A stretch of DNA of 64,000 nucleotides from a virus. Its lineage: Duplodnaviria; Heunggongvirae; Uroviricota; Caudoviricetes. Each line of letters opens with the position of its first letter. Position 1 is the first letter of the stretch. Below are positions 1 through 64,000 of this stretch, piece after piece. The stretch lies in IMG/VR virus record IMGVR_UViG_3300013126_000009; one strand, written 5' to 3'. The notes under the pieces are model-generated. The model had not been told where the DNA came from. It saw only the letters and a list, made by a program, of their open reading frames with translations, and made no database searches. A program made the translations under genes and the position numbers.

Positions 1-178
1 TTAATTCTTTTGTTATTATGAAGAAAGGTAATATAAAGAATATTAAACTTAAATATTCATACCACTCAATCATCTTAGTATGTTCCATGTAATCAAATAA
101 AACAACCGTTTTGACTATTAAAAAACATAACATAATCAAGGTCGCTATAATACCACTTATTAAAATCTTTAATTTCAT
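1..178 (-). CDS. small membrane protein (truncated at window edge)
   Basis: ATG at 178 reads MKLKILISGIIATLIMLCFLIVK...; two hydrophobic stretches; open to the edge. Confidence 0.5.
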   Translation of the reverse strand, partial: MKLKILISGIIATLIMLCFLIVKTVVLFDYMEHTKMIEWYEYLSLIFFILPFFIITKEL

Positions 179-253
179 AATATTTAAATATCTAGATTAT
201 ACTCTTAAATCCCTTATTTATTACTTTTTTATCTTTTTAAATCTATTTATTAA

Positions 254-285
254 ATGATAAAAGAATTATAATTATGTCAAGTTTC
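254..285 (+). repeat. 32-bp direct repeat, copy 1
   Basis: ATGATAAAAGAATTATAATTATGTCAAGTTTC identical at 1530..1561. Confidence 0.9.
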
Positions 286-714
286 GATGGTTACTTTCCA
301 ATTATACACACAGCAAGTGGTGCAACACCAGAATGTTATATATATCTTAAAGTATATGGTGGTACTGGTGGTGGTTCGGCAATAATAAATAATTTACCAA
401 TTAATATCGGTGCTGGTAGCACAATAGACATTACTGTTAAATCAATTACTGGTGTAACTGGTAATGTATATCTTTTAGGTATGAAAAAGAACGTACTTGA
501 AGGTAGTAATACGTTGGGTGGTTATGGTGACCAAATACCAAACCCAATTACTGGGAAATATGTAGTTACCCCTTGTCGAACAATAGTATTTAATGGTGAT
601 TTGATTGTAACTGGTACTTTAGAAATAAAACCTAATAGTACCCTCATTATAAATGGTTCATTGACCGATAATGGAACAGTTATAAATAACGGAACAATAA
701 TAATAAACCCATAA
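274..714 (+). CDS. putative virion surface/decoration protein, paralog of 1550..1810 with a C-terminal extension
   Basis: G/T/I-rich beta-type sequence; N-terminal ~85 aa align with ORF 1550; TATTTAT upstream. Confidence 0.6.
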   Translation: MSSFDGYFPIIHTASGATPECYIYLKVYGGTGGGSAIINNLPINIGAGSTIDITVKSITGVTGNVYLLGMKKNVLEGSNTLGGYGDQIPNPITGKYVVTPCRTIVFNGDLIVTGTLEIKPNSTLIINGSLTDNGTVINNGTIIINP

Positions 715-723
715 AAAGAAAAA

Positions 724-1353
724 ATGAGCGGAATATATCAAAAACAAGTAAATTCAGGGACAGTAGCTTCGCCAAGTGCTGGTAGAACATTAATTTCAGT
801 AAATGACTCAGGAGAATTATTCACCAAAGATAGTAGTGGTAATGTGTCGATAACTCAACCTAAATTCGTAACAGTAGAAACAGCACATTCAGTTGATATA
901 GAGTCATTACTTGCAGCAATAAGCGCTGACCCATTCGATGTTGAGCTTTGGAAAGCATCATTTTCTGTTAGCTTCTATGACGGTACAGTATTGAGTGGTA
1001 TTTATGAGACCGTTGGTGATTTTTCAACTGAAGTATCATATAGTGGTATTATTGGGCTATCACCAAGTGATGATGAAACCTATAAAGAGTTATTAATAAC
1101 ATCAGCACTTTTTAAACCAACTGGTGGTGAGCAACTTGGTGGTATTCAAATGTCACATAATATTAAAATAGGTGGATTTCAAAATATCGAGATTACATAT
1201 AGATATGAAGAGAATCCAGATGCTACTGGGTCTGATGGTAAATATCTTCATAGTTTTAAAATAATAATAGAAACAAATACTATACTTGGATATGTAGAAA
1301 TATATGCTGATGATACTGAGTCTCATCAGTTTATATTTGATGGTATTAGTTAA
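724..1353 (+). CDS. hypothetical protein, fibre/appendage-like N-terminus
   Basis: 209 aa; N-terminal SPSAG..NDSGELFTKDSSGNV resembles phage fibre segments. Confidence 0.5.
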   Translation: MSGIYQKQVNSGTVASPSAGRTLISVNDSGELFTKDSSGNVSITQPKFVTVETAHSVDIESLLAAISADPFDVELWKASFSVSFYDGTVLSGIYETVGDFSTEVSYSGIIGLSPSDDETYKELLITSALFKPTGGEQLGGIQMSHNIKIGGFQNIEITYRYEENPDATGSDGKYLHSFKIIIETNTILGYVEIYADDTESHQFIFDGIS

Positions 1354-1529
1354 CCGATTTAAAAATTTGAATAAAATGATAGAAAAGATAAAAGAAGCCG
1401 CAAAGAAAGTGAATGAGGCAAAACGAAAATCTGTAAAAGAGAATATTCCAATGTCAGAAGCATTGAAGCAAGTATTTAATACCAATTAACTTATTCTTTG
1501 TTTTTTTAATGTCTGATTCATATTTATAT

Positions 1530-1561
1530 ATGATAAAAGAATTATAATTATGTCAAGTTTC
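1530..1561 (+). repeat. 32-bp direct repeat, copy 2
   Basis: identical to 254..285. Confidence 0.9.
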
Positions 1562-1810
1562 CACGGTTATTTCCCAATAATGCACCCAGCAAGTGGGTCC
1601 ACACTAAGCGCATTTACTTATTTACAAGTATATGGTGGTACTAGTGGTGGTACAGCAACCTTAAATGGTACACCAGTTAATATAGCAGCTGGAAGTACTA
1701 TTGATTTGGTGGTTAAAACCATAAGTGGTATCAGTGGTGATATCTATCTATTAGGTATGCGAAAGAACGTATTGGTGGGTAGTGGAGTATTAGGCGGATA
1801 TGGCGGATAA
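1550..1810 (+). CDS. small putative virion protein, paralog of 274..714
   Basis: MSSFHGYFPIMHPASG...LLGMRKNVL..LGGYG matches ORF 274; ATATTTATA at 1520. Confidence 0.7.
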   Translation: MSSFHGYFPIMHPASGSTLSAFTYLQVYGGTSGGTATLNGTPVNIAAGSTIDLVVKTISGISGDIYLLGMRKNVLVGSGVLGGYGG

Positions 1811-1841
1811 AATAATTAAACGAAAAAAATAAATTAATTAA

Positions 1842-2666
1842 ATGAAAAATAATAGCATTAACCCAACAACCCTTAAAGGTAAAGAAAAGACTCAAAGAAT
1901 GCTTGAACTTATGGGTCAAACTATGATAAAAGAAAATGTTGACCGTTCAGTTATTGAACTAACTAAAAGGGGTCCAGATGGTAAAATCTATGGTATTATC
2001 AGAGAAAATCATGAGTATTACATTAAGATTGCCGAAGGTACTGAAAATCTAACAAAGGATAGTTTCAAGTATATTGGTGGTCTTAAAAATAAAAAAGATT
2101 TTGCTTACCCATCATATGCGAAAGCTATTAAACATTTGAACTATAAATTCAAGTCCCTTGATGAATCTTTGGGTGTTAAATCAAATATAAATGTATTTGA
2201 AAATGATAATTTGGTAACCGAACACCATCCTTATAAAGCTGACCAAAAATTGTCAGCAACAAAGGGTATGGGTGATGGTCAAGAATATATTGTTGATAAA
2301 AAAGGTGCTGAACTTTCATTTAAAAATAAAGAAGGTAAAGCTGAAGACGGTTTCGGTGATAATGTAGCTGAAAAGGATGTGATGGATGAATTTGAAGGGG
2401 TTACACTATCTGAAAACGAATCTAAGATTGACGAAATGATTACTGGTAAAATAAATCGAAGAGTAACTATATCAGAAGATGACGTTAGAGTTTCAAAACC
2501 ATTAAGTATTCTTAGGGGTATTGACGTAATCGATGAGGCTATTTCTAAAGCTACTGGTGAGAAGAAGCTTGAAGAAATGGCTATAGCAACGGAACTTCTT
2601 AAAAAATTCTCTAAAGATGAAGTGATTTCAATCTTAGAAAATGTAACTGGAAAAAAAAAAGTCTAA
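1842..2666 (+). CDS. putative head-associated protein; ends just after an A10 run
   Basis: 274 aa with IKE/LDE/VTE/LSE motifs; G-A10-GTC-TAA at the end. Confidence 0.7.
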   Translation: MKNNSINPTTLKGKEKTQRMLELMGQTMIKENVDRSVIELTKRGPDGKIYGIIRENHEYYIKIAEGTENLTKDSFKYIGGLKNKKDFAYPSYAKAIKHLNYKFKSLDESLGVKSNINVFENDNLVTEHHPYKADQKLSATKGMGDGQEYIVDKKGAELSFKNKEGKAEDGFGDNVAEKDVMDEFEGVTLSENESKIDEMITGKINRRVTISEDDVRVSKPLSILRGIDVIDEAISKATGEKKLEEMAIATELLKKFSKDEVISILENVTGKKKV

Positions 2667-2686
2667 ACGAAACTAAAGCTGACGGA

Positions 2687-4051
2687 ATGTCAACTGGACT
2701 GTTCTCAGAAGAAGAGGATGGTTATACTTTAGAAGAAACAAAATACACACTTAAAGTTGATGCTCCAGCATCAGAACCCGTATCCGAACCAGATGAATCT
2801 GATTCGGATTTTGGTTTTGGCGGTGATTCTGAAGGCGAGTCATTTGGTGATGAGAAAGAACCAACAAACGACAAACCATTCGATGACGAACCTTTTGACG
2901 CTGGTGTTGAGGCTGACGAAGATGAAGACCCAAAAAAATTCATTCAGCAGTTGGCTGGAAAGATTGGTCAATCACTTAGAGATTATGAGAAAGGGTTAAC
3001 TGAACCAGATTTTGAATTGGAAAAGTTTGTAATAAACTCAGTAATTTCTGCAACCAACACATCTGAAATGGATAAGGAAGACCAAGAAGATATTATTAAG
3101 AAAGTTGAGACCAGTGGTAATGATTTTGATTCAAAATCAAATGATGATGATATGACTGACGATTCAGAAGATACTGAAGAGGTTGATGTTGAGGTTAAAG
3201 ATAAAGAATCTTTGGATGAGGTTTCTTTGGGTGATGACATTGAAGAGACATTTAAAGAATGGTCAAAACCAATGACATTAAAAGAGTCTGTAATCGTTTC
3301 TGACGGCCTTAAATATCATTTGGATAATAAGATACCATTGGGTGAATCTATGTTCAGATATGGCTCTGAAAAATACGTATATCTACTAAAAGAGGTTAAA
3401 TCATTATATGATAATGGTTTAATAACTCTTAATGAGAATGATGAGTTTATTGTTAATAGTGCAATGCCAAAAGTTGCAATGGTGAATGGGGAAGAAATTT
3501 TATTGAATACAATATACGAAGAGGTTATTGATGAATCTGATTTTATCAATGAATTAGATGATGTTGTTGCTAACTTACCTAGTTTCACACAATTAGCTGC
3601 GTTAGGTGCCCCAATGTTAGCTTTAATCATTAGAGATATTCTGAAAGGTGAAAAAAAAGCCGCAAAAGAAAAATTAGAAAAAGGTTTAGATAAAGAAAAC
3701 AATGATACTGTGGTTGAATCGATGTTAAATGATTTAACAACATTATTAACAGAAGCTGAGTATAAAGGTAAAAAGGTTGAGTTGAATAAACCAAAAAGGG
3801 GTGGTTCAAAGAAATTCTATGTATATGTTAGAGACCCAAAATCTGGTAATATAAGAAAAGTTTCTTTTGGTGCTAAATCTGGTGGTGGTAACTTAGCTGT
3901 TAAATTAAAAGACCCAAAAGCTAGAAAAGCCTTTTCTGACAGACATAATTGTCCAGAAAAAACAGATAAGACGACCGCTGGTTATTGGTCATGTGCTTTA
4001 CCAAGATATGCTAAAAGTCTTGGCTTAAGTGGTGGTGGTCGTTATTGGTAA
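2687..4051 (+). CDS. acidic putative head-internal protein with basic Cys-containing C-terminal module; possible frameshift extension of 1842..2666
   Basis: D/E-rich N-half; LTE followed by AEYKGKKVELNKPKRGGSKKFYVYV...RHNC...YWSC. Confidence 0.7.
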   Translation: MSTGLFSEEEDGYTLEETKYTLKVDAPASEPVSEPDESDSDFGFGGDSEGESFGDEKEPTNDKPFDDEPFDAGVEADEDEDPKKFIQQLAGKIGQSLRDYEKGLTEPDFELEKFVINSVISATNTSEMDKEDQEDIIKKVETSGNDFDSKSNDDDMTDDSEDTEEVDVEVKDKESLDEVSLGDDIEETFKEWSKPMTLKESVIVSDGLKYHLDNKIPLGESMFRYGSEKYVYLLKEVKSLYDNGLITLNENDEFIVNSAMPKVAMVNGEEILLNTIYEEVIDESDFINELDDVVANLPSFTQLAALGAPMLALIIRDILKGEKKAAKEKLEKGLDKENNDTVVESMLNDLTTLLTEAEYKGKKVELNKPKRGGSKKFYVYVRDPKSGNIRKVSFGAKSGGGNLAVKLKDPKARKAFSDRHNCPEKTDKTTAGYWSCALPRYAKSLGLSGGGRYW

Positions 4052-4067
4052 TTGAAAAAGAAATAAA

Positions 4068-4514
4068 ATGAGTAGAGTTAGTAAAAAGAAATTATATTTA
4101 ATTGAACGTGCAAACAAGAGGGTTTTGGGTGAACCAGAAATGGAATGTCCAAAAGCTACTCAAGATTTAGAATTAAACACTGAAAATAGGGATAAGTCAA
4201 TTAAAGCTGAACATATAAAATATGGTCCAATGAATTTGTCTGATGATAAGTATTGGGAGGATTTGGCTAAACATTGGAAAACTACTGTTGATGTGGCAAA
4301 AAAATCTAAATGTGGTAATTGTGTGGCCTTTGATATTTCACCAAGAATGGATGAATGTATGCCTGGTCCTGTTTCGGATGAGGATGGTCGTTTGGGTTAT
4401 TGCTGGATGCACCATTTCAAATGTCATTCAGCTCGAACGTGTAGGACATGGGCTGCTGGTGGACCAATAAAGGAAGATAAAATATCATATGAGTGGCAAG
4501 AAAAAAATAAATAA
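4068..4514 (+). CDS. Cys-rich putative metal-binding protein
   Basis: CGNC...C...YCWMHHFKCHSARTC..W. Confidence 0.65.
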   Translation: MSRVSKKKLYLIERANKRVLGEPEMECPKATQDLELNTENRDKSIKAEHIKYGPMNLSDDKYWEDLAKHWKTTVDVAKKSKCGNCVAFDISPRMDECMPGPVSDEDGRLGYCWMHHFKCHSARTCRTWAAGGPIKEDKISYEWQEKNK

Positions 4515-4516
4515 CT

Positions 4517-4795
4517 ATGAATCTATTATTTTTAAACCAAAAGACGAATAAACAAAAGATTACTGAATCTTTAAAGAATTTAGACGAAAGTCGAGAACAA
4601 CAAAACTATATGTTTTTTCAAAACGTTAAAACCATTTGTGATGCCGCAAAAGCTATTATGGATATGGATAAAGCTATGGTGGATAACATATTATCAAATG
4701 GTCACGATTGGGCATCAGACCATATTGCAACGTCAAAAGACGATATGGAAGAAGTTTATAATTTTTTAAAAAACAAAATGTCAAATGAACAGTGA
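4517..4795 (+). CDS. hypothetical protein
   Basis: 92 aa; ITE/LDE near N-terminus; HDWASDHIA. Confidence 0.6.
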   Translation: MNLLFLNQKTNKQKITESLKNLDESREQQNYMFFQNVKTICDAAKAIMDMDKAMVDNILSNGHDWASDHIATSKDDMEEVYNFLKNKMSNEQ

Positions 4796-7661
4796 AAATC
4801 CATATAATGAGGAAAAGGATGAGTTTGGTGTGATAAAAAGAACCTTTTATGAGACAACAGATTCAGATGAATTTGTTTGGCATAGGGATAAAAAAGACCG
4901 TTTGGTCACACCAGTTACTGAAACCGATTGGATGATTCAATTTGATAATGAATTACCAAGAAAAATGGTTATTGGTGAAGCGATTGAGATACCAAAAGAA
5001 TCATATCATAGGGTTATAAAAGGTTCTGGTGATTTAATTGTTGAAATCGAAGAGTTTGATTCAATAGATGAAGCTAAAAAGAAGAAAAGTTCTGGAAAAA
5101 AAGACGCATGTTATTACAAAGTTAAAAGTAGGTACTCGGTCTGGCCATCAGCCTACGGGTCAGGTGCCCTTGTTCAATGTAGAAAAGTTGGTGCGAAAAA
5201 TTGGGGTAATAAAACTAAAGAGGGTGTTGACGAAAATAAAACTGAGTTTCAAAATAAAGCTTTAGATAACATAAATAAATTGGGTGGTTTTGATAATTTA
5301 CCTGATATTGATAAATTAGCTTTATTGGGTGGTACAAACGATAATCGATTAAAGGATTTGAATTTGATTAAAATCTTTAAAGAGAATGGTGGTACTTTTG
5401 GTAAATTCGAGATAAAAGTTAAGGTTAAAGATGAAAATCAACAACCAATTAACCATAAATTCAGTAAAGAATTTGCTGGTAAAGAAGGTTATCTATATCC
5501 GTACATAAATTATACAGAAAATAATCAACCGTATGTTACAGTTAGGTTTGATGAATTTATTTCAAATCCAGATTATAAAGGTGGTGGCTCTTACGAAGAA
5601 AGACCAATTTTCTTAGCAAATATATACCCGATTGATTATGATGAAATCAAAAGTGATTTTGTGAAATATCAAAATAAAGTTGACCAAGACAGAAAAGATT
5701 TTTTAAACCAATTTGGTTTGGATGACATCTATGAAAGTGAATTAGAAGTTTATGAAGCTAAAAAAGAACTTTTTAAAGAAAATATTAAATCTAAATTAAT
5801 TCTGTTGAACGAGATAAGCTCTAATGATGCTTATACTAGATTTTATCGCAGTACTTTTGATGCTGAAAACCCTGATAGGGATAGAGCCATTTATACTAAA
5901 GTAATTCAATTAGACCCAACATTTAACGCCCAAAATGATAAATTAGGTATGTATACCAAATGGTTGTTTAGGAAAGATAATGTTGAGCAACTTAAAAAGA
6001 CCAAAGACGAAGATTTATATAAAATAAAGGGTGACTTGGAGTTTTTCCATAAAGCAAAGACAAAAAATATACTACCACCTGAAAGTAAGGATATTAATAA
6101 GTTTAATATTAAAACGCTTTTGGATTTGGTATTCGATATGGAGAAAAGTGGTGAAGACTTAATGTCAAAAACTGAGAAGGAAAAAGAAATAAAGGGTGAA
6201 GCTGATAAATATGAAACCGTTAATTGGATTATTATTGTACCAAAAACCGAAGAAGCCTCTTGTTTTTATGGTAAAGGTACTAGGTGGTGTACCGCAGCTG
6301 ATAATAACAATATGTTCAATAGCTATAGTTATGACGGACCGTTGTACATATTAATAAATAAACATGATAAATCTGATAAGTATCAGTTTCATTTCGAAAG
6401 TTCTCAGTTTATGGATACTAAAGATTCACCAATCAGTCTTTCAGAATTTATGTATGAGAATTCAGACGTATATGAGTTCTTTCAGTCTCGTGTTGGTGTT
6501 GATTTAGACTTTGAAATAGCCAAGTCATCTCTGGAAAACTATGATGAAGCTGGGTTTCAAGATTTTTATTCTGATGAATTTACCGATGAACAAAAAAGAG
6601 AATTGGTGAAACTAGCATTTGATAAAGATGAGTATTCAGACTCTTTCTATAATGTAAGTAATGTACTTAATTATGTGGATTATCCGAGTTTGAAGTCAGA
6701 TTTCAGGAATTCGTTTATTTGGGGTTTAGAAGTATCACTTGGTAATCGTTATGACGAGGAAAATTATGATGCTAGAATGTTCATTGATTATCTTGGTGGA
6801 TTTAATGATGAAAATATTTCTGTAATTGTAAATGCCGCTGACCTAAAAGACCCTGACCAAATTAATAAACTATTTGACATAGCCTCGGAATATGATGCTG
6901 AAAAATTATTAGCTGATTATTTAGAGGGCGAAGCTGTTGATATCAATTTTGATATGATTGACACACTAAATAATATTAAACAAAAATTTAATTATAGTGA
7001 TTGGGAAAAAACTGTAGAGTCTAAGTTGGTTAAAATTCGTATTAATTCAAGTGATTTGGAAAATGGTACCATTAACGTTACCATAACACCAAAAGATGAA
7101 AAAGGTAACGCAATTACCGACAAGAGTGAACGTGGTAATATAAATTATAAAAATTTAATTAAATATCTGACGATACCACAATTATTTAATGAAGCTAAAA
7201 AAACTGATTTTTCAAAAGAAAAGTCAAAGGGTCTTCATGGTTGGTTTGAAAGACAGGGTGGTAAAGGTAAATCCAAAGGTTGGGTTGATTGTAACACTTG
7301 TAGAAAGGATAAAAAGACTGGTAGAAAAAAGTGTAAACCTTGTGGTCGAAAAGAAGGTGAAAAAAGGTCTAAATATCCAGCATGTAGACCAACGCCTTCA
7401 GCCTGTGGAACCAGAGGTAAGGGTAAAAAGTGGGGTAAAAAGAGTGGTAAACAAAATGAAAATAGAGTACATTTGATAAAGAATATGTTAAACGAAAATT
7501 CAGAAATGTTAGATGTAGTAGAAGTTTTCTCTATTTATAATAAAGATAATAATCATACTGTTGAACCTGATGTTAAACCAGTTGAAAAACCAGTTGAAAG
7601 ACCAGATTCACCGTATGCACCAAAACAAAGACCTAAAACTAAACCAAAGGCTGAAAAATGA
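4785..7661 (+). CDS. multi-module putative head-cargo protein (cupin-like, Cys/Lys-rich and PcfJ-like modules)
   Basis: WHRD...YHRVIKG; DACYYKVKSRYSVWPSAY; ASCFYGKGTRWCTAA; WVDCNTC..CKPCG..PACRP; modules separated by [LIV]xE. Confidence 0.65.
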   Translation: MNSENPYNEEKDEFGVIKRTFYETTDSDEFVWHRDKKDRLVTPVTETDWMIQFDNELPRKMVIGEAIEIPKESYHRVIKGSGDLIVEIEEFDSIDEAKKKKSSGKKDACYYKVKSRYSVWPSAYGSGALVQCRKVGAKNWGNKTKEGVDENKTEFQNKALDNINKLGGFDNLPDIDKLALLGGTNDNRLKDLNLIKIFKENGGTFGKFEIKVKVKDENQQPINHKFSKEFAGKEGYLYPYINYTENNQPYVTVRFDEFISNPDYKGGGSYEERPIFLANIYPIDYDEIKSDFVKYQNKVDQDRKDFLNQFGLDDIYESELEVYEAKKELFKENIKSKLILLNEISSNDAYTRFYRSTFDAENPDRDRAIYTKVIQLDPTFNAQNDKLGMYTKWLFRKDNVEQLKKTKDEDLYKIKGDLEFFHKAKTKNILPPESKDINKFNIKTLLDLVFDMEKSGEDLMSKTEKEKEIKGEADKYETVNWIIIVPKTEEASCFYGKGTRWCTAADNNNMFNSYSYDGPLYILINKHDKSDKYQFHFESSQFMDTKDSPISLSEFMYENSDVYEFFQSRVGVDLDFEIAKSSLENYDEAGFQDFYSDEFTDEQKRELVKLAFDKDEYSDSFYNVSNVLNYVDYPSLKSDFRNSFIWGLEVSLGNRYDEENYDARMFIDYLGGFNDENISVIVNAADLKDPDQINKLFDIASEYDAEKLLADYLEGEAVDINFDMIDTLNNIKQKFNYSDWEKTVESKLVKIRINSSDLENGTINVTITPKDEKGNAITDKSERGNINYKNLIKYLTIPQLFNEAKKTDFSKEKSKGLHGWFERQGGKGKSKGWVDCNTCRKDKKTGRKKCKPCGRKEGEKRSKYPACRPTPSACGTRGKGKKWGKKSGKQNENRVHLIKNMLNENSEMLDVVEVFSIYNKDNNHTVEPDVKPVEKPVERPDSPYAPKQRPKTKPKAEK

Positions 7662-8062
7662 AACTGATATTTGTAAATAAAATAGGGTTGGATTGGAATG
7701 GTAAATTAATTTGTGAATTTATCTTTTCCGAAGCCGATGAGGTTGATGGTGAGGGTTGGGATGTTTATCCAGCTAAGAATCAAGCTGAACCACCTGAAAA
7801 GGAATATATCGATATGGTTGGTAGGGTTGAAACTGATGAGATATCATTAATGTGCATACAAGAGAGTGATACCTTTGCTGTGTGGGATGCTATTGATGGT
7901 GTTGTGGCGATGGCATGGGAAGATATAACAGAATATGATGAATATCCAGATGATAGGTTAAGTTTTTTCTTTGGTGACTCTATTGAAGATGTTAAAGATA
8001 AACTTTATGCTAGAGATATAATAATTGAATGGAAATATAAAAAAGATGACGTATCAGAATAA
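7658..8062 (+). CDS. acidic hypothetical protein
   Basis: 134 aa; ATGA overlap with upstream stop. Confidence 0.65.
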   Translation: MKLIFVNKIGLDWNGKLICEFIFSEADEVDGEGWDVYPAKNQAEPPEKEYIDMVGRVETDEISLMCIQESDTFAVWDAIDGVVAMAWEDITEYDEYPDDRLSFFFGDSIEDVKDKLYARDIIIEWKYKKDDVSE

Positions 8063-8765
8063 AATATTATCGGTATTGAAGGAGGCTCAAGGTGAGTCAT
8101 TAACAAATAAAATACAACAAAGTAGTGATGCTATTAAAAGTGCTTATCAAACAACGGTTCAGAGTATGAAAAACTTAACAGGTGTCGGTGATGATGAAGC
8201 TGAGGATTTGGCAACCGCTGCAATATCAAGTGCTGTGAAAACTGAAGGTGTATCGAATTCTAGTCATGTTGTTCAATATGACAGTGAACGAAGTGGTGAG
8301 GAACCTTTTATGATGAACGGTGTTAAGTGGCAGTTTGTTAACGTAATCAATAATGATGGTAAAAAAGATATCGGTGTATATAGATTTGACCATGATTTGG
8401 CTTATGATTATCAGTGGTTTATGGATGAGGTTGTACCAAAACCAAAAAACGATGAAATGGTTACAGAAGTTGGTGACGAAAAAGTACATACGGCTAAGTT
8501 TGATAGATGTGTCGCTGATGTTGAAAAACAGGGTGATGTGGACAACCCATATGCCGTTTGTCAAGCATCTTTAGGTTCGGGCGCAATTAAAAAATCACAT
8601 AGAGATAAACCTGAAGATGAATATGTCAGAACACAACGTGAACAAAAAGAACCACAAACACCAGAAGATGTTGTCGGTAAGGTTAAAAAGGAAGAACTGG
8701 AACGTATTATGGAATCAATGAAACCGAAGAAAAAGATAATAAAAGTAAAAGAATTAAAAAAGTAA
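8046..8765 (+). CDS. putative head-internal protein (start probably 8046; track gives 8025)
   Basis: N-terminal KILSVLKE; internal VTE then KFDRCV..NPYAVCQAS module. Confidence 0.6.
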   Translation: MTYQNKILSVLKEAQGESLTNKIQQSSDAIKSAYQTTVQSMKNLTGVGDDEAEDLATAAISSAVKTEGVSNSSHVVQYDSERSGEEPFMMNGVKWQFVNVINNDGKKDIGVYRFDHDLAYDYQWFMDEVVPKPKNDEMVTEVGDEKVHTAKFDRCVADVEKQGDVDNPYAVCQASLGSGAIKKSHRDKPEDEYVRTQREQKEPQTPEDVVGKVKKEELERIMESMKPKKKIIKVKELKK

Positions 8766-8768
8766 GTA

Positions 8769-10007
8769 ATGTCTAAATCATACGATAAATTAATTAAAAA
8801 AGCTTTAAATGAATCAAAAGCGCACGGTATCATTACTGAAGGTTTTGGTTATCCAAAAACAATGAATGAGCGAATGCACCCTGAAATTGAAGAAGCTATT
8901 AAAGAACGAAAAACGTCAATTGGTAACCACCCAGCGTTACCATCTGGTGGTGTTAGACCATATGACCAAAAATTACTTTTGGGTCGTTTTAACGAGGTGG
9001 TAAATACCTGTAAAGAAGCTTTCGATATGAATGAAATAACTGAGGGTGATTTACCAAAATTAATGGAAAGTGCCCAACAATTACTTTTAGGTTGTATGGA
9101 AAGTGAAAAGGAGCATAGAGACGTTTTAGAATCTTTGGCTGAAAGGTTGGTTAGGGAAGATTATGACGTATCCGAAGATTTGGTCGAGTTCAATTGTAAG
9201 TTGGTTGATAACTTAACAATGGAGCGTCAACTAACTAGGGAATTTGAAAATGAGGATTTCAATCTGGATTTTGAACGTGCTGATGACATTCAAAATGCTG
9301 AGGGTGAAGTTATGAAAAGACGAATGGTTAATTCTATGATTCAAGGTGGTGCAAATAAGTGTAACCATATGTACCATATGGGTAGAAAAGACCTAATGGA
9401 TATTGACCCAACGTTACTTAATAAGTATAAGAAAATGATGGCGTTCAATGATTATATGTACTTTATGACACCTAAACCAAATACAGCAAAAGCTGCTGGT
9501 GTGGTTAATGTTGATTTCAACGAACAAGGTAAACCCGTCATTAATGCTGAAGCTTTAACCTTCCCAGTTTTAATTCATGAAATGGTAAAGGGTGTATTGG
9601 AATTAATTTCAATGAATGGTTTTACCGAAGATGAACAATTGAATGAATATGTTATAAACCATGCAGATTTCTTGGCCGCAGAACCATGGGATTTAAGAAT
9701 TGGTCCAGCCATTTGGGATAAAGTAATGGACTGCATACCACCAAAAGACCATGATATGAAACACCACGTATTTCATAAATTGGTTAAATTACCAGTGAAT
9801 GAATTTAATTCATGTATGAAAGAAATTATTGCTGAAACCAAAGAGGGTAAACGTTTAGTTAGTGAAATGTTAAACGAAGTTAAGTTTAAACAATTTGAAG
9901 CTGCTTTGGATGAGGAAATTGCAATAAAAAAAGAAGAGGCCAAACAACGTTCCATTAGTGAGTTGGATGACATCATGAACGAACTATATGACGGTCTTGG
10001 TGACTGA
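8769..10007 (+). CDS. hypothetical head-region protein
   Basis: 412 aa; N-terminal ALNE/ITE; directly upstream of terminase. Confidence 0.6.
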   Translation: MSKSYDKLIKKALNESKAHGIITEGFGYPKTMNERMHPEIEEAIKERKTSIGNHPALPSGGVRPYDQKLLLGRFNEVVNTCKEAFDMNEITEGDLPKLMESAQQLLLGCMESEKEHRDVLESLAERLVREDYDVSEDLVEFNCKLVDNLTMERQLTREFENEDFNLDFERADDIQNAEGEVMKRRMVNSMIQGGANKCNHMYHMGRKDLMDIDPTLLNKYKKMMAFNDYMYFMTPKPNTAKAAGVVNVDFNEQGKPVINAEALTFPVLIHEMVKGVLELISMNGFTEDEQLNEYVINHADFLAAEPWDLRIGPAIWDKVMDCIPPKDHDMKHHVFHKLVKLPVNEFNSCMKEIIAETKEGKRLVSEMLNEVKFKQFEAALDEEIAIKKEEAKQRSISELDDIMNELYDGLGD

Positions 10008-10067
10008 TTAATAACCTAAATTATAACATATTAAGCCTTTTGGCATATTTATATGTAAAGGCTTTGT

Positions 10068-11873
10068 ATGTTAACAGCATCTGAAATATTAAAAGAGTAT
10101 ACAAATTGTGTATTAGACCCTATATACACGATTGAAACTTATTTTAAAACTTTTGATAAGACCAATAATGGTTTCGTACCTTTTTATCTTTTTGAAAAAC
10201 AAAAAGAGATTGTTGAATCTTACGAAAAATATCGTTTTAACCTTGTAGCTAAACCAAGACAAGCTGGTGTATCAACAACAACTGCCGCATATTTGGCGGT
10301 TAAAGTTGCGTTTGCTGATAAAGATAACCCAGAAGCGATACTTATTGTCGCAAACAAACAAGACATGGCGTTTGAGTTCTTATCAAAGATAAAGGACTTC
10401 TTAAATCAAATACCAAGATGGGCATGGGGTAGCGATTATTATGGTACACCAGAAAAAGAAAGAAAATCAATTTTTATTGCCGACTCCAAGAAAGAAATTA
10501 AACTACCGAATGGTTGTAGAGTAAAAGCTGTTGCAACATCTAAAGATGCTTTACGTGGTTATACGCCAACATATCTTATTATGGATGAAGCAGCGTTCAT
10601 TGAGGATGGTAAAGAATTATTCGGTGCAGCTCTGACCGCTTTGGGAACTGGAGGTCATGCAACACTTATATCAACACCAAATGGACAAGACCCGTTATAT
10701 TATGAAACCTATGATATGGCGATAAAGAAAAAGAATAATTTCAATATAATTGAAATGCGTTGGTATCAAGATAATCGATATAATAAAGACCTTAAATGGT
10801 ATAAATATAAAGATAAAGAAAAGACACAAAAAGAGGAAATAAAAGAGGTTGAATTTACCTTTGAATCATATGAGCGTTTTATAAAAGACGGTTATAAACC
10901 GACATCCTCTTGGTATGAGGAGATGTGTAGGGGCATGAACAATGACGCTAGAATGATTGCACAGGAATTGGATGTGTCGTTCTTAGGTTCTGGTGGTAAC
11001 GTTGTTGCTGATGAGTATATACAACACCATAAATTAAATAATGTACAACAACCAAAATACGTTAGTGGTGAAGATAATGAATTATGGATATGGGAAGACC
11101 CAATTGATGGTCATGAGTATATATTAGCTTCTGATGTTTCTCGTGGTGATGGTGAAGACTCATCAACGTTTGTTATTGTTGATTTTACAACAATGACGCA
11201 AGTTGTTGAGTTTCAAGGTAAAGTACCGCCAGACAAATTAGCCGATATCTTATATGAATATGGTATGTTATATGATGCGTTATTGGTTGTTGATATAACT
11301 GGTGGTATGGGTGTTGCAACAGTATTAAAATTACAAGAAATGAAATACCCAAACCTTTATTATGACGATAAAGGTAAAGCATTGAAACAAAGAAAGGATG
11401 TGGGTAAATACGATACTAAAAAAGAAACTGCTGGATTTCAAGTTGGTAGTGATAGGACTCGTTTAGTTGCTCATTTTGAAAAAATGGTTAGAATCAATAG
11501 GGATGAGGGGTTAGACCATGGAATCAAAATACGTTCTGAACGGTTAATATCCGAATTAAATACGTTTGTATATATTAATGGTAGAGCTGACCATTCTAAA
11601 GGTAAACATGACGATATTATTATGGCAATGGCGATGGCTTTATTTGTTTTAGAATACTCATTCAAACAACTAAAACAATTGAAAAGTAAGGCAAAAAGTA
11701 TGCTAGCCAGTTGGGTGGTTAATTCTGGAAATAAAGCTGTTAATGTTCAACGTGAACTTACAGTACCAAGTGGTAAACCAGCACCGAAAAAACCTAACTT
11801 CAACCCAAACGTATCTAAAAACATGCAAGACCCACAAGGTCAATATATGTGGCTTTTCTCTGGTTATCGATAA
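10068..11873 (+). CDS. terL: terminase large subunit (T4 gp17-like)
   Basis: Walker A KPRQAGVSTT, Walker B LIMDEAAF, coupling motif ISTPNG, nuclease ASDVSRGDGED and HDDIIMA. Confidence 0.95.
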   Translation: MLTASEILKEYTNCVLDPIYTIETYFKTFDKTNNGFVPFYLFEKQKEIVESYEKYRFNLVAKPRQAGVSTTTAAYLAVKVAFADKDNPEAILIVANKQDMAFEFLSKIKDFLNQIPRWAWGSDYYGTPEKERKSIFIADSKKEIKLPNGCRVKAVATSKDALRGYTPTYLIMDEAAFIEDGKELFGAALTALGTGGHATLISTPNGQDPLYYETYDMAIKKKNNFNIIEMRWYQDNRYNKDLKWYKYKDKEKTQKEEIKEVEFTFESYERFIKDGYKPTSSWYEEMCRGMNNDARMIAQELDVSFLGSGGNVVADEYIQHHKLNNVQQPKYVSGEDNELWIWEDPIDGHEYILASDVSRGDGEDSSTFVIVDFTTMTQVVEFQGKVPPDKLADILYEYGMLYDALLVVDITGGMGVATVLKLQEMKYPNLYYDDKGKALKQRKDVGKYDTKKETAGFQVGSDRTRLVAHFEKMVRINRDEGLDHGIKIRSERLISELNTFVYINGRADHSKGKHDDIIMAMAMALFVLEYSFKQLKQLKSKAKSMLASWVVNSGNKAVNVQRELTVPSGKPAPKKPNFNPNVSKNMQDPQGQYMWLFSGYR

Positions 11874-11904
11874 TTATATAATATAATGAATTAAAAAAAA
11901 TAAA

Positions 11905-12138
11905 ATGGCAACGCAACGAACTTTTACCAGAAAAAATTACGGAACACTTTATAAATGGAAAACAACCACTGGACCACAAGATAAAGCTAATGTTCGTGGT
12001 GGTGGCAAACCTACTGGCTGTGATGCTACCGCTGGTAGCCAAGGTCAAGATAATAATGTTGGTTATGTTGTTGATGTTCAGAATATAAATGGTCAATTGA
12101 CTCGCTTTGCGTATGTGGAATGTGACTACGTTAAATAA
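11905..12138 (+). CDS. small hypothetical protein
   Basis: 77 aa with A-rich leader, between terminase and portal. Confidence 0.6.
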   Translation: MATQRTFTRKNYGTLYKWKTTTGPQDKANVRGGGKPTGCDATAGSQGQDNNVGYVVDVQNINGQLTRFAYVECDYVK

Positions 12139-12182
12139 CATTCACTTTAAAGTGGTTTCAACTATAATGAATTAAAAAAAAA

Positions 12183-15100
12183 ATGGCAAATAATAAAACA
12201 ATATTTCAAACGCTTACCAATATGTTCGGACCTTATGGTGTCGAACCAGAAAGGGTCAGTAAAAAATATTCATTAGGTAATTCTGAATTATTAAGGACTA
12301 CCTCAAAAGAAGAGTATGAAACTCAGAAATTACAAGCAAGACAAAATAAGTATTTAAGTAATCAATGGGTTAAGGTTGAAAACGAGATATTTCAAAAATC
12401 AATTCAATATGAGATAACTAGAATAGGTGCATACTCCGATTTTGAAAATATGGAGTTTTACCCTGAAATTGCAGCAACTTTAGATATTCTTATGGAGGAA
12501 TCCACAACGGTTAACGATATTGGTAGGGTTTTAAATATATATTCTGAAAGTCCTAGAGTTAAGGGTATTTTGGAAGACCTTTTCTTCAATCGATTGGATG
12601 TTCATGTTTCTTTACCTATGTGGATAAGAAACATGTGTAAATATGGTGATAATTTCTTATATCTCAATACTGATGATAAGAGAGGTGTAACTGGTGTTAA
12701 ACAATTACCTAATTTTGAAATTGAGCGTAGAGAAGGTGGTATTTATGATGTTGTTAGTGCAAACTTAAATGGTGTTGAAAGGGGTAGTAATAAAGATGAT
12801 AAAGTAAAGTTTTTCTGGAGGGGTCGAGATTTAGAGTTTATGAATTGGCAAGTTGCACATTTTAGACTATTAGGTGATGACAGAAGATTACCATATGGCA
12901 CGTGTTTAAAAGGTGATACTAGAATTAATACCGAATTCGGTGTCGAGGAAATTAAGGACATTAAGGTCGGAACCAAAGTTTGGTCATTTAACACTAAAAC
13001 GCAAGAAAAAGAGTTGTCACCAATTTTAGATAAAATAATGTCTGGTACTAAAGAAGTATTTAAAATTTCAACAAGACATAATTTTATTGATGCTAGTAAA
13101 GAGCATAAAATTTTAGTTGCTACTGAATTTGGTGAATTTATCTATAAAAATGTTTGTGATTTAAAAATTGGGGATTTACTGGTATTAAATAAAAATGAGC
13201 ATACCAACAAAACGATATTAATTGATAAAAGTAACCCACTTGAAAATAAAAATGGGTGGTTTAATAACATTAATCACATACCAGATATTGTTACTGAAGA
13301 ATTTGCACAATTATTTGGTTTTTTAATTGGTGACGGTTGGTTAACGTCAAATAATTCTTGTGTTGAATTTGCTTTAGGTACTGACTCGGAAACCAATAAT
13401 TTTTATATTTCATTGTTAGAAAAGTTTTCTGGACATAAAGTTGTGGTGGGGGATAAACAAGTGACATTACGTTCTAAATTATTAAAAACTATTTTAGAAA
13501 GAATGGGGTTTTTTGGTAAATCCCATGAAAAAAGAATACCTAGTTGGGTGTTTGAAATGGGGGTTGATTTACAAAAAGCGTTTGTCGCTGGATTAATGGA
13601 CGCTGATGGTTGGGCAACTAAAGACCAATGGGTTATTGGGTTACATATTGAATTAAATAATAAACCATTAATTGAAGATTTAAAAATATTATTACAAAGA
13701 ATTGGTTACAAATCAGGCTCGATTAGAAGTCGAGTTAGGAAAGAGCCGATTATTGAGGGTAGGCAGATAAAAAATGTTAAAGAAAGCCACATAATCACAT
13801 TTTTTGATTCATATTTAACACAAATGAAAAAATATGAATTTAAAAATAGAAAAACTGATAATTTTATTTTAGAACCAATACAGAGTATTGAATCAATCGG
13901 TAATCATAATACATATGATATATATGTTGAGAACAGTAACCATAATTTTTATGCAAATAATGTTGTTGTACATAACTCAATCTTGGAAAAGGCTAGGCGT
14001 ATCTGGAAACAACTTCTTCTTTCAGAAGATGCGATGTTAGTGTATCGTGTTACTAGAGCACCAGAGAGACGTGTTTTTAAAGTTTATGTAGGTAACATTG
14101 ACGATGAAGATGTTCAACCATACGTTAATGAAATTGCTAATAGATTTAAACGTGCCAGTATAATTGACCCAAAAACAGGACAAATTGATTTGCGTTATAA
14201 CCAATTGGCAAATGACCAAGATTATTTTATTCCTGTTAGAGAAGAGGGTGCGGCAACACCTATTGATACTTTACCAGGCGCGTCAAATTTGTCAGATATC
14301 GCAGATATTGAGTACCTCCAGCGCAAATTATTTACGGCATTACGTGTACCAAAAGCCTTTTTGGGTTTTGACGAACCAAAAGGCGAGGGTAAGAATCTAG
14401 CGTTGTTAGATATTCGTTTTGCAAGAACAATAAATAGAATTCAACAAGCAGTTTTACAAGAACTTAATAAAATAGCTATTATACATTTAGTTTTATCTGG
14501 TTTAGAAGACGAAATAGATAATTTCACAATTACTATGAATAATCCGTCAACACAATCAGAGATGTTACGGATTCAAAATCTTCAAACAAAGGTTACTTTG
14601 GTTAAGGACGCTACTTCGGATATTGGTAATGGTTTCAGTGTAATGTCATTAACTAAAGCTAGAAGAAGTATTCTTGGTTGGAGTGATGAGGAATCTAAAC
14701 AGGATTTCCTTGAACAGCGTATGGAAAAAGCTGCTTCAGCTGAATTGGAAAACACGGCTAACGTAATTAAACACACTGGTATTTTTGATAAAGTTGATAA
14801 ACTTTATGGTGATATTGAAGTTGCAAAACAAGGTGGTGCAGCACCTGAAGGTGGCGATGAAGCTGGTGGTCCATCAGGTGGTGGTGGCGGTGGCTTCGGT
14901 GGTGGCGGCCTAGGTGGTGGTGACATCGACTTTGGTGCTGGTGATTTGGGCGAATTCGGTGAAGCTGAAGGTGAAACTCCTGAAGCTGGTGGTGAAACTC
15001 CTGAAGCTGGTGGTGAAATCCCTGAAGCTGGTGGTGAAACTCCTGAAGCTGGTGGTGAAACCCCTGAAGCTGGTGGTGGTGAAATTGCTGAAAACTTGGA

Positions 15101-15341
15101 TAAGATAAGTAATTTATTGACTGAGAGGGCTGAATTGTTGACCAATGACCTTAGAGCTAAGACTAAAAAATATCAAACAAATTATTATAATAGGTTGGTT
15201 GAATCTTTGGATACCAATAGTCTTGAACAAAAAATATTAAATAACAAGGTTAAGGTTTTTGATAAAGGTTTAAAACTAAATGAGGAAATTGATTCAGTTT
15301 TAAGGGAAATTGATAAACTTTCAACTGACAAAGGTGAATAA
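12183..15341 (+). CDS. portal protein (T4 gp20-like) with intein
   Basis: EDAMLVYRVTRAPERRVFKVYVGN, IDTLPG, DIEYLQRKLFTALRVP are gp20-family motifs. Confidence 0.95.
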   Translation: MANNKTIFQTLTNMFGPYGVEPERVSKKYSLGNSELLRTTSKEEYETQKLQARQNKYLSNQWVKVENEIFQKSIQYEITRIGAYSDFENMEFYPEIAATLDILMEESTTVNDIGRVLNIYSESPRVKGILEDLFFNRLDVHVSLPMWIRNMCKYGDNFLYLNTDDKRGVTGVKQLPNFEIERREGGIYDVVSANLNGVERGSNKDDKVKFFWRGRDLEFMNWQVAHFRLLGDDRRLPYGTCLKGDTRINTEFGVEEIKDIKVGTKVWSFNTKTQEKELSPILDKIMSGTKEVFKISTRHNFIDASKEHKILVATEFGEFIYKNVCDLKIGDLLVLNKNEHTNKTILIDKSNPLENKNGWFNNINHIPDIVTEEFAQLFGFLIGDGWLTSNNSCVEFALGTDSETNNFYISLLEKFSGHKVVVGDKQVTLRSKLLKTILERMGFFGKSHEKRIPSWVFEMGVDLQKAFVAGLMDADGWATKDQWVIGLHIELNNKPLIEDLKILLQRIGYKSGSIRSRVRKEPIIEGRQIKNVKESHIITFFDSYLTQMKKYEFKNRKTDNFILEPIQSIESIGNHNTYDIYVENSNHNFYANNVVVHNSILEKARRIWKQLLLSEDAMLVYRVTRAPERRVFKVYVGNIDDEDVQPYVNEIANRFKRASIIDPKTGQIDLRYNQLANDQDYFIPVREEGAATPIDTLPGASNLSDIADIEYLQRKLFTALRVPKAFLGFDEPKGEGKNLALLDIRFARTINRIQQAVLQELNKIAIIHLVLSGLEDEIDNFTITMNNPSTQSEMLRIQNLQTKVTLVKDATSDIGNGFSVMSLTKARRSILGWSDEESKQDFLEQRMEKAASAELENTANVIKHTGIFDKVDKLYGDIEVAKQGGAAPEGGDEAGGPSGGGGGGFGGGGLGGGDIDFGAGDLGEFGEAEGETPEAGGETPEAGGEIPEAGGETPEAGGETPEAGGGEIAENLDKISNLLTERAELLTNDLRAKTKKYQTNYYNRLVESLDTNSLEQKILNNKVKVFDKGLKLNEEIDSVLREIDKLSTDKGE
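12903..13976 (+). mobile_element. intein (358 aa) with LAGLIDADG homing endonuclease in portal
   Basis: starts CLKGDTRI; ends VVVHN followed by Ser; LIGDG and GLMDADG motifs. Confidence 0.95.
14961..15077 (+). repeat. 21-bp tandem repeat (~5.5 copies) encoding EAGGETP
   Basis: GAAGCTGGTGGTGAAACTCCT units in portal C-terminal tail. Confidence 0.95.
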
Positions 15342-15383
15342 CTTTTACGTATTATGTTGATATTTAATTAAAAAGAGTTAATT

Positions 15384-16157
15384 ATGCAAAATTTCGGAAT
15401 AACTAAAAATCTTTTCAAAGAATTCTTAGTTGAAAAGCTATCAACAAAGAAACCATACGATAAGTCTAAATTCAAAGCGGTTATTAAAACCTTAAAAGAA
15501 AACAAGATACTTAAAACACAATTCAATGTTTATTCAAACATTGAAAACTTATATGAATCAAATGATGTTAACATATATGAATATATAAATGATAACATCT
15601 CACTTTTCAATGACTTTACTGAAAAGGATATTAAAGAAGCTAATAAGACGTTCAATAAGTTAGTTACTGAGTTTGTTGGTGATTTTAAAGTTGATTCCGA
15701 TAAATCTGATTTATATGAATCAATTGATTATCTTATAACCAATAAACCGTCAAATAGTTCAATAAATAAAAGAACAGCTAAAAAACTTTATATAAAGGAA
15801 TATGTAAAGGCCAATAAAGTTATTGAGCGGTCAGACAAGGAACCAGTACCTTTGGGTATGTTATCAAAAGTGATGGTTGATAAGTTCAATAGAAAATATG
15901 AGTCTTTAGACGAGAATGAGAAATTAATGATTAAATCATTAATGGTCAATGACCCATATGCTAAACTCAAAATATTTCAAACAACAAAAAACGAATGTGT
16001 TGACCTTGTTGATTCACTTATGGAAAATGCCGATGATGACCTTAAAGGTAAACTATCATTAACAAAAACCAAATTAACTGAAATGCAATTTGATGGTGAT
16101 GACTTCACTAATTTAATAACCAAACTGGTTTCATTAAAGAATAAATTAATGTCTTAA
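15384..16157 (+). CDS. helical head-module protein
   Basis: 257 aa after portal; ATATTTAAT upstream. Confidence 0.6.
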   Translation: MQNFGITKNLFKEFLVEKLSTKKPYDKSKFKAVIKTLKENKILKTQFNVYSNIENLYESNDVNIYEYINDNISLFNDFTEKDIKEANKTFNKLVTEFVGDFKVDSDKSDLYESIDYLITNKPSNSSINKRTAKKLYIKEYVKANKVIERSDKEPVPLGMLSKVMVDKFNRKYESLDENEKLMIKSLMVNDPYAKLKIFQTTKNECVDLVDSLMENADDDLKGKLSLTKTKLTEMQFDGDDFTNLITKLVSLKNKLMS

Positions 16158-16159
16158 AT

Positions 16160-16561
16160 ATGAATTACGTTATTGACCAAAAGACTGTATCTGATATTGA
16201 CGTAAAAGTAATTAATAGTTTTGATTTGGAGTCTCAAACAAACTATAATTCATGGTCAATTATTTTTGATTGTGATAATATTTCTTGCAAACAAATCAGA
16301 ACACCAATGGAATATAACGGTTTTTTAATGAGATATTCATCTAACAGTGAAACAGGTGTACACTATAACGATTCTGAGTATGAAATACTTAATGTTAAGG
16401 ACGGTGAAATTATGAACCTTGAAACTGGTGAAACATACAGGAAGGGTGATATTTTAGTTATTGATAAAAATGAAAAACACAATATAAAAGCTATATCTGA
16501 AGCATATGTTTTTTGTGTTATGACGAAGTATCAATCAGTTGTTGATAAATTGGTCAAATGA
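16160..16561 (+). CDS. cupin-fold protein
   Basis: HY...EYEILNVKDGE...GDILVIDKNEKHNI. Confidence 0.55.
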   Translation: MNYVIDQKTVSDIDVKVINSFDLESQTNYNSWSIIFDCDNISCKQIRTPMEYNGFLMRYSSNSETGVHYNDSEYEILNVKDGEIMNLETGETYRKGDILVIDKNEKHNIKAISEAYVFCVMTKYQSVVDKLVK

Positions 16562-16562
16562 T

Positions 16563-16591
16563 TTGACAATACCAGGTATTTTTCTTATTAT
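16563..16591 (+). promoter_or_regulatory. sigma70-like promoter TTGACA-17-TATTAT
   Basis: near-consensus match upstream of ATG 16609. Confidence 0.55.
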
Positions 16592-16608
16592 TAACGTAAA
16601 ATTTAATA

Positions 16609-17031
16609 ATGGAAAAAATCGGTAAAAAATTCAGTCTTAAAGATTTCAAAAACTATAAAGTATCATATGGTACTGTTGATAGCACCGCAAACCAATCAAT
16701 ATATATGAATATATCAACTTGGGTTGAACCAATGATTATTGATATTGACGCTAAGAAAACAATTTCAAATCTAAATAAAACAATTAAACGGTCAGTATAT
16801 AATAGTATTGATAAATCAACTTTTGATGGTAGTTATATCATAGATGTTGATATACGTGAGTCTGGATTCAGATACGGTAAACGTAGTTTTATGTCTTCGA
16901 ATATAACATTGTATACTAACACAACAGTTACCGATATTAAAGATTCAATAATCTCATTATCAAATTGTATTATAAACGATTTAAATAAAGAATTTAATAA
17001 TACACTTTCTTTCAAAAAAACCAAAAACTAA
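16609..17031 (+). CDS. hypothetical protein
   Basis: 140 aa ORF. Confidence 0.6.
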   Translation: MEKIGKKFSLKDFKNYKVSYGTVDSTANQSIYMNISTWVEPMIIDIDAKKTISNLNKTIKRSVYNSIDKSTFDGSYIIDVDIRESGFRYGKRSFMSSNITLYTNTTVTDIKDSIISLSNCIINDLNKEFNNTLSFKKTKN

Positions 17032-17065
17032 ACTCTTTATACTTATTTGACATATTTATCAATAA

Positions 17066-17791
17066 ATGATAGGTATGTCAAATAAATATAATATTATCCA
17101 ACCTAATGTCTTAAGAGCCAATGAAACTGGATTTGGTTATCTGATTGAGCATGACGCTGGTTATATCTCACCAGAAGACAAAAGAAATTTACCATTCATC
17201 AATGAGATGAAAAAACTTGAGTCTGGTGACCGAGTTATAACTGAACCATATTATGTCTATGCCGTGTTACAAAAATATGGTGTGAAGAATCGTAATGGTC
17301 GTGTCTATCCTGAAGACATTTTAAAAAAACAAGTCACAGTATATCAAAAATTAGTTGATGAGCGAAGAGCCATAGGTGAATTGGACCATCCAGATTCCAC
17401 TGTAATTGCTGGTGATAGAGTATCACACAATATTGTTGAAATGTGGTGGGAAGGTAATGTGTTGATGGGTAAATTGGAAATTCTAATGACACCAGGTTTT
17501 ATTAACCTAGGAATTGCTTCAACTCTTGGTGACCATGTTGGTAATCTATTAAGACATAAAATTAAAATCGGTGTCTCATCAAGAGGTGTTGGTTCCGTTG
17601 AAGATGTGCATGGTGTACAATTGGTACAAAACGATTTTGAATTGGTATGTTGGGATGTTGTTACAAACCCTAGCACCCCTGGTTCATGGATTTTTCAAGA
17701 CATGAATAAGTCAAATGAATTCAAATCAGAAAAGATTAATGAGAATAAAAATAAAATAATTAAAGGTCTTGATGATTTCCTTTTGGGATAA
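17066..17791 (+). CDS. prohead core protease (T4 gp21-like)
   Basis: KNRNGRVYP, GELDHP, VSH, GVSSRGVGS, DVVTNPS. Confidence 0.95.
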   Translation: MIGMSNKYNIIQPNVLRANETGFGYLIEHDAGYISPEDKRNLPFINEMKKLESGDRVITEPYYVYAVLQKYGVKNRNGRVYPEDILKKQVTVYQKLVDERRAIGELDHPDSTVIAGDRVSHNIVEMWWEGNVLMGKLEILMTPGFINLGIASTLGDHVGNLLRHKIKIGVSSRGVGSVEDVHGVQLVQNDFELVCWDVVTNPSTPGSWIFQDMNKSNEFKSEKINENKNKIIKGLDDFLLG

Positions 17792-17847
17792 TTATCAGAT
17801 ATTTTAATACAAAATTAAACTTTGTTAAATTATAACATATTTATAAA

Positions 17848-18093
17848 CAACAGCGTTCTTTGTTAAATTAATAATAAACATAATCAGAGCCTACCTTAAC
17901 TGGATGTGCCAACCTGATTATTATAACAATATCGTTCGGAACAAACGATTACAGACGTGGAGCAAAAATAAGTCCATTATAATTATAATGGCATAAGCAA
18001 TGAAACGTTTAAAATTCTTAATTAGATATATTTAATTAAGAAGCCCATATACAATAAAATGTATATAGGTAGTTCACAAACAAGTGAATGTTG
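17848..18093 (+). ncRNA. candidate structured non-coding RNA (~250 nt)
   Basis: non-coding gap with ATATTTATA at 17837; closing stem CAGCGTTC/GAATGTTG and at least 6 internal stems. Confidence 0.5.
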
Positions 18094-18172
18094 CACATTT
18101 TTTGACTTTTCATAAAAGTGTGCATATTTATTTATAGGTAAAAATAAAATTTTATATCCAACTATTAAAAAA

Positions 18173-19429
18173 ATGGAAAAAAACAAAAAAACAATTGCAG
18201 ATGAAGCGCTAATGGACATTGAAGTCATTAAAGCAGCTTTAACAGAAAACGCAAAAGAAATACTTCGTTCTGTGACCAGAGAAGAAATTGATGATGTTAT
18301 TAAGGAATCTTTAAATGAAGAAGATTTCGAAGAAGAAGAGGTAGACGCTGAAATGTCTGATGAAATGCCTGACGATGAGGAAGGTGCTGAAGACATGGAG
18401 GATATCGATGCTGACTCTGAAGGTGAAGAAGATGAAGACGACATGGAAATCACTGACGTTGAAATCGAAGATGAGCCTGAGAGTGAAGAAGACTCAGAAG
18501 ATATGGGCGATATTGAAATGGATATCGATGATGTTGAAATGGGTGATGATAGCGAAGAAATCGATTTAACAGATGCTTCTGACGATATGGTAATTTCTGT
18601 TTACAAGGAATTATCAGGTGAGGATGAAATTGAAGTTGTTGGTGATGAGATTCACTTAAACGTTTCTGAACCAGGTGAGTATATCCTAAAACCAAAATCC
18701 GCTGGCATCGATATGGATGCTGATGTTGAAATGGATACCATAGCTATGGAAGAAGAGGAGATGGAAGAAGGGATGTACAACGAAGGTGAAGAAATGGATG
18801 AAGTTGTTTACGAAGTTTACATGGATGAAGAAGAAACTATGGAAGAATCTTACGAAATGGATGAAGAAGAAACAATGGAAGAAGGTGAAGAAGTTATGGA
18901 AGAAGAAGAAATGATTGATGAAAAAATCAGAGTAAACCATGTACAAGGTAAACAAGCTGGTAATGAACATCAACCAAAAGTTCTTGGAGCTAAAAACCTT
19001 AAAGAATCAAAGACTTCAGAATATGAAAAATTGTTGGCTGAAGCAAACAAACTTAAGAAAGAAAATGAATTGTTCAAGCAGAACCTTTCAACTTTCAGAA
19101 AGATGTTGGCTGAAACAGCAGTTTACAATTCAAACCTCACAAACGTAACAAGAATTTTCTTGGAGCATGCAACAACAAAATCTGAAAAGCAAGCAATTAT
19201 CAAGAGATTCGATGATGAAGTTAAGACAGTAAAAGAATCAAAAGCTCTTTATAAAAAGATTGTTGGTGAACTTGGTTCAAAACCATCTTTGACCGAGAGT
19301 GTAAGTAATGTTGATAAAAACATGACTTCAGGTTCTTCAAATCTTAATTCTCAAACTGCTTACGTAGATAATGAAACTTCTCGAATCAAAGAATTGATGG
19401 AGAGAGTTGAAGGTAGAAAGTTACTATAA
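18173..19429 (+). CDS. prohead scaffold/core protein
   Basis: extremely D/E-rich with coiled-coil C-terminus; between protease and major capsid protein. Confidence 0.8.
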   Translation: MEKNKKTIADEALMDIEVIKAALTENAKEILRSVTREEIDDVIKESLNEEDFEEEEVDAEMSDEMPDDEEGAEDMEDIDADSEGEEDEDDMEITDVEIEDEPESEEDSEDMGDIEMDIDDVEMGDDSEEIDLTDASDDMVISVYKELSGEDEIEVVGDEIHLNVSEPGEYILKPKSAGIDMDADVEMDTIAMEEEEMEEGMYNEGEEMDEVVYEVYMDEEETMEESYEMDEEETMEEGEEVMEEEEMIDEKIRVNHVQGKQAGNEHQPKVLGAKNLKESKTSEYEKLLAEANKLKKENELFKQNLSTFRKMLAETAVYNSNLTNVTRIFLEHATTKSEKQAIIKRFDDEVKTVKESKALYKKIVGELGSKPSLTESVSNVDKNMTSGSSNLNSQTAYVDNETSRIKELMERVEGRKLL

Positions 19430-19477
19430 AAAATAATAAATAAAAAAATAACAACGACAATTAAAAATTAAAAAATT

Positions 19478-21280
19478 ATGTCACACTTATTAAACTCTGG
19501 TTCAGTTGGAAATATCGGACTTAACCACATGAAAGAAGTAAGGAAAAAAGTACAAGAAAAGTGGGATTCTACAGGCTTCCTTACTGGTCTTCAAGGACAC
19601 ATTAAAGAAAACGTTGCTCAGTTATTCGAAAACCAAGCTGGTAGCTTGTTGACCGAAAACACTGATGCTACTTCTTCAGGTTCTTTTGAAACAGTAGTAT
19701 TCCCAATCGTAAGAAGAGTATTCTCTAAACTTCTTGCAAATGATATCGTATCAGTACAAGCAATGAACTTGCCAATCGGTAAATTGTTCTTCTTTGTACC
19801 TGTTACATCTTCTAGAGTAGACGCATCTGGTGCTGCTGGTGACCCTTATGGTTCTGTACCATATAACGGTTCTTACTCAGCACATACTGGAATGACTCAA
19901 CTACCTGATTGTGTGGTGAATGGTGCTTCTTGCCCATCTACTAGCTTTTTAGCTAAAAACCTTTATGATTTATTCTACAACGATGGTTTGTTTGATAACT
20001 CAAAGGGTACCTTAACTATTAAGTCATTTACTGGTGCTACTCAAGTTACTAAAGTCGCTTTGGGCGCTAACGGTGAGTTTAGTGTAATCGCTCCAGCGGC
20101 TACTTTAGCAACAGCAACTGATGGTTCTGTACGTGAAGTTATTTTACGTGTATCAGGATTTAGCTCAACAAATAAAGGTCGTTTAACTGGTCCAGATGGT
20201 AATACTATGGATACTGAGTCTTTCTTGGCCTCATTAATGGTATTTAACGCTGGTTCAGCAATACTTGACGCTAATGGTGATGAAATTATCCCGAATTTGG
20301 GTAAAGTACCATTTAGGGTTGTAACTCAAAAATACGGAAAGGGTATTGTTGAATATGATGACATCTGTGACAGTGCTGGTCACATCTATTTAGGTGCTGA
20401 CCTTACTCATCCAGTTGATATCAATGCTGCTACGACAACTTTCGATGGTTACATCGGTATGTCAGCCACAACTGCTAGTGCAACAACATTTGCTGTAGCA
20501 TGGGCTGAGTACGCAAGCCTTGAGTTCGAAACTGAAATGGGTGAAGTTTCTTTCAGACTTGACGATGTTGTTGTGTCTGTAGAAGAAAGAAAATTGAGAG
20601 CTACTTGGTCTCCAGAATTGGCACAAGATGTTAGTGCATTCCACAACATCGATGCTGAAGCTGAATTGACAGCGTTGCTTTCTGAGCAAATTGCATCTGA
20701 AATTGACCGTGAAATCCTTAGAGATTTGAGAAGTCTTGGTGCATGGCAAATGAGATGGGACTATTACGGATGGAGAAAAGCGTCTAGCGCATCTAACGCT
20801 TACACCCAGAAGGATTGGAACCAAACTTTGATTACCAAAGTTAACCAAATCTCAGCTCAAATCCATAAGTCAACACTTAGAGGTGGTGCTAACTTCATCG
20901 TAGTATCTTCAGAGATTTCTGCAATCTTCGATGACCTTGAGTACTTCCACGTAAGTGATGCTTCTCCAGAGCAAGACCAATACAACATGGGTATTGAAAG
21001 AATCGGTTCATTGGGAGGACGTTATCAAGTATACCGTGACCCATATGCACCAGCATACTCAATGATTATCGGTCACAAAGGAAAGTCATTGTTGGATACA
21101 GGTTACATCTACGCACCATACGTGCCAATGCAACTTACCCCAACTATGTACAATCCATTCAACTTCGCTCCAGTGAAGGGAATTATGACACGGTATGCGA
21201 AGAAAAGCGTGAATAACCGCTTCTACGGACATGTTCGTGTAGATGGTGTTCCAACATTCAACGTAGCTGAATTGAGATAA
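19478..21280 (+). CDS. major capsid protein (T4 gp23-like)
   Basis: IVSVQAMNLPIG, RKLRATWSPELAQD, DAEAELTALLSEQIASEIDREI, GYIYAPYVP, GIMTRY. Confidence 0.95.
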   Translation: MSHLLNSGSVGNIGLNHMKEVRKKVQEKWDSTGFLTGLQGHIKENVAQLFENQAGSLLTENTDATSSGSFETVVFPIVRRVFSKLLANDIVSVQAMNLPIGKLFFFVPVTSSRVDASGAAGDPYGSVPYNGSYSAHTGMTQLPDCVVNGASCPSTSFLAKNLYDLFYNDGLFDNSKGTLTIKSFTGATQVTKVALGANGEFSVIAPAATLATATDGSVREVILRVSGFSSTNKGRLTGPDGNTMDTESFLASLMVFNAGSAILDANGDEIIPNLGKVPFRVVTQKYGKGIVEYDDICDSAGHIYLGADLTHPVDINAATTTFDGYIGMSATTASATTFAVAWAEYASLEFETEMGEVSFRLDDVVVSVEERKLRATWSPELAQDVSAFHNIDAEAELTALLSEQIASEIDREILRDLRSLGAWQMRWDYYGWRKASSASNAYTQKDWNQTLITKVNQISAQIHKSTLRGGANFIVVSSEISAIFDDLEYFHVSDASPEQDQYNMGIERIGSLGGRYQVYRDPYAPAYSMIIGHKGKSLLDTGYIYAPYVPMQLTPTMYNPFNFAPVKGIMTRYAKKSVNNRFYGHVRVDGVPTFNVAELR

Positions 21281-21301
21281 TAAAACTCAAAATAATCAAT
21301 G

Positions 21302-21333
21302 AAAAGAGGGTCAAAATTGACCCTCTTTTTTTT
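21302..21333 (+). terminator. intrinsic terminator after major capsid gene
   Basis: AAAAGAGGGTCAA-AA-TTGACCCTCTTTT followed by T-tract. Confidence 0.9.
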
Positions 21334-21422
21334 ATATGTACAGTAATTTGGTTTAAAAATAAATGGGTTAAAACTTGATTCACCTGATATTTATGTATAT
21401 ATTTGCATAAATAAATTAAAAG

Positions 21423-23144
21423 ATGGGTAAGAAAGTCATACTAAGCGATAAAGATATATCTGATATTATCAGACTATATAAAGATGATACAATTGGTGTT
21501 GAATCGTTGGCTAAGAAGTTTAATGTTGGTAAATTAAAGATAAAGTCAGTTTTAACGGAAAATAATATACCAATTAAAAAACGTGGCGCTCAAACAACCG
21601 TTGGTAACAGTTCAGAAATTGAAAAATCACATGTTATTATGTATGAAACAAATAATGTTGATAAAAAATTAGTTGCTATATGTAAAATAACTGATACAGT
21701 TTTTGAAGATGTGAATAATCGTTCAGGGGCATTAACCAATCATATTTTATCAACATATGGTGATGTTCCAATACCAACAAATACATATCAACGAAAAAAA
21801 TATGAAAGAGAGTATGGTAAAAAATGGTTTGAAGAGTATTTTGATATTAAAGAAATAGATAAACCTAAAACGAGAAAATGTAAGTTATGTGATTGGGAAA
21901 CCGTAGATATTGATAATAATTCTGGTAGTTTTGAACAGCATTTGGTCAATAATCATAATATTACATTATTAGAATATCTGGAGGGTTTTCCTGAAGACAT
22001 TAAATACCATTCAAAATATGATAAACTAAAACACAGATTAAACCCCAATAATCATATTATATGTAAGGTATGTGGTAAAAAAATGGGTTATTTAACAGCG
22101 ACACACTTATCTACACACAACTTGACTTTAACTGACTACAAGTTAAAATATCCTAAAAGTGACGTATTATCTAACGAATATAGGGATAATTTAAAAGAGC
22201 GTTATGATGAACATTTAAAACATTACGAACCAACTTACTCAACTAAGCCACAGGAGGAAATTTATGAATATATTAAAAGTTTAGGTTTTAAAGTTAAAAA
22301 GAATGATAAAACACTATTAAACGGTACCGAAATAGATATTTTAATGAAGGATAAGCTCATTGGTATCGAATACAATGGTTTATATTATCATAGAGAAGGT
22401 ATGGGTAAAGATAGAAACTATCATTTAACTAAAACTAAATTAATGGAAAGTTGTGGTTATAGTTTGATACATATATTTGAAGATGAATGGTTAAATAACA
22501 AAGATTTAATTCTTAACAAGATTTCACACTTACTGAATGTTAATAATATGAAGTCAATAGGTGCCAGAAAATGTAATATAAAACAAATAGACGCATATAT
22601 TAAATCAGATTTTTTAAATACCAATCATATTCAAGGTAATGATAACTCAAACATTTATTATGGTGCATATTATGACAATATATTAGTTGCTATTATGTCT
22701 TTTACAAATAAAAGGAGTATGAATGGTAAATCTGATAGTTATGGTGAATATGAATTATCTAGATTTGCAACGAATATTAACTATAGGGTCGTTGGTGTCG
22801 CTGGTAAGTTATTAAAACGATTTATCAAAGATTATCAACCCAATAATATAATAAGTTTTGGTGATAGGCGATGGGTGCTTAACGGTGAAGAAAATATGTA
22901 TACTAAATTAGGTTTTAAATTGACCAAGACTTATTCACCAGATTACAAATATTATAATCCTAAAATAGCCAAAAATAAACGTTTTCATAAATTTGGTTTT
23001 GGTAAATCGTCTTTAAGAAAGAAATATCCAGAGTTGGATTTCACAAAGACTGAGAAAGAGTTGATGACTGAATTGGGTTATGATAGAATTTGGGATTGTG
23101 GTTTATTCAAATATGAACTCATATTAAATGGTAACCAACAATAA
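21423..23144 (+). CDS. Hef-like putative homing endonuclease (HTH, Zn fingers, Vsr/DUF559-like nuclease, GNAT/Mom-like C-terminal domain)
   Basis: CKLC..H..H and CKVC..H..H fingers; EIDI..IGIEYNGLYYH..LIHIFEDEW; NHIQG..YELSRFA..RIWDCG. Confidence 0.7.
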   Translation: MGKKVILSDKDISDIIRLYKDDTIGVESLAKKFNVGKLKIKSVLTENNIPIKKRGAQTTVGNSSEIEKSHVIMYETNNVDKKLVAICKITDTVFEDVNNRSGALTNHILSTYGDVPIPTNTYQRKKYEREYGKKWFEEYFDIKEIDKPKTRKCKLCDWETVDIDNNSGSFEQHLVNNHNITLLEYLEGFPEDIKYHSKYDKLKHRLNPNNHIICKVCGKKMGYLTATHLSTHNLTLTDYKLKYPKSDVLSNEYRDNLKERYDEHLKHYEPTYSTKPQEEIYEYIKSLGFKVKKNDKTLLNGTEIDILMKDKLIGIEYNGLYYHREGMGKDRNYHLTKTKLMESCGYSLIHIFEDEWLNNKDLILNKISHLLNVNNMKSIGARKCNIKQIDAYIKSDFLNTNHIQGNDNSNIYYGAYYDNILVAIMSFTNKRSMNGKSDSYGEYELSRFATNINYRVVGVAGKLLKRFIKDYQPNNIISFGDRRWVLNGEENMYTKLGFKLTKTYSPDYKYYNPKIAKNKRFHKFGFGKSSLRKKYPELDFTKTEKELMTELGYDRIWDCGLFKYELILNGNQQ

Positions 23145-23559
23145 CGCCAATATTTAACAGAACACCTAATACAAATTGTATTGTTCTTGATATTGGTGTC
23201 ATGAATTTGGTTGTTTTGGCAACGCTTGAGGTGCTTTGGTCCCAAAATCGTTTATGATATATTGTTGGGTCAAGGTTATTTCGTGTCATGTACATAAAAC
23301 CATTGTGTATGAATGAGAAAGTTAGCGCACAACCAATTACACTTATAAGTGTTAGCCACCAACTCATACCAGTGAAAAATAGTAATAAACCACCCATTAG
23401 TAGGACAATAGCTCTTTGTATTGCGAATATTATATGTTCTTCAACGTCTGGAAACCAATCATAGAATCTGGAACCGATTTTAACATGCCAATATATTGCT
23501 TCTCTCCAACCTTCAAAAGCTGAATAAGCGATAAAGAATGTTAATAGTATTAAATTCAT
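23119..23559 (-). CDS. multi-pass membrane protein
   Basis: ~4 hydrophobic segments. Confidence 0.65.
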   Translation of the reverse strand: MNLILLTFFIAYSAFEGWREAIYWHVKIGSRFYDWFPDVEEHIIFAIQRAIVLLMGGLLLFFTGMSWWLTLISVIGCALTFSFIHNGFMYMTRNNLDPTIYHKRFWDQSTSSVAKTTKFMTPISRTIQFVLGVLLNIGVIVGYHLI

Positions 23560-23895
23560 TTAATGAATTTTTAATTGCCATTTTCTGATGAATTTGACAA
23601 TTTTATTAAGTGTTGTGTTCTTCGGGTCTTCACCAACAATCATTATAAATGGGTTAAGTATTAAACCATTTGCGATATACCATAAACCAGCGATGATTGG
23701 GTAAGCTGCAATTGCGATACTTAACCAATATAAGACCTCATTAGCTGTGTAGCTAATTGACGGTAATTGTGATGTCATGAATAACGAACCAGCAATAACT
23801 GAAAGAGTCATTATTCTACCAACTCTGGTAAACATCCATTTAATTGGTCTTGGTGTTTTATCAAAAAACGCTTTTATTTTATCCCAATTTTTCAT
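23560..23895 (-). CDS. membrane protein (2 TM)
   Basis: two hydrophobic segments, basic termini; ATATTTAT upstream at 23910..23917. Confidence 0.65.
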   Translation of the reverse strand: MKNWDKIKAFFDKTPRPIKWMFTRVGRIMTLSVIAGSLFMTSQLPSISYTANEVLYWLSIAIAAYPIIAGLWYIANGLILNPFIMIVGEDPKNTTLNKIVKFIRKWQLKIH

Positions 23896-23935
23896 AATTA
23901 TGTTTTATTATAAATATCAGGTAAAAGGTTTAAAA

Positions 23936-24343
23936 TTAGATTATATAATATATCTGTTTACCATTTGAATGCTCATAATAGATTTCATTACCATTAATAT
24001 CGTATTTATGTTTAGCCCAATATCCATTTGAATGCTCAAAATAGATTAAGTTACCATTAGTATCATAATCACGTTTATCCCAATATCCTTTTGAATCCTC
24101 ATAATAGATTACATTACTATCGGAATCATAATCACGTTTTTCCCAAAATCCATTTGAATACTCACAATAGATTCTGTTACCATTAATATCGTATTCACGT
24201 TTTTCCCAATATCCATCTGAAGTCTCAAAATAGATTTCATTACCATTGGTATCATATTCACGTTTATACCAAAATCCAGTTGAAGTCTCACAATAGATTT
24301 CATTACCATTGGTATCAAATTCTTGTTTTATAATTTCACTCAT
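23936..24343 (-). CDS. 21-aa tandem repeat protein (YDxNGNxIYxExSxGxWxKRE, ~6 units)
   Basis: 63-bp imperfect tandem repeats. Confidence 0.8.
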   Translation of the reverse strand: MSEIIKQEFDTNGNEIYCETSTGFWYKREYDTNGNEIYFETSDGYWEKREYDINGNRIYCEYSNGFWEKRDYDSDSNVIYYEDSKGYWDKRDYDTNGNLIYFEHSNGYWAKHKYDINGNEIYYEHSNGKQIYYII

Positions 24344-24855
24344 AGTATTACATAAAGTTCTTTGTTAAATAATAAATCATTAACATAAAAAGGTTCAGTC
24401 AAGTCATATTCAATGTATTTTGAGTGTTTAAATCTATGTGCAATTAAATTAGCTTTACGAGTAACCTCCAATTTATCCTCTTTGTATTCGTTAGATATTA
24501 CGATGATTTCGTTATTATCATCAACATATTCAAACGTTATGGTTTTTCTACAGAACGTGGTAGTTATATCACATTCAATTGGTAACCCACGACTATCATA
24601 TATTATAGTTATTGATATGTCAGACAATATAATATTAATAATATTATCTGAATATCTAATGTTAATCCAACCATTATCTACTGAAATGACTCTATTTTCA
24701 TCATCGGTTATAACCTTATGAGAAAGGCTTATTTGTAATTTAATGCTTGATAACGAAAATAAATTAATATTTTTGGCTATTAGGTATAGTGAATTTGGTA
24801 TCAAATTACCACATATATTCGTGGTATACATCGAAGTCAATGTATCATTAATCAT
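24340..24855 (-). CDS. hypothetical protein
   Basis: 171 aa, coupled to neighbours. Confidence 0.5.
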   Translation of the reverse strand: MINDTLTSMYTTNICGNLIPNSLYLIAKNINLFSLSSIKLQISLSHKVITDDENRVISVDNGWINIRYSDNIINIILSDISITIIYDSRGLPIECDITTTFCRKTITFEYVDDNNEIIVISNEYKEDKLEVTRKANLIAHRFKHSKYIEYDLTEPFYVNDLLFNKELYVIL

Positions 24856-25043
24856 TAATCGGTAGTGATTTTAGTTAATTTAACCTTCAATAGCTCTCTA
24901 GCTTCTGTTCTCGTTTTACCCAAAGCAAAGTCACCTTTATCTGAATCATTATTAAAATAGTGCCCAACAGATTCTACAGTCATAGCACACCAAAGTTTTG
25001 AGTATGTGTTGTAGTGGTATAGAAAATTGTAATCTTCTTTCAT
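24855..25043 (-). CDS. small hypothetical protein
   Basis: 62 aa; TAnnTTTG promoter upstream. Confidence 0.6.
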   Translation of the reverse strand: MKEDYNFLYHYNTYSKLWCAMTVESVGHYFNNDSDKGDFALGKTRTEARELLKVKLTKITTD

Positions 25044-25074
25044 AATATGAATTTTAGTTAATAATTGTGAACCA

Positions 25075-25082
25075 CAAATATA
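25075..25082 (-). promoter_or_regulatory. Bacteroidota-type -7 element TATATTTG
   Basis: matches TAnnTTTG ~30 nt upstream of ATG 25043. Confidence 0.55.
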
Positions 25083-25083
25083 T

Positions 25084-25114
25084 AAAAAAATGGTGAGATT
25101 ACAAATCTCACCAT
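25084..25114 (-). terminator. intrinsic terminator
   Basis: ATGGTGAGATT-ACA-AATCTCACCAT with U-tract on - strand. Confidence 0.8.
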
Positions 25115-25121
25115 CGATTAA

Positions 25122-25901
25122 TCACATTTTGGTTCCACAACTTGGGCAGAATTTAAAGTTTGGTTTAACTTTTTTCCCACATTCGTGGCAATAAGTCCTA
25201 GTTTTTAATTCAAAAACTGTTGTTGGTTTCGTTGATTCTGGCATGACTTTGAATTCAATATTCAAGAATGGGTAGGTATTGAATTCTTTATCAACAGTTT
25301 CAAATTGTTGTTCAGAGGTTGAACCCATCTCAACTCTACCAGTTTCCATCGATTTTGATGCCTTAACTGGTTCAGGATTTATCGCTGCGGAATAAAATAT
25401 TGTTTCTGATTGTGAATTATAGATTGTGTAATCAGTATTTGGTGTGCCATATATTGGTTGATTCCATTCATTATATATTCGATATGTGGATATTGGTTTT
25501 ACCCAAGTTATGTTAATTGGTATAAATTCATGATAGAATGATACTTTAATATTACCATTATTAGCAATAGCTTTCTTAACCTCTTCAGTGTTATTAACAT
25601 CATAGGTTTCAAATTTAAACTTTTTTGCTATATCAATATATCTATCAAGAAAGACTCTTTGACCTGGATTTAATATCAAACCACTTTGACTTATCAACTT
25701 ACCGTTAATTTCAATTTTAGCCAATATAGGTTCTGTTTTTGGATTAAACAATTCAATTTGAAACTCAGTACCGTCTTTAAGGTAATAAGTTGGTTGTTTT
25801 GAGTTTTGATTATAGACTTTAAGTCTGTTTTTGTTGATGGCCAGATTAGCCGTTGGTTCTGGGAATGGAGAATTCCCATTAGTGAAAATAGATTGTTTCA
25901 T
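25122..25901 (-). CDS. protein with C-terminal zinc ribbon
   Basis: YCHECG...FCPSCG. Confidence 0.75.
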   Translation of the reverse strand: MKQSIFTNGNSPFPEPTANLAINKNRLKVYNQNSKQPTYYLKDGTEFQIELFNPKTEPILAKIEINGKLISQSGLILNPGQRVFLDRYIDIAKKFKFETYDVNNTEEVKKAIANNGNIKVSFYHEFIPINITWVKPISTYRIYNEWNQPIYGTPNTDYTIYNSQSETIFYSAAINPEPVKASKSMETGRVEMGSTSEQQFETVDKEFNTYPFLNIEFKVMPESTKPTTVFELKTRTYCHECGKKVKPNFKFCPSCGTKM

Positions 25902-25938
25902 ACTAATTAAATTTATAATAATTATTATTTTTCATTAC

Positions 25939-26003
25939 TATTCCAACTTAATCATTACCTTTAAGATAATTCAAACGCCCACAACTGACGCAAAGCTGAA
26001 ATA
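25939..26003 (-). promoter_or_regulatory. candidate cis-regulatory three-way-junction RNA in 5' leader
   Basis: P1 UAUUUCAGCUU/AAGUUGGAAUA, P2 GCGUC/GGCGU, P3 AUUAUC/GGUAAU; G-U pairs form only on the - strand. Confidence 0.45.
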
Positions 26004-26043
26004 ACTTTAACTATTATTAAATATAATCAATTACGTTTTTTTG

Positions 26044-26334
26044 TCAAGAGAAATCTAAATTACCATTACAAATTGTAACGGTTGAACAACGATATTCGTT
26101 ATCTATTCCGCTTAAATAATATATATCGCCACTGTAACATTCATTATTATAATGGTATGGTTTGAAACCTGTGAATTTGGTATCAAAATCAATATATTTG
26201 CCCAATAATTGACTAAGTGTATCAGTAGCGTCTGAACAATTTTCGAATAATAAATTATCCAAATTATTATTTATTAGTTTTTCAATTTCCCTTCCTCTTT
26301 CAGTTGTAATCATGTCATAACGTTTTAATTTCAT
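26044..26334 (-). CDS. hypothetical protein (start may be 26313)
   Basis: short ORF coupled to upstream gene. Confidence 0.5.
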   Translation of the reverse strand: MKLKRYDMITTERGREIEKLINNNLDNLLFENCSDATDTLSQLLGKYIDFDTKFTGFKPYHYNNECYSGDIYYLSGIDNEYRCSTVTICNGNLDFS

Positions 26335-26998
26335 CTAGCAATTCAAAAACCCATTCTGGTGGTTCTTCATTTGGATTATTTTTATTCATTGGAGAATCTT
26401 TGACCCACTCAGCCACATCACCAAGAATATTAAAGTCATACTTATCATAGTAACCATTATTTGTTATTATGTCAAGCCATTTATTCCAAGTTGGTTTATA
26501 ACCCATATTGACCAAATCAATAATAAACCCTTTAATAATTGGGTCATTAATATTTTCCAGTTCCGATTTGTCAATGTGTTTTGATTGTGATTTTTTATAA
26601 TCTGAATAATTAAAATTGAATAGTTTATCCAATTCTTGTCTCATTTTTGCGCCTGATTGTGTTAAAGATGTTCGTTCAAGATTTTCATAACCGTATTTCT
26701 TTGCCAAATAAATCATTAATATTTTCCCATAACCTTTACCACCTTCAAGTGCTTCAATCAGTGATATTGTAATTTCGTCATTATAGTCAACATAATCAAC
26801 CTTAGCCAATGGTTTATTGGTTTCTTTATCATACATTATTGCCGTATAATTATCTTGGCCATCGATATGTCCAGTATGTTCATCAGTGAATTTATAGTCA
26901 TTTAGTATTGCAAAAGGTTTACCTTTCTTAACTTTTGACCAATCCTCTTGATATAGTTTATGGAGTTCTTCGTTTAATATTTTTCTTACTCTACTCAT
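26315..26998 (-). CDS. GNAT-like protein with head-cargo-like N-terminus
   Basis: MSRVRKILNEE; ISLIEA..GGKGYGKILM acetyl-CoA-binding-like motif. Confidence 0.5.
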   Translation of the reverse strand: MSRVRKILNEELHKLYQEDWSKVKKGKPFAILNDYKFTDEHTGHIDGQDNYTAIMYDKETNKPLAKVDYVDYNDEITISLIEALEGGKGYGKILMIYLAKKYGYENLERTSLTQSGAKMRQELDKLFNFNYSDYKKSQSKHIDKSELENINDPIIKGFIIDLVNMGYKPTWNKWLDIITNNGYYDKYDFNILGDVAEWVKDSPMNKNNPNEEPPEWVFELLDEIKTL

Positions 26999-28416
26999 TA
27001 CTGACCATATCTTAATTCTGATTGACTTACAATGTCAAAAAATAACACCTCATTTAAAGTAGTAACCTCTAAATTACTTGTTACCTTTATATCGACATAG
27101 TATGTATTAGGTATCATACTGGCAGTATCTAATAAAAAGTAATTATGGTTATTAGCCAATTCAATTGGTTGATAGTCAATTATTGTCAGGTCATTTCTAC
27201 CTTCTTTAACATATACTCTATATTCAGCGCTGTCAATTCTTTGTTCTTGATTAACGGTGTATGGTATTTTAGTTTTAAGTATTACTTTTCTAATATCACC
27301 ACGTTTGATTCTTTCACCTCTTTGTATTCCAGATGCCACGACACCTACTTTCTTTGGTAATGAATCGTTATCACCAATGTTGTACCAACCCATTGAGTCT
27401 TTCAATGCAAAATCTAATGTGACGTTAGGTCTATTGATACCATTTATTGTTATACCAGACCATACATCGGTAAACATGAAATCTTCAGTATAATCATTTG
27501 TCGTTGGTACGTTTATGTCAATTTTATAAACGCCCTTTGTTACATGTGTAACGTCACTTGGTGTATATGCTGAGAATACGTCACCATTATAATCATAAAC
27601 GGTTACCGCTGGTATTGAATCCAAGTTTGTTGGCGTACCACCCAAATTAACATATAGATATAACTCATTGTCTTTATCTAGATAGAAATCGTGTCTATCA
27701 TCATTTATATGGTCAGCATACGTTGTTTCAACAAATGGTTCATAAATACTTTGTGTGTGTCTGGTAAAGAAACCGACATATTGATATTCAACAGTACGTA
27801 AATTTTCATACTCTTGTTGATACGCTAATACTAGACCATTATTTGTATTACCAGTTAATAGACCATTAACATAATCGGTAATATCCATTTCAAGGTTTTC
27901 ATTACCTAATTCAAAATGTTGTGAAGCTATTGTGATGCCACTGGTAGCTCCAGTTACAACACCTGATTCTGTCCACGCTGATAGTGTTGTTGCTTGAAAC
28001 CAGTTGGATGGGCTTGCAGCCAATGCTGATTGACCCAATACGTAAGTACAATTAGCATAATCATAGCCAACACCTTCATCCCAATATTGGTTTATTGGAA
28101 ATAATATTAAATCAAATGAAGATGAACGCTTTTTACCATCACACGTATCCTTGCCCAATAATTCTTTATCTAATGACCCAGTATTGGTCATTTTAAGCGT
28201 ATGTGTCATCTTAGTTATATCTGGATAGGTTCCACCAGTATAAAACGATTTAAGGCGCTCTACGTCAAAATAAAACAGGTATCTGCTATATGTTTGCGTC
28301 AATGTACTACCAGTTCCACCACCATAATATAATTCGGTTACTGGGTTTCTGGATGTATTGGTGTATTCATCCAGTATTATTGTATTGTCTTTGTCAAAGA
28401 AAGTTCTAATTACCAT
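26998..28416 (-). CDS. virion structural protein (beta-sandwich type)
   Basis: SRYLFYFD, WDEGVGYDY, DITDYV..NNGLVL; late motif at 28433..28440. Confidence 0.6.
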   Translation of the reverse strand: MVIRTFFDKDNTIILDEYTNTSRNPVTELYYGGGTGSTLTQTYSRYLFYFDVERLKSFYTGGTYPDITKMTHTLKMTNTGSLDKELLGKDTCDGKKRSSSFDLILFPINQYWDEGVGYDYANCTYVLGQSALAASPSNWFQATTLSAWTESGVVTGATSGITIASQHFELGNENLEMDITDYVNGLLTGNTNNGLVLAYQQEYENLRTVEYQYVGFFTRHTQSIYEPFVETTYADHINDDRHDFYLDKDNELYLYVNLGGTPTNLDSIPAVTVYDYNGDVFSAYTPSDVTHVTKGVYKIDINVPTTNDYTEDFMFTDVWSGITINGINRPNVTLDFALKDSMGWYNIGDNDSLPKKVGVVASGIQRGERIKRGDIRKVILKTKIPYTVNQEQRIDSAEYRVYVKEGRNDLTIIDYQPIELANNHNYFLLDTASMIPNTYYVDIKVTSNLEVTTLNEVLFFDIVSQSELRYGQ

Positions 28417-28453
28417 TTTTTTATCTTTACATATAAATATAAAACAAACGTAA

Positions 28454-29539
28454 TTAGTTCACCTTTATATTCTTTGATAGCATAGTTTCTACAGGGTATT
28501 CCAAATATTCTTTAAGATAATTTTCACCATCAACAGCTGATGGCTTAAGACCTGGGAATCGATGAACGTGATTCATAAACGCCAACTCCAATTTTTTAAG
28601 ATAATCCAATAACGTATCACCAAAAACAACTGGATGAGCATTTTCGATTATATTCAATAATTCTTCATCTGAAATATAGTTTTCGTTATTACCTAATATA
28701 TAATCTCTATCAGTATCTGAATGACCTAAGATATTGATTTTATCAGAAACAATATTAATGACGCTACCATTTTTAGTATTATTACCTCCACTACCATCGG
28801 TTGCTGTTGGTTTTGTTGGTGAAAACTCTTGTCCTGATAAATTAAAGTTATAACCACCTTGACTGAACCCGTTTGAGCCACCTGTTTGGTTAGAGTTTTG
28901 TTTTTTAGCTATTGGGGCATCGAATCTGATTTGAATATATGATGGGTTTTTTGAATTGAAAACGAGATTGTTATTTAATTCATGTTGTCCAGCACGTATG
29001 AGTGTTTCATTCACCTTTAAAATTATATCAGCATTGTCTCTACCTTGTAGTGCTATATCCTCTCTTTTTGGAAATACACCAATGGCTGATTTAAGTGTAT
29101 CGATATCTAAATTTGGACTTACTGGTGATATTGCTAAACTGGCTAAAGCTGTTTTATCGACAGTATCTTTGAATAAATTTGCTGGGCTTGAGATTATTGG
29201 TCCAAAATATAATCTATCTGAGTATCTATTTGCTGGGTCTAATAAAATGATAAAGACCATTTCACCAACTTTTGGTACTATATTAACATGTTTTGGTAAT
29301 AATGGGTAACAATTGGGTAATTGTGAATTAGCTAGGTCTTTATCAAAGACGTTTGAGTCAATCCGACATCTTATTAGGTTTGGGTCAGCATTGAATTGTT
29401 CATCTGATTTTTTTTGAGCTTCGTTGGTGGTATCAATAGCAACTTTACCAACAATAGTTACAACACCGATTTGTATTGTTGCACTTTGCAGGTTATAGTT
29501 GAAAGCATTACCTATTCCAGTTGAAAACTTAGTGCTCAT
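28454..29539 (-). CDS. baseplate hub/spike-like protein (gp5/VgrG-like)
   Basis: OB-fold-like N-terminus IRCRI..PKVGEMVFII; LQGRDNADI; C-terminal NHVH. Confidence 0.55.
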   Translation of the reverse strand: MSTKFSTGIGNAFNYNLQSATIQIGVVTIVGKVAIDTTNEAQKKSDEQFNADPNLIRCRIDSNVFDKDLANSQLPNCYPLLPKHVNIVPKVGEMVFIILLDPANRYSDRLYFGPIISSPANLFKDTVDKTALASLAISPVSPNLDIDTLKSAIGVFPKREDIALQGRDNADIILKVNETLIRAGQHELNNNLVFNSKNPSYIQIRFDAPIAKKQNSNQTGGSNGFSQGGYNFNLSGQEFSPTKPTATDGSGGNNTKNGSVINIVSDKINILGHSDTDRDYILGNNENYISDEELLNIIENAHPVVFGDTLLDYLKKLELAFMNHVHRFPGLKPSAVDGENYLKEYLEYPVETMLSKNIKVN

Positions 29540-29705
29540 TATTACGTTCTTTTAATATTCTATTGATTTTAGCAAATTCTTTTTCTAAGTCAATTAGTTT
29601 GTCATAATCTTTTAATATTTTACTTTTCAACGACTCATGTTCATTGTAAAGTTCTTTTGCTTTAACAACTAAATCATTATTTGATTTGAATTCCAATTTT
29701 TCCAT
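29529..29705 (-). CDS. 58-aa coiled-coil protein (below track cutoff)
   Basis: MEKLEFKSNNDLVVKAKELYNEHESLK...; fills the gap between neighbours. Confidence 0.6.
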   Translation of the reverse strand: MEKLEFKSNNDLVVKAKELYNEHESLKSKILKDYDKLIDLEKEFAKINRILKERNNEH

Positions 29706-29717
29706 AACTCAGTTAAT

Positions 29718-30164
29718 TTATTGTGCCACACCATTACTTTCTGTAATATTGATATTTGTACCAACAACGGTTACAGGTCCACCACCATTTGCACCACTTG
29801 CATTTATAATCATAGCACCAGGGTCAATTACGCTACTTATTTTCATTTCAGTTTGTATGGCATTGACTATTTCTTCCATTCTTATAAGTTCTAATGCTGT
29901 CATAACATTATTACCTTCTTGAAATATTTCACCGTTAACAGCGTCTGATTCTGAAAATCTGGAAATAACTCTTGCAGCAATATCACGAGCGCTAAGACCT
30001 GGTCTTAGTTTAGCACCGATAAAAATTAACGGTGGTGGTAATGTATCTGCTGGTTGTTTCATTAATGAGAAAGCTGATAGCAATATTTTTAAGATATTAC
30101 TCATAGAACTGAAACTACCGTTAGATGTCGTTGATTTCTGTGGACTTCTATTACATTCAGCCAT
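29718..30164 (-). CDS. putative structural protein
   Basis: 148 aa in baseplate-like late cluster. Confidence 0.55.
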   Translation of the reverse strand: MAECNRSPQKSTTSNGSFSSMSNILKILLSAFSLMKQPADTLPPPLIFIGAKLRPGLSARDIAARVISRFSESDAVNGEIFQEGNNVMTALELIRMEEIVNAIQTEMKISSVIDPGAMIINASGANGGGPVTVVGTNINITESNGVAQ

Positions 30165-30166
30165 GA

Positions 30167-31600
30167 TTAAAAAGTTATTGGACTATTTTCGCGAATCATT
30201 CTTATCACGTCCTGTGGTACACCGACAAGACTTAATAAGATGGCTAATTGAGCGTTTGCCTTTTCTTTCAACGCCTCAACTTGATTTGCGGCAATTAATT
30301 TTGTTATATATTTAAGTACTAATTGTAATAATATTGTTATTATTTTATCTCTAATAACATTAATTATTCTTTGTATAAGTACTTTATTCTGTTTAAGTAA
30401 ATCTATAGGATTTGTAAATTCCGCACCAAATCCATGAACAATCTTATAGTTCAATAAGAATATTGAAATAACCTTTGGTCCTAATATAGCATTAACATAG
30501 GCTTTAATTAATGATTTGAACATAAGCCCCATAAAATCCAATTGAACAGCATATTCATCAACAGGGTCACCAGCAAAACTGGATACGTGGTTGGCCATAT
30601 CATTAAGATTGGTTCTAATAACTTCATGTTGTTCAAATCTTGTACCAGCTGACACAGAAGTAAATTGTTCTTTTAGTGCTGTTAAGAATTCGATTGGCAT
30701 ATTTACATCAACATCACCACAGGTTTTAATTTGTCTAATACCGTTACGTCTATTTGTTGCAGCTTCTTTTATATCCTGTAATTGTTCATTTGTGAACTCA
30801 AAATAAGTGTCATCGATAACATAATCGTCATCAGCATTGGTAATACATTCAATGACAGCATTAATTTTTTCTTCCATTTCCAATTGTGATTCACTCTTAT
30901 TCACTGATAGATTAAAAGAAACACTACCGAATAAACCATCAATTAATTTGGTTATAAGTTGTGTTGATGGAAACATTGTTAGACTGTCAATAAAGTCATT
31001 ATTTAGGTCAGTCAATGTACGGGTATCGTATGCTGGGTCAGCTTTAATTGTTAACGTATTATATGGCACGTTTGAACCTTGGTTGAATTCAAAGGTTAAA
31101 ATTCCTTGCCATGAATATTGTGTACCTTCGTCTTGAATAACGTAATATAAGAAAGTATTAAAATCAGTTGAGCCAGTTTGTGCTGCGATATCTTCATAAA
31201 TAAGATTACCAGCTTGTGTTGTTGGGTCGGTTTTTAATATTTCAAAGAAATCGATTTTCTTTACTTGTATCTGTATACCAGAGCCAGTACTTTGTAACCA
31301 TGATGGTAATGATGGGTCAACACCACAGGATGTGAGGCTTTTTAATTGGACCTTTAAAACGTCTTTAACAACGTCTTCCATTGTTTCTGACGCATATGAT
31401 AGTATATCAACTAAAGTGTCCCTAAGTTCTTCAAAACCAGTTAATGATAATATAAGGTCTATTAAGAATTGTTGTGGGTCAGCTGAATTGTTGATTGATG
31501 GGAATGAGTTATTTATCTTTAGCTGAGGAAAATCATCAGTTAAAGTACGTAACGCTGAAATGTTACCAAATACCTTTTCTTTGTCCTTTAATATTGGCAT
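30167..31600 (-). CDS. putative structural protein
   Basis: 477 aa, coupled to neighbours in late cluster. Confidence 0.55.
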   Translation of the reverse strand: MPILKDKEKVFGNISALRTLTDDFPQLKINNSFPSINNSADPQQFLIDLILSLTGFEELRDTLVDILSYASETMEDVVKDVLKVQLKSLTSCGVDPSLPSWLQSTGSGIQIQVKKIDFFEILKTDPTTQAGNLIYEDIAAQTGSTDFNTFLYYVIQDEGTQYSWQGILTFEFNQGSNVPYNTLTIKADPAYDTRTLTDLNNDFIDSLTMFPSTQLITKLIDGLFGSVSFNLSVNKSESQLEMEEKINAVIECITNADDDYVIDDTYFEFTNEQLQDIKEAATNRRNGIRQIKTCGDVDVNMPIEFLTALKEQFTSVSAGTRFEQHEVIRTNLNDMANHVSSFAGDPVDEYAVQLDFMGLMFKSLIKAYVNAILGPKVISIFLLNYKIVHGFGAEFTNPIDLLKQNKVLIQRIINVIRDKIITILLQLVLKYITKLIAANQVEALKEKANAQLAILLSLVGVPQDVIRMIRENSPITF

Positions 31601-31986
31601 TATTCGTCATCTTGATTTTTTGTCTTGCTTCGTTCTTCAATCATTTTTCTAACCATGCTGAAATCATCCAATTTTACCTCACCGCCTGAAGCGTTTGCTA
31701 ACGTTGCGGCAACATCACCAGCATGTTTTATTGAGTCATTCTGTAATCTAGCAATTTCCAACTTAACCTTTATATTTGCAGTTTTTTCTTTAATTGCATC
31801 AGTTTTGGCCTTTGAAATCTTTGTATAATCATCAACATCGACAGGTTCTGCTGAAGTTGATAGTTCGGTTATTGTTGATTGTGCGTCTCGTATATTTGCA
31901 CAGGCTTCATTATAAACCTCCTGTAATACACCTTCTAAACTGGTTATATTATTTATTTTGACTTGTTGTTTCTTTTTGCGTGGCAT
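31600..31986 (-). CDS. helical late protein
   Basis: 128 aa; ATATTTAT at 32006..32013. Confidence 0.55.
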   Translation of the reverse strand: MPRKKKQQVKINNITSLEGVLQEVYNEACANIRDAQSTITELSTSAEPVDVDDYTKISKAKTDAIKEKTANIKVKLEIARLQNDSIKHAGDVAATLANASGGEVKLDDFSMVRKMIEERSKTKNQDDE

Positions 31987-32031
31987 GATTATTCAATTTA
32001 TATATATAAATATCGTATAATCAATAATTTA

Positions 32032-32769
32032 TTAAAGGTCACCATTATCGATACCATCAAATTTTATCAAACCATACATTACTTTATATCTTTTCATTGA
32101 GTGTCGTATATCTTTGGTCGATAACCCAGAGATGTTTCGCATTATCTCCAATATTGCGATTTTATTGTATTTGTTACCTTCACTTAATGCTTTTAGTATT
32201 GTTTCACGTTCTGTCAATATGGTAATTAAGGTATTACCAACCTTTTCCTCAATATCGGTTAATTTTCTAATATCGCCATTATTTGATGCGATTATTTCTT
32301 TTTTTATTCCAGTAATTAAATTTTCGATAAATTTATCCAGATTAATATCTGTGGATTCCATTTCATATTGATATTCATCAGTTGTTTCTAAATATCCCTT
32401 TACGTTATCCCAAGAATCAAACTTTTTTAAAGTTTTGTCATCATCGATAAGTCTACCAATCAGATAACGCTTAATAATTGTCCCATAGTAAGAATAAGCT
32501 TTTGTATTCTTTGTACCATCAAATTTATCCGCTTTCATTATTAAGTTGCTGAGAGCATCAGCATGCAATTCTTCAAATGATATGCCTTCTCTATAGAGCT
32601 TGTATCTTTTTATGATGTATTCCACCATCTTATTCAGAGGCTCCCTTAGGTGTTTGTTATAGATTATGTTACGTTCAGTTTGTGACTCTGAGCTAACATA
32701 ATCTATAACTGCTTGTTCTTGCTCTGGGCCGAAATAGTTATTAGATGTTTTTTTTCGTCCCTTTGCCAT
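32032..32769 (-). CDS. late-transcription sigma factor (T4 gp55-like)
   Basis: NYFGPEQEQAVIDY; region-2-like EELHADALSNLIMKADKFDGTKNTKAYSYYGTII. Confidence 0.65.
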   Translation of the reverse strand: MAKGRKKTSNNYFGPEQEQAVIDYVSSESQTERNIIYNKHLREPLNKMVEYIIKRYKLYREGISFEELHADALSNLIMKADKFDGTKNTKAYSYYGTIIKRYLIGRLIDDDKTLKKFDSWDNVKGYLETTDEYQYEMESTDINLDKFIENLITGIKKEIIASNNGDIRKLTDIEEKVGNTLITILTERETILKALSEGNKYNKIAILEIMRNISGLSTKDIRHSMKRYKVMYGLIKFDGIDNGDL

Positions 32770-32778
32770 ATTATTGAT

Positions 32779-33570
32779 TTAAGCTTCGTATTTTATTTTT
32801 CTATCTTCTGACCAATAATATTCTTTTTTAGCTTGGTCAAGCCACCATTTTGACTCAACAGGGTTAAGCTCTGAAGTATATGAATGAAATAATGAACCTT
32901 CGCGCATATTGGTGTGCTTATAACCGAATTTCGGTATTGTCATTACTTTGGCGTCATTATATGTCATTCTAAGTAGGAATTCATAAATAAATGTCAATTT
33001 AATTGACGGTTTGAATCCACCAAAATTGTCGAATAGTTCTTTTTTGATTACCATACCATCAATATTAAAATTTTGATACGCCAACAAAGCACCATTATCC
33101 AACATACCCATTTCATCTGAGAATCTATATGCCCATACAGCTTCGTTTGTTGTACCAACAAATTGCCCATTACCATCAACGTCAGCGATTATTGGTAAGA
33201 ATACATCCACTTCTGGATAAGCTTCTTTATATTCGACAACATTCTTAAACCAGATTTTAGCATATTCATCATCATATTCCAATATTGAAAGGTAGGTCGT
33301 TTCAACTTTGGATACACCAAAATTAACTTGACTACAGAAATCTGTTTCACCGTCATTTTCCAACACCTCAAAGATTGTTTTATTTTCACCAAAATCATAG
33401 GTTGACATATATTTGAATGCGTCACCCCCTTTTGGTACAACAATAAGTACCTTATCAGGCATTATTGTTTGTAGATTAATACTTTGAATTGCTATATCAA
33501 ATAACGGTTTAGTGTTATCATTCAATTCATGTACGGGTAATATTACCGTTACGTCAGTTTTATTGCTCAT
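32779..33570 (-). CDS. GT2-like glycosyltransferase
   Basis: VTVILPVH, QVNFGV, ILEYDD, YEFLLR. Confidence 0.8.
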   Translation of the reverse strand: MSNKTDVTVILPVHELNDNTKPLFDIAIQSINLQTIMPDKVLIVVPKGGDAFKYMSTYDFGENKTIFEVLENDGETDFCSQVNFGVSKVETTYLSILEYDDEYAKIWFKNVVEYKEAYPEVDVFLPIIADVDGNGQFVGTTNEAVWAYRFSDEMGMLDNGALLAYQNFNIDGMVIKKELFDNFGGFKPSIKLTFIYEFLLRMTYNDAKVMTIPKFGYKHTNMREGSLFHSYTSELNPVESKWWLDQAKKEYYWSEDRKIKYEA

Positions 33571-34693
33571 TTGTTTCAGTTTTAGTTTCTTGTAATTGAT
33601 TTGTTTTTTCCATTAGAGTTTCAATCTCAGCAATTCTATTAGCTACTAAATTGTTATAAACAACCTCTAATTTATCTTTTTGTGCATCTGGTGTGTAATG
33701 ACCTCTTGACGTTTCCATACCATCTAGGATTTCAGCTGGTTCGCTATCTTCTAAATAAAGTTTAAGATATCTACCTATTAGTTCTGGTATGTTCTGTGTA
33801 GTATTCGTCCAAATACCGTTATCTTTAACAATTGGGTAACCATCAGCATCTTTAGTTTCCATCCATTCAGGTAGAATGTTTGGCATTTTACCGATTACTG
33901 GTGTTCTACACTCCATAGCTTCGATTGGGAATGTACCAAAACCAGATAAGTCATCAACCCATACCGCTAAGCAAGATTCAGCCAATTCTTGCGCAAATTG
34001 TTTTCTTGGTAACCCTCTAAGTTCTTTGAACGTAATCCATTTATATAACGGGTATTGTAAGTAGAATGACTTGGTTATTTTAATAATGTCACTTTGATTT
34101 CTAGCGACTAAAGTAACAATCGGTTTTTTAGGCTTATCATTGGGTTTAAAGTATTCAGGAATACTAACTGGGATTACATGTGCATTAATGTCTGGAAAGT
34201 GGTTTTTAATATGTTCAGCAACCCTATTACTGGTTGTAATTACATCATTGAATCCATAGTCAATTGTCCATCTTCTACCGATTGGTAAAACCTCAAACAT
34301 ATATTCTGGACTTTGTGCGAAAACAATTTTCTTACAAGCCATATTTTTTACCTGTTCCATTACACTGGCAAAAATCTCAGGAATGAACATAAAGTCACTA
34401 GGCTTTACCTGTAGTTCTTGTGATTCAATTGAAATGTGGCTTAGTTCGGCATATTCTTCACCTAACCAATCTGCGATACCCATACCCTCATCGTTACCTC
34501 TCAAACGGTAATCGTTTCTCTCGTGTAAAATATGGGCTTTATAACCCATTTCGGTCAATAGTTTTACATGTTCATAGATATTGGCAACACCAGCGGTTGG
34601 ATTACCCTTCGTATCCAATGTGAAAAAGTAAAAGTTTGATTCTTTGTTTTTTAGTTCATTAAGAACAGTTTCTAATTTATTAGTACTTTCCAT
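33560..34693 (-). CDS. GT-B (GT4-like) glycosyltransferase
   Basis: GFGTFPIEAMECRTPVIG. Confidence 0.75.
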   Translation of the reverse strand: MESTNKLETVLNELKNKESNFYFFTLDTKGNPTAGVANIYEHVKLLTEMGYKAHILHERNDYRLRGNDEGMGIADWLGEEYAELSHISIESQELQVKPSDFMFIPEIFASVMEQVKNMACKKIVFAQSPEYMFEVLPIGRRWTIDYGFNDVITTSNRVAEHIKNHFPDINAHVIPVSIPEYFKPNDKPKKPIVTLVARNQSDIIKITKSFYLQYPLYKWITFKELRGLPRKQFAQELAESCLAVWVDDLSGFGTFPIEAMECRTPVIGKMPNILPEWMETKDADGYPIVKDNGIWTNTTQNIPELIGRYLKLYLEDSEPAEILDGMETSRGHYTPDAQKDKLEVVYNNLVANRIAEIETLMEKTNQLQETKTETNEQ

Positions 34694-34695
34694 TT

Positions 34696-35025
34696 TTATT
34701 CGTAAGTTTTTATTATATTATAATTTTCCAATGTATTGAATGCCATAACAAAGTCAAGTGGGGCATCTTTTAGTATTTTTTGTATCCCAAGCCCATTATC
34801 ACCATCTTCTGGCGCATATCGCATAACCGACTCCAATAGTGCTGAAGTTATCTCGTATTTTACTGTATTTATTTCTAACATGGATGGTGTTGATTTAACA
34901 GTTTCTTTAACTATTTTGTTACCATCTTTATCGGTGGTCGTTTCAACCATTTTTTCTTCGTAGAATTCTTCTTTTTTTTCTGTAACAAAGTCACAAAAAG
35001 CGTCAATATCAATGTAATAATCCAT
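34696..35025 (-). CDS. hypothetical protein
   Basis: 109 aa ORF. Confidence 0.6.
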   Translation of the reverse strand: MDYYIDIDAFCDFVTEKKEEFYEEKMVETTTDKDGNKIVKETVKSTPSMLEINTVKYEITSALLESVMRYAPEDGDNGLGIQKILKDAPLDFVMAFNTLENYNIIKTYE

Positions 35026-35039
35026 TAAGTTTTATTTTT

Positions 35040-35633
35040 TTAGTTATTTTCAATAATCGTTTGTCGTAAACCTTCATCACTAATAAAATCCAATAAGGAT
35101 TCAATTGTAAAATCAGCTTCATCTTCAGTATTGTATGAACATTTAACCTTTACAGCTGTTTTACCCTCTGGTTTTGATTCTAAAGCCATTGGATTAGCTG
35201 TTATTAGAATATCAGCATGTTCCCACATTTCTTCATACGATTTGAAAAATTTGATATTAGGGATTTCACATTCAAGTTTTGATAGAAAGAATAATGTGGC
35301 TGGAATTGCTCTACCAACCTCTCTGGACATTATAACAAATTCAACATCTTCCTCTTCGTCAATCATATCCATATATAATGTGTTAAGTTTACCCATTATA
35401 TTGTCATGTAGTTGGTCTGGATGACCGAATATCTCCAAAGAAGCTTCTTTATAGAAAAGATTATACATCTCTTCTTTTGATTCGAATTTATAATGTTTTA
35501 CCAAATCAAAATCGGTAACATCATCTTCAGTAACAACATATTCTTCGTCCTCACGTATTTTAGCCATAACATAACTTAGGTGGCCTAGGAAATCACGTAA
35601 AACCTCATCAATAGTAATACCTATAACTGTCAT
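35040..35633 (-). CDS. 5'(3')-deoxyribonucleotidase-like HAD-fold protein, degenerate motif I
   Basis: IGITIDEVLRD, VIMSR, DILITAN, C-terminal YN. Confidence 0.55.
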   Translation of the reverse strand: MTVIGITIDEVLRDFLGHLSYVMAKIREDEEYVVTEDDVTDFDLVKHYKFESKEEMYNLFYKEASLEIFGHPDQLHDNIMGKLNTLYMDMIDEEEDVEFVIMSREVGRAIPATLFFLSKLECEIPNIKFFKSYEEMWEHADILITANPMALESKPEGKTAVKVKCSYNTEDEADFTIESLLDFISDEGLRQTIIENN

Positions 35634-35682
35634 TTTAATAAGTTTAGATTATTAATATATGACAGATAATGGTTAAGTCAAG

Positions 35683-36645
35683 TTACCATTCGATATTATC
35701 AGTTATGAATTTTTTAATACGCTCAATCAATGTTGGTTTTTTGGGTATTAATTGTTCTAAACTTTTAATTGTCTCAGTTGATGTATTTTCGGTTAGCAAT
35801 TGTTTTTTGGTTTGTGGTTTTGGTTTTTCGCCTCTAAGTTCTTTACTTAGTTTTTCGATATCTTCTTTTGGGTAGTTGTCCAATATTTTACCAATCAATG
35901 GGTTTCTAACTACATCAGAATTTTTAAACTCAAAGAAGCCTATTTCTGGTATATTCTGGTGTTTCATTATTATATCAAATAAACCACTGTCTCTCACATT
36001 CTTGTATCGGTCTGATTGGTCTAAGTCACCAGACAATATTAATTTACTATTTGACCCAATTCTGGTTAATATTGCTTTGCATTGGCTTGGTGATAGATTC
36101 TGAGCTTCTTCTATAATGATGATAGCGTTATCGATACTTTTACCTCTAATGAAACCTAGTGGTTGAATTATTAAACATTCTTTTTCCTCCAATCGCATTC
36201 GATTATATTTACCGATTATCTTATCAAATATATCCAAAGATGATGCGATATGTGGTTCAAGTTTTTCACGTTCAGTACCTGGAATAAAACCAAGTTTTTC
36301 GTCAGCTTCAACCGCAGGTTTTGATATTATAATTCGTGTGTAATTGTTTGATACATTTTGTAGTAATTCAATTGCTCTTGCTATTGAAACAAACGACTTG
36401 CCTGTACCGCTAGGCCCATATGCTATAGTTATTTCGTGGTCACTTATTATTCGAGCATATTCTTTTTGTGCCTCGTTTTTACATTTAAGTCTATATCTTT
36501 CTGGTAGTATTTTATTTACTATTGGTCCTAAATTAAAGTCTTCAGTTCTTGGGTTACTTGAAGGTCTTGTGGTTTTTTTTGCCATGTATTGTAACTCTTT
36601 ACTATTAAATATTCTCGACAACTTATAAAAGTTATAAGTAGTCAA
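35683..36645 (-). CDS. phoH: PhoH-family ATPase (start probably 36585)
   Basis: GPSGTGKS, LGFIPG, FIRGKSI, EEAQN, TRIG, GDLDQSD, VVRNPLI. Confidence 0.9.
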   Translation of the reverse strand: MTTYNFYKLSRIFNSKELQYMAKKTTRPSSNPRTEDFNLGPIVNKILPERYRLKCKNEAQKEYARIISDHEITIAYGPSGTGKSFVSIARAIELLQNVSNNYTRIIISKPAVEADEKLGFIPGTEREKLEPHIASSLDIFDKIIGKYNRMRLEEKECLIIQPLGFIRGKSIDNAIIIIEEAQNLSPSQCKAILTRIGSNSKLILSGDLDQSDRYKNVRDSGLFDIIMKHQNIPEIGFFEFKNSDVVRNPLIGKILDNYPKEDIEKLSKELRGEKPKPQTKKQLLTENTSTETIKSLEQLIPKKPTLIERIKKFITDNIEW

Positions 36646-37603
36646 TATAATTTACACAATCTGGAGCATTTTCTTTTCGTTCAACCATTTCATATTTTGA
36701 ATCCAATTCTTTTTCTCTGAATTGTTCAATTATGCTTTCAGCCCATACAATTGGTTTTGCAATGAATTTTATAACATAACTACCATCAAATTCTATTATT
36801 TTATCGTATGATTCTATCGCAAATTCAAAGTATCTATTATCGGAAATTCCAGTATCTTTATACGTCACAAATGATATTGAATCTATATTAATTAGTGTTG
36901 ATATTCTTGGGTTTTCAATTGTTTTTTTAACATCTATAATGAACATTTTATGTGTTCTATCATATTCGTCTGGATATTTGTTAACATAGAATTCCAATAA
37001 TTTTGTTTCACCATTTATGTCTCTGACATTTAATTTTTTAAGATATCGTTCTAATTTGAATTTTGGTGGGTATGTTCTTTTGATTAGTATTTTACCCTCT
37101 TTTTTAACGTATGTAGTATATTCGCTTAGGTCTATACTACCTAAAGGGTTTGATTCTATTACACCTAAAGAGTGTTTGGTTTCATCAACTTCTTTCAATA
37201 TATTACCATCCAACATATCGGTATAACCCATTGTTTCTGATGACGTATTATCAATTACCAATTCAAGTTCATATGGGTCATTATCATCTATTTTGACCTT
37301 TTTAAGTTTTTGTTTATAGACCTTATCTTTTGCCTCATACTTAACATTACCATCTTTATCGGTTGATATTGTAACGTCTTTACCTTGTAGGTAATCAAGA
37401 ATCTTAAACATTCGCCATCTAAGATTTTTAACCTCTTGGGTAACACGACCTTGCATAAGGTCAAGTATAAATTGATTTTGATTAACTTGTTGTTCTTGGC
37501 CTATATCATCGGATAATGAACCGCCACGTTGTTTAAGAGCATTTCTTTCAACGTTTGCCAAGGCCAGCATAAGGGCCAACATTTGACTGTGTAACCATTT
37601 CAT
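36632..37603 (-). CDS. hypothetical protein
   Basis: 323 aa ORF. Confidence 0.6.
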   Translation of the reverse strand: MKWLHSQMLALMLALANVERNALKQRGGSLSDDIGQEQQVNQNQFILDLMQGRVTQEVKNLRWRMFKILDYLQGKDVTISTDKDGNVKYEAKDKVYKQKLKKVKIDDNDPYELELVIDNTSSETMGYTDMLDGNILKEVDETKHSLGVIESNPLGSIDLSEYTTYVKKEGKILIKRTYPPKFKLERYLKKLNVRDINGETKLLEFYVNKYPDEYDRTHKMFIIDVKKTIENPRISTLINIDSISFVTYKDTGISDNRYFEFAIESYDKIIEFDGSYVIKFIAKPIVWAESIIEQFREKELDSKYEMVERKENAPDCVNYIDYL

Positions 37604-37863
37604 TTTTCTGCACGTAATTGTTCACTTTTTCTAACTTTATTCAGTTCAACAAATAACTCATCAATATAATTAAGCATATCATCTTTATCACCGTCAAATT
37701 TACGTATAAACCAATCTAAAAATGAAAGCGTGACGCCACAATGTTCCGTTACGGTGTTAAAGTATCCTATATCTCTAATATGATGTTGTGCTTGATTACC
37801 GATTAACATATCAATAATCGCTACTCTGTCTTTAATATCAACTGTTTCTTTATTTTTATGCAT
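37600..37863 (-). CDS. hypothetical protein
   Basis: ATG at 37863 (track start 37887). Confidence 0.5.
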   Translation of the reverse strand: MHKNKETVDIKDRVAIIDMLIGNQAQHHIRDIGYFNTVTEHCGVTLSFLDWFIRKFDGDKDDMLNYIDELFVELNKVRKSEQLRAEK

Positions 37864-38020
37864 TAAGTATATTGTTTTCTTGGTCAATAATAAAGTGTCT
37901 AATTGATTGTTTCTTTACAAATGATAATGCTTTATCAAAACTATCAAAAGTCTTTACTAATGTGAACGGAACTAACGGTTCCATGTGTCCATATGATACT
38001 GAGTCAAATATTCTATACAT
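37856..38020 (-). CDS. 54-aa hypothetical protein (below track cutoff)
   Basis: MYRIFDSVSYGHMEPLVPFTLVKTF...; fills gap. Confidence 0.45.
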   Translation of the reverse strand: MYRIFDSVSYGHMEPLVPFTLVKTFDSFDKALSFVKKQSIRHFIIDQENNILNA

Positions 38021-38023
38021 AAT

Positions 38024-38959
38024 TTATTTCCTTACTTTATCGTAATTATTAACAAACCACTCAATTGTTTCTTTTAAACCATCACGCAATGGTGTAAACT
38101 CAAAATCTGGTAAATATTTTTTTAACTTTGAATTATCTGTAGGTTTTCTATATTGCCCGTCTGGTTTACTATCATCCCAAATAACATCCCCAGTGAAATT
38201 CATTAACTCAGTAATTAAATTGACGACCTCTTTTATTGAAACTTCTACAGATGGTGATAGTATTATTGGTTCTGGTTCATCGTAATTAGTTAAAACCCAT
38301 TCGGTTAATTTAGCCACGTCTTTATTATACATAAACTCCCTTAGTGGTTTACCTGTACCCCAAACGATTAAAGGTTCATTATTAATTTTAGCTAAATAAC
38401 ATTTATGAATTAATGACGGTATTACGTGACCATTTTCAATGTTAAAATTATCATTGATTCCATATATATTGGTTGGTATAACACATTTATAATTTAGACC
38501 ATATTGTTCTCGATATGCTCTTATCTGTATATCAGCCATACGTTTAGCATGGGCATAGGCATCATTTGAATTATGTGGTGGGCCTAAGTGTATTTTATCT
38601 TCGGTTAAAGGGTATGTAACGTCATCTGGAAAAATGCATGTTGATAAAAATACAACAAGATTTTTAATATTGTATTTTCTACAGGCTTCTATAACGTTAG
38701 TATTCATCATTATATTATCATAGAAGAATTCACCCTTATATGTCATATTAGCACCGACACCACCAACCTTAGCCGCAGTATGAATAACTCTATCAACAGC
38801 ATAGTCACCTTGTCTATCCCTATCAGTATAGAATTCAAATATATAGTCGGTACTTTTTTGGTTTCGTAAATCACACACTTTTGAATTTAGCGCTATGATA
38901 TTACCCTCAAATTGTGAACCGATTAAACCACTTTGACCTGTAACTAAAAGTCTCCCCAT
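38024..38959 (-). CDS. fcl: GDP-L-fucose synthase / GDP-colitose synthase-like reductase
   Basis: TGQSGLIG, AAKVGG..N, LSTCIFP, YAHAK, PTNIYG, HVIPSL, WGTGKPLREF, KPDGQ. Confidence 0.9.
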   Translation of the reverse strand: MGRLLVTGQSGLIGSQFEGNIIALNSKVCDLRNQKSTDYIFEFYTDRDRQGDYAVDRVIHTAAKVGGVGANMTYKGEFFYDNIMMNTNVIEACRKYNIKNLVVFLSTCIFPDDVTYPLTEDKIHLGPPHNSNDAYAHAKRMADIQIRAYREQYGLNYKCVIPTNIYGINDNFNIENGHVIPSLIHKCYLAKINNEPLIVWGTGKPLREFMYNKDVAKLTEWVLTNYDEPEPIILSPSVEVSIKEVVNLITELMNFTGDVIWDDSKPDGQYRKPTDNSKLKKYLPDFEFTPLRDGLKETIEWFVNNYDKVRK

Positions 38960-39948
38960 ACAATTTCTTTATTTTTACTTAATTTTTCCATCCAATAATC
39001 AATCATTTCATCTAACATTGAATAGAAATTATATTCTAATGTCCAACCTAATTCAGTTTGTGCTTTTTTTGAATCACCTCTAAGGTAATGTAATTCTTCA
39101 GCACGTTCAAATTTTTTATCTGTTTTTAAATAAGTTTTTTTATCTAATTTTAATTTACCAAATACATAATCAACTAATTCACCAACAGTTCTAGATTCAC
39201 CAGTAGCTAAAACGTAATCATCTGGTGTTTCTTGCTGCAACATTAACCACATACCCCTAACATAATCTTTTGCATGACCCCAATCTCTCATAGCATCTAA
39301 ATTACCTAAAACTAGTTTGTCAGATAGTCCTAATTTTATTTTAACCGCTTCTAAAACAACTTTATTAGTAACAAAGTTAACCCCCCTCCTAGGACTTTCA
39401 TGGTTAAATAAAATACCAGAACAAATAAACATATTATATGCGTTTCTATAATTATGACATAAACTATGTGCGTAAAGTTTACTACACCCATAAGGAGAAA
39501 CTGGTATTAGTGGTGTGGTTTCTCTTTGGAATTTATCTTCGTCATAAGAGTTACCAAACATTTCTGATGTGGCTGCATGATAAACTTTAGATTGTGGTGA
39601 GAATTTTCTAACCGCCTCTAATACAGCTAATGTACCACCAGCATTAACATCTAATGTATATTTAGGTAATTCAAAACTAATTTGTACGTGACTCTGAGCG
39701 GCTAAATGATAAATTTCATCTGGTTTTAAGTTACTTATAATTGATTCAACGCTTATGGTATCAGTTAAATCCATGTAATGTAAATTAATCAACTTCTTAA
39801 TACGTAAATGTTCTATTCTACTTGTTTGTGATTCTGGTACAGAATTTCTTCTGATAGTACCATGCACTTCATAATTTTTTTCTATTAGTAATTCAGCTAA
39901 ATAGGAAGCGTCTTGTCCATTAGCACCAATAATTAACGCTTTTTTCAT
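38944..39948 (-). CDS. gmd: GDP-mannose 4,6-dehydratase
   Basis: GANGQDASYL, LAAQSHV, SEMFG, SPYGCSK, FNHESPRRG, RDWGHAKDYV. Confidence 0.95.
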   Translation of the reverse strand: MKKALIIGANGQDASYLAELLIEKNYEVHGTIRRNSVPESQTSRIEHLRIKKLINLHYMDLTDTISVESIISNLKPDEIYHLAAQSHVQISFELPKYTLDVNAGGTLAVLEAVRKFSPQSKVYHAATSEMFGNSYDEDKFQRETTPLIPVSPYGCSKLYAHSLCHNYRNAYNMFICSGILFNHESPRRGVNFVTNKVVLEAVKIKLGLSDKLVLGNLDAMRDWGHAKDYVRGMWLMLQQETPDDYVLATGESRTVGELVDYVFGKLKLDKKTYLKTDKKFERAEELHYLRGDSKKAQTELGWTLEYNFYSMLDEMIDYWMEKLSKNKEIVWGDF

Positions 39949-39951
39949 TAT

Positions 39952-41124
39952 TTATTTATTTAAAACTTTATTAATAATTTCACACACAAACGTAACTTCT
40001 TCTTCAGTCATTTCATGGTTGTTAGGTAAATATAATCCTTTATTATGTAACCAATCAGCATTTGGTGTTTTATAATTTTTAAATCGTTCATACCAGAATG
40101 GTTGTTGGTTTATTGACCCACAAATTAAAGGTCTACATTCAATATTATTCATTTCTAATTCACTAACCAATTCGTCAATTTTATCACTAATTATAGGATA
40201 AGCAAAATTAGATGTAAAGGAATTTTCTCTTGGTGAAATCTTCCATTCGTTATTATCAATTAGTTTATGATACAACTGATAATTTCTTTCCCTTATTTTA
40301 ACAATATCATCTATTTTATTCATTTGCTGAATACCTAAAAATGCTTGTAAATCGGTAGAACGTAAATTAAAACCTGGATGATAAAATGTATATAAAGCCC
40401 TAAAATCAGATACTTTATATTTTGTTCTTAATTCTTTTTTCTTATATTCTGGTAAGTCTCTGTCCCACCCATGACTTCGTATTGATAGTAATAAATGATA
40501 TAGTTCTTCATCATTAGTAGAAATCATCCCACCTTCTATTGTTGATATGTGATGACCAAAATAAAAAGAGAAGCTTCCCATATCACCAATAGAACCTAAT
40601 TTTTTACCATCATACATAGAACCTATCGACTCACACGTATCTTCAATGATAATAATATTGTTTTCCTCACATAATTTAACGATTTCATCCATATCATTTG
40701 AAAACCCTAACGCATGAACTAAAATTAAACTAGACGGTTTTTCTTTTTTAATGATTTGTTTTAGATTTTCAATATCTAAACCTAAATTATCTTTATTACA
40801 ATCACATAGGATTGGTTCTAACCCTAACTGAATTGCTGGTGATACTGTTGTTACCCAAGAAACTGCTGGTACAATAATTTTATTATTTTTCAATCGACCA
40901 GATAATATTAAAACGTAAATTGCAGCTAAATTAGCTGAAGAACCAGAGTTAACATAAACAGAATATTTTACATCTAACCATTCAGACCAAAGTTTTTCTA
41001 ATTCGATTGTTAATTCACCTTTAGTTAATCTAGGGTTGGTTTCTAACCAGCTAATTAATTTTTTAATATCGTCAAAATTTATAGTGTCTTTTACTAAACT
41101 TATTTTATCTCTTTTTGATATCAT
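39952..41124 (-). CDS. DegT-family enzyme, ColD-like GDP-4-keto-6-deoxymannose 3-dehydratase
   Basis: VNSGSSANL, EDTCES, SFYFGHHISTIEGG (His at the usual PLP Lys), RSHGW, GFNLR. Confidence 0.8.
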   Translation of the reverse strand: MISKRDKISLVKDTINFDDIKKLISWLETNPRLTKGELTIELEKLWSEWLDVKYSVYVNSGSSANLAAIYVLILSGRLKNNKIIVPAVSWVTTVSPAIQLGLEPILCDCNKDNLGLDIENLKQIIKKEKPSSLILVHALGFSNDMDEIVKLCEENNIIIIEDTCESIGSMYDGKKLGSIGDMGSFSFYFGHHISTIEGGMISTNDEELYHLLLSIRSHGWDRDLPEYKKKELRTKYKVSDFRALYTFYHPGFNLRSTDLQAFLGIQQMNKIDDIVKIRERNYQLYHKLIDNNEWKISPRENSFTSNFAYPIISDKIDELVSELEMNNIECRPLICGSINQQPFWYERFKNYKTPNADWLHNKGLYLPNNHEMTEEEVTFVCEIINKVLNK

Positions 41125-41878
41125 CTAATGTATCTTTAATTAAATCATTATATTTAATTTCGGTGTCTAACCAAAAACTATTATTTTTATGCGGTGAACT
41201 ATTTGTTTTATCTTCAATTACATAATCTTCATATTTTAACCCACTTAATGAATAAAGATTTTTAATAAAATCTTTTAAATTAATTAAAACACCAGAAGCG
41301 ATTATCATGTCTTTATCACATTTAAGTGATTCATTAGCCAAAAATTTGGTATGAATTAAATCTCGATTTATATCTAAATCCCCAACCGTTATTTTATGTT
41401 TATTTATTATAGAATCAAAAATCTTGCTAAATAAAAAACCTTCTTTTCTATTTGTTGAATTAAAGTTAGTTGGGTGTATCATGAAAACATTTGACCACTC
41501 ACCTTTAGTTCTTTTTTCTAATAATAGATAATATAATAATTCTTTAGATTTGATATATGGTGAATAATTATATTTTATTGGTGTTTTTAATGTTACGGGA
41601 CCATTATGGCCATTCCATAGTTCAAAAGTTCCATAAATTATTATTTTCTTATTAAACTTACATATGATATCTATTATTTCACTGGTGTATTTAACATTAA
41701 CATTAATAAAATCTTCTTCGGTTAAATTTTTATTAAACGTTCTTTGTTCTGCAAATGTAATATAAACAACATCATAACCTTTGATTTTTTCAACATCAAT
41801 ATTTCTAGAAGAGATTTTGACAAAATCTTCTGGGAAGAAGGTACCTAATTGTGATGTGTTACCAATTACTAAATTCAT
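41105..41878 (-). CDS. NAD-dependent epimerase/dehydratase-like protein
   Basis: IGNTSQLG, SPYIKSK, RDLIH. Confidence 0.65.
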   Translation of the reverse strand: MNLVIGNTSQLGTFFPEDFVKISSRNIDVEKIKGYDVVYITFAEQRTFNKNLTEEDFINVNVKYTSEIIDIICKFNKKIIIYGTFELWNGHNGPVTLKTPIKYNYSPYIKSKELLYYLLLEKRTKGEWSNVFMIHPTNFNSTNRKEGFLFSKIFDSIINKHKITVGDLDINRDLIHTKFLANESLKCDKDMIIASGVLINLKDFIKNLYSLSGLKYEDYVIEDKTNSSPHKNNSFWLDTEIKYNDLIKDTLDDIKKR

Positions 41879-42237
41879 TACGTTTGAAAACCTTTATATA
41901 ATTTAACTGAATCTTCAACTAAACGTTTTTCAGTTAAAATAGCGTTATCAATCAACCTATTAACAGCTTCAACGTATTTAGGTCTTTTTTGTTTAAAACA
42001 AACATCAATTTTACGTTTTAATTCAGCAACTTCCTCATCAGATTTAGCTTCTGAAATCGCATCCTCTAAATACCACATACGGCAGTGTAAAATGGCTAAT
42101 TTTTCTATAATTTCTCCGATATTGTCGGTTTCAATTAAATCATTGGGTAATTCGACATTTTTATTTTTGTTTAAAACTTCATGCACAGTATTTTTTATAA
42201 CTGCTTCAATACTGTTTCCAATATGTTTGTTTTCCAT
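41878..42237 (-). CDS. DUF4254-like helical protein
   Basis: GEIIEKLAIL..MWYLED..KRKID...KR. Confidence 0.5.
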   Translation of the reverse strand: MENKHIGNSIEAVIKNTVHEVLNKNKNVELPNDLIETDNIGEIIEKLAILHCRMWYLEDAISEAKSDEEVAELKRKIDVCFKQKRPKYVEAVNRLIDNAILTEKRLVEDSVKLYKGFQT

Positions 42238-42920
42238 TATTTTAACTTTATAAAATTGTTATACCCTTTACTGTCCAATAAATAAGAATAATTCCTAACA
42301 TATTCATGTAAGAAAAATTTAGGTTTATCAAACTTAAAAGAGTTAATTAAATCTTTTATCGATGATTGCATAACATGAACTTCTTCAGCGTTTTCAATCA
42401 ATGAAATACAATGAAATAAAGGTATAGAATTGTCATTGTATATTTTTTTATATTCTGATGTTATTCTATGTTCGTCAATTTTAAAACCTCTAGATATATC
42501 ATCATGAATGAAAATATATTTTTCATTAGTCGGGTTTAGTCTATTTAGAATTTCTTTTTCTTTATCATGTTCACGCTCTAAATAAAATTTATCTAATCTA
42601 ACACTAAAATCTAATCCAGCTATTTTATAAAATGCTTCATCAAAAGTTAATGGGTTCATAAATTCTGGTAATCGATTAAAACCAACTTTTATTTTATTAA
42701 TATCTGGAGATAAAGAATTTAATATTGAGTCGGCCTCAAAGTCACTTTTAACTGAGATTAATTCAAAATTAAATAAGTCTCTGTACATGTACTGTACATT
42801 TTTAATGTTATGTTCATAACAAAATAATTTAACGTGGCCATATTGTTTATGAAAATGTCTAACCATTCCATTACAAATTATGTGGTCACCTAAACCTAAA
42901 TGATGATAAATATAAATCAT
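42237..42920 (-). CDS. putative GT-B glycosyltransferase
   Basis: HHLGLGDHII, YIFIHD, IENAEEVHVMQSS. Confidence 0.55.
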   Translation of the reverse strand: MIYIYHHLGLGDHIICNGMVRHFHKQYGHVKLFCYEHNIKNVQYMYRDLFNFELISVKSDFEADSILNSLSPDINKIKVGFNRLPEFMNPLTFDEAFYKIAGLDFSVRLDKFYLEREHDKEKEILNRLNPTNEKYIFIHDDISRGFKIDEHRITSEYKKIYNDNSIPLFHCISLIENAEEVHVMQSSIKDLINSFKFDKPKFFLHEYVRNYSYLLDSKGYNNFIKLK

Positions 42921-43690
42921 ATATTGTTTAAAATTTTAAACCCTTTAATCTTATCAAAACCCATAATCATAGCTAAATAACCTACGTTTGAGTACGTATA
43001 GCAAAGATACGAAGAGTTCTTTAAAAAGTAAACATCTTTTAATACCTCTAAATTAGATTTATTTCTATCATTAGTGAAATGTATAGGTTTAGAATCAAAA
43101 CTAAAGGTGTTTGATTCATTTATTATAACCATATCGTTACCGTATTTAGTTTTTATTAAATTAACATATTTAATGTCATCTGTAGCTAAAAATAGTTTTT
43201 TTAGGTTAGTTTCATTTAATGCTGCGTCAATACCCTCAATTATTTTTCCGTATGGTATTTCTTTAATTTCATTTTTTTTATCAGTACCTCTTACTTGAAC
43301 GCCTAAATATTCTTCATTATTAAATAATAGTCTAAGCTCCTTATCAAAGATTTCTAAAATTTCTGGCTTAATCTTTAGTATTTTATTTAAAACGTTGTTT
43401 TTGGTTTTAAGACTATCATAATTAGGTATAGTGTGAGCATTAAAACTATTATCGATTTGTCCATTGAAAAAATTTTCTAAAAATAAGACACCAGCTTCAT
43501 ATGTTTCACCTATTGGACTATTTAAATTGTTAAATAATTTTAAAATTTGTGGGTCTTCAACGATAACATTAAAGTCGCCATGTGTTTTATTGTGTAATGT
43601 AGCAATATCTATTACTTGGTTTATTATAGAACAAAAACCTTTAGAACTATAGTGATACCTATAATCATTCAAGTTAATTTTACCTAACAT
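42917..43690 (-). CDS. NodZ/GT23-like fucosyltransferase
   Basis: GVQVRGTDK, LFLATDD, DVYFL...SNVG. Confidence 0.75.
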   Translation of the reverse strand: MLGKINLNDYRYHYSSKGFCSIINQVIDIATLHNKTHGDFNVIVEDPQILKLFNNLNSPIGETYEAGVLFLENFFNGQIDNSFNAHTIPNYDSLKTKNNVLNKILKIKPEILEIFDKELRLLFNNEEYLGVQVRGTDKKNEIKEIPYGKIIEGIDAALNETNLKKLFLATDDIKYVNLIKTKYGNDMVIINESNTFSFDSKPIHFTNDRNKSNLEVLKDVYFLKNSSYLCYTYSNVGYLAMIMGFDKIKGFKILNNI

Positions 43691-44369
43691 ATCTAGCTCT
43701 TATTGGACTTCTTTGGTCACCTCTAGGTATATCATTTTCATCTATTGATTCACCTATAAAAGCAAAATCGTCTAATGCTCTATCACGTTTAATACTGGTA
43801 CCAATTCCTTCGTAATTATAATACTCATCATGTAAAAATAAATCATTAATAACAATCGGGTGAATAACATCTCTTAAAAAGCATTGGTCTATTGATTTGT
43901 CGGATTGTCTATAATTGTTTTGTAAATAATTAGCCATTAAATTAGAAAGGTTTGGTATAGAATTACCTTTAGCGCCCCACATTCCAGCATTAATAAGCCA
44001 ACCATGACCTATAGGGTGTTCTCTTATTACATGAAATGATTTTCCAGATTCAATCCATTCATTAACCGCGATTTCATCTCTTAAACTTATTCTAGAATCA
44101 CAATCTCTAGAAATAAAATATTCTATTTTATCGTCAATCATTGGTCTAAATCTCCATAAAGAGCCGAAAAAACCGTTTTCTTCAAAGGTATTAATTAATT
44201 TAACGTCTAATAACTTTAATTCTTCCAATATGTTTTTCGGTACTGTATCATTATGATAAACCCACATTTCCCAATCTTTAAAAAATTGTCTATGTAATTG
44301 TGCATTTTTTACGCAACCTACGGTGTATATCGGATTACCACCATATAATGAAAAACTTATAACTCTCAT
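43680..44369 (-). CDS. putative GT-A glycosyltransferase
   Basis: ISFSLYG, WRF, SRDCDSR, AGMWG, DQCFL. Confidence 0.6.
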   Translation of the reverse strand: MRVISFSLYGGNPIYTVGCVKNAQLHRQFFKDWEMWVYHNDTVPKNILEELKLLDVKLINTFEENGFFGSLWRFRPMIDDKIEYFISRDCDSRISLRDEIAVNEWIESGKSFHVIREHPIGHGWLINAGMWGAKGNSIPNLSNLMANYLQNNYRQSDKSIDQCFLRDVIHPIVINDLFLHDEYYNYEGIGTSIKRDRALDDFAFIGESIDENDIPRGDQRSPIRARYVR

Positions 44370-45076
44370 TTTAAATATTTTAAATTTTCTGGTAAAACAC
44401 CATTATTATACATGTTTATATTTTTATCATATATAACACTATCGTTAGGTTCATGTGTCGCTCTTTTAGGTGTAACTAAAGAACAAACCCTAATATCCAC
44501 TAATGATTTATGTTTAAAACCAAATTTGTGCGCTCGATGAGCCATATCGCCATCGGCATAGTAATATCTATAAGCATTATTATACATACCTATTTTTCTA
44601 AATATTTTTTTATTATATAAGCCATAATTCATAACTATTTCACCGTTATTTGGTGTGTTATCAACCAAACACCAACCACTTAAATAATTATCACCTTTTA
44701 ACCATTCAGTGTTGTTAACATCTTCTAAATTACCATATTTCCAATTGAATAGATAGAAATCGTTTTCATCATCAATTTCTTTAATTATTTCTTCCCAATC
44801 ATTAACCAATATAACATCATCATTCCATTGACAAACCCATTCATATGATGTGTTCTCTATCCCCAAATTCATGAAATGTGGGTAACTGCTTCTAGCACCG
44901 ACTTCAACTAGTTTAATTCTATCATTATTTAACGATTTAATGTATTCTAACGTACCATCATCGCTGCCACCATCTACTAAAACTAATTCTAATTTATCAT
45001 TATTTAAAACCGTGTTTTCTATTAATTTTGGTAAAAACGAGACTCTATTTAATGTCCCAGTAATAATACTTATCAT
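44366..45076 (-). CDS. GT2 glycosyltransferase
   Basis: LVDGGSDDGT, MNLGI, WNDD, YADGD. Confidence 0.85.
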   Translation of the reverse strand: MISIITGTLNRVSFLPKLIENTVLNNDKLELVLVDGGSDDGTLEYIKSLNNDRIKLVEVGARSSYPHFMNLGIENTSYEWVCQWNDDVILVNDWEEIIKEIDDENDFYLFNWKYGNLEDVNNTEWLKGDNYLSGWCLVDNTPNNGEIVMNYGLYNKKIFRKIGMYNNAYRYYYADGDMAHRAHKFGFKHKSLVDIRVCSLVTPKRATHEPNDSVIYDKNINMYNNGVLPENLKYLK

Positions 45077-45876
45077 TTTTTTAATATTTTATAAATTAAA
45101 TCATCAGCAACTAAATAGTTTTTAGCTAACTGGTAATTGTTATTAATATGCTCAATTTTACTATTATATAACTCTTCGGTTAAATAATTTTTTACATTTA
45201 ATAATTCATCAATATCATTAAATGTAATCATACCGTTAATATCAAAAAAATCACTTATTGACGGGCAACCCCAATAAATAGGTATCGTGCCAGTAATTAA
45301 ACAATCAATTAATTTCTCAGTGAAGTAATAATCACTTTTAGTGTTTTCAATAATAATACTGAATCTATAGGCTTTTAACGCTGTTATTTTATTCTCTATT
45401 GGGTTGTTGTAACCAAAAATATCTATCTCATTAAAAACATTACTAGAAACTATACTATGTCTTAATTTGTGACCTTCAGTATTTTTTTTTGCTGATAAAA
45501 TTATTGATAGATTCTTTGTTTTATTGTGTATTACTCTTTCCTCATCTTTTATCCAGCAACCACCTACTGGTATCAGAACAAATTTATCAGATAAATCTAA
45601 TAACTCTTTACTAAAAGTAAAAACGTTATCAAATTTATTATAGTTATTTTTAATAAATTCATAAGCATGTGGTGTTATTTTAGGTGATTCTAATAACCAA
45701 CCATATTTTTTAACACCTACAATACTATCAACCATAGTTAAACTATTATCAGTTAAAATAACATGGTCATCACCGATACCTCTAACCCATTCAAATAATT
45801 TTGGTTTATTATACCAACTACTAGAATGAGCGTGAGAAAATAAATTATCGATTATATATAATTTAGACTTTAACAT
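45073..45876 (-). CDS. GT10 alpha-1,3-fucosyltransferase-like protein
   Basis: YRFSIIIENTKSDYYFTEKLIDCLITGTIPIYWG. Confidence 0.85.
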   Translation of the reverse strand: MLKSKLYIIDNLFSHAHSSSWYNKPKLFEWVRGIGDDHVILTDNSLTMVDSIVGVKKYGWLLESPKITPHAYEFIKNNYNKFDNVFTFSKELLDLSDKFVLIPVGGCWIKDEERVIHNKTKNLSIILSAKKNTEGHKLRHSIVSSNVFNEIDIFGYNNPIENKITALKAYRFSIIIENTKSDYYFTEKLIDCLITGTIPIYWGCPSISDFFDINGMITFNDIDELLNVKNYLTEELYNSKIEHINNNYQLAKNYLVADDLIYKILKK

Positions 45877-46501
45877 AAAAAGCGTCCCCCCACGTATTAC
45901 CAGCCCAGTTAGTTTCAACTCTTTTAAAACCAAAAGTTGCTAAATAGTTATCTAACTCATCAACAAGAGCACATTGATGGTAAACTACGTCCCTATTAAC
46001 TTCTGTAAAAATGTAATCAATTTTATTTAATGTATTTTCAGCACCTTTAAAAACTTCCAATTCATACCCCTGTACGTCAATATTAATCATATTGTATTTA
46101 GGTGCTTGACCCATAAACCCATATGAATTAGATAGATTCATGAATCTATCTAATTTTGTTATTTCAACTTCAACCGTATCTTCGAATTTAATATGTGGAT
46201 ATTGTGATAAATGTAATGCTGGTTTAAGTATTGAGTTAGATTGACCTTGATTGGTTGTTTCTACATTCATTGTAATTTTACCTTCAGTGTTCCCTAAAGC
46301 TTTATTTATGAGTATCGCTTTACCGTTTAATTTTTCTTTTAATTTTTCAAAAGTTACTGGTACTGGCTCAAAGAAAATTAAGTCTTTAATTCCGTTCTCA
46401 ACATATAATTCATATTCTTCACCAAAATGCGCACCAATATGTAATACCCCTTCAATTTTTAAATTATATTTTTTAATTATGTCTTTTAAATTTAATAACA
46501 T
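45863..46501 (-). CDS. FkbM-family methyltransferase
   Basis: LHIGAHFG, FFEP, NIDVQGYELEVFKG. Confidence 0.85.
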   Translation of the reverse strand: MLLNLKDIIKKYNLKIEGVLHIGAHFGEEYELYVENGIKDLIFFEPVPVTFEKLKEKLNGKAILINKALGNTEGKITMNVETTNQGQSNSILKPALHLSQYPHIKFEDTVEVEITKLDRFMNLSNSYGFMGQAPKYNMINIDVQGYELEVFKGAENTLNKIDYIFTEVNRDVVYHQCALVDELDNYLATFGFKRVETNWAGNTWGDAFYVKV

Positions 46502-46502
46502 T

Positions 46503-47330
46503 TTAGTTAGTTTTAAAGATATATTTTATTTCTTTGTGCGGCCCATTTATATCTAAAAATTTAATAGAATTTAAATCGATAACTTGACCACTTAAAAATT
46601 TATCATTAAGTTCTTTTTCACTAATACCAAACTCTAATCCGTATCTATTGTTAAAAGTATCATTAACTAGGTTAACTGGTATACTAACTAATTTAGATTC
46701 AGTAAAAGATTTCATCATTTTAGGTATTGAATTAGTACCCACAAATCTCTGTAAAGACGCTTCTAAAGTATTTGGATTACTGAAATTAACCTCAGTTAAT
46801 AAATCTTTTATTAATTTTGTATTAAATATATGTCCGTCTGTTGAAAGGGGGTACCTAAAGTCGCCATTCTGTTGTTTAGTGTAATCAAACGTCATATATT
46901 CACCATCAATTTCATGTTCACCCAATTCATAATGTAAATTAGCTGGATGAGAGTAATTACAATTTTTACCCAACCGTAACGAAAATATTACATAATCTTC
47001 GACAACTGGTTTAATAATATCTATTTTCCTAGATAAAATTTGATTATAAACAACGGCATCATCAACCATAAAGGTTGTTGCTTCGATATTATCATCAATA
47101 AGCTGAAACAAGGTATTTTTAAAGTTTTTTTCATCACTAAAATAAACATTAAGGTGTTTATCAAAAACTTTTTGGTAGCCATGGAGGTATTCATCATTAT
47201 CTGTTTTATATAAAACACTAATTTTATCAAACAAAAGCGGTGCATTTTTTTTTAATGAATCTAATAAAAGATTTAATTGGGCAGCCCTGTTTTTAGAAAA
47301 TATAATTAATTGATTCTCGTATTTTTCCAT
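46503..47330 (-). CDS. putative GT-A glycosyltransferase
   Basis: IFSKNRAAQL, FMVDD, FSLRLG, YPLSTDG, PNTLE. Confidence 0.6.
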   Translation of the reverse strand: MEKYENQLIIFSKNRAAQLNLLLDSLKKNAPLLFDKISVLYKTDNDEYLHGYQKVFDKHLNVYFSDEKNFKNTLFQLIDDNIEATTFMVDDAVVYNQILSRKIDIIKPVVEDYVIFSLRLGKNCNYSHPANLHYELGEHEIDGEYMTFDYTKQQNGDFRYPLSTDGHIFNTKLIKDLLTEVNFSNPNTLEASLQRFVGTNSIPKMMKSFTESKLVSIPVNLVNDTFNNRYGLEFGISEKELNDKFLSGQVIDLNSIKFLDINGPHKEIKYIFKTN

Positions 47331-47953
47331 TAGTCCCTAAAATAATTTGAATAATCTACGTTACGATTCTGAATATCACTAAACCCAGCCGTTTGTTTAG
47401 CCATGTTAGGGTAAAAACCATAAACATTAAATCTGTTATGTAATTCAGCGTAATAAGCATCAACTTGCCTTTGTCTTTTTGGTAAAACTCTTTCTATTAT
47501 ATCAAACATACTACTATTAATTGCGACACATTGTAAAGCAACAGTAAAGTTTAGTTTAATAATTTTATCATTTATTAATTTAGGTGGTTGACCATAAACA
47601 TGGTTCCCACCAAAATAAATAAAATCCCAATCAGATGGTACCATTGACATATAGTCATCTAACTTTAATATCTCTTCGGTAAAATAAACATCATCTTCTA
47701 AAATTAAAACATTATTAAAACCGTTTTTTTTACATTTTTGTATTATACATAAATGTGATTCTAAAACACCTAACTCACCAGCTAATAACGATATATCGTT
47801 GGACATGATAGTCGCGCCATCAACAGCGGGAAATCTTTCCACTTCAGTAATACTAAATTTTTCAATTTCTTTTAAAAAAGATTTATATCTATCTGGTCGC
47901 CTATCTAAATTAATAACATAAATCGCATCGAAATATTTTTTTAAATTAACCAT
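47330..47953 (-). CDS. GT25-family glycosyltransferase
   Basis: YVINLDRRPDR, AVDG, GELG..SH, LILEDD. Confidence 0.85.
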   Translation of the reverse strand: MVNLKKYFDAIYVINLDRRPDRYKSFLKEIEKFSITEVERFPAVDGATIMSNDISLLAGELGVLESHLCIIQKCKKNGFNNVLILEDDVYFTEEILKLDDYMSMVPSDWDFIYFGGNHVYGQPPKLINDKIIKLNFTVALQCVAINSSMFDIIERVLPKRQRQVDAYYAELHNRFNVYGFYPNMAKQTAGFSDIQNRNVDYSNYFRD

Positions 47954-47974
47954 TTTTTTAAGTTTTTGTTCGTA

Positions 47975-49633
47975 TTAATATAGAATTAATTCATATCGTT
48001 GTTTAATTTCTTTAGCAACACAATCACTATTGAACTTATCAATATCTTCTGGTATATTATGTAAATTTTTACTTAAAATATTACCCGAAGAATCTACATC
48101 ATAAATCCAACCTTTTTTACCACACATCCAACCTTCAATTGTTGTTCTACCCAATAATATTCCAGCCGTTTCATCACATTGTTTTATATAATTCTCAACG
48201 TTATTTTGTGGGCCAAAATATTTTACATGTGATGTATCACCACCATATTCATTAAATATATCCGAAACTTTAACATCATTTTCTTTTCCAACTAACCAAA
48301 GTTCGTCATTAGATTCGGCTGTTGTTTTAATCAAGTCTATTATTGTATTTTTTCTAAGATAGTCTATTGTACCAACAAATAATATTCTTTTATTTTTCCA
48401 ATTTTTTTGACCGTTAGTTGGTTTGAACCTATTTGAATCTATTGGGTTATAAATTACCTCAATTTTTGATTCATTGATACCAAAACTATTTATTAGGAAG
48501 TCTTTGATTTCTGGCCTGATAGCGATGTATTTTTTTATCTTTTCACTTATTACAGGTTCTTCAAGATTTATAACCTCGGAATGTATAGTACAAATTGCCT
48601 CAATTTCAGGGTATAGTCTTAAAAAATGTTCGGTTATTGGTTTGTGATTTAAGTGCATTATATCAAAATTAACCTCAGACACCTTATATAGTTTACCCTT
48701 TTCGGACTTAACTAAACCTTGTGGTGTATTAACACCCCATTCACCGTCACCAAGTTTATAACCTGGTGGTTCAGATAGATTATATAACTTAATTCCCAAT
48801 TTCTTTGCTTTATCAACCATTGGTTGACCCAATTGGGAACATATTGTGACATTGCAGTTATTTTCGACCAAACCTTTAGCTAATTCATATACATACATTT
48901 CTGAACCAGTTAAATTAGCGAAACTAAGACAACTTATTAAAACATTCATCTTATTATGATTACTGAACGTCTTTTTTATTCTAACTGGTAAGTTATCTTG
49001 ATATTTCTTAGCAAATATTTGTCGATTATTTTCCCATTCATCATTCGTTTGTCCAATTGACATATGATTTATCAATATGTTTGTATGAACACCGATTTTT
49101 ACACCTTCCAAATAATTTCTAAAACAAAAATCAATATCATAAAAGTGAAAACCATTAACTGTCTGGTCAAAACCTTTCTTTATTCGTTTTTTATGTACCG
49201 AAAAGAATACACCGTCTACCGTGACAACATCTTCTATGCGATTACCTAAATCTTCACTATAAGAAGATAACCATTTTTTATCTTCATGTGTGTGGTAAAC
49301 TTTACCATACATACTTCTACGGTCTTCCCACCACCTACCAGTATCGGAAAGATATTTAGTGCCAGCAACCCCTAAAATACCATATTCAGGGTTTCTGTCA
49401 TATAATTTAACCAATTTTTTGGCCGCTTGCTTAGTTTCAATTAATATATCGTCATGTAAAAATACTACAATATCGTATTTCGATTCATCTAATCCCTTTT
49501 GATAGAATTTGGTTAAACTTTCACCTTTATTAACATACTCTAAAATCTCAACTTTAGGATGACCAAACATCTTCATTAGATGTTCAGAATGTTTAGGGTT
49601 CGGTTCTCTTGTACAATATACGATACTAATCAT
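47975..49633 (-). CDS. bifunctional GT2-like + GT4-like glycosyltransferase
   Basis: N-terminal FLHDD..GVAG..VDG..FHFYDID; C-terminal TGSEMYVYEL..IYNPID..GRTTIEG. Confidence 0.8.
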   Translation of the reverse strand: MISIVYCTREPNPKHSEHLMKMFGHPKVEILEYVNKGESLTKFYQKGLDESKYDIVVFLHDDILIETKQAAKKLVKLYDRNPEYGILGVAGTKYLSDTGRWWEDRRSMYGKVYHTHEDKKWLSSYSEDLGNRIEDVVTVDGVFFSVHKKRIKKGFDQTVNGFHFYDIDFCFRNYLEGVKIGVHTNILINHMSIGQTNDEWENNRQIFAKKYQDNLPVRIKKTFSNHNKMNVLISCLSFANLTGSEMYVYELAKGLVENNCNVTICSQLGQPMVDKAKKLGIKLYNLSEPPGYKLGDGEWGVNTPQGLVKSEKGKLYKVSEVNFDIMHLNHKPITEHFLRLYPEIEAICTIHSEVINLEEPVISEKIKKYIAIRPEIKDFLINSFGINESKIEVIYNPIDSNRFKPTNGQKNWKNKRILFVGTIDYLRKNTIIDLIKTTAESNDELWLVGKENDVKVSDIFNEYGGDTSHVKYFGPQNNVENYIKQCDETAGILLGRTTIEGWMCGKKGWIYDVDSSGNILSKNLHNIPEDIDKFNSDCVAKEIKQRYELILY

Positions 49634-49788
49634 TTCTTATTATTAACTAATTTTCTAATTTCATAACCTAAATCTTGGTCGTTTGGGTATTTCTTAACTA
49701 ATGTAACAATTTCTTCAAGATTAATTTTTTTAGTTAAAAGATATTCACGTTCTAAATCAGAATATGTTTCATTTGGTTTATTAATCAT
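49630..49788 (-). CDS. 52-aa hypothetical protein (below track cutoff)
   Basis: ...IVTLVKKYPNDQDLGYEIRKL; coupled to both neighbours. Confidence 0.55.
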   Translation of the reverse strand: MINKPNETYSDLEREYLLTKKINLEEIVTLVKKYPNDQDLGYEIRKLVNNKK

Positions 49789-50507
49789 TACTGTCTTTTT
49801 TTTGGTAGTTCTTCTACTGGCAAATCTTTAAGCATTTCCCTTTTCATAGTTTCGCTAATAATATCTGGTAACCCATATGAAGCTTTAGTTTTTTCATCTA
49901 AATCAAACATCGCACCCATCTCACTCATGTTCTTATCGGACATATGTTGTTTTAGTTCCTCTTCACTTAAAAAATCTACAGGCGTCTCCTCAATCTTTTC
50001 TTCTTTTTTTGTGAATTTTTTGTGCGACCCAGTTACTTTAGATGTTAATACCCTAAACCTTTTAGAATTTAACCAATTATCATCATTCCGTCTTAAAGCT
50101 TTTCGCGACTCATAACCTTCTGAATTAAGCAATTCTCTCATTGTTGGTTTGTCAACATTGGTCTCATCTGAATTGTGTTCATCAACCTTATTAAAATCAA
50201 CCATTAATGGTGATGTTGTAGTGTTAGACCATTTTTTGGTTTCATATAATCTATCATAATTTGAATCATTACCATTATAATTCAATAAAAATTCATATTT
50301 TTCTTTCCACGCCTTTGATGGTTGTTTGTAGGCGTCAACCGCAGTGTAATGATAATTAACTTTATCTTCCGCTTTTTCAACGTTTTCAGGTTCTTTAACT
50401 TTAAAAGTTTCAGTAAAACCAGTTTGTGATAAATCAATCTTTGGTTTTCTCTGTAAACCAAAAAAGTCTAAAATTCTATCTAATAGATTAATAAAATATT
50501 GTTTCAT
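49788..50507 (-). CDS. hypothetical protein
   Basis: 239 aa ORF. Confidence 0.55.
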   Translation of the reverse strand: MKQYFINLLDRILDFFGLQRKPKIDLSQTGFTETFKVKEPENVEKAEDKVNYHYTAVDAYKQPSKAWKEKYEFLLNYNGNDSNYDRLYETKKWSNTTTSPLMVDFNKVDEHNSDETNVDKPTMRELLNSEGYESRKALRRNDDNWLNSKRFRVLTSKVTGSHKKFTKKEEKIEETPVDFLSEEELKQHMSDKNMSEMGAMFDLDEKTKASYGLPDIISETMKREMLKDLPVEELPKKRQ

Positions 50508-50513
50508 TTTTAA

Positions 50514-51137
50514 TTATTTAATACCAGTGCTACCAAACCCACCAGAACCACGTTCAGTGTCTGATAGTTCACTAACACTTTCAAATGTTATCATTTTTTT
50601 ACCCATTACACCACCAATAACACCTTGAGCAATTCGCTCACCATTTTCAATAACGAATGGTTTTGTTCCATGATTAATTAAAATAACTCTGACCTCGCCA
50701 CGGTAATCGCTGTCCACTGTACCTGGCGAATTTAATACCGTAACACCATGTTTAGCCGCCAAACCACTTCTTGGTCTAACTTGTAATTCAAACCCTTCTG
50801 GTATCTCAAAATATAAACCTGTTGGTACCATTGCATATTCACCAACACCCAATGTCATTGATTCGTCAAGTGGTAAGTCAGCTCTTAAATCAAATCCAGA
50901 AGCACCATCAGTTGCAAATTCAGGGTCTGGGTTTGTACTCTTATTTACTAATCTTACTTTAGTTTTTGGCGTTGGGAATAACTTAGCTTTATCCTTTAAC
51001 CATTTATCAAAATCAAATGGTTCTTGCTCATATTTCTTAATTAACTCATCAAAATTAAGTTTGGTCTTATAATCATCAATTTGCTGTTTATATTCAGCAA
51101 CTTTTTTATCCAAATCTTCACCCATTTCTTTAAACAT
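50514..51137 (-). CDS. dut: trimeric dUTPase with N-terminal helical extension
   Basis: [38 protein letters not shown]. Confidence 0.95.
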
Positions 51138-51143
51138 ATTACT

Positions 51144-51713
51144 TTAATTTTGTTTTGTGTTTTTATCTTCAAGCATAGCCAAATCATTTGCCACTCGTAA
51201 AATGATTGACAATGGTTCAGCAAACCACATCGCTTGTTTATCAGTGTAATCCTTATCAAAATTCATTACAGCTTGGTACTCGGTTTCTGTGAAAGAAACT
51301 CCATGTTGCATAGCGTAATAAATTGAACGTTCACCTATCTTCATAGCGACAAGATTTTCATTGAACTTGTACATTTGACCCAAGTTATCTTTATGCCATT
51401 GAGAATCGTTATTAATATAAAGTTTTGCTTTACCGATTTGATGTAGTAAACATACTTTCAACAATGATTCTTTTTTAACTTGAATATTCTCAGGTAACGA
51501 ATCGTTGATTGTAATGGCGTATTTTGCCACTTTAAGCAAATGGTCAATCAAACCACCCTCAAAGGCATTATATTTACTGGTTTGGTCTGAAGCTGGCGCT
51601 TTAACAAAATCCACACCCAAGAACTCCATAAGTTCATTTGTCATAAAACCATAGGTCTCAGCGGTCTTAAAATACTTACCAGCGTTTTTAGTTACTTTTT
51701 CTGTTGTTAACAT
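51144..51713 (-). CDS. HD-domain-like protein (YhaM-like), HD changed to HQ
   Basis: APAS..AFEGGLIDH, LLHQIGK, ILRVANDL. Confidence 0.6.
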   Translation of the reverse strand: MLTTEKVTKNAGKYFKTAETYGFMTNELMEFLGVDFVKAPASDQTSKYNAFEGGLIDHLLKVAKYAITINDSLPENIQVKKESLLKVCLLHQIGKAKLYINNDSQWHKDNLGQMYKFNENLVAMKIGERSIYYAMQHGVSFTETEYQAVMNFDKDYTDKQAMWFAEPLSIILRVANDLAMLEDKNTKQN

Positions 51714-51745
51714 ATGTCTTTAATTTATTTTTTTAGTTATATTTG

Positions 51746-51777
51746 CAAACTTACAAAATTTTAAGACAAAAGTCAAA
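51746..51777 (-). promoter_or_regulatory. Bacteroidota-type promoter TTTG-20-TAAGTTTG
   Basis: -33/-7 elements at canonical spacing upstream of 51713. Confidence 0.6.
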
Positions 51778-53059
51778 CAACTTCTACTTCTTCAAACTTC
51801 TTACTGTCAGCCAAAACTTTAAGATATAACTCACGTCTCTTAGCTGTAACAGCGTCAATACTGTACGTGTCTTTGACCGTATCATATAATCTATTACCCA
51901 GTACTTCAATCTTATCTGGATTGGTAATCAAATATTTAAGATGTTGATACCATTGTTTGTGATTCTTAGCACTATCCACCAATAAAGCATTACCAGTTTC
52001 ATTGAATTCACCACCTTTATCTTTGGCTGATGTCAAATCAATTGTGTATGGGCCAAAATCTTGAGCAACCAAAGCTTTTTTATGGAAACCAGCTTCAATT
52101 ACCTTTAATTGTGATTTGACCTTGTTAAATTGGTGTGTAACCAAAGGTGCCAAAGAAATATCAAACATATTATAATTGCTGGCATAGGTTGAGATTGGTT
52201 TTGTCCAAACCCTTCTATAAGGCTCATTATCAACATCTGGGTATTCTGTTTTAGTGAATTCATGCAGATAAGCTTTATATTCAGGACTTACTGTTTTAAA
52301 ATCATCAGTGAATATCTTTTCATATTCATACCAGACACTTTCATGTGGTTTAATCGGTCTTTGGGTCTGTTGACCAGTTTTTTGGTCAATCGTTGTAATC
52401 ATACCTCTAATGTCGTAACCACAAAGAACAAATTGAACTTTATCCATCAATTTATCACCCTTTAGTTTAGTTACAAGACCTTTTAAAAGTTTAATATCCT
52501 CAAGATGTGAGCTACCACCAAGAAAGGCGATTCTAATCCTATCACTTTTTTTAACATCTATTTTAAATTGTTTTTCAGATGGGTCAACAGCATTTGGTAT
52601 TACATATACGTTCTTATTTATCTTTGATATGTCATCGGCAAAAATTTCAGTGGTTGTTATTACATTCTTAGCCAATTTAATATTATTAGGTATTTTCTTA
52701 TCCAGTCCAGCTTGTTTAATCATCATATGTGCTGGGTGATGACTACCAGGCGCCCAATAATCATCAATGTCCATAAAACTTACAATACCTAATTTATCTA
52801 ACCTATCTAACGTGGATTGCATTGTTTCAAAACTACCCAAATTTCTATGGTAATGAACGATATCATATTTGCTTAACCATTCTTCATCGTTTAACTTTGG
52901 TTCATAATCAATATCCACATGAAACTCATCTGGATAATTCTTTTCTAAGGTCATATGTGGTTTGGTTGAACGATAATATCCAACGCCAGTGCGGTCACTA
53001 GGTACTACAAGTACTCTAATTTTACGACCTACTGGGGCATTAATTTTCTCTTGTTTCAT
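51773..53059 (-). CDS. GT-B (GT4-like) glycosyltransferase
   Basis: GVGYYR, DIDD, IPNA, GGSSH..D, DISLAPL..FNKVKSQLKVIEAG. Confidence 0.85.
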   Translation of the reverse strand: MKQEKINAPVGRKIRVLVVPSDRTGVGYYRSTKPHMTLEKNYPDEFHVDIDYEPKLNDEEWLSKYDIVHYHRNLGSFETMQSTLDRLDKLGIVSFMDIDDYWAPGSHHPAHMMIKQAGLDKKIPNNIKLAKNVITTTEIFADDISKINKNVYVIPNAVDPSEKQFKIDVKKSDRIRIAFLGGSSHLEDIKLLKGLVTKLKGDKLMDKVQFVLCGYDIRGMITTIDQKTGQQTQRPIKPHESVWYEYEKIFTDDFKTVSPEYKAYLHEFTKTEYPDVDNEPYRRVWTKPISTYASNYNMFDISLAPLVTHQFNKVKSQLKVIEAGFHKKALVAQDFGPYTIDLTSAKDKGGEFNETGNALLVDSAKNHKQWYQHLKYLITNPDKIEVLGNRLYDTVKDTYSIDAVTAKRRELYLKVLADSKKFEEVEVV

Positions 53060-53080
53060 ATTATATAATTAGTTTTTTTA

Positions 53081-53109
53081 ATATTAGACATAATGAAACA
53101 ATAAGTCAA
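53081..53109 (-). promoter_or_regulatory. sigma70-like promoter TTGACT-17-TAATAT
   Basis: consensus-like match upstream of 53059. Confidence 0.5.
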
Positions 53110-53117
53110 TATTGCGC

Positions 53118-53145
53118 AAAAAAAAAAGCACCATTTCTGGTGCTT
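53118..53145 (-). terminator. intrinsic terminator
   Basis: AAGCACCA-TTTC-TGGTGCTT with long U-tract on - strand. Confidence 0.8.
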
Positions 53146-53186
53146 AAAGGTTTGATTATATAACACAATTTAAATGATGAAAGAAA

Positions 53187-53780
53187 TCACTTTAACAAAC
53201 CTTGTTTTTTTAATGTCATTATAGTTTTCTTGATTGTATCTTCCTTAATCTTATTAGTATAGGACTCGCTCATTATTCTGACCAATTCGTCTCTCACAAT
53301 ATTCCTGACCATATCTTCATTAACATTAGATGTCGTTGGTTGTTGACTTATTGGTTTCTTTTTATTTTGCATAAGTTCATTCAGACTGCTAGGTTGGTTG
53401 TATGGTACTTCCTTTTCACCACCCATTAAGTCTTTTCTAACATTTGATAAATTATAATCAATCTTAGGTACAAACATATCAGCTGGTTCGATTATATTTT
53501 CAGACATTATTTTTTTAATACTATCTGGTAACTTTGAATTATTAATCATATCTTTACTGATTGGTCTCGGTTCAGTACTTTTACTGGTCATACCGTAACC
53601 TTCATTCATCATTCCATCAGGAAGTTCTGAAAGATACTGTGTTGGTTGTTCGTCAACAAAACCTTGTGTTGTCGATTGACTTGGTGCTGTTTTTTTAACA
53701 GATTCAGCCATTGCCATAACAGCTTTACTCTTTTCAAGATTCTTAAGAAATGATAATGGTACGTCTACTGGTTGTTGCAT
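53187..53780 (-). CDS. hypothetical late protein
   Basis: 197 aa with several [LIVM]xE motifs. Confidence 0.55.
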   Translation of the reverse strand: MQQPVDVPLSFLKNLEKSKAVMAMAESVKKTAPSQSTTQGFVDEQPTQYLSELPDGMMNEGYGMTSKSTEPRPISKDMINNSKLPDSIKKIMSENIIEPADMFVPKIDYNLSNVRKDLMGGEKEVPYNQPSSLNELMQNKKKPISQQPTTSNVNEDMVRNIVRDELVRIMSESYTNKIKEDTIKKTIMTLKKQGLLK

Positions 53781-53784
53781 AATT

Positions 53785-54453
53785 TTAAAATTTAGCTATG
53801 TTTAAAACACTTTTCATACTTTTATCGCCATTGGGGTTGAATTTAGGTCTTGGTGTTCTAAATCTTCTGTTTAATACAGACCATTGACTGATTCTGTCGA
53901 CCCTGAACAACTTCCATTCTGGAACAATGGTATCACTATCACCACTTAATTGATAAGCCCTAATAACTGGATTACCAGCCATTGATATACCATAAGCATA
54001 TACCTCAACGTTCCTTTTTCCTTTTGAAGTATTTTCATCCCCATCATAATAAATTATGATTTCGTTTTTGTTATTAATCGCGTCATTTATATTTGTGACA
54101 CTTATTGATGTTGGTTGTCCTTCATCACTACCTTTTTCAACACTTACAACATTTTTGAAAGTGAATGGTCTAATATCACCAGTCCTTTTATTGGCTGTGG
54201 TGAATTTTAATGTACCATTTACAATACCTTCATTTTTATCAACAAACCATCTATATCCAGTATACATTGATTTGGGTAAAAGGATTTCAAGTTCTAATTG
54301 CTCACTGTCCATACCAATAACCTCAAACGGTATTTCAGTATTATTGGTAACAATTGTAACTATATCCCTATTACTTAAACCTTGAAACGGGTTTGATGGA
54401 TTAAGTTGTTGTTCAAGTATAACACTTTCAAATATATTGTAAAGTTTTAACAT
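53785..54453 (-). CDS. WYL-domain protein with head-cargo-like N-terminus
   Basis: IIIYYDG..KRNVEVYAYG..VIRAY..WKLFRVDRI; N-terminal IFESVILE. Confidence 0.7.
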   Translation of the reverse strand: MLKLYNIFESVILEQQLNPSNPFQGLSNRDIVTIVTNNTEIPFEVIGMDSEQLELEILLPKSMYTGYRWFVDKNEGIVNGTLKFTTANKRTGDIRPFTFKNVVSVEKGSDEGQPTSISVTNINDAINNKNEIIIYYDGDENTSKGKRNVEVYAYGISMAGNPVIRAYQLSGDSDTIVPEWKLFRVDRISQWSVLNRRFRTPRPKFNPNGDKSMKSVLNIAKF

Positions 54454-54767
54454 TATAGTTGTGGTGCAGTATAAGGATTATTTGGTGACATCCCCCATTG
54501 TGATTGGTTATATGCGATGGCCGCTAATCTACCAGAACCACCATAGTTAGGACTACCTAAAATATCAAGTTCACCACCACCATTATATGTGTCCAAGTAT
54601 ATGCCTGTACCTTTACCTTGGATTGGCGTTTCTTGGTCTTTTAATGCTCTAGTGTGTGTTGCTGAATATTCGTTTGCATCCGCTTCACCATTGTAAATAT
54701 TTTTTACTATGTTATTTTTCCTAGCAACATTAGCAGCGTCAGTTAATTTTTGTGCAGCATTACTCAT
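54453..54767 (-). CDS. hypothetical late protein
   Basis: 104 aa, coupled. Confidence 0.6.
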   Translation of the reverse strand: MSNAAQKLTDAANVARKNNIVKNIYNGEADANEYSATHTRALKDQETPIQGKGTGIYLDTYNGGGELDILGSPNYGGSGRLAAIAYNQSQWGMSPNNPYTAPQL

Positions 54768-54768
54768 T

Positions 54769-55239
54769 TTAGTTTAATTTATTTTTGTTGTTATTATTAT
54801 CCATATATTCTATTAAATATCTCATTTTGGACATTTCCTTATCATAATCCTCTTTAACATAATCAACAGTATTGTTCATTATATTCCTACCATTACTCAT
54901 GGTTCTGACATCTGGAATACCACCAACCTTTGTTGGGTTCTTATTATCCCTATCTTTTTTATGCGTATCTTTAAAGTTATTACCACCACCCTTTTTACCA
55001 CTAGCACCTGTTTCCATTCTGATTCTTTTTGGTGCTTCGTTTGCGGTAATTTCCTTTTTAAGTGTTTCTTCTAACCATTTTAAAACTTTATCTTCTTCAG
55101 GCGTCCTTTTATCTTTATTGTTCAATTCAGACATTTTTTTATTCATATTGGAATATGACATTTCTACATTATTGTTTAATAATGGTCTAAGATTCTTTGG
55201 AACTTCGAATGATTTATTTTTTAAATCAAGATTTGGCAT
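54769..55239 (-). CDS. basic hypothetical protein
   Basis: 156 aa. Confidence 0.6.
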   Translation of the reverse strand: MPNLDLKNKSFEVPKNLRPLLNNNVEMSYSNMNKKMSELNNKDKRTPEEDKVLKWLEETLKKEITANEAPKRIRMETGASGKKGGGNNFKDTHKKDRDNKNPTKVGGIPDVRTMSNGRNIMNNTVDYVKEDYDKEMSKMRYLIEYMDNNNNKNKLN

Positions 55240-55780
55240 CGCTCAATAATTTTTTAAGTTCTTCTTTTTCTTCTGGTGATAATTTCTCAATCTTTGAAAC
55301 CAATTCAGTGAATTTATCTTTATCTACCAATTCTTTATTGGTGATTTTGGACACCAAATCATTTTCGCTACCTTTAGATACCATATCCTCAATCATTGAT
55401 TTGATGTTTTCTTTCATTTGTAGATTTGAGTCTTCGTGAAGCATACTTAACCATGTGCCAACACCCAATCGTTCACCGTGACTATATGCTGTACCACCAA
55501 GTCCAGCAAATGCTCTTTGCCATCTATCACCTTGACTGGTATCTCTTCTTATTTTATCGGTATCAGGTGCAACCCCTTTTTTATAGCTTGTCAATCCACG
55601 GTCTTTTGCTGGTTTTTGTACAGGGCCTGTTTGTATATTAGCTTCATTACCATCTGGAACAGCACTATCAACAAAAGAACCATCGGGGTCTACAAACTCA
55701 TCGATTAATTGTTCATCAACCTCAGTATTTTCGTTCATATTGAATTTCAATAAAAATTCTCGTTTTTTTAAAATAGTCAT
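55226..55780 (-). CDS. hypothetical late protein
   Basis: 184 aa; ATATTTAT at 55798..55805. Confidence 0.6.
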   Translation of the reverse strand: MTILKKREFLLKFNMNENTEVDEQLIDEFVDPDGSFVDSAVPDGNEANIQTGPVQKPAKDRGLTSYKKGVAPDTDKIRRDTSQGDRWQRAFAGLGGTAYSHGERLGVGTWLSMLHEDSNLQMKENIKSMIEDMVSKGSENDLVSKITNKELVDKDKFTELVSKIEKLSPEEKEELKKLLSDAKS

Positions 55781-55797
55781 ATTAAAAAGCTTTTAAT

Positions 55798-55827
55798 ATA
55801 AATATGTCAAAAACATCAATATTTATA
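55798..55827. promoter_or_regulatory. divergent pair of putative late promoters (ATATTTAT)
   Basis: motif on - strand at 55798..55805 and on + strand at 55819..55827, each facing a gene start. Confidence 0.6.
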
Positions 55828-55840
55828 ATAAACTATTATT

Positions 55841-57523
55841 GTGACCAATATAATTAACTATACACCAAATAATCTTAAGTTAGTTCTTTCAAATAGGTAT
55901 TATTGGGATTTCTATTTGAAGAATGCTATGCCTAACTATGCACCATATACTGGTTCAACCTCAGGAACTTGTTTTGTCGTTGATTTTGACTTTAATAACC
56001 CAGCAATATTTGGTACTGGAACAACTTCCGCTGATACTATTTATTCAACACAGACTTGGACTGGCGCAACTAATACTGGTGTAACAGCAACGACTATCGG
56101 TATTACTGGTATTGACAACGGTTTGATTACATTTGAAAAGTTGTCAGCAGACACATCAAATCAAGCGTTATTATCAGCTTTAACAGCTTCAACATTATAT
56201 ATACCATCTGGTGATACAAGGTTTATGATGACCAGAGTTACTGGTATGACAGAACAATACGAATATCCAATGAATTTTGTCACCAGTACTGGAATAACTG
56301 GTGATTATATGAATTTCTGTGGTGGTTTCTATCAAGGGTATTATAAATTAGATGGTTTTGATTATCAGGTATTACCAAATAGGGTGAATAAGGGTTGGGT
56401 TGCTGAATTCTGGTTAAATAAATCCGATAATGCTTGTAGTGGAACAACAGCAACAACTCTTAATGACCTTTACCCAGATAATAAAGGTTTTTTCTTTTAT
56501 ATGGGTACAAGGGCTGAAAATAAGTTTTGGGATGTATTTGAAGGTCTTAACACTGGTTGCACAAGTGCATGTACTACACCAATAGGTTGTACGGGAACAG
56601 TTACAACATTTTGTACAGTACCTAAAGAAAATCAAATTGTATTGTCAAATGGTGTTACATTAGACCCACCAGAAATAAAGGAGATTGTGATTAAAAATCA
56701 ATTTATGATATATCATAATGGTGGGGCAACAACAACTCATTATGGCGTAAGTTACCCTAAAGGAGAAACCGCACCAGAATTTACAGGTGATAGTATTACC
56801 ATAACAGCGACAACACAATTATTAACAGATAATAGAAATCAATTCTTAATCTACTGTAATAAATGTAATAGCGCCAGTTGTTCATGTGGTGAATCAGATT
56901 GTCATACTGTATGTGATTATTCTGGAAGAACACAACCTTTATTGAGTTTGGATTACAATTTGGACATTATTGATAACGCAATAGGTTTTAGGATTAAAGA
57001 TGATGGTAGCATAGGCTATCGTTTATTATCAGTAACAGGTACCTGTACAGGTGATACATATATTTCAGGTGTTACAGTTACTGAAGGATATTCAGCCAGT
57101 GGTATGGTAACAAATGATATTTGGAAGAATATCGCAATAAGATTTTACGCTTATGAAAGAATGACCGATGAAGAACTATTATGTAAAGGTCGTAGATTAG
57201 GTAGATTGGCTATTTATGTTAACGGTAAGTTAAAATTCTGGGTTGATGACTTTTTGGAAATAATACCAAGACGATTGGACACCAATTATCAGAAACAAGT
57301 TGCCGTACCATATAATATAAGTTTAGGTGGTGGTTCACAAGGTTTATTGGAAAGTATGACCTTTGATGGTCAAGACCCTGAAGATTTAGGTCTTAATATA
57401 GAAAAGAACTTTGCTGGAACATTCATAGGTTCAATATCACAATTCAAATTTTATACATGTAATCTTAATTGGGTTGATATTGAAAATAATTATAACCAAG
57501 AAAAGGCAAGATACGGTTTATGA
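55841..57523 (+). CDS. virion structural protein with LamG/ConA-like domain
   Basis: EFWL, WKNIAI, IYVNGKL, FIGSISQFKFY; GTG start. Confidence 0.65.
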   Translation: MTNIINYTPNNLKLVLSNRYYWDFYLKNAMPNYAPYTGSTSGTCFVVDFDFNNPAIFGTGTTSADTIYSTQTWTGATNTGVTATTIGITGIDNGLITFEKLSADTSNQALLSALTASTLYIPSGDTRFMMTRVTGMTEQYEYPMNFVTSTGITGDYMNFCGGFYQGYYKLDGFDYQVLPNRVNKGWVAEFWLNKSDNACSGTTATTLNDLYPDNKGFFFYMGTRAENKFWDVFEGLNTGCTSACTTPIGCTGTVTTFCTVPKENQIVLSNGVTLDPPEIKEIVIKNQFMIYHNGGATTTHYGVSYPKGETAPEFTGDSITITATTQLLTDNRNQFLIYCNKCNSASCSCGESDCHTVCDYSGRTQPLLSLDYNLDIIDNAIGFRIKDDGSIGYRLLSVTGTCTGDTYISGVTVTEGYSASGMVTNDIWKNIAIRFYAYERMTDEELLCKGRRLGRLAIYVNGKLKFWVDDFLEIIPRRLDTNYQKQVAVPYNISLGGGSQGLLESMTFDGQDPEDLGLNIEKNFAGTFIGSISQFKFYTCNLNWVDIENNYNQEKARYGL

Positions 57524-57551
57524 CCATATTTATTAAAAAAGAAAATTTTAA

Positions 57552-59888
57552 ATGGCCACTAATAGATTAGTTTTACGTAGTACAGGTAGCCCATATACTT
57601 TCCCTTTACCAGATATTGTTAAAGGTTCTGTTTTGTCGTGGAGTGAGGTTGATAACAACTTTATATTTTTAAAGGGATTAGATATTAAAAGCGGTTCAGT
57701 AAGTGGTACTGACCTTATATTAGAAAGAATCAATGGTAGTAATATAAGTATCGATTTATCGGCATTTACTGGTGGTACTGGTACTGATGTTTTTGTAACT
57801 GGTGGCACTTATAGTGCATCAGCGTCAACTTTAACATTTACAAACAATACTGGTGGTACATTCAGTATAACTGGTGTAACTGGTGGTAGTGGTGGTACAG
57901 ATTATTACACAACAGGTTTTACATTTAACCCAGCAAATTATGACATTACCGTCAGTTTGAATAATGGTACTGATTTAACACAGAATTTGGGTATATTAGC
58001 TGGTGACCTTAAAGTCACTGGTGGTACTTATAATCCATCTACTGGTGTTGCAACCTTTACTAATAATAGTGGCGGTACATTCCAAGTTACTGGATTCTTA
58101 ACTGGTTATACGGATATATATACAACTGGTTTTACTTATGATAACACAACAAATACATTATCAATTAGTGATACTTATGGTTCCGTATATAATGCGTTAA
58201 TTGACCAAATGTCTGGTTTGACAATAAATGGTAATTTAACCGTTACTGGAACCTCTAATTTAAATAATGTAACTGCCAGTACAATAACTAATCTAAATTA
58301 TATCGATTTTAATACTGGATATACCCCAACTCAGCAGATTGGTAGGATTCATTGGGACCAAGATTATGGTACGTTAGACGTTGACTTAGAGGGTAATAAT
58401 GTAAATCTTAAAGTTGGTTTAGACAATTTATATTATATTAAGAATCAAAGTGGTTCAACAATAAATAAAGGTAGAGTTGTTAGAGCTGCTGGAACCTTAG
58501 GTTCTTCAGGTAGAATACTTGGCGAGTATATGATTGCTGATGGTACAATACCTCATTATTTTACTCTTGGTATCGCTGGTGAAAATATTTTAAATGGTGA
58601 AGATGGTTATGTTTATGAGTTTGGCTTAATTAAGGGTTTAAACACCACAGGTTCATTATATGGTGAAACGTGGAGTGGTGGTACAATACTTTATGTTCAC
58701 CCGACTATAGCTGGTGGTTTAACCAGCATTGAACCTGTTGAACCAAATTTGAAAATACAAATGGCTATTGTTATTGATGCTGATAGTAATGGTTCTTTGT
58801 TTGTTAGACCAAGTTTAGGTTATAATATCGGTGATTTACATAATGTACAAACTTCTGGACAGACCAATGGTGATTTACTAATATATAATAGTGGAACTAC
58901 GATATTTGAATTTGGTAAAACATTAACTGGCAATTATTTAATAAGCGGTGGTCTATCAGCGACAACGGGAACATTTGGTCAATTGGGTATTTATAACCAA
59001 TTTATTTTTCCAACAACTGATGGTTCGCCAAATCAAGTATTGCAGACTGATGGTGCTGGTAATGTTTCTTGGGCAACAGTATCTGGTGGTACTGGTAGTA
59101 CATCACCAGCTGGTTTAGATACTCAGATACAATTCAATCAAGGTGGTTCATTTGGTGCAAACTCTGGATTGACCTATGATTATGGAACAAATGTGTTTAA
59201 AACTGAAGCCGTTATTGGTAATTCAACTAATCTATTTGAGAATGGAATTTCATTTATAGGTCCAAGCAGCGGTGTAACTTCAATTTTATATAATAATGCA
59301 TTAAGTGCCACAAGTTATTCTTTTTTTCTTAACGGTGATTTATCATCAATTGCTGATGATTATTCAACAATATTGGGTTATACTGATTTTGGTACCAATG
59401 ACCGAACACTTGTCAATCTAAGAAAGGATGTCGCCCAAATGCAATGGGTTGATGATGTTAACAGTCGTGAATCAGAAATAAGTTTAAACAATTCTGGTGT
59501 TAGTATTTACAATAATACTGGCACAACTTCTACAGGTATATATATAACTAATCAATACGGTGTAAATGTTAATTTATTTAATACAGGTCAAAGTCAAACT
59601 TTTCTTGTTACTAGAGAAACAGCCCCATCAGTCTATACTCATTATTTTAGCGTAGACACAAACGGTTATGTAACAATAAACGAAGCTTATACGTTCCCTA
59701 ACACTGATGGTTCACCAAGTCAAGTGTTGCAGACTGATGGTTCTGGTAATGTGTCATGGAGTTATATTTTTACTTCAGGCTCGACAACAGCTAATGCTGG
59801 TGTTCAAACATTACCATCGAACCCTCTTGGGTTCATAATAACTAATTTAAATGGTACACCCGTTAAAATTCCTTATTACGATATTTAA
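57552..59888 (+). CDS. tail fibre/appendage protein
   Basis: N-terminal LSWSEVDNNF; T/G-rich repeats; duplicated FPxTDGSPxQVLQTDGxGNVSW; C-terminal KIPYY. Confidence 0.75.
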   Translation: MATNRLVLRSTGSPYTFPLPDIVKGSVLSWSEVDNNFIFLKGLDIKSGSVSGTDLILERINGSNISIDLSAFTGGTGTDVFVTGGTYSASASTLTFTNNTGGTFSITGVTGGSGGTDYYTTGFTFNPANYDITVSLNNGTDLTQNLGILAGDLKVTGGTYNPSTGVATFTNNSGGTFQVTGFLTGYTDIYTTGFTYDNTTNTLSISDTYGSVYNALIDQMSGLTINGNLTVTGTSNLNNVTASTITNLNYIDFNTGYTPTQQIGRIHWDQDYGTLDVDLEGNNVNLKVGLDNLYYIKNQSGSTINKGRVVRAAGTLGSSGRILGEYMIADGTIPHYFTLGIAGENILNGEDGYVYEFGLIKGLNTTGSLYGETWSGGTILYVHPTIAGGLTSIEPVEPNLKIQMAIVIDADSNGSLFVRPSLGYNIGDLHNVQTSGQTNGDLLIYNSGTTIFEFGKTLTGNYLISGGLSATTGTFGQLGIYNQFIFPTTDGSPNQVLQTDGAGNVSWATVSGGTGSTSPAGLDTQIQFNQGGSFGANSGLTYDYGTNVFKTEAVIGNSTNLFENGISFIGPSSGVTSILYNNALSATSYSFFLNGDLSSIADDYSTILGYTDFGTNDRTLVNLRKDVAQMQWVDDVNSRESEISLNNSGVSIYNNTGTTSTGIYITNQYGVNVNLFNTGQSQTFLVTRETAPSVYTHYFSVDTNGYVTINEAYTFPNTDGSPSQVLQTDGSGNVSWSYIFTSGSTTANAGVQTLPSNPLGFIITNLNGTPVKIPYYDI

Positions 59889-59891
59889 ATA

Positions 59892-60275
59892 ATGATATTC
59901 AACATAAATAAAAATGCTACGTTACCCGTTTTGAATCTTGAGTTGATTCAAGATGGTCGATATGATTATTCTGATTTTTATAATAAGTTGCAGAATTCGG
60001 ACATTTATTTTACAATGTCCGATATAGAGACTGGTGTTAAAAAAATTGGTAAGAAATTAACGAACCCTTTGTTAAAAGAAGAATGTTATAATTGTGAGGA
60101 TTGTTTGGGTGAGGAGTATTACCTTTCTTATAAATTCACTGAAAGAGATACTAATAAAGGTGGTACCTACGTTGGTAAATTCATTATAGAGTTTTTGGAT
60201 GGCTCTGGAACCCTGATTGTCCCAATACAAGAGGAACTTATTATTAATGTAATAGAAGGTTACATTAAAAAGTGA
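59892..60275 (+). CDS. BppU-like Ig-fold baseplate protein
   Basis: FNINKNATLP, YKFTERDT..GTYVGKFII..GTLIVP. Confidence 0.55.
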   Translation: MIFNINKNATLPVLNLELIQDGRYDYSDFYNKLQNSDIYFTMSDIETGVKKIGKKLTNPLLKEECYNCEDCLGEEYYLSYKFTERDTNKGGTYVGKFIIEFLDGSGTLIVPIQEELIINVIEGYIKK

Positions 60276-60279
60276 ACTG

Positions 60280-63200
60280 TTAGAGAATTTCCGATTCTGA
60301 TATATTTATCATTTCATTTTTAACCAAAGACATTATATCATCTATTTCGGTATCATCAAGAGACTCGACCATATGGTTTAATACCATATCATTTGCGTGG
60401 TCTTCATCGAATTCTTCTACAGTTATTTGTGTGGTTGTATCACCACTTAACGCCTTAATCCACATATCAGTTATCTCACCGATTGAAAGGTTAATGAAAT
60501 TGTCATAACCTATTTCACATACCTTATCAATCCAATAACCACAATTATCGGTTGTAAGTTCAACATCGATTGTTGTATCTTTAATTTTATGAACGAAAGT
60601 TGTCCATCTATCATAAAGATTACCATCGATAATCATTGGGAATATTTTACAATAAAATGCATGCCTTAAGTTAGCTAGGTCTTCAAATTTGAATAGCACA
60701 TCTAAGCCTATTATGGATTCATTATACTCTTTTGAAATAAATGATAATGTATTCGAATCAACATCAGCAAAAACCAATATACTATCTGGGATAAAACCTT
60801 CTGATTTAATTTTGTTTAAATCACTGACCTCTAAACGCTTCGAAATTTCAATAATTTTTTCTCGTTCTTCGGCTAATTTCTTTGTTTTTTCTTCCTTTAT
60901 GCGTTCGTTAAACTCAAACACAACAGATTTCCATTCATCGGCTGACATTTGATTTGGTATTTCATTTGCGGCCAACCAAAATTTTATTTCCTTATCCTCA
61001 ATTTGCATAAGTTCAGCATATGAGTCTTGGTCTTCAGATGATAAAGGATAACCAGCCACTAATTTACATTGACTTTCTGTAAAAAAACTTTTTTCCGTTA
61101 ATACCAGATTCTTAGTTTTTTTATCCGTAACCATATCGATAAGTATATTATTTCTAATATCCTCACTGAAACATACTAACAATGGAGTTATTCGTGTATT
61201 AAGTGCATTAAGATATCTTGGAGCATTATATTCATCAGTCGTAAGTTCTGGGTTAGCCTCAATTTGTTCTTGTGGTATTAATTTACAATTAAGTGTTACT
61301 GTTCTTTGACCAGTTTCCTTATCAGTTGTAACTGTAACATCACCTTTTGATTTTGTATCACCGATATTAACATAATAAATAACATCACCTAGATTTGGGT
61401 TTAAATCATGTTCCAATACCAATTCCATGTGAGCCTTTCTTGCTTTGTAGTTACCAGCCTTAGTTAGCGTTTTACAGTCCTTAAGATATTCACTAACACT
61501 TTCTTTAACCTTTGCTTTAGAAGCTATTTTAACCAATGGTATTTTATAATTATAAATCAATTCAACATATTCATTATAATGTTGAATGAATTCATAACCT
61601 TTACCATCTAAAAGTAATCGGATACCTTTATCCAAAAACTCTTCAATATAGGTTGGCATTTTTTTAGACTTGATTGAATTACCGACCAATTTGACCTTAC
61701 CATCAATTAGGTTAGCATAATTCTTTCTTTTGAAATTGATTGTTGATGTACAAACATCATCCACATCCAAACCCATCCATTTTTCCATATAGGTCTCATT
61801 AAAATACGCAACACAAGCATCAAGTCCAATCAATTCTTCACCAGCTTTATCTTTCGTTTTCCAATGGTCACCCTTTGCAGTATATTTAATTTCATTGATA
61901 TTTTTAGGTAATGCGAAGTTAACACCATCGGTATCCATAACCAAAGGTCTCAAATCATATTTTTCCTTAAATACTTTAACCAGTAATCTTAAGTGTTGTC
62001 TTGACATGCATGTGATTTTTTCAGCACACATGCTATCACCCCATGGGAATATGTACGGTGCTCCGAATGACCCATAGAAAGAGTTTGCCAATATTTTAAG
62101 TGGTAATTGTTTTTTATCATAATCTGAAGCCATTTTAGATGCCTTTTCAATTTCATCTTCACTAGCATTTGATTCTTTAAGTTTTTTTGCTTTAAACTTA
62201 TAATCACCTGTTAAAGTTTTGTAAGTGTCCCGTGTATCAACAACATATTTAAGAAGACCCTTCATCACACCACTGATATCCAAATCTGGAAAGATGTCAT
62301 AAGTTAATGTTGTTTTTGGATAAAGTGCAGCATAATCTAATTTCGCAACGTTCTCTGCAAAACCAGTTTCCAATAATCTTGATAAACCACCAGTAAAATC
62401 TCTTTTTGGTTCATAATCTGGAATACCTAAACCGTTCTCATATGACCATGCTAACAATATCAATGTCCACTGACCAGCAGTACCCATTGTTGAACTTCTC
62501 ATATAAGATGTTGGTAACAACTTGGCCAACAGGAAAGAGGCTTGATTATAGATTGCATCAACTTTCTCTGTTTCCCAAAGGTCATCTAAAAGGTATCTTT
62601 GAACAATATAGTCACCCTTAACGATTTTTAATGGTTCTGATAATTCATTAACATATCCTGAACCCTCTAATAGACCCCAAGAACCGTCTTCGTTATTGAA
62701 CCAATAGTCACGGGTATCAGCCCATGTTGAATGTATTTTATCACCCTCCACATACACACGATTCTTCTTATTGATTTTTGAGAATTTTGTAATGTATTTA
62801 AGACCCCAACTCTTTATGTCTGAATTAATAGCTTGCGCTCGTCTCACAGCATGAGATGTATCCAATATGTTTGTACCCCATAGAGTTGTTTGAGTATATC
62901 GTTCAGTCTCATTACCCAATTTTAGTGTTGAATTCTCGATTCTTTTCAACGGTGTTTTACCATCAAAACCAAACAATAAACCACTAAAATCAAGTCCCAA
63001 CCGCTGACATCTTCGCTCAAAATAATCCCAATCGAAGTTCTCTGAATTATATCCAGCGATAATATCAGGTTTTATTCGCATAACCTCATTGGCAAATGAA
63101 ACAATATTTAATCTTTCACTGTCACGTCTTTCTTGTTGTGTTTCACCAATGGTTTCTAAAACCATTTCGTAACCCCTATTATCTCTTAAACCTATTTGAA

Positions 63201-63753
63201 ATATGGCATCAGTCTCAGGATTAAGACCCTCAGTTTCAAGGTCAAATTGAAATCTGTGTAGGTCGTCATAGTCTTCCATACCCTTAAACATTCGTTTACC
63301 AGTCTGAATCAAAAACTGTTCAGCTGGTTGAATTCTCATGACTAACCTTGAATTCTCTTTCTTAAATGGGTCAAAACCGCCTCGTTTGAAAAAATTTATA
63401 AGGTCGTTGGGTGTTTTACTACATGTTACAAGATACTTAAAACCTCTTGACATTCTAGCTGGTATCTTACCTTCAGAATTATCAGTTTTTAACGCCTCAA
63501 TCTTAATACCATACTTAAGCATCGCATCCTTTAACTTACCCCTATTTCCACCATATAGTTGTTTACCAACAACCTCTTTCATCCAAAGAAATGGTCGATA
63601 TGTGTGAACTTCTACACGCTTACCCGTGTCTGGGTCATTAATGACCAAGTATGCTTTATTCTCATCATTTGGCGCTTCAATAGCAACGATATATTTCTGT
63701 TCATCTTTACCTGCAATGAACCGCTCAATCACTTCAAAATTGATTTCAGACAT
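60280..63753 (-). CDS. family B DNA polymerase with C-terminal extension
   Basis: exo FDLET, GYNSENFDW; pol DYAALYP, KILANSFYG, DTDG, KNY. Confidence 0.95.
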   Translation of the reverse strand: MSEINFEVIERFIAGKDEQKYIVAIEAPNDENKAYLVINDPDTGKRVEVHTYRPFLWMKEVVGKQLYGGNRGKLKDAMLKYGIKIEALKTDNSEGKIPARMSRGFKYLVTCSKTPNDLINFFKRGGFDPFKKENSRLVMRIQPAEQFLIQTGKRMFKGMEDYDDLHRFQFDLETEGLNPETDAIFQIGLRDNRGYEMVLETIGETQQERRDSERLNIVSFANEVMRIKPDIIAGYNSENFDWDYFERRCQRLGLDFSGLLFGFDGKTPLKRIENSTLKLGNETERYTQTTLWGTNILDTSHAVRRAQAINSDIKSWGLKYITKFSKINKKNRVYVEGDKIHSTWADTRDYWFNNEDGSWGLLEGSGYVNELSEPLKIVKGDYIVQRYLLDDLWETEKVDAIYNQASFLLAKLLPTSYMRSSTMGTAGQWTLILLAWSYENGLGIPDYEPKRDFTGGLSRLLETGFAENVAKLDYAALYPKTTLTYDIFPDLDISGVMKGLLKYVVDTRDTYKTLTGDYKFKAKKLKESNASEDEIEKASKMASDYDKKQLPLKILANSFYGSFGAPYIFPWGDSMCAEKITCMSRQHLRLLVKVFKEKYDLRPLVMDTDGVNFALPKNINEIKYTAKGDHWKTKDKAGEELIGLDACVAYFNETYMEKWMGLDVDDVCTSTINFKRKNYANLIDGKVKLVGNSIKSKKMPTYIEEFLDKGIRLLLDGKGYEFIQHYNEYVELIYNYKIPLVKIASKAKVKESVSEYLKDCKTLTKAGNYKARKAHMELVLEHDLNPNLGDVIYYVNIGDTKSKGDVTVTTDKETGQRTVTLNCKLIPQEQIEANPELTTDEYNAPRYLNALNTRITPLLVCFSEDIRNNILIDMVTDKKTKNLVLTEKSFFTESQCKLVAGYPLSSEDQDSYAELMQIEDKEIKFWLAANEIPNQMSADEWKSVVFEFNERIKEEKTKKLAEEREKIIEISKRLEVSDLNKIKSEGFIPDSILVFADVDSNTLSFISKEYNESIIGLDVLFKFEDLANLRHAFYCKIFPMIIDGNLYDRWTTFVHKIKDTTIDVELTTDNCGYWIDKVCEIGYDNFINLSIGEITDMWIKALSGDTTTQITVEEFDEDHANDMVLNHMVESLDDTEIDDIMSLVKNEMINISESEIL

Positions 63754-63817
63754 TAAATAATTTTGTTTAATTATTATATATTACGAAAATTTTTTAACCA
63801 TAGACCTATGGTCACGA

Positions 63818-63825
63818 CAAATATA
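63818..63825 (-). promoter_or_regulatory. Bacteroidota-type -7 element TATATTTG upstream of polymerase
   Basis: TAnnTTTG match. Confidence 0.55.
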
Positions 63826-63865
63826 CAAAAAAACTTAGCTAATTACAATAATTTTCGTAAACTGT

Positions 63866-64000
63866 TTAGTACACCCAGAAGCCTAAAGGTCTGTATTTTA
63901 AAGCTTGATTGAGAAATTCAGCTTCTTTGGCCCCTCGCTCAAGTTGCGAAGTCGATGATAATCTAACTAACCTCTCATCCAATCTTTCTAAGATAGCCTT
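63866..64000 (-). CDS. 3' end of a gene, possibly neck/head-completion protein (gp13-like)
   Basis: KAILERLDERL...LKYRPLGFWVY-stop. Confidence 0.4.
   Translation of the reverse strand, partial: KAILERLDERLVRLSSTSQLERGAKEAEFLNQALKYRPLGFWVY

Follow-up and report, generated by a model that had tools for sequence, protein, structure and literature searches.

What fills the widest intergenic gap in this stretch of phage DNA, and does it belong to the head genes among which it lies? The window, by which we mean the whole 64,000-nucleotide stretch analysed here, has 31.7% GC and comes from a distant T4-like myovirus whose capsid protein finds its nearest cultured relative in Flavobacterium phage immuto (39% identity). 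Besides the two genes that border the gap, it encodes a gp20-like portal protein with an intein and a Gp23-type major capsid protein. The portal gene (12183–15341) specifies 1052 aa, and its intein carries a LAGLIDADG domain (Pfam Intein_splicing and LAGLIDADG_3). The major capsid protein (19478–21280) is 600 aa long; its best-scoring Gp23 stretch starts only from about residue 312, and it therefore has a long N-terminal or inserted region. On the 3′ side of the capsid gene lies a perfect 12-bp GC-containing hairpin between A and T runs (21302–21329), which looks like a bidirectional terminator.

The gap between the protease and scaffold genes measures 381 nt (17792–18172) and, as the earlier note had observed, is the largest between open reading frames in the window, the next being 273 and 196 nt. 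That note, made from the sequence alone, had proposed that the gap holds a novel structured late RNA of the head-assembly module. The native features of the region are these:

17066–17791, + strand: prohead protease gene (gp21-like), the upstream neighbour (Pfam Peptidase_S77, E 4e-25).
17836–17844, + strand: P1, native late-type motif CATATTTAT, kept in all relatives.
18092–18124, + strand: native hairpin TGCACATTTTT...AAAAGTGTGCA, with a U-rich run after it; outside the insert described below and present in insert-free relatives.
18123–18131, + strand: P2, a further native copy of the late-type motif CATATTTAT; serves the scaffold gene as its proximal promoter.
18173–19429, + strand: scaffold gene (gp22-like, acidic), the downstream neighbour; assigned by its acidic repeats and by its place, after the protease gene and before that of the Gp23 major capsid protein, with no Pfam match.

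Both late-type motifs had been recognised previously, at 17837 and 18124; the actual positions, 17836 and 18123, differ by 1 nt. The motif acts like a promoter, since seven of the eight exact copies of CATATTTAT in the window directly precede same-strand gene starts, at distances of 7–41 nt. P2 is intact, 41 nt upstream of the scaffold ATG.

A search with the protease as a handle yielded 40 viral loci and 58 metagenomic ones. In all relatives whose scaffold gene is comparable (about 30 phages), the gap measures 97–147 nt and holds both late-type motifs, ∼55 nt apart. The larger gaps of distant relatives contain real small genes unrelated to the insert. The 10 closest relatives are 79–90% identical to the window in the flanks of the insert; in blastn comparisons with them, the alignment stops at 17850 and picks up again at 18078, the two parts overlapping by 5 nt in the subject, and their empty site reads TATTTAT-WAACAARTKAATGTTG. 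Because the relatives have an empty site and the alignment is broken, the window carries a private 233-nt insertion, which is absent from the syntenic site in all protease-retrieved relatives, with about 30 head modules among them. The gap is made of two layers, a short native one common to relatives and the extra 233 nt private to the window. The insertion into this phage lineage is recent.

One stem of the gap belongs to the native layer. The TGCACA/TGTGCA pairing reported in the earlier note is supported by covariation, but as a separate native element found in relatives that lack the insert. In the closest clade this hairpin (18092–18124) has 11 pairs, 96.6% paired, two of them compensatory (C-G to U-A and A-U to G-C). 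It could serve the protease operon as terminator, or be an operator or other regulatory hairpin. Its 3′ arm overlaps P2, and it stands between two tandem late-type motifs.

In line with the proposal of a structured RNA, the gap folds better than its dinucleotide shuffles (z −4.6 on the + strand and −5.2 on the − strand), as does the insert alone (z −3.7 as + strand RNA, −3.0 as − strand RNA and −3.2 as DNA). Among GC-matched 232-nt windows of the same genome, the minimum free energy (MFE) of the insert falls at the 8th (+) and 3rd (−) percentile, and MFE alone could not settle the matter because the insert is only modestly unusual against this background. Perfect hairpins are nevertheless packed more densely at this locus than anywhere else in the 64 kb, with four in 232 nt, a count unique to this place. 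The insert has no protein-coding gene, its ORFs (≤41 aa) being chance only, and a small protein gene was rejected as a candidate. The judgement that the RNA is not a tRNA, tmRNA or intron was borne out: ARAGORN found no tRNA or tmRNA, and Rfam 15 (4227 families) gave no match at gathering threshold for the window or the full-length copies introduced below, with chance matches only up to E 10. BLAST against a phage collection returned nothing for the 2.5-kb region and only chance matches for the insert.

Homologues of the insert lie in other phages. A 24-mer from it matches two IMG/VR contigs, L099 and L100, which align with the window at 86% identity along 214 nt. There the neighbours are a Mom-like/zinc-finger gene on one side and a gp19-like gene on the other, and the similarity stops exactly at the right border of the window insertion. 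An 18-mer from the shared core matches 37 IMG/VR viral stretches, far above chance. The family copies share a ∼150-nt core that ends in an invariant GTAGTTCA; similarity ceases 1–2 nt past GTAGTTCA, and the flanks differ between copies. Full-length copies carry a 390-aa ORF with the Pfam domains HTH_OrfB_IS605, OrfB_IS605 and Cas12f1-like_TNB, and an internal ATATTTAT motif 35–40 nt before this gene, tnpB. The encoded protein is a close homologue of ISDra2 TnpB (Karvelis 2021, PMC8612924; PDB 8BF8, 8EXA, 8H1J), with E 2.9e-86 against structures 8BF8 and 8H1J.

In these full-length copies the conserved RNA extends from within the final ∼40 tnpB codons to GTAGTTCA. The overlap with the tnpB 3′ end is seen in L124, L129, L112, L113, L131 and L121 but not in the window, which has no tnpB. 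The match to tnpB 3′ ends is unlikely to reflect mere shared coding, since the core lies mostly after the stop codon and covaries. The same RNA also occurs after unrelated genes (ribonucleotide reductase (RNR), nucleotidyltransferase-like and Mom-like). A precedent exists in ISDra2, where the TnpB guide RNA of ∼150 nt matches the tnpB 3′ end and the transposon right end and then runs into a ∼16-nt guide from the flank (PMC8612924). The family resembles ISDra2 in each of these respects, its RNA overlapping the tnpB 3′ end, reaching the right end and being followed by a flank-derived guide, and in having a transposon-adjacent motif (TAM) identical to the insertion target. It differs in the TAM itself, (TA)TTTAT rather than TTGAT, and the window copy differs further in having lost tnpB and in having a stem-loop, H1, in place of the 5′ part. 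It is very probable that the 233-nt insert is a tnpB-less mini-element from an ISDra2-like IS200/IS605 transposon that retains a complete omega-RNA (reRNA) scaffold and the right end. Its parts are as follows:

17845–18077, + strand: mini-element without tnpB, 233 nt, from AAACAACAGCG to GGTAGTTCAC; delimited by blastn breakpoints, empty sites and family boundaries.
17845–17850 (left) and 18078–18083 (right), + strand: AAACAA, 6-nt direct repeat.
17880–17921, + strand: H1, 5′ stem-loop ATAATCAG...CTGATTAT, specific to the tnpB-less sub-lineage.
17923–18082, + strand: core omega-RNA scaffold, full-length covariance-model match.
17931–17949, + strand: helix 1, ATCGTTCG-GAA-CAAACGAT; 8 pairs, 2 compensatory.
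17954–18009, + strand: helix 2, GACGU (17954–17958) with ACGUU (18005–18009); 100% paired, enclosing helix 3 and a variable hairpin.
17962–17963 with 17997–17998, + strand: helix 3, GC with GC, inside helix 2.
17974–17991, + strand: variable hairpin CCATTATAATTATAATGG, inside helix 2; 3 compensatory pairs.
18015–18042, + strand: variable hairpin TTCTTAATTA/TAATTAAGAA; 4 of 4 modelled pairs compensatory across the family.
18044–18069, + strand: right-end subterminal hairpin CCCATATACA...TGTATATAGG; 6 of its pairs are compensatory across the family.
18069–18077, + strand: right-end terminus GTAGTTCAC, in which GTAGTTCA is invariant.
18078–18097, + strand: predicted guide segment AAACAAGTGAATGTTGCACA, native flank, placed by analogy with TnpB biology.

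The fold was derived from an alignment of 24 distinct copies as the consensus plus one helix added by eye. It comprises 38 pairs that are 97.0% paired, compared with 19–44% when the partners are slid by 1–3 columns, and 16 of the 38 pairs show compensatory changes; none of 500 column shuffles reached the observed values. A covariance model (R2) built from 22 copies, leaving out the window, L099 and L100, matches the window at 17923–18082 on the + strand with 94.7 bits (E 1e-18) over its full length (model positions 1–145) and has no other significant match there. Of the 38 consensus pairs, four are left unpaired in the window copy and the other 34 form; all 45 family-invariant columns are kept. 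Helix 2 shows GU pairs in 6 and UG pairs in 10 of the 24 sequences, which agrees with the earlier suggestion that G-U pairing favours the + strand, to which such pairs are specific; in L143 and L144 the helix reads GAAGU/ACUUC, a compensatory change. At pair 41-80, 20 sequences have AU and 4 have CG.

All stems listed in the earlier note exist in the sequence. Family covariation supports ATCGTT/AACGAT, AGACGT/ACGTTT, the CCA...TGG palindrome, TTCTTAATTA/TAATTAAGAA, ATATACA/TGTATAT and ATAATCAG/CTGATTAT. The TTGTTA/TAACAA stem is not conserved; neither is the closing stem CAGCGTTC/GAATGTTG, which pairs the insert with native flank, and the multibranch closing is not real. A promoter in the loop of hairpin 18015–18042 was considered and dropped, the late-like loop motif being conserved neither in L100 nor in the family.

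The boundaries of the element follow from the family. The left end adjoins TTTAT in 14 contexts, in 10 of which the motif is extended to TATTTAT, the window among them (17838–17844, the last 7 nt of P1, with the insert starting directly 3′ of it). TTTAT is the documented TnpB TAM of ISGst2 (10.1101/2023.03.14.532601). Besides being the target and TAM of the family, (TA)TTTAT forms the core of the late-type promoter motif in these phages. Because the left ends abut the TAM and similarity stops after GTAGTTCA, the element is placed at 17845–18077, and the right boundary at 18077 is consistent with the empty sites of the relatives. At 15 of the 25 distinct loci the right end is followed 4–95 nt later by the start of a gene, and the family accordingly tends to insert between a promoter-like TATTTAT and its gene.

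Copies without tnpB occur in two forms. Six contigs (L102, L103, L106, L108, L116 and L122) hold tnpB-less mini-elements of ∼260 nt with a canonical left-end hairpin and the omega-RNA. These lie directly after TATTTAT, with a gene starting 4–21 nt further on; one example follows a ribonucleotide reductase gene that carries an intein. Several of the contigs hold two copies. The canonical left-end hairpin, which is present also in L113, resembles the right-end hairpin of the same elements. The window element lacks such a hairpin (of the CCCATCGG-TCTTTAG-CCGATGGG type), and its H1 is unlike its own right-end hairpin; mobilisation by a Y1 TnpA is doubtful on this account.

H1 is common to the window, L100, L101, L111, L143 and L144, a tnpB-less sub-lineage in which the left end has been replaced. 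Within it, the outer stem changes from TCAG/CTGA to TCAT/ATGA and an inner pair from C-G to U-A, and such structure-preserving changes argue that the RNA is still constrained. Where the window has A-T as the closing pair of hairpin 18015–18042, L100 has G-C, and another hairpin stands there in place of the right-end hairpin 18044–18069. The H1 loop CUACCU (17873–17900) is complementary to GGGUAG (18066–18071) of the invariant 3′ end, and RNAalifold proposes a pseudoknot. None of these positions varies among the six H1-type copies, and tnpB-linked copies lack the motif; a long-range CUACCU/GGGUAG contact is possible on this modelling.

In three H1-type copies, a short direct repeat occurs once after the TAM and again after the right end. 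The window has AAACAA, L100 the 8-nt ATACAAAG (2308–2315 and 2593–2600) and L111 the 5-nt TAACA. The window element is inserted directly 3′ of its target TATTTAT, yet has AAACAA at both borders. IS200/IS605 transposition produces no target duplication (PMC8612924) and would not be expected to leave such repeats. They are confined to the H1-type copies, the 5′ extents of which differ, unlike what peel-and-paste transposition would give. A classical MITE was rejected on inspection, no terminal inverted repeats being present in any register of the ambiguous 6-nt junction. Two other candidates, a decayed homing-endonuclease cassette and a PeSL-like cassette (repeated early-promoter stem-loop units of T4-type phages), were superseded by the TnpB match.

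The window itself contains no tnpB, as judged from a search of its six-frame translation with a seven-sequence TnpB profile (hmmsearch --max); tblastn finds only a 16-aa relic of the TnpB C-terminus, at 17929–17976 within the insert. Neither blastn nor the covariance model detects a second copy of the insert in the window. There is no TnpB look-alike in the indexed windows of the same genome, an index that may not span the whole genome. Since the 64 kb hold no tnpB, the RNA would be usable only with a matching TnpB supplied in trans, from elsewhere in a probably jumbo-sized genome or from a co-infecting phage.

TnpB genes are carried by relatives. G002, the contig of L011, is a complete jumbo-sized relative of 287,855 bp with direct terminal repeats and two TnpB homologues: a TnpB with its omega-RNA at 72751–73881 and a second, distant TnpB-like gene at 40926–41930. 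The former TnpB is 52% identical to the L124 type. A second model match in G002, at 50944–51038, was rejected as an element and is only an isolated right-end-hairpin scar. Two TnpB lineages coexist in one phage, since contig L130 holds a second TnpB (6312–7500; 54% identical) with its own divergent omega-RNA (model R1, 37.7 bits). Exact 20–25-mers from the H1 loop region have no match in viral, metagenome or genome collections, and the palindrome 21-mer found none in an exact-word search. With a core 20-mer likewise unmatched in GTDB genomes, there is no sign of a bacterial source.

The best explanation overall, and one that we consider likely, is an orphan omega-RNA mini-element predicted to use TnpB in trans. 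Because the element sits right after TATTTAT, the core of P1, transcription from P1 is expected, and would run through the element on the + strand. The predicted transcript consists of H1, the ∼150-nt scaffold (17923–18077) and the native-flank guide AAACAAGTGAATGTTG; it may end at the native hairpin (18092–18124) or read through into the scaffold gene, which keeps P2. The last ∼16 nt of a reRNA are a flank-derived guide (PMC8612924), and the guide 16-mer has one exact match in the window. In 10 relatives, the combined TAM and guide target shows 1–2 mismatches over 20 nt, some adjoining the TAM. Loaded with such a guide, the complex would be predicted to cut element-free alleles (TATTTAT followed by a guide match) in relatives. 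The occupied site would resist cutting because its right end, GTTCAC, is not TAM-like. Repair from this genome could then copy the element together with the linked head genes into the cut alleles, a form of RNA-guided homing. Present-day activity with TnpB in trans is conceivable, though we rate it somewhat below an even prospect.

Protein-less IS200/IS605 elements of this kind are already known, and the window element adds a phage example. The PATE-like elements of Geobacillus stearothermophilus keep an omega-RNA and no protein gene and need TnpB in trans (Meers et al., 10.1101/2023.03.14.532601), and the window element would likewise depend on TnpB, and on TnpA, in trans; TnpB2 of ISGst2, from the same species, recognises the same TAM core, TTTAT, as the present family. 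The window element differs in its host, a large T4-like phage rather than a bacterial chromosome, in lacking a matching left-end hairpin while having a 6-nt flanking repeat, and in that its TAM doubles as a late-promoter core. A second comparison is with the free-standing homing endonuclease genes of T-even phages, seg and mob (PMC13565253), which are likewise selfish intergenic inserts between conserved genes. Like them, the window element would be expected to bring about cutting of the allele that lacks it in a co-infecting relative, and to be copied in along with flanking markers; unlike them, it would recognise its target through a guide RNA and does not itself encode the nuclease. The likeness is one of function, an analogy and not homology.

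The main rival to the orphan mini-element starts from the same IS200/IS605 right-end origin and holds that the insert is now an inert relic, co-transcribed from P1 as an extra 5′ leader; to our minds this falls just short of an even call. It would account for the missing tnpB in the 64 kb and the missing canonical left end, for the single copy in the window and for the four of 38 pairs left unpaired. The insert is absent from all relatives, hence dispensable, and could be tolerated with the scaffold gene still served by P2; a relative also shows decayed scars of such ends. An inert sequence is, however, harder to reconcile with the structure-preserving differences that separate the window from L100 and recur across the H1 lineage, with the retention of all 45 invariant columns and the full-length model match, and with the TnpB genes carried by relatives of this phage group.

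It is also conceivable, though improbable, that the insert acts in cis as a leader that tunes scaffold expression from P1 through attenuation or mRNA stability. The 233 nt of stable hairpins between P1 and the scaffold gene, followed by the native hairpin and its U-run, would suit such a role. However, P2 remains intact 41 nt before the ATG, relatives manage without the insert, and no + strand terminator-like site is predicted inside it.

An independent late RNA of the head module, acting in assembly, packaging or regulation as the earlier note had supposed, is very unlikely. Part of that proposal stands: the RNA is structured, lies on the + strand directly downstream of a late-type motif within the head gene block, and folds better than shuffles. 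Its place in the head module does not, the insert being absent from every one of the about 30 related head modules, even those with 79–90% flank identity; nor is the RNA a new class, for it occurs behind unrelated genes and belongs to a family at tnpB 3′ ends in other phage contigs. Least probable of all is a DNA-level replication origin or packaging site made of palindromes, for although both strands fold and perfect palindromes cluster here, the insert is lineage-specific and so not an essential cis site, its G-U covariation is specific to the + strand, and only the right-end hairpin is plausible as single-stranded DNA for a transposase, a role that is itself part of the orphan mini-element reading.

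A bolder extension of the orphan mini-element concerns the H1 lineage as a whole. We regard it as unlikely, if worth stating, that H1-type RNAs are self-standing, nuclease-free guide-RNA genes of large phages, selected for structure, that borrow TnpB and thereby drive themselves and adjacent head genes into insert-free competitors. Here their own 5′ stem-loop would replace the transposon left end, late transcription would start from the TAM-bearing promoter core, and TnpB would be borrowed from another element or a co-infecting phage, making the RNA a “parasite of a parasite” in phage-phage competition. Spread would occur by guide-side-primed copy-in repair rather than by TnpA transposition, as the short flanking repeats and variable 5′ ends could indicate.

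What first appeared to be a new head-module RNA is thus resolved into a known system. The RNA lineage has no Rfam model, even for its tnpB-linked copies, and the present result supplies a covariation-backed model for a phage TnpB guide-RNA lineage outside Rfam 15. With a late-promoter core as the target, insertions fall between promoters and their genes and are likely to be transcribed late. A sub-lineage that has neither tnpB nor the canonical left end still evolves in a way that preserves structure. Should the orphan guide prove functional with a TnpB supplied in trans, the T-even homing genes seg and mob would have an RNA-guided counterpart.

Follow-up and report, generated by a model that had tools for sequence, protein, structure and literature searches.

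A four-residue motif in virion-type proteins of aquatic jumbo phages as a candidate signal for phage-encoded O-glycosylation

Described systems and the locus

To our knowledge, only a handful of cultured systems have so far shown glycosylation of phage virions. The virions of mycobacteriophages are O-glycosylated by phage-encoded glycosyltransferases (GTs) (Freeman et al. 2023, Cell Host Microbe, as cited in PMC12619734), with glycans reported, according to the same secondary account, at the C-termini of capsid and tail-tube subunits. In Clostridioides difficile, the soluble GT-A enzyme SgtA adds beta-O-GlcNAc to the Thr of Gly-Pro-Thr repeats in the spore-surface protein BclA3, and this first sugar is extended and capped by further unknown enzymes (PMC7157674). 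Among giant viruses, chloroviruses and mimiviruses decorate their capsids in the cytoplasm at non-canonical sequons, using virus-encoded soluble GTs and nucleotide-sugar pathways (PMC9614988, PMC5408694). The 'moraphages', large aquatic jumbo phages of Flavobacteriia with T4-type structural genes and a dUTPase, carry four core glycosyltransferase orthogroups of unknown target, for which no motif or acceptor was reported (PMC12619734).

The locus described here lies in a 64,000-nucleotide stretch of viral DNA (the window, with 67 genes), which encodes both a sugar-gene region and virion proteins rich in the motif [Ser/Thr]-[Gly/Ala]-x-Thr ([ST][GA]xT). Its relatives form a clade of approximately 350-kb T4-like jumbo phages, the hosts of which are probably Flavobacteriia. 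Searchable literature yielded no report of [ST][GA]xT as a virion signal and no defined sequon for phage virion glycosylation.

An ordered motif in virion-type proteins

The motif was enriched approximately 6- to 11-fold over chance in the outer particle proteins of the window, expected counts being taken from 1000 shuffles per protein. The motif-bearing proteins are listed with coordinates and strand.

19478..21280, + strand: major capsid protein (MCP), T4 gp23 family, with a variable insertion; 5 motifs
26998..28416, - strand: 472-aa conserved protein in the head/neck gene block; 8 motifs
55841..57523, + strand: 560-aa virion protein with concanavalin-A/LamG-like jelly-roll domains; 20 motifs
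57552..59888, + strand: 778-aa fibre-like protein; 26 motifs
274..714, + strand: 146-aa small protein, paralogue of that at 1550-1810; 2 motifs against 0.5 expected, alone not significant
1550..1810, + strand: 86-aa small protein; 3 motifs against 0.4 expected, p=0.002

Expected counts for the four larger proteins were 1.8 in the 560-aa protein (z=14), 4.4 in the 778-aa fibre (z=11), 0.95 in the 472-aa protein (z of about 7-8) and 1.1 in the MCP (z=3.8), where the motifs lie in the insertion. The polymerase contained one motif and the terminase none, and nearly all of the 61 window proteins outside the list above contained 0-1. These numbers agree exactly with the hand counts of the sequence-only reading (20, 26, 8 and 5, with 2 and 3 in the small paralogues, 1 in the polymerase and 0 in the terminase), and the excess remained under the composition-shuffled controls that it had proposed. 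It also remained under local shuffling in blocks of 8-30 residues.

The proteins concerned have unrelated folds (capsid insertion, lectin jelly roll, fibre and small proteins). The MCP matched PF07068 (E=2.7e-69, 234.8 bits, gathering cut-off 24.4), which assigns it to the T4 gp23 family, and the AF2 model of the 560-aa protein (pLDDT 66) had matches, confined to the level of the fold, to CBM40 and to the lectin-like half of the receptor-binding domains of clostridial toxins. The 778-aa protein showed weak similarity to a protein of Flavobacterium phage immuto annotated as tail-fibre-like, and the 472-aa protein had no family match in profile searches. The 146-aa protein resembles the 86-aa protein in its N-terminal stretch, and a homologue of the latter is present in the complete 345-kb, GT-positive relative G010.

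The order and identity of the residues were constrained. The control patterns [ST][GA].S, [^ST][GA].T and [ST][^GA].T were not enriched in the motif-rich proteins, and the reversed motif was far weaker. When every gapped pattern of 2 or 3 residues was scanned blind, TG.T, SG.T and SA.T came out on top (log10 p of -13, -11 and -9.6), and the same scan of the other 61 proteins found nothing comparable. Every synonymous codon is in use at the motif, indicating that it is no DNA-level signal; together with the little or absent enrichment of permuted, reversed and Ser-4 versions, this identifies an ordered amino-acid motif. Among 2738 unique instances, position -1 prefers V, L, F, W or C and avoids charged residues, and position 4 takes Thr (47%) rather than Ser (8%), with Val and Ile likewise not accepted. 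The x position, thought earlier to vary freely, does accept many residues, but Pro and Lys are depleted there approximately 10-fold. The Bacteroidota host sequon D-[ST]-[AILVMT], previously set apart as different, was not enriched in the four main proteins (2 vs 2.4, 0 vs 3.8, 5 vs 2.6 and 2 vs 2.3). [ST][GA]xT is a genuine signal, ordered and acting at the amino-acid level, and is restricted to virion-type proteins.

Enrichment persists in hundreds of metagenomic relatives. Median counts were 13 against 1.3 expected for the 560-aa family (55 relatives), 18 against 3.5 for the fibre, 4 against 0.7 for the 472-aa protein and 3 against 1.1 for the MCP, while the relatives' polymerase, portal, terminase and the GT itself were at chance level. 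Of 260 MCP sites across 74 relatives, 254 lie within residues 100-340 (of 600) and none in the conserved core; sites are internal in all of these proteins and, in those other than the MCP, spread along the chain. In 80 loci centred on the conserved GT428 gene (below), the motif was at least 3-fold enriched in 59 of the 65 informative loci, with a pooled count of 2441 against 534 expected and 877 for the reversed motif. Some GT-positive genomes are more weakly enriched, such as G010 (186 vs 107 motifs genome-wide, four enriched proteins). The G006 lineage has both conserved GTs, yet its 560-aa homologue (2 vs 0.5) and three large fibre proteins are not enriched, and its single enriched protein is one of 676 aa.

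Glycosyltransferase genes and a subclade without them

The sugar genes of the window fall into the following units.

51773..53059, - strand: GT428, a conserved soluble GT-B (GT4-like) glycosyltransferase; phrog_7162, E=7e-40
47975..49633, - strand: GT552, a conserved soluble fusion of GT-A (PF13712, E=1.8e-30) and GT-B (GT4; PF13439, E=2.1e-12)
38024..47953, - strand: hypervariable low-GC sugar island; Pfam and NCBIfam matches
32779..34693, - strand: two conserved weak GT-like genes, GT2-like (263 aa) and GT1-like (377 aa); weak Pfam matches

In place of the roughly ten glycosyltransferases of the sequence-only reading, a slight overcount, Pfam and PHROGs support seven GT genes (eight domains), two of them on matches just below the Pfam cut-off; the accompanying Gmd, Fcl-like enzyme and FkbM are present, as is a DegT-family enzyme. 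Membrane segments were absent from GT428, GT552 and at least five further GT genes, and from all 32 proteins encoded at 32-56 kb, and the region gave no Pfam match to a flippase, polymerase (Wzy), ABC exporter or priming transferase.

GT428 has homologues in at least 585 relatives in IMG/VR, those among the matches listed being approximately 60% identical. Its AF2 model (pLDDT 81) has a PimA/PglA/MshA/BshA-like fold, a generic one with no pointer to a protein acceptor in the fold comparison, and GT428 is a candidate sequon-reading or first-extension enzyme. All five GT-positive contigs examined carry GT552, and G001, G012 and G014 lack it. Among the 67 window genes, GT428 and GT552 show most clearly a distribution over all five GT-positive contigs with absence from G001.

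The island (GC 26-28%, against 31-35% elsewhere) encodes Fcl-like, Gmd, RfbH/ColD-like DegT, short SDR, FUT8-like, GT2, GT10, FkbM and GT25 genes and unassigned ORFs. Apart from GT25, with hits in four loci, none had homologues in 136 related loci or seven related contigs, and at this position G010 has another set of sugar genes. As to the co-occurrence of motif and glycosyltransferases that had been anticipated, it is the conserved pair that tracks the motif, in essentially one contrast, and not the hypervariable island. The GT-like genes at 32779..34693, which adjoin a sigma-like gene, are not linked to the motif either; their homologues are kept in G001 and G014, which lack both the motif and GT428.

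In a nested subclade both GT428 and GT552 are absent from an otherwise retained gene order, and the virion-protein homologues of this subclade show no motif enrichment. G001 and G014 retain the order of the homologue of the gene at 53785, dUTPase, the homologue of the gene at 36632 and sigma, without GT428, GT552 or the island. Profile and protein searches found neither GT in G011-G015, with G010 and G006 detected as positive controls, so the motif-less set without both GTs comprises G001 and G011-G015. G014 (351 kb, approximately 100% complete) has 82 motifs against 67.8 expected genome-wide and no enriched protein, and the 472-aa homologue of G001 has no motif. Homologues in the GT-less genomes often retain the turn glycine, with the hydroxyl residues replaced (TGVT>KGVT, TGMT>NGNN, TGCT>DGYT, SGVT>KGLG), indicating that the fold of these proteins does not need the motif. 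Relatives lacking the GTs thus show the opposite of the continued enrichment that the sequence-only reading had named as evidence against itself. In the MCP tree the GT-less clade is nested among GT-positive lineages, which points to loss. This contrast is essentially one evolutionary loss plus one outgroup, and descent could link the losses instead of function.

Explanations of the motif

Because GT-less relatives also lost the motif, and because its enrichment is strong, the motif is a probable attachment signal for a phage-made sugar coat. On these sequence data, we lean towards hydrophobic-[Ser/Thr]-[Gly/Ala]-x-Thr (x not Pro or Lys) being the acceptor or recognition site of a phage-encoded cytoplasmic protein O-glycosylation system. 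In the cytoplasm, GT428 or GT552 would attach the first sugar to Thr-4 or Ser/Thr-1 of virion proteins that are folding or already folded, and the other enzyme of the pair would extend it. The adjacent island would provide the donors, in this phage GDP-fucose and a GDP-3,6-dideoxy or amino sugar, as well as the transferases for capping, so that the same sequon would bear different glycans from phage to phage. We propose more tentatively that this aquatic jumbo-phage clade has a private sequon, read by the conserved soluble GT pair on capsid, fibre and lectin-like proteins, with the island making the glycan at these sites a phage-specific 'serotype'. The glycans might conceivably serve in masking, stability or adsorption. 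The earlier proposal that the phage decorates its own virion at a private sequon thus draws strength from the virion-only motif and its co-loss with the GT pair, but not from the GDP-sugar island, which, GT25 apart, lacks homologues in the relatives examined.

The motif could alternatively be a lineage-specific structural habit, an unmodified glycine turn, capped by Ser/Thr, that precedes a beta-strand in the clade's Thr/Gly-rich beta-sheet proteins of the virion, with the GT co-loss due to shared descent. In the model of the 560-aa protein, several sites lie where a loop passes into a strand or within a hairpin turn (403-406), and Thr-4 is the residue that opens the strand. This fits the explanation, as do the hydrophobic residue at -1, the exclusion of Pro at x, the concentration of most instances of the 560-aa family in approximately 20 conserved columns and the single event behind the GT contrast. 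We nevertheless regard it as unlikely. The AF2 model places motifs in mixed contexts (loops, strand starts, mid-strand and helix end), the motif spans unrelated folds, and position 4 rejects Ser and the beta-branched Val and Ile. The GT-less homologues (30-40% identity) and the G006 homologue fold without it, and in cultured immuto, which has a different GT cluster, the equally Thr/Gly-rich fibres have observed counts close to expected.

A somewhat smaller probability attaches to the motif being a tag for a reader other than a GT (a modifying enzyme, assembly chaperone or decoration protein), in which case the substrate of the GT pair and island would be phage DNA, a host component or some small molecule. 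There is good documentation of DNA hypermodification by phage GTs (10.1101/2023.12.21.572611, PMC13326640). The GT pair adjoins dUTPase and HD hydrolase genes, the GT428 fold is generic, and G010 has one strong ThyA-family match, a possible hydroxymethylase. Against this, both GT-less genomes retain the dUTPase and G001 also retains the HD gene, so that neither travels with the GTs, a search of G010, run without a positive control, gave no Tet/JBP match, and no other window gene has a presence/absence pattern as clean as that of the two GTs. We know of no role in DNA modification for GDP-fucose-type donors or GT10/GT23-like fucosyltransferases.

Flavobacteriia have a general O-glycosylation system located in the periplasm, away from the cytoplasmic site of virion assembly. 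That this host system glycosylates the virion, or that the phage remodels host surface polysaccharide, with the motif irrelevant, is therefore very improbable despite the Flavobacteriia hosts predicted for the clade (PMC12619734), given also the lack of host-sequon enrichment in motif-rich proteins and a region without flippase, Wzy, ABC exporter, priming transferase or membrane segments.

Comparison with known systems

If phage-encoded glycosylation at this motif is correct, bacterial viruses would have their first defined sequon for virion glycosylation, and sequence would suffice to predict glycosylated virion proteins in hundreds of uncultured jumbo phages from aquatic habitats. It would also provide a compact, soluble two-enzyme O-glycosylation system with a four-residue tag, testable in E. 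coli and usable for glyco-engineering. In large phages, the hypervariable sugar islands would then be seen as setting the surface chemistry of the virion and not as a means to remodel host LPS.

The proposed system shares with Bacteroidota O-glycosylation a short sequon on many unrelated proteins and the phylum of the presumed host, but the Bacteroidota sequon differs and is not enriched here, and its periplasmic lipid-linked flippase machinery was not found in this region. Giant viruses likewise combine soluble GTs with nucleotide-sugar genes, including Gmd-type ones; they infect eukaryotes, chloroviruses carry their glycans in N-linkage on Asn, and, to the extent tested, the enzymes are not related to those described here. 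SgtA is a precedent for a soluble GT-A enzyme acting on Thr in a Gly-x-Thr context of a surface structural protein. It has a TPR domain, also accepts Ser and targets a collagen-like GPT repeat, whereas here Ser/Thr is required ahead of Gly-x-Thr, Pro is excluded at x, the sites are non-tandem, and GT552 combines GT-A (PF13712) with GT-B, with no match to TPR repeats.

The mycobacteriophage system, as far as it is described in PMC12619734, is similar in its soluble phage GTs, in the phage's own capsid and tail as proposed targets, and in a cytoplasmic location before release. Its C-terminal sites differ from the internal four-residue motif found here over many unrelated virion proteins (residues 100-340 of 600 in the MCP). 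The present case is built on motif statistics and gene co-occurrence, and its GT pair is core to a jumbo T4-like clade and lies beside a hypervariable island. The present clade may be the same as, or overlap with, the moraphages, which it resembles in aquatic origin, jumbo size, structural genes of the T4 type, dUTPase and hosts predicted among Bacteroidota, and glycosylation at the motif would explain the purpose of the 'core' glycosyltransferases left open in that work (PMC12619734).

Phage identity and the motif in virion-type proteins

The window, which derives from a distant T4-like myovirus, encodes a gp23-family major capsid protein and a T4-type portal interrupted by an intein, together with a prohead protease, a large terminase and a family-B DNA polymerase. 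Its closest cultured relative is Flavobacterium phage vB_FspM_immuto (~39% capsid identity). Hundreds of closer relatives are present in IMG/VR and include G010, a complete 345-kb genome with terminal repeats and a capsid protein 73% identical to that of the window, so that the source is most likely an aquatic jumbo phage of about 350 kb. Relatives of the capsid protein number at least 599. By description the phage resembles the metagenomic 'moraphages', whose hosts are predicted to be Flavobacteriia and which carry four core glycosyltransferase families with no known target (PMC12619734).

The portal gene (12183-15341, + strand) is twice the usual length, with an intein splicing domain (residues ~256-598) and a LAGLIDADG endonuclease placed by Pfam inside the T4-type portal; portals of relatives are either ~680 aa or 1035-1493 aa long, indicating that the intein comes and goes. 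Directly 3' of the capsid gene lies a 573-aa ORF (21423-23144, + strand) with an MTES_1575/DUF559-type endonuclease domain and ROS/MucR-like and GNAT-like stretches, which is probably a mobile endonuclease, as it shares ~70% identity over part of its DNA with homing-endonuclease genes of the Bacillus jumbo phages AR9 and PBS1.

The motif [ST][GA]xT was counted in 67 translated, non-overlapping ORFs and compared with 1000 composition-preserving shuffles per protein. The hand counts of the sequence-only reading, which had proposed the motif as a virion glycosylation sequon, proved exact, and the excess stands against these controls.

Motif counts in window proteins (coordinates; protein; observed; expected; z or p)
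55841-57523; 560-aa lectin-fold protein; 20; 1.8; z=14
57552-59888 (+); 778-aa fibre; 26; 4.4; z=11
26998-28416; 472-aa protein; 8; 0.95; z=7
19478-21280; gp23-family major capsid protein (PF07068); 5; 1.1; z=3.8
1550-1810; 86-aa protein; 3; 0.4; p=0.002
274-714; 146-aa protein; 2; 0.5; p=0.09
Polymerase; 1; 0.9; z=0.1
Terminase; 0; 0.4

Outside the first six proteins listed, the remaining 61 have 0 or 1 motif each, except a 477-aa protein (30167-31600) with 2. Composition or local low complexity as the cause is ruled out by the global and local shuffles (the excess holds within 8- to 30-residue blocks) and by permuted motifs: [ST][GA]xS, [^ST][GA]xT and [ST][^GA]xT are at or below chance in the motif-rich proteins and the reversed motif is much weaker than the forward one, indicating that the motif is order-specific. 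A cause at the DNA level is ruled out by the use of every synonymous codon at each motif position, which places the signal at the protein level. A blind scan of all two- and three-residue gapped patterns in the six proteins put TGxT, SGxT and SAxT in the top three places, in that order (log10 p of -13, -11 and -9.6), and the same scan of the other 61 returned nothing near those values. The Bacteroidota host-type sequon D-[ST]-[AILVMT], from which the motif had been distinguished, is without enrichment in the motif-rich proteins and depleted in the fibre (0 versus 3.8 expected, z=-2.1).

The enrichment extends to homologues of the 560-aa protein (55 sequences; median 13 observed versus 1.3 expected), the fibre (18 versus 3.5), the 472-aa protein (4 versus 0.7) and the capsid protein (3 versus 1.1), and the polymerase, portal, terminase, scaffold and glycosyltransferase families are at chance. 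The motif seems to be avoided in some proteins that look exposed. A 688-aa Thr/Gly-rich ORF in the related locus L009 (19664-21728, + strand), with 0 motifs versus 2.6 expected, lies directly 3' of five consecutive strongly enriched ORFs, one of which, of 1996 aa, has 79 versus 17.

Related loci contributed 171 enriched ORFs with 2738 unique instances, and their pooled profile showed that V, L, F, W and C are favoured 1.8-2.5x at position -1, where E, R, K and D are avoided (0.4x or less), and that position 1 tolerates Ser or Thr and position 2 Gly or Ala; where positions 1-2 are [ST][GA], 47% of instances carry Thr at position 4 and 8% carry Ser. The claim that x varies freely was nearly right, apart from the exclusion of Pro and Lys (0.1x) and a preference for Cys. 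Of 260 instances in the capsid-protein family, 254 lie within residues 100-340, the variable insertion that separates the conserved N-terminal arm from the conserved C-terminal core; the core has none.

The 472-aa, 560-aa, fibre and small proteins could not be named from PHROGs, Pfam or the protein atlas. The 560-aa protein was modelled with moderate confidence (pLDDT 66) as concanavalin-A/LamG-type jelly rolls, with only fold-level matches to CBM40 and to the lectin-like half of the binding domains of clostridial toxins. Most instances in its family occupy about 20 conserved columns, a clustering that would be expected of a structural feature as well. At one column, occupied in 45 of 45 sequences, the residues alternate between TGTT, TGMT, TGCT, TGAT, TGST and SGNT, and where conserved columns lack the motif several of its positions have often changed together. 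In the confident parts of the model, the motif lies in loops, at the first residues of strands, in one hairpin turn, within strands and at one helix end, and no single structural context in this predicted structure accounts for it.

Conserved glycosyltransferases and the sugar island

The sugar genes of the window, all on the minus strand, comprise the following:
51773-53059 (-): GT428, a 428-aa GT-B glycosyltransferase (phrog_7162)
47975-49633 (-): GT552, a 552-aa GT-A/GT-B fusion
38-48 kb (-): an island of Gmd, Fcl-like reductase, RfbH/ColD-like DegT enzyme, SDR, FUT8-like, GT2, GT10, FkbM and GT25 genes
32032-34693 (-): a sigma-70 region-2-like gene, then two weak GT-like genes

The island has a GC content of 26-28% (40000-48000) versus 31-35% elsewhere, which is consistent with its recent acquisition or rapid turnover. 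Across 136 related loci and seven related contigs its genes are without homologues, except for GT25, which has matches in 4 related loci, and at the same position G010 has WecB, FkbM, HAD-nucleotidyltransferase, WavE-like, GT-D-like and GT2 genes.

GT428 has at least 585 relatives in IMG/VR, those listed being ~60% identical, and 59 of 65 informative loci centred on it have a motif excess of at least 3-fold. The profile-based locus search with GT428 returned close relatives only and so did not reach across lineages. In four related loci (L039, L020, L007 and L026) the ORF with the GT428 homologue is 716-1153 aa long versus the usual ~425 aa. Among cultured or annotated phages, distant homologues were limited to those of Klebsiella phage KP13-16 (27% identity) and of a 735-kb megaphage (36%), and their neighbourhoods are without enrichment and uninformative; GT552 had no match in the phage collection. 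The predicted structure of GT428 resembles PimA, PglA, MshA and BshA in a fold search, a generic GT-B fold that gives no clue to the acceptor, and solved structures searched by sequence offered no useful match to either enzyme.

Membrane-like segments are lacking from all 32 proteins encoded at 32-56 kb, and no gene for a flippase, polymerase or priming transferase was found there, so any glycosylation target would be cytoplasmic. The trio at 32032-34693 is kept even in phages without GT428, GT552 and the motif, and is thus a second, separate conserved putative sugar module.

Relatives without the GT pair

The related contig G001 (92.7 kb, capsid 57% identical) retains the gene order of the window through the sugar region; GT428, GT552 and the island are absent between neighbouring conserved genes, and tblastn gives no real trace of either glycosyltransferase. 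GT428 is also absent from G011-G015, which are relatives of G001, and GT552 from G012 and G014, the two checked, in searches that recover the positive controls G010 and G006. Equal enrichment in such relatives had been named as evidence against a sequon; the motif is instead without enrichment in G001 (19 observed versus 21.9 expected over the contig, 7 versus 7.4 in a five-gene fibre cluster, and zero in each homologue of the 560-aa, 472-aa and capsid proteins) and at chance in the fibre loci of G012-G015. G014, a 351-kb contig rated ~100% complete, has 82 versus 67.8 genome-wide and no protein at p<0.001. The complete, GT-positive G010 has 186 versus 107, with four proteins at p<0.001, an enrichment lower than that of the window.

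Where motif columns are best conserved, the glycine is often retained in the GT-less homologue and the hydroxyl residues are replaced (TGVT to KGVT, TGMT to NGNN, TGCT to DGYT, SGVT to KGLG), and the same hydroxyl replacement occurs in the conserved N-terminal domain of the fibre in GT-less relatives. The capsid-protein tree places the GT-less pair, with full support, inside a clade that also holds the GT-positive G005 and G016, and this clade itself lies within the GT-positive radiation; the topology is most simply read as loss of the GT pair with decay of the motif, the GT-less versus GT-positive contrast amounting to one evolutionary event plus one outgroup.

Phage immuto, considered as a GT-less control, carries its own unrelated sugar cluster and is usable only as a phage lacking GT428 and GT552; its fibres are equally Thr/Gly-rich, and its motif count is close to expected. 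G006 has both glycosyltransferases but few motifs in its 560-aa homologue or in three large fibres, a single 676-aa protein being enriched. As a counter-example it is partly resolved, and it implies that target choice varies or that the link between motif and glycosyltransferases is looser than it appears. The distinct short patterns in excess in G006 (G-T-x-G, TSG and NGT) result from collagen-like Gly-X-Y repeats in a 1191-aa fibre protein (G006 53506-57081, equal to L176:13506-17081, - strand), which has two long tracts (G-T-S and G-x-N).

Candidate function and known systems

The GT pair could act in DNA modification instead, as the two genes adjoin those for a dUTPase and an HD hydrolase, and a ThyA-family gene is present in G010; however, the dUTPase is retained in both GT-less genomes and the HD gene is also present in G001. 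The ThyA-family gene (G010 159037-160041, spanning L163:19037-20000 and L164:1-41; E=3.9e-95), which may encode a thymidylate synthase or a pyrimidine hydroxymethylase, is located just upstream of that genome's counterpart of the small protein at window 1550-1810. The glycosylation reading is partly supported by these sequence comparisons: the motif behaves like a candidate sequon and appears to track the conserved soluble GT pair, not the conspicuous island to which the sequence-only reading had also looked.

No description of the motif was found in the searchable literature. The nearest working analogues are virion glycosylation in mycobacteriophages, the SgtA-BclA3 system, in which Thr within Gly-x-Thr is glycosylated (PMC7157674), and the autonomous glycosylation of capsids in giant viruses (PMC9614988); by the features tested, the candidate system of the window falls outside all three.
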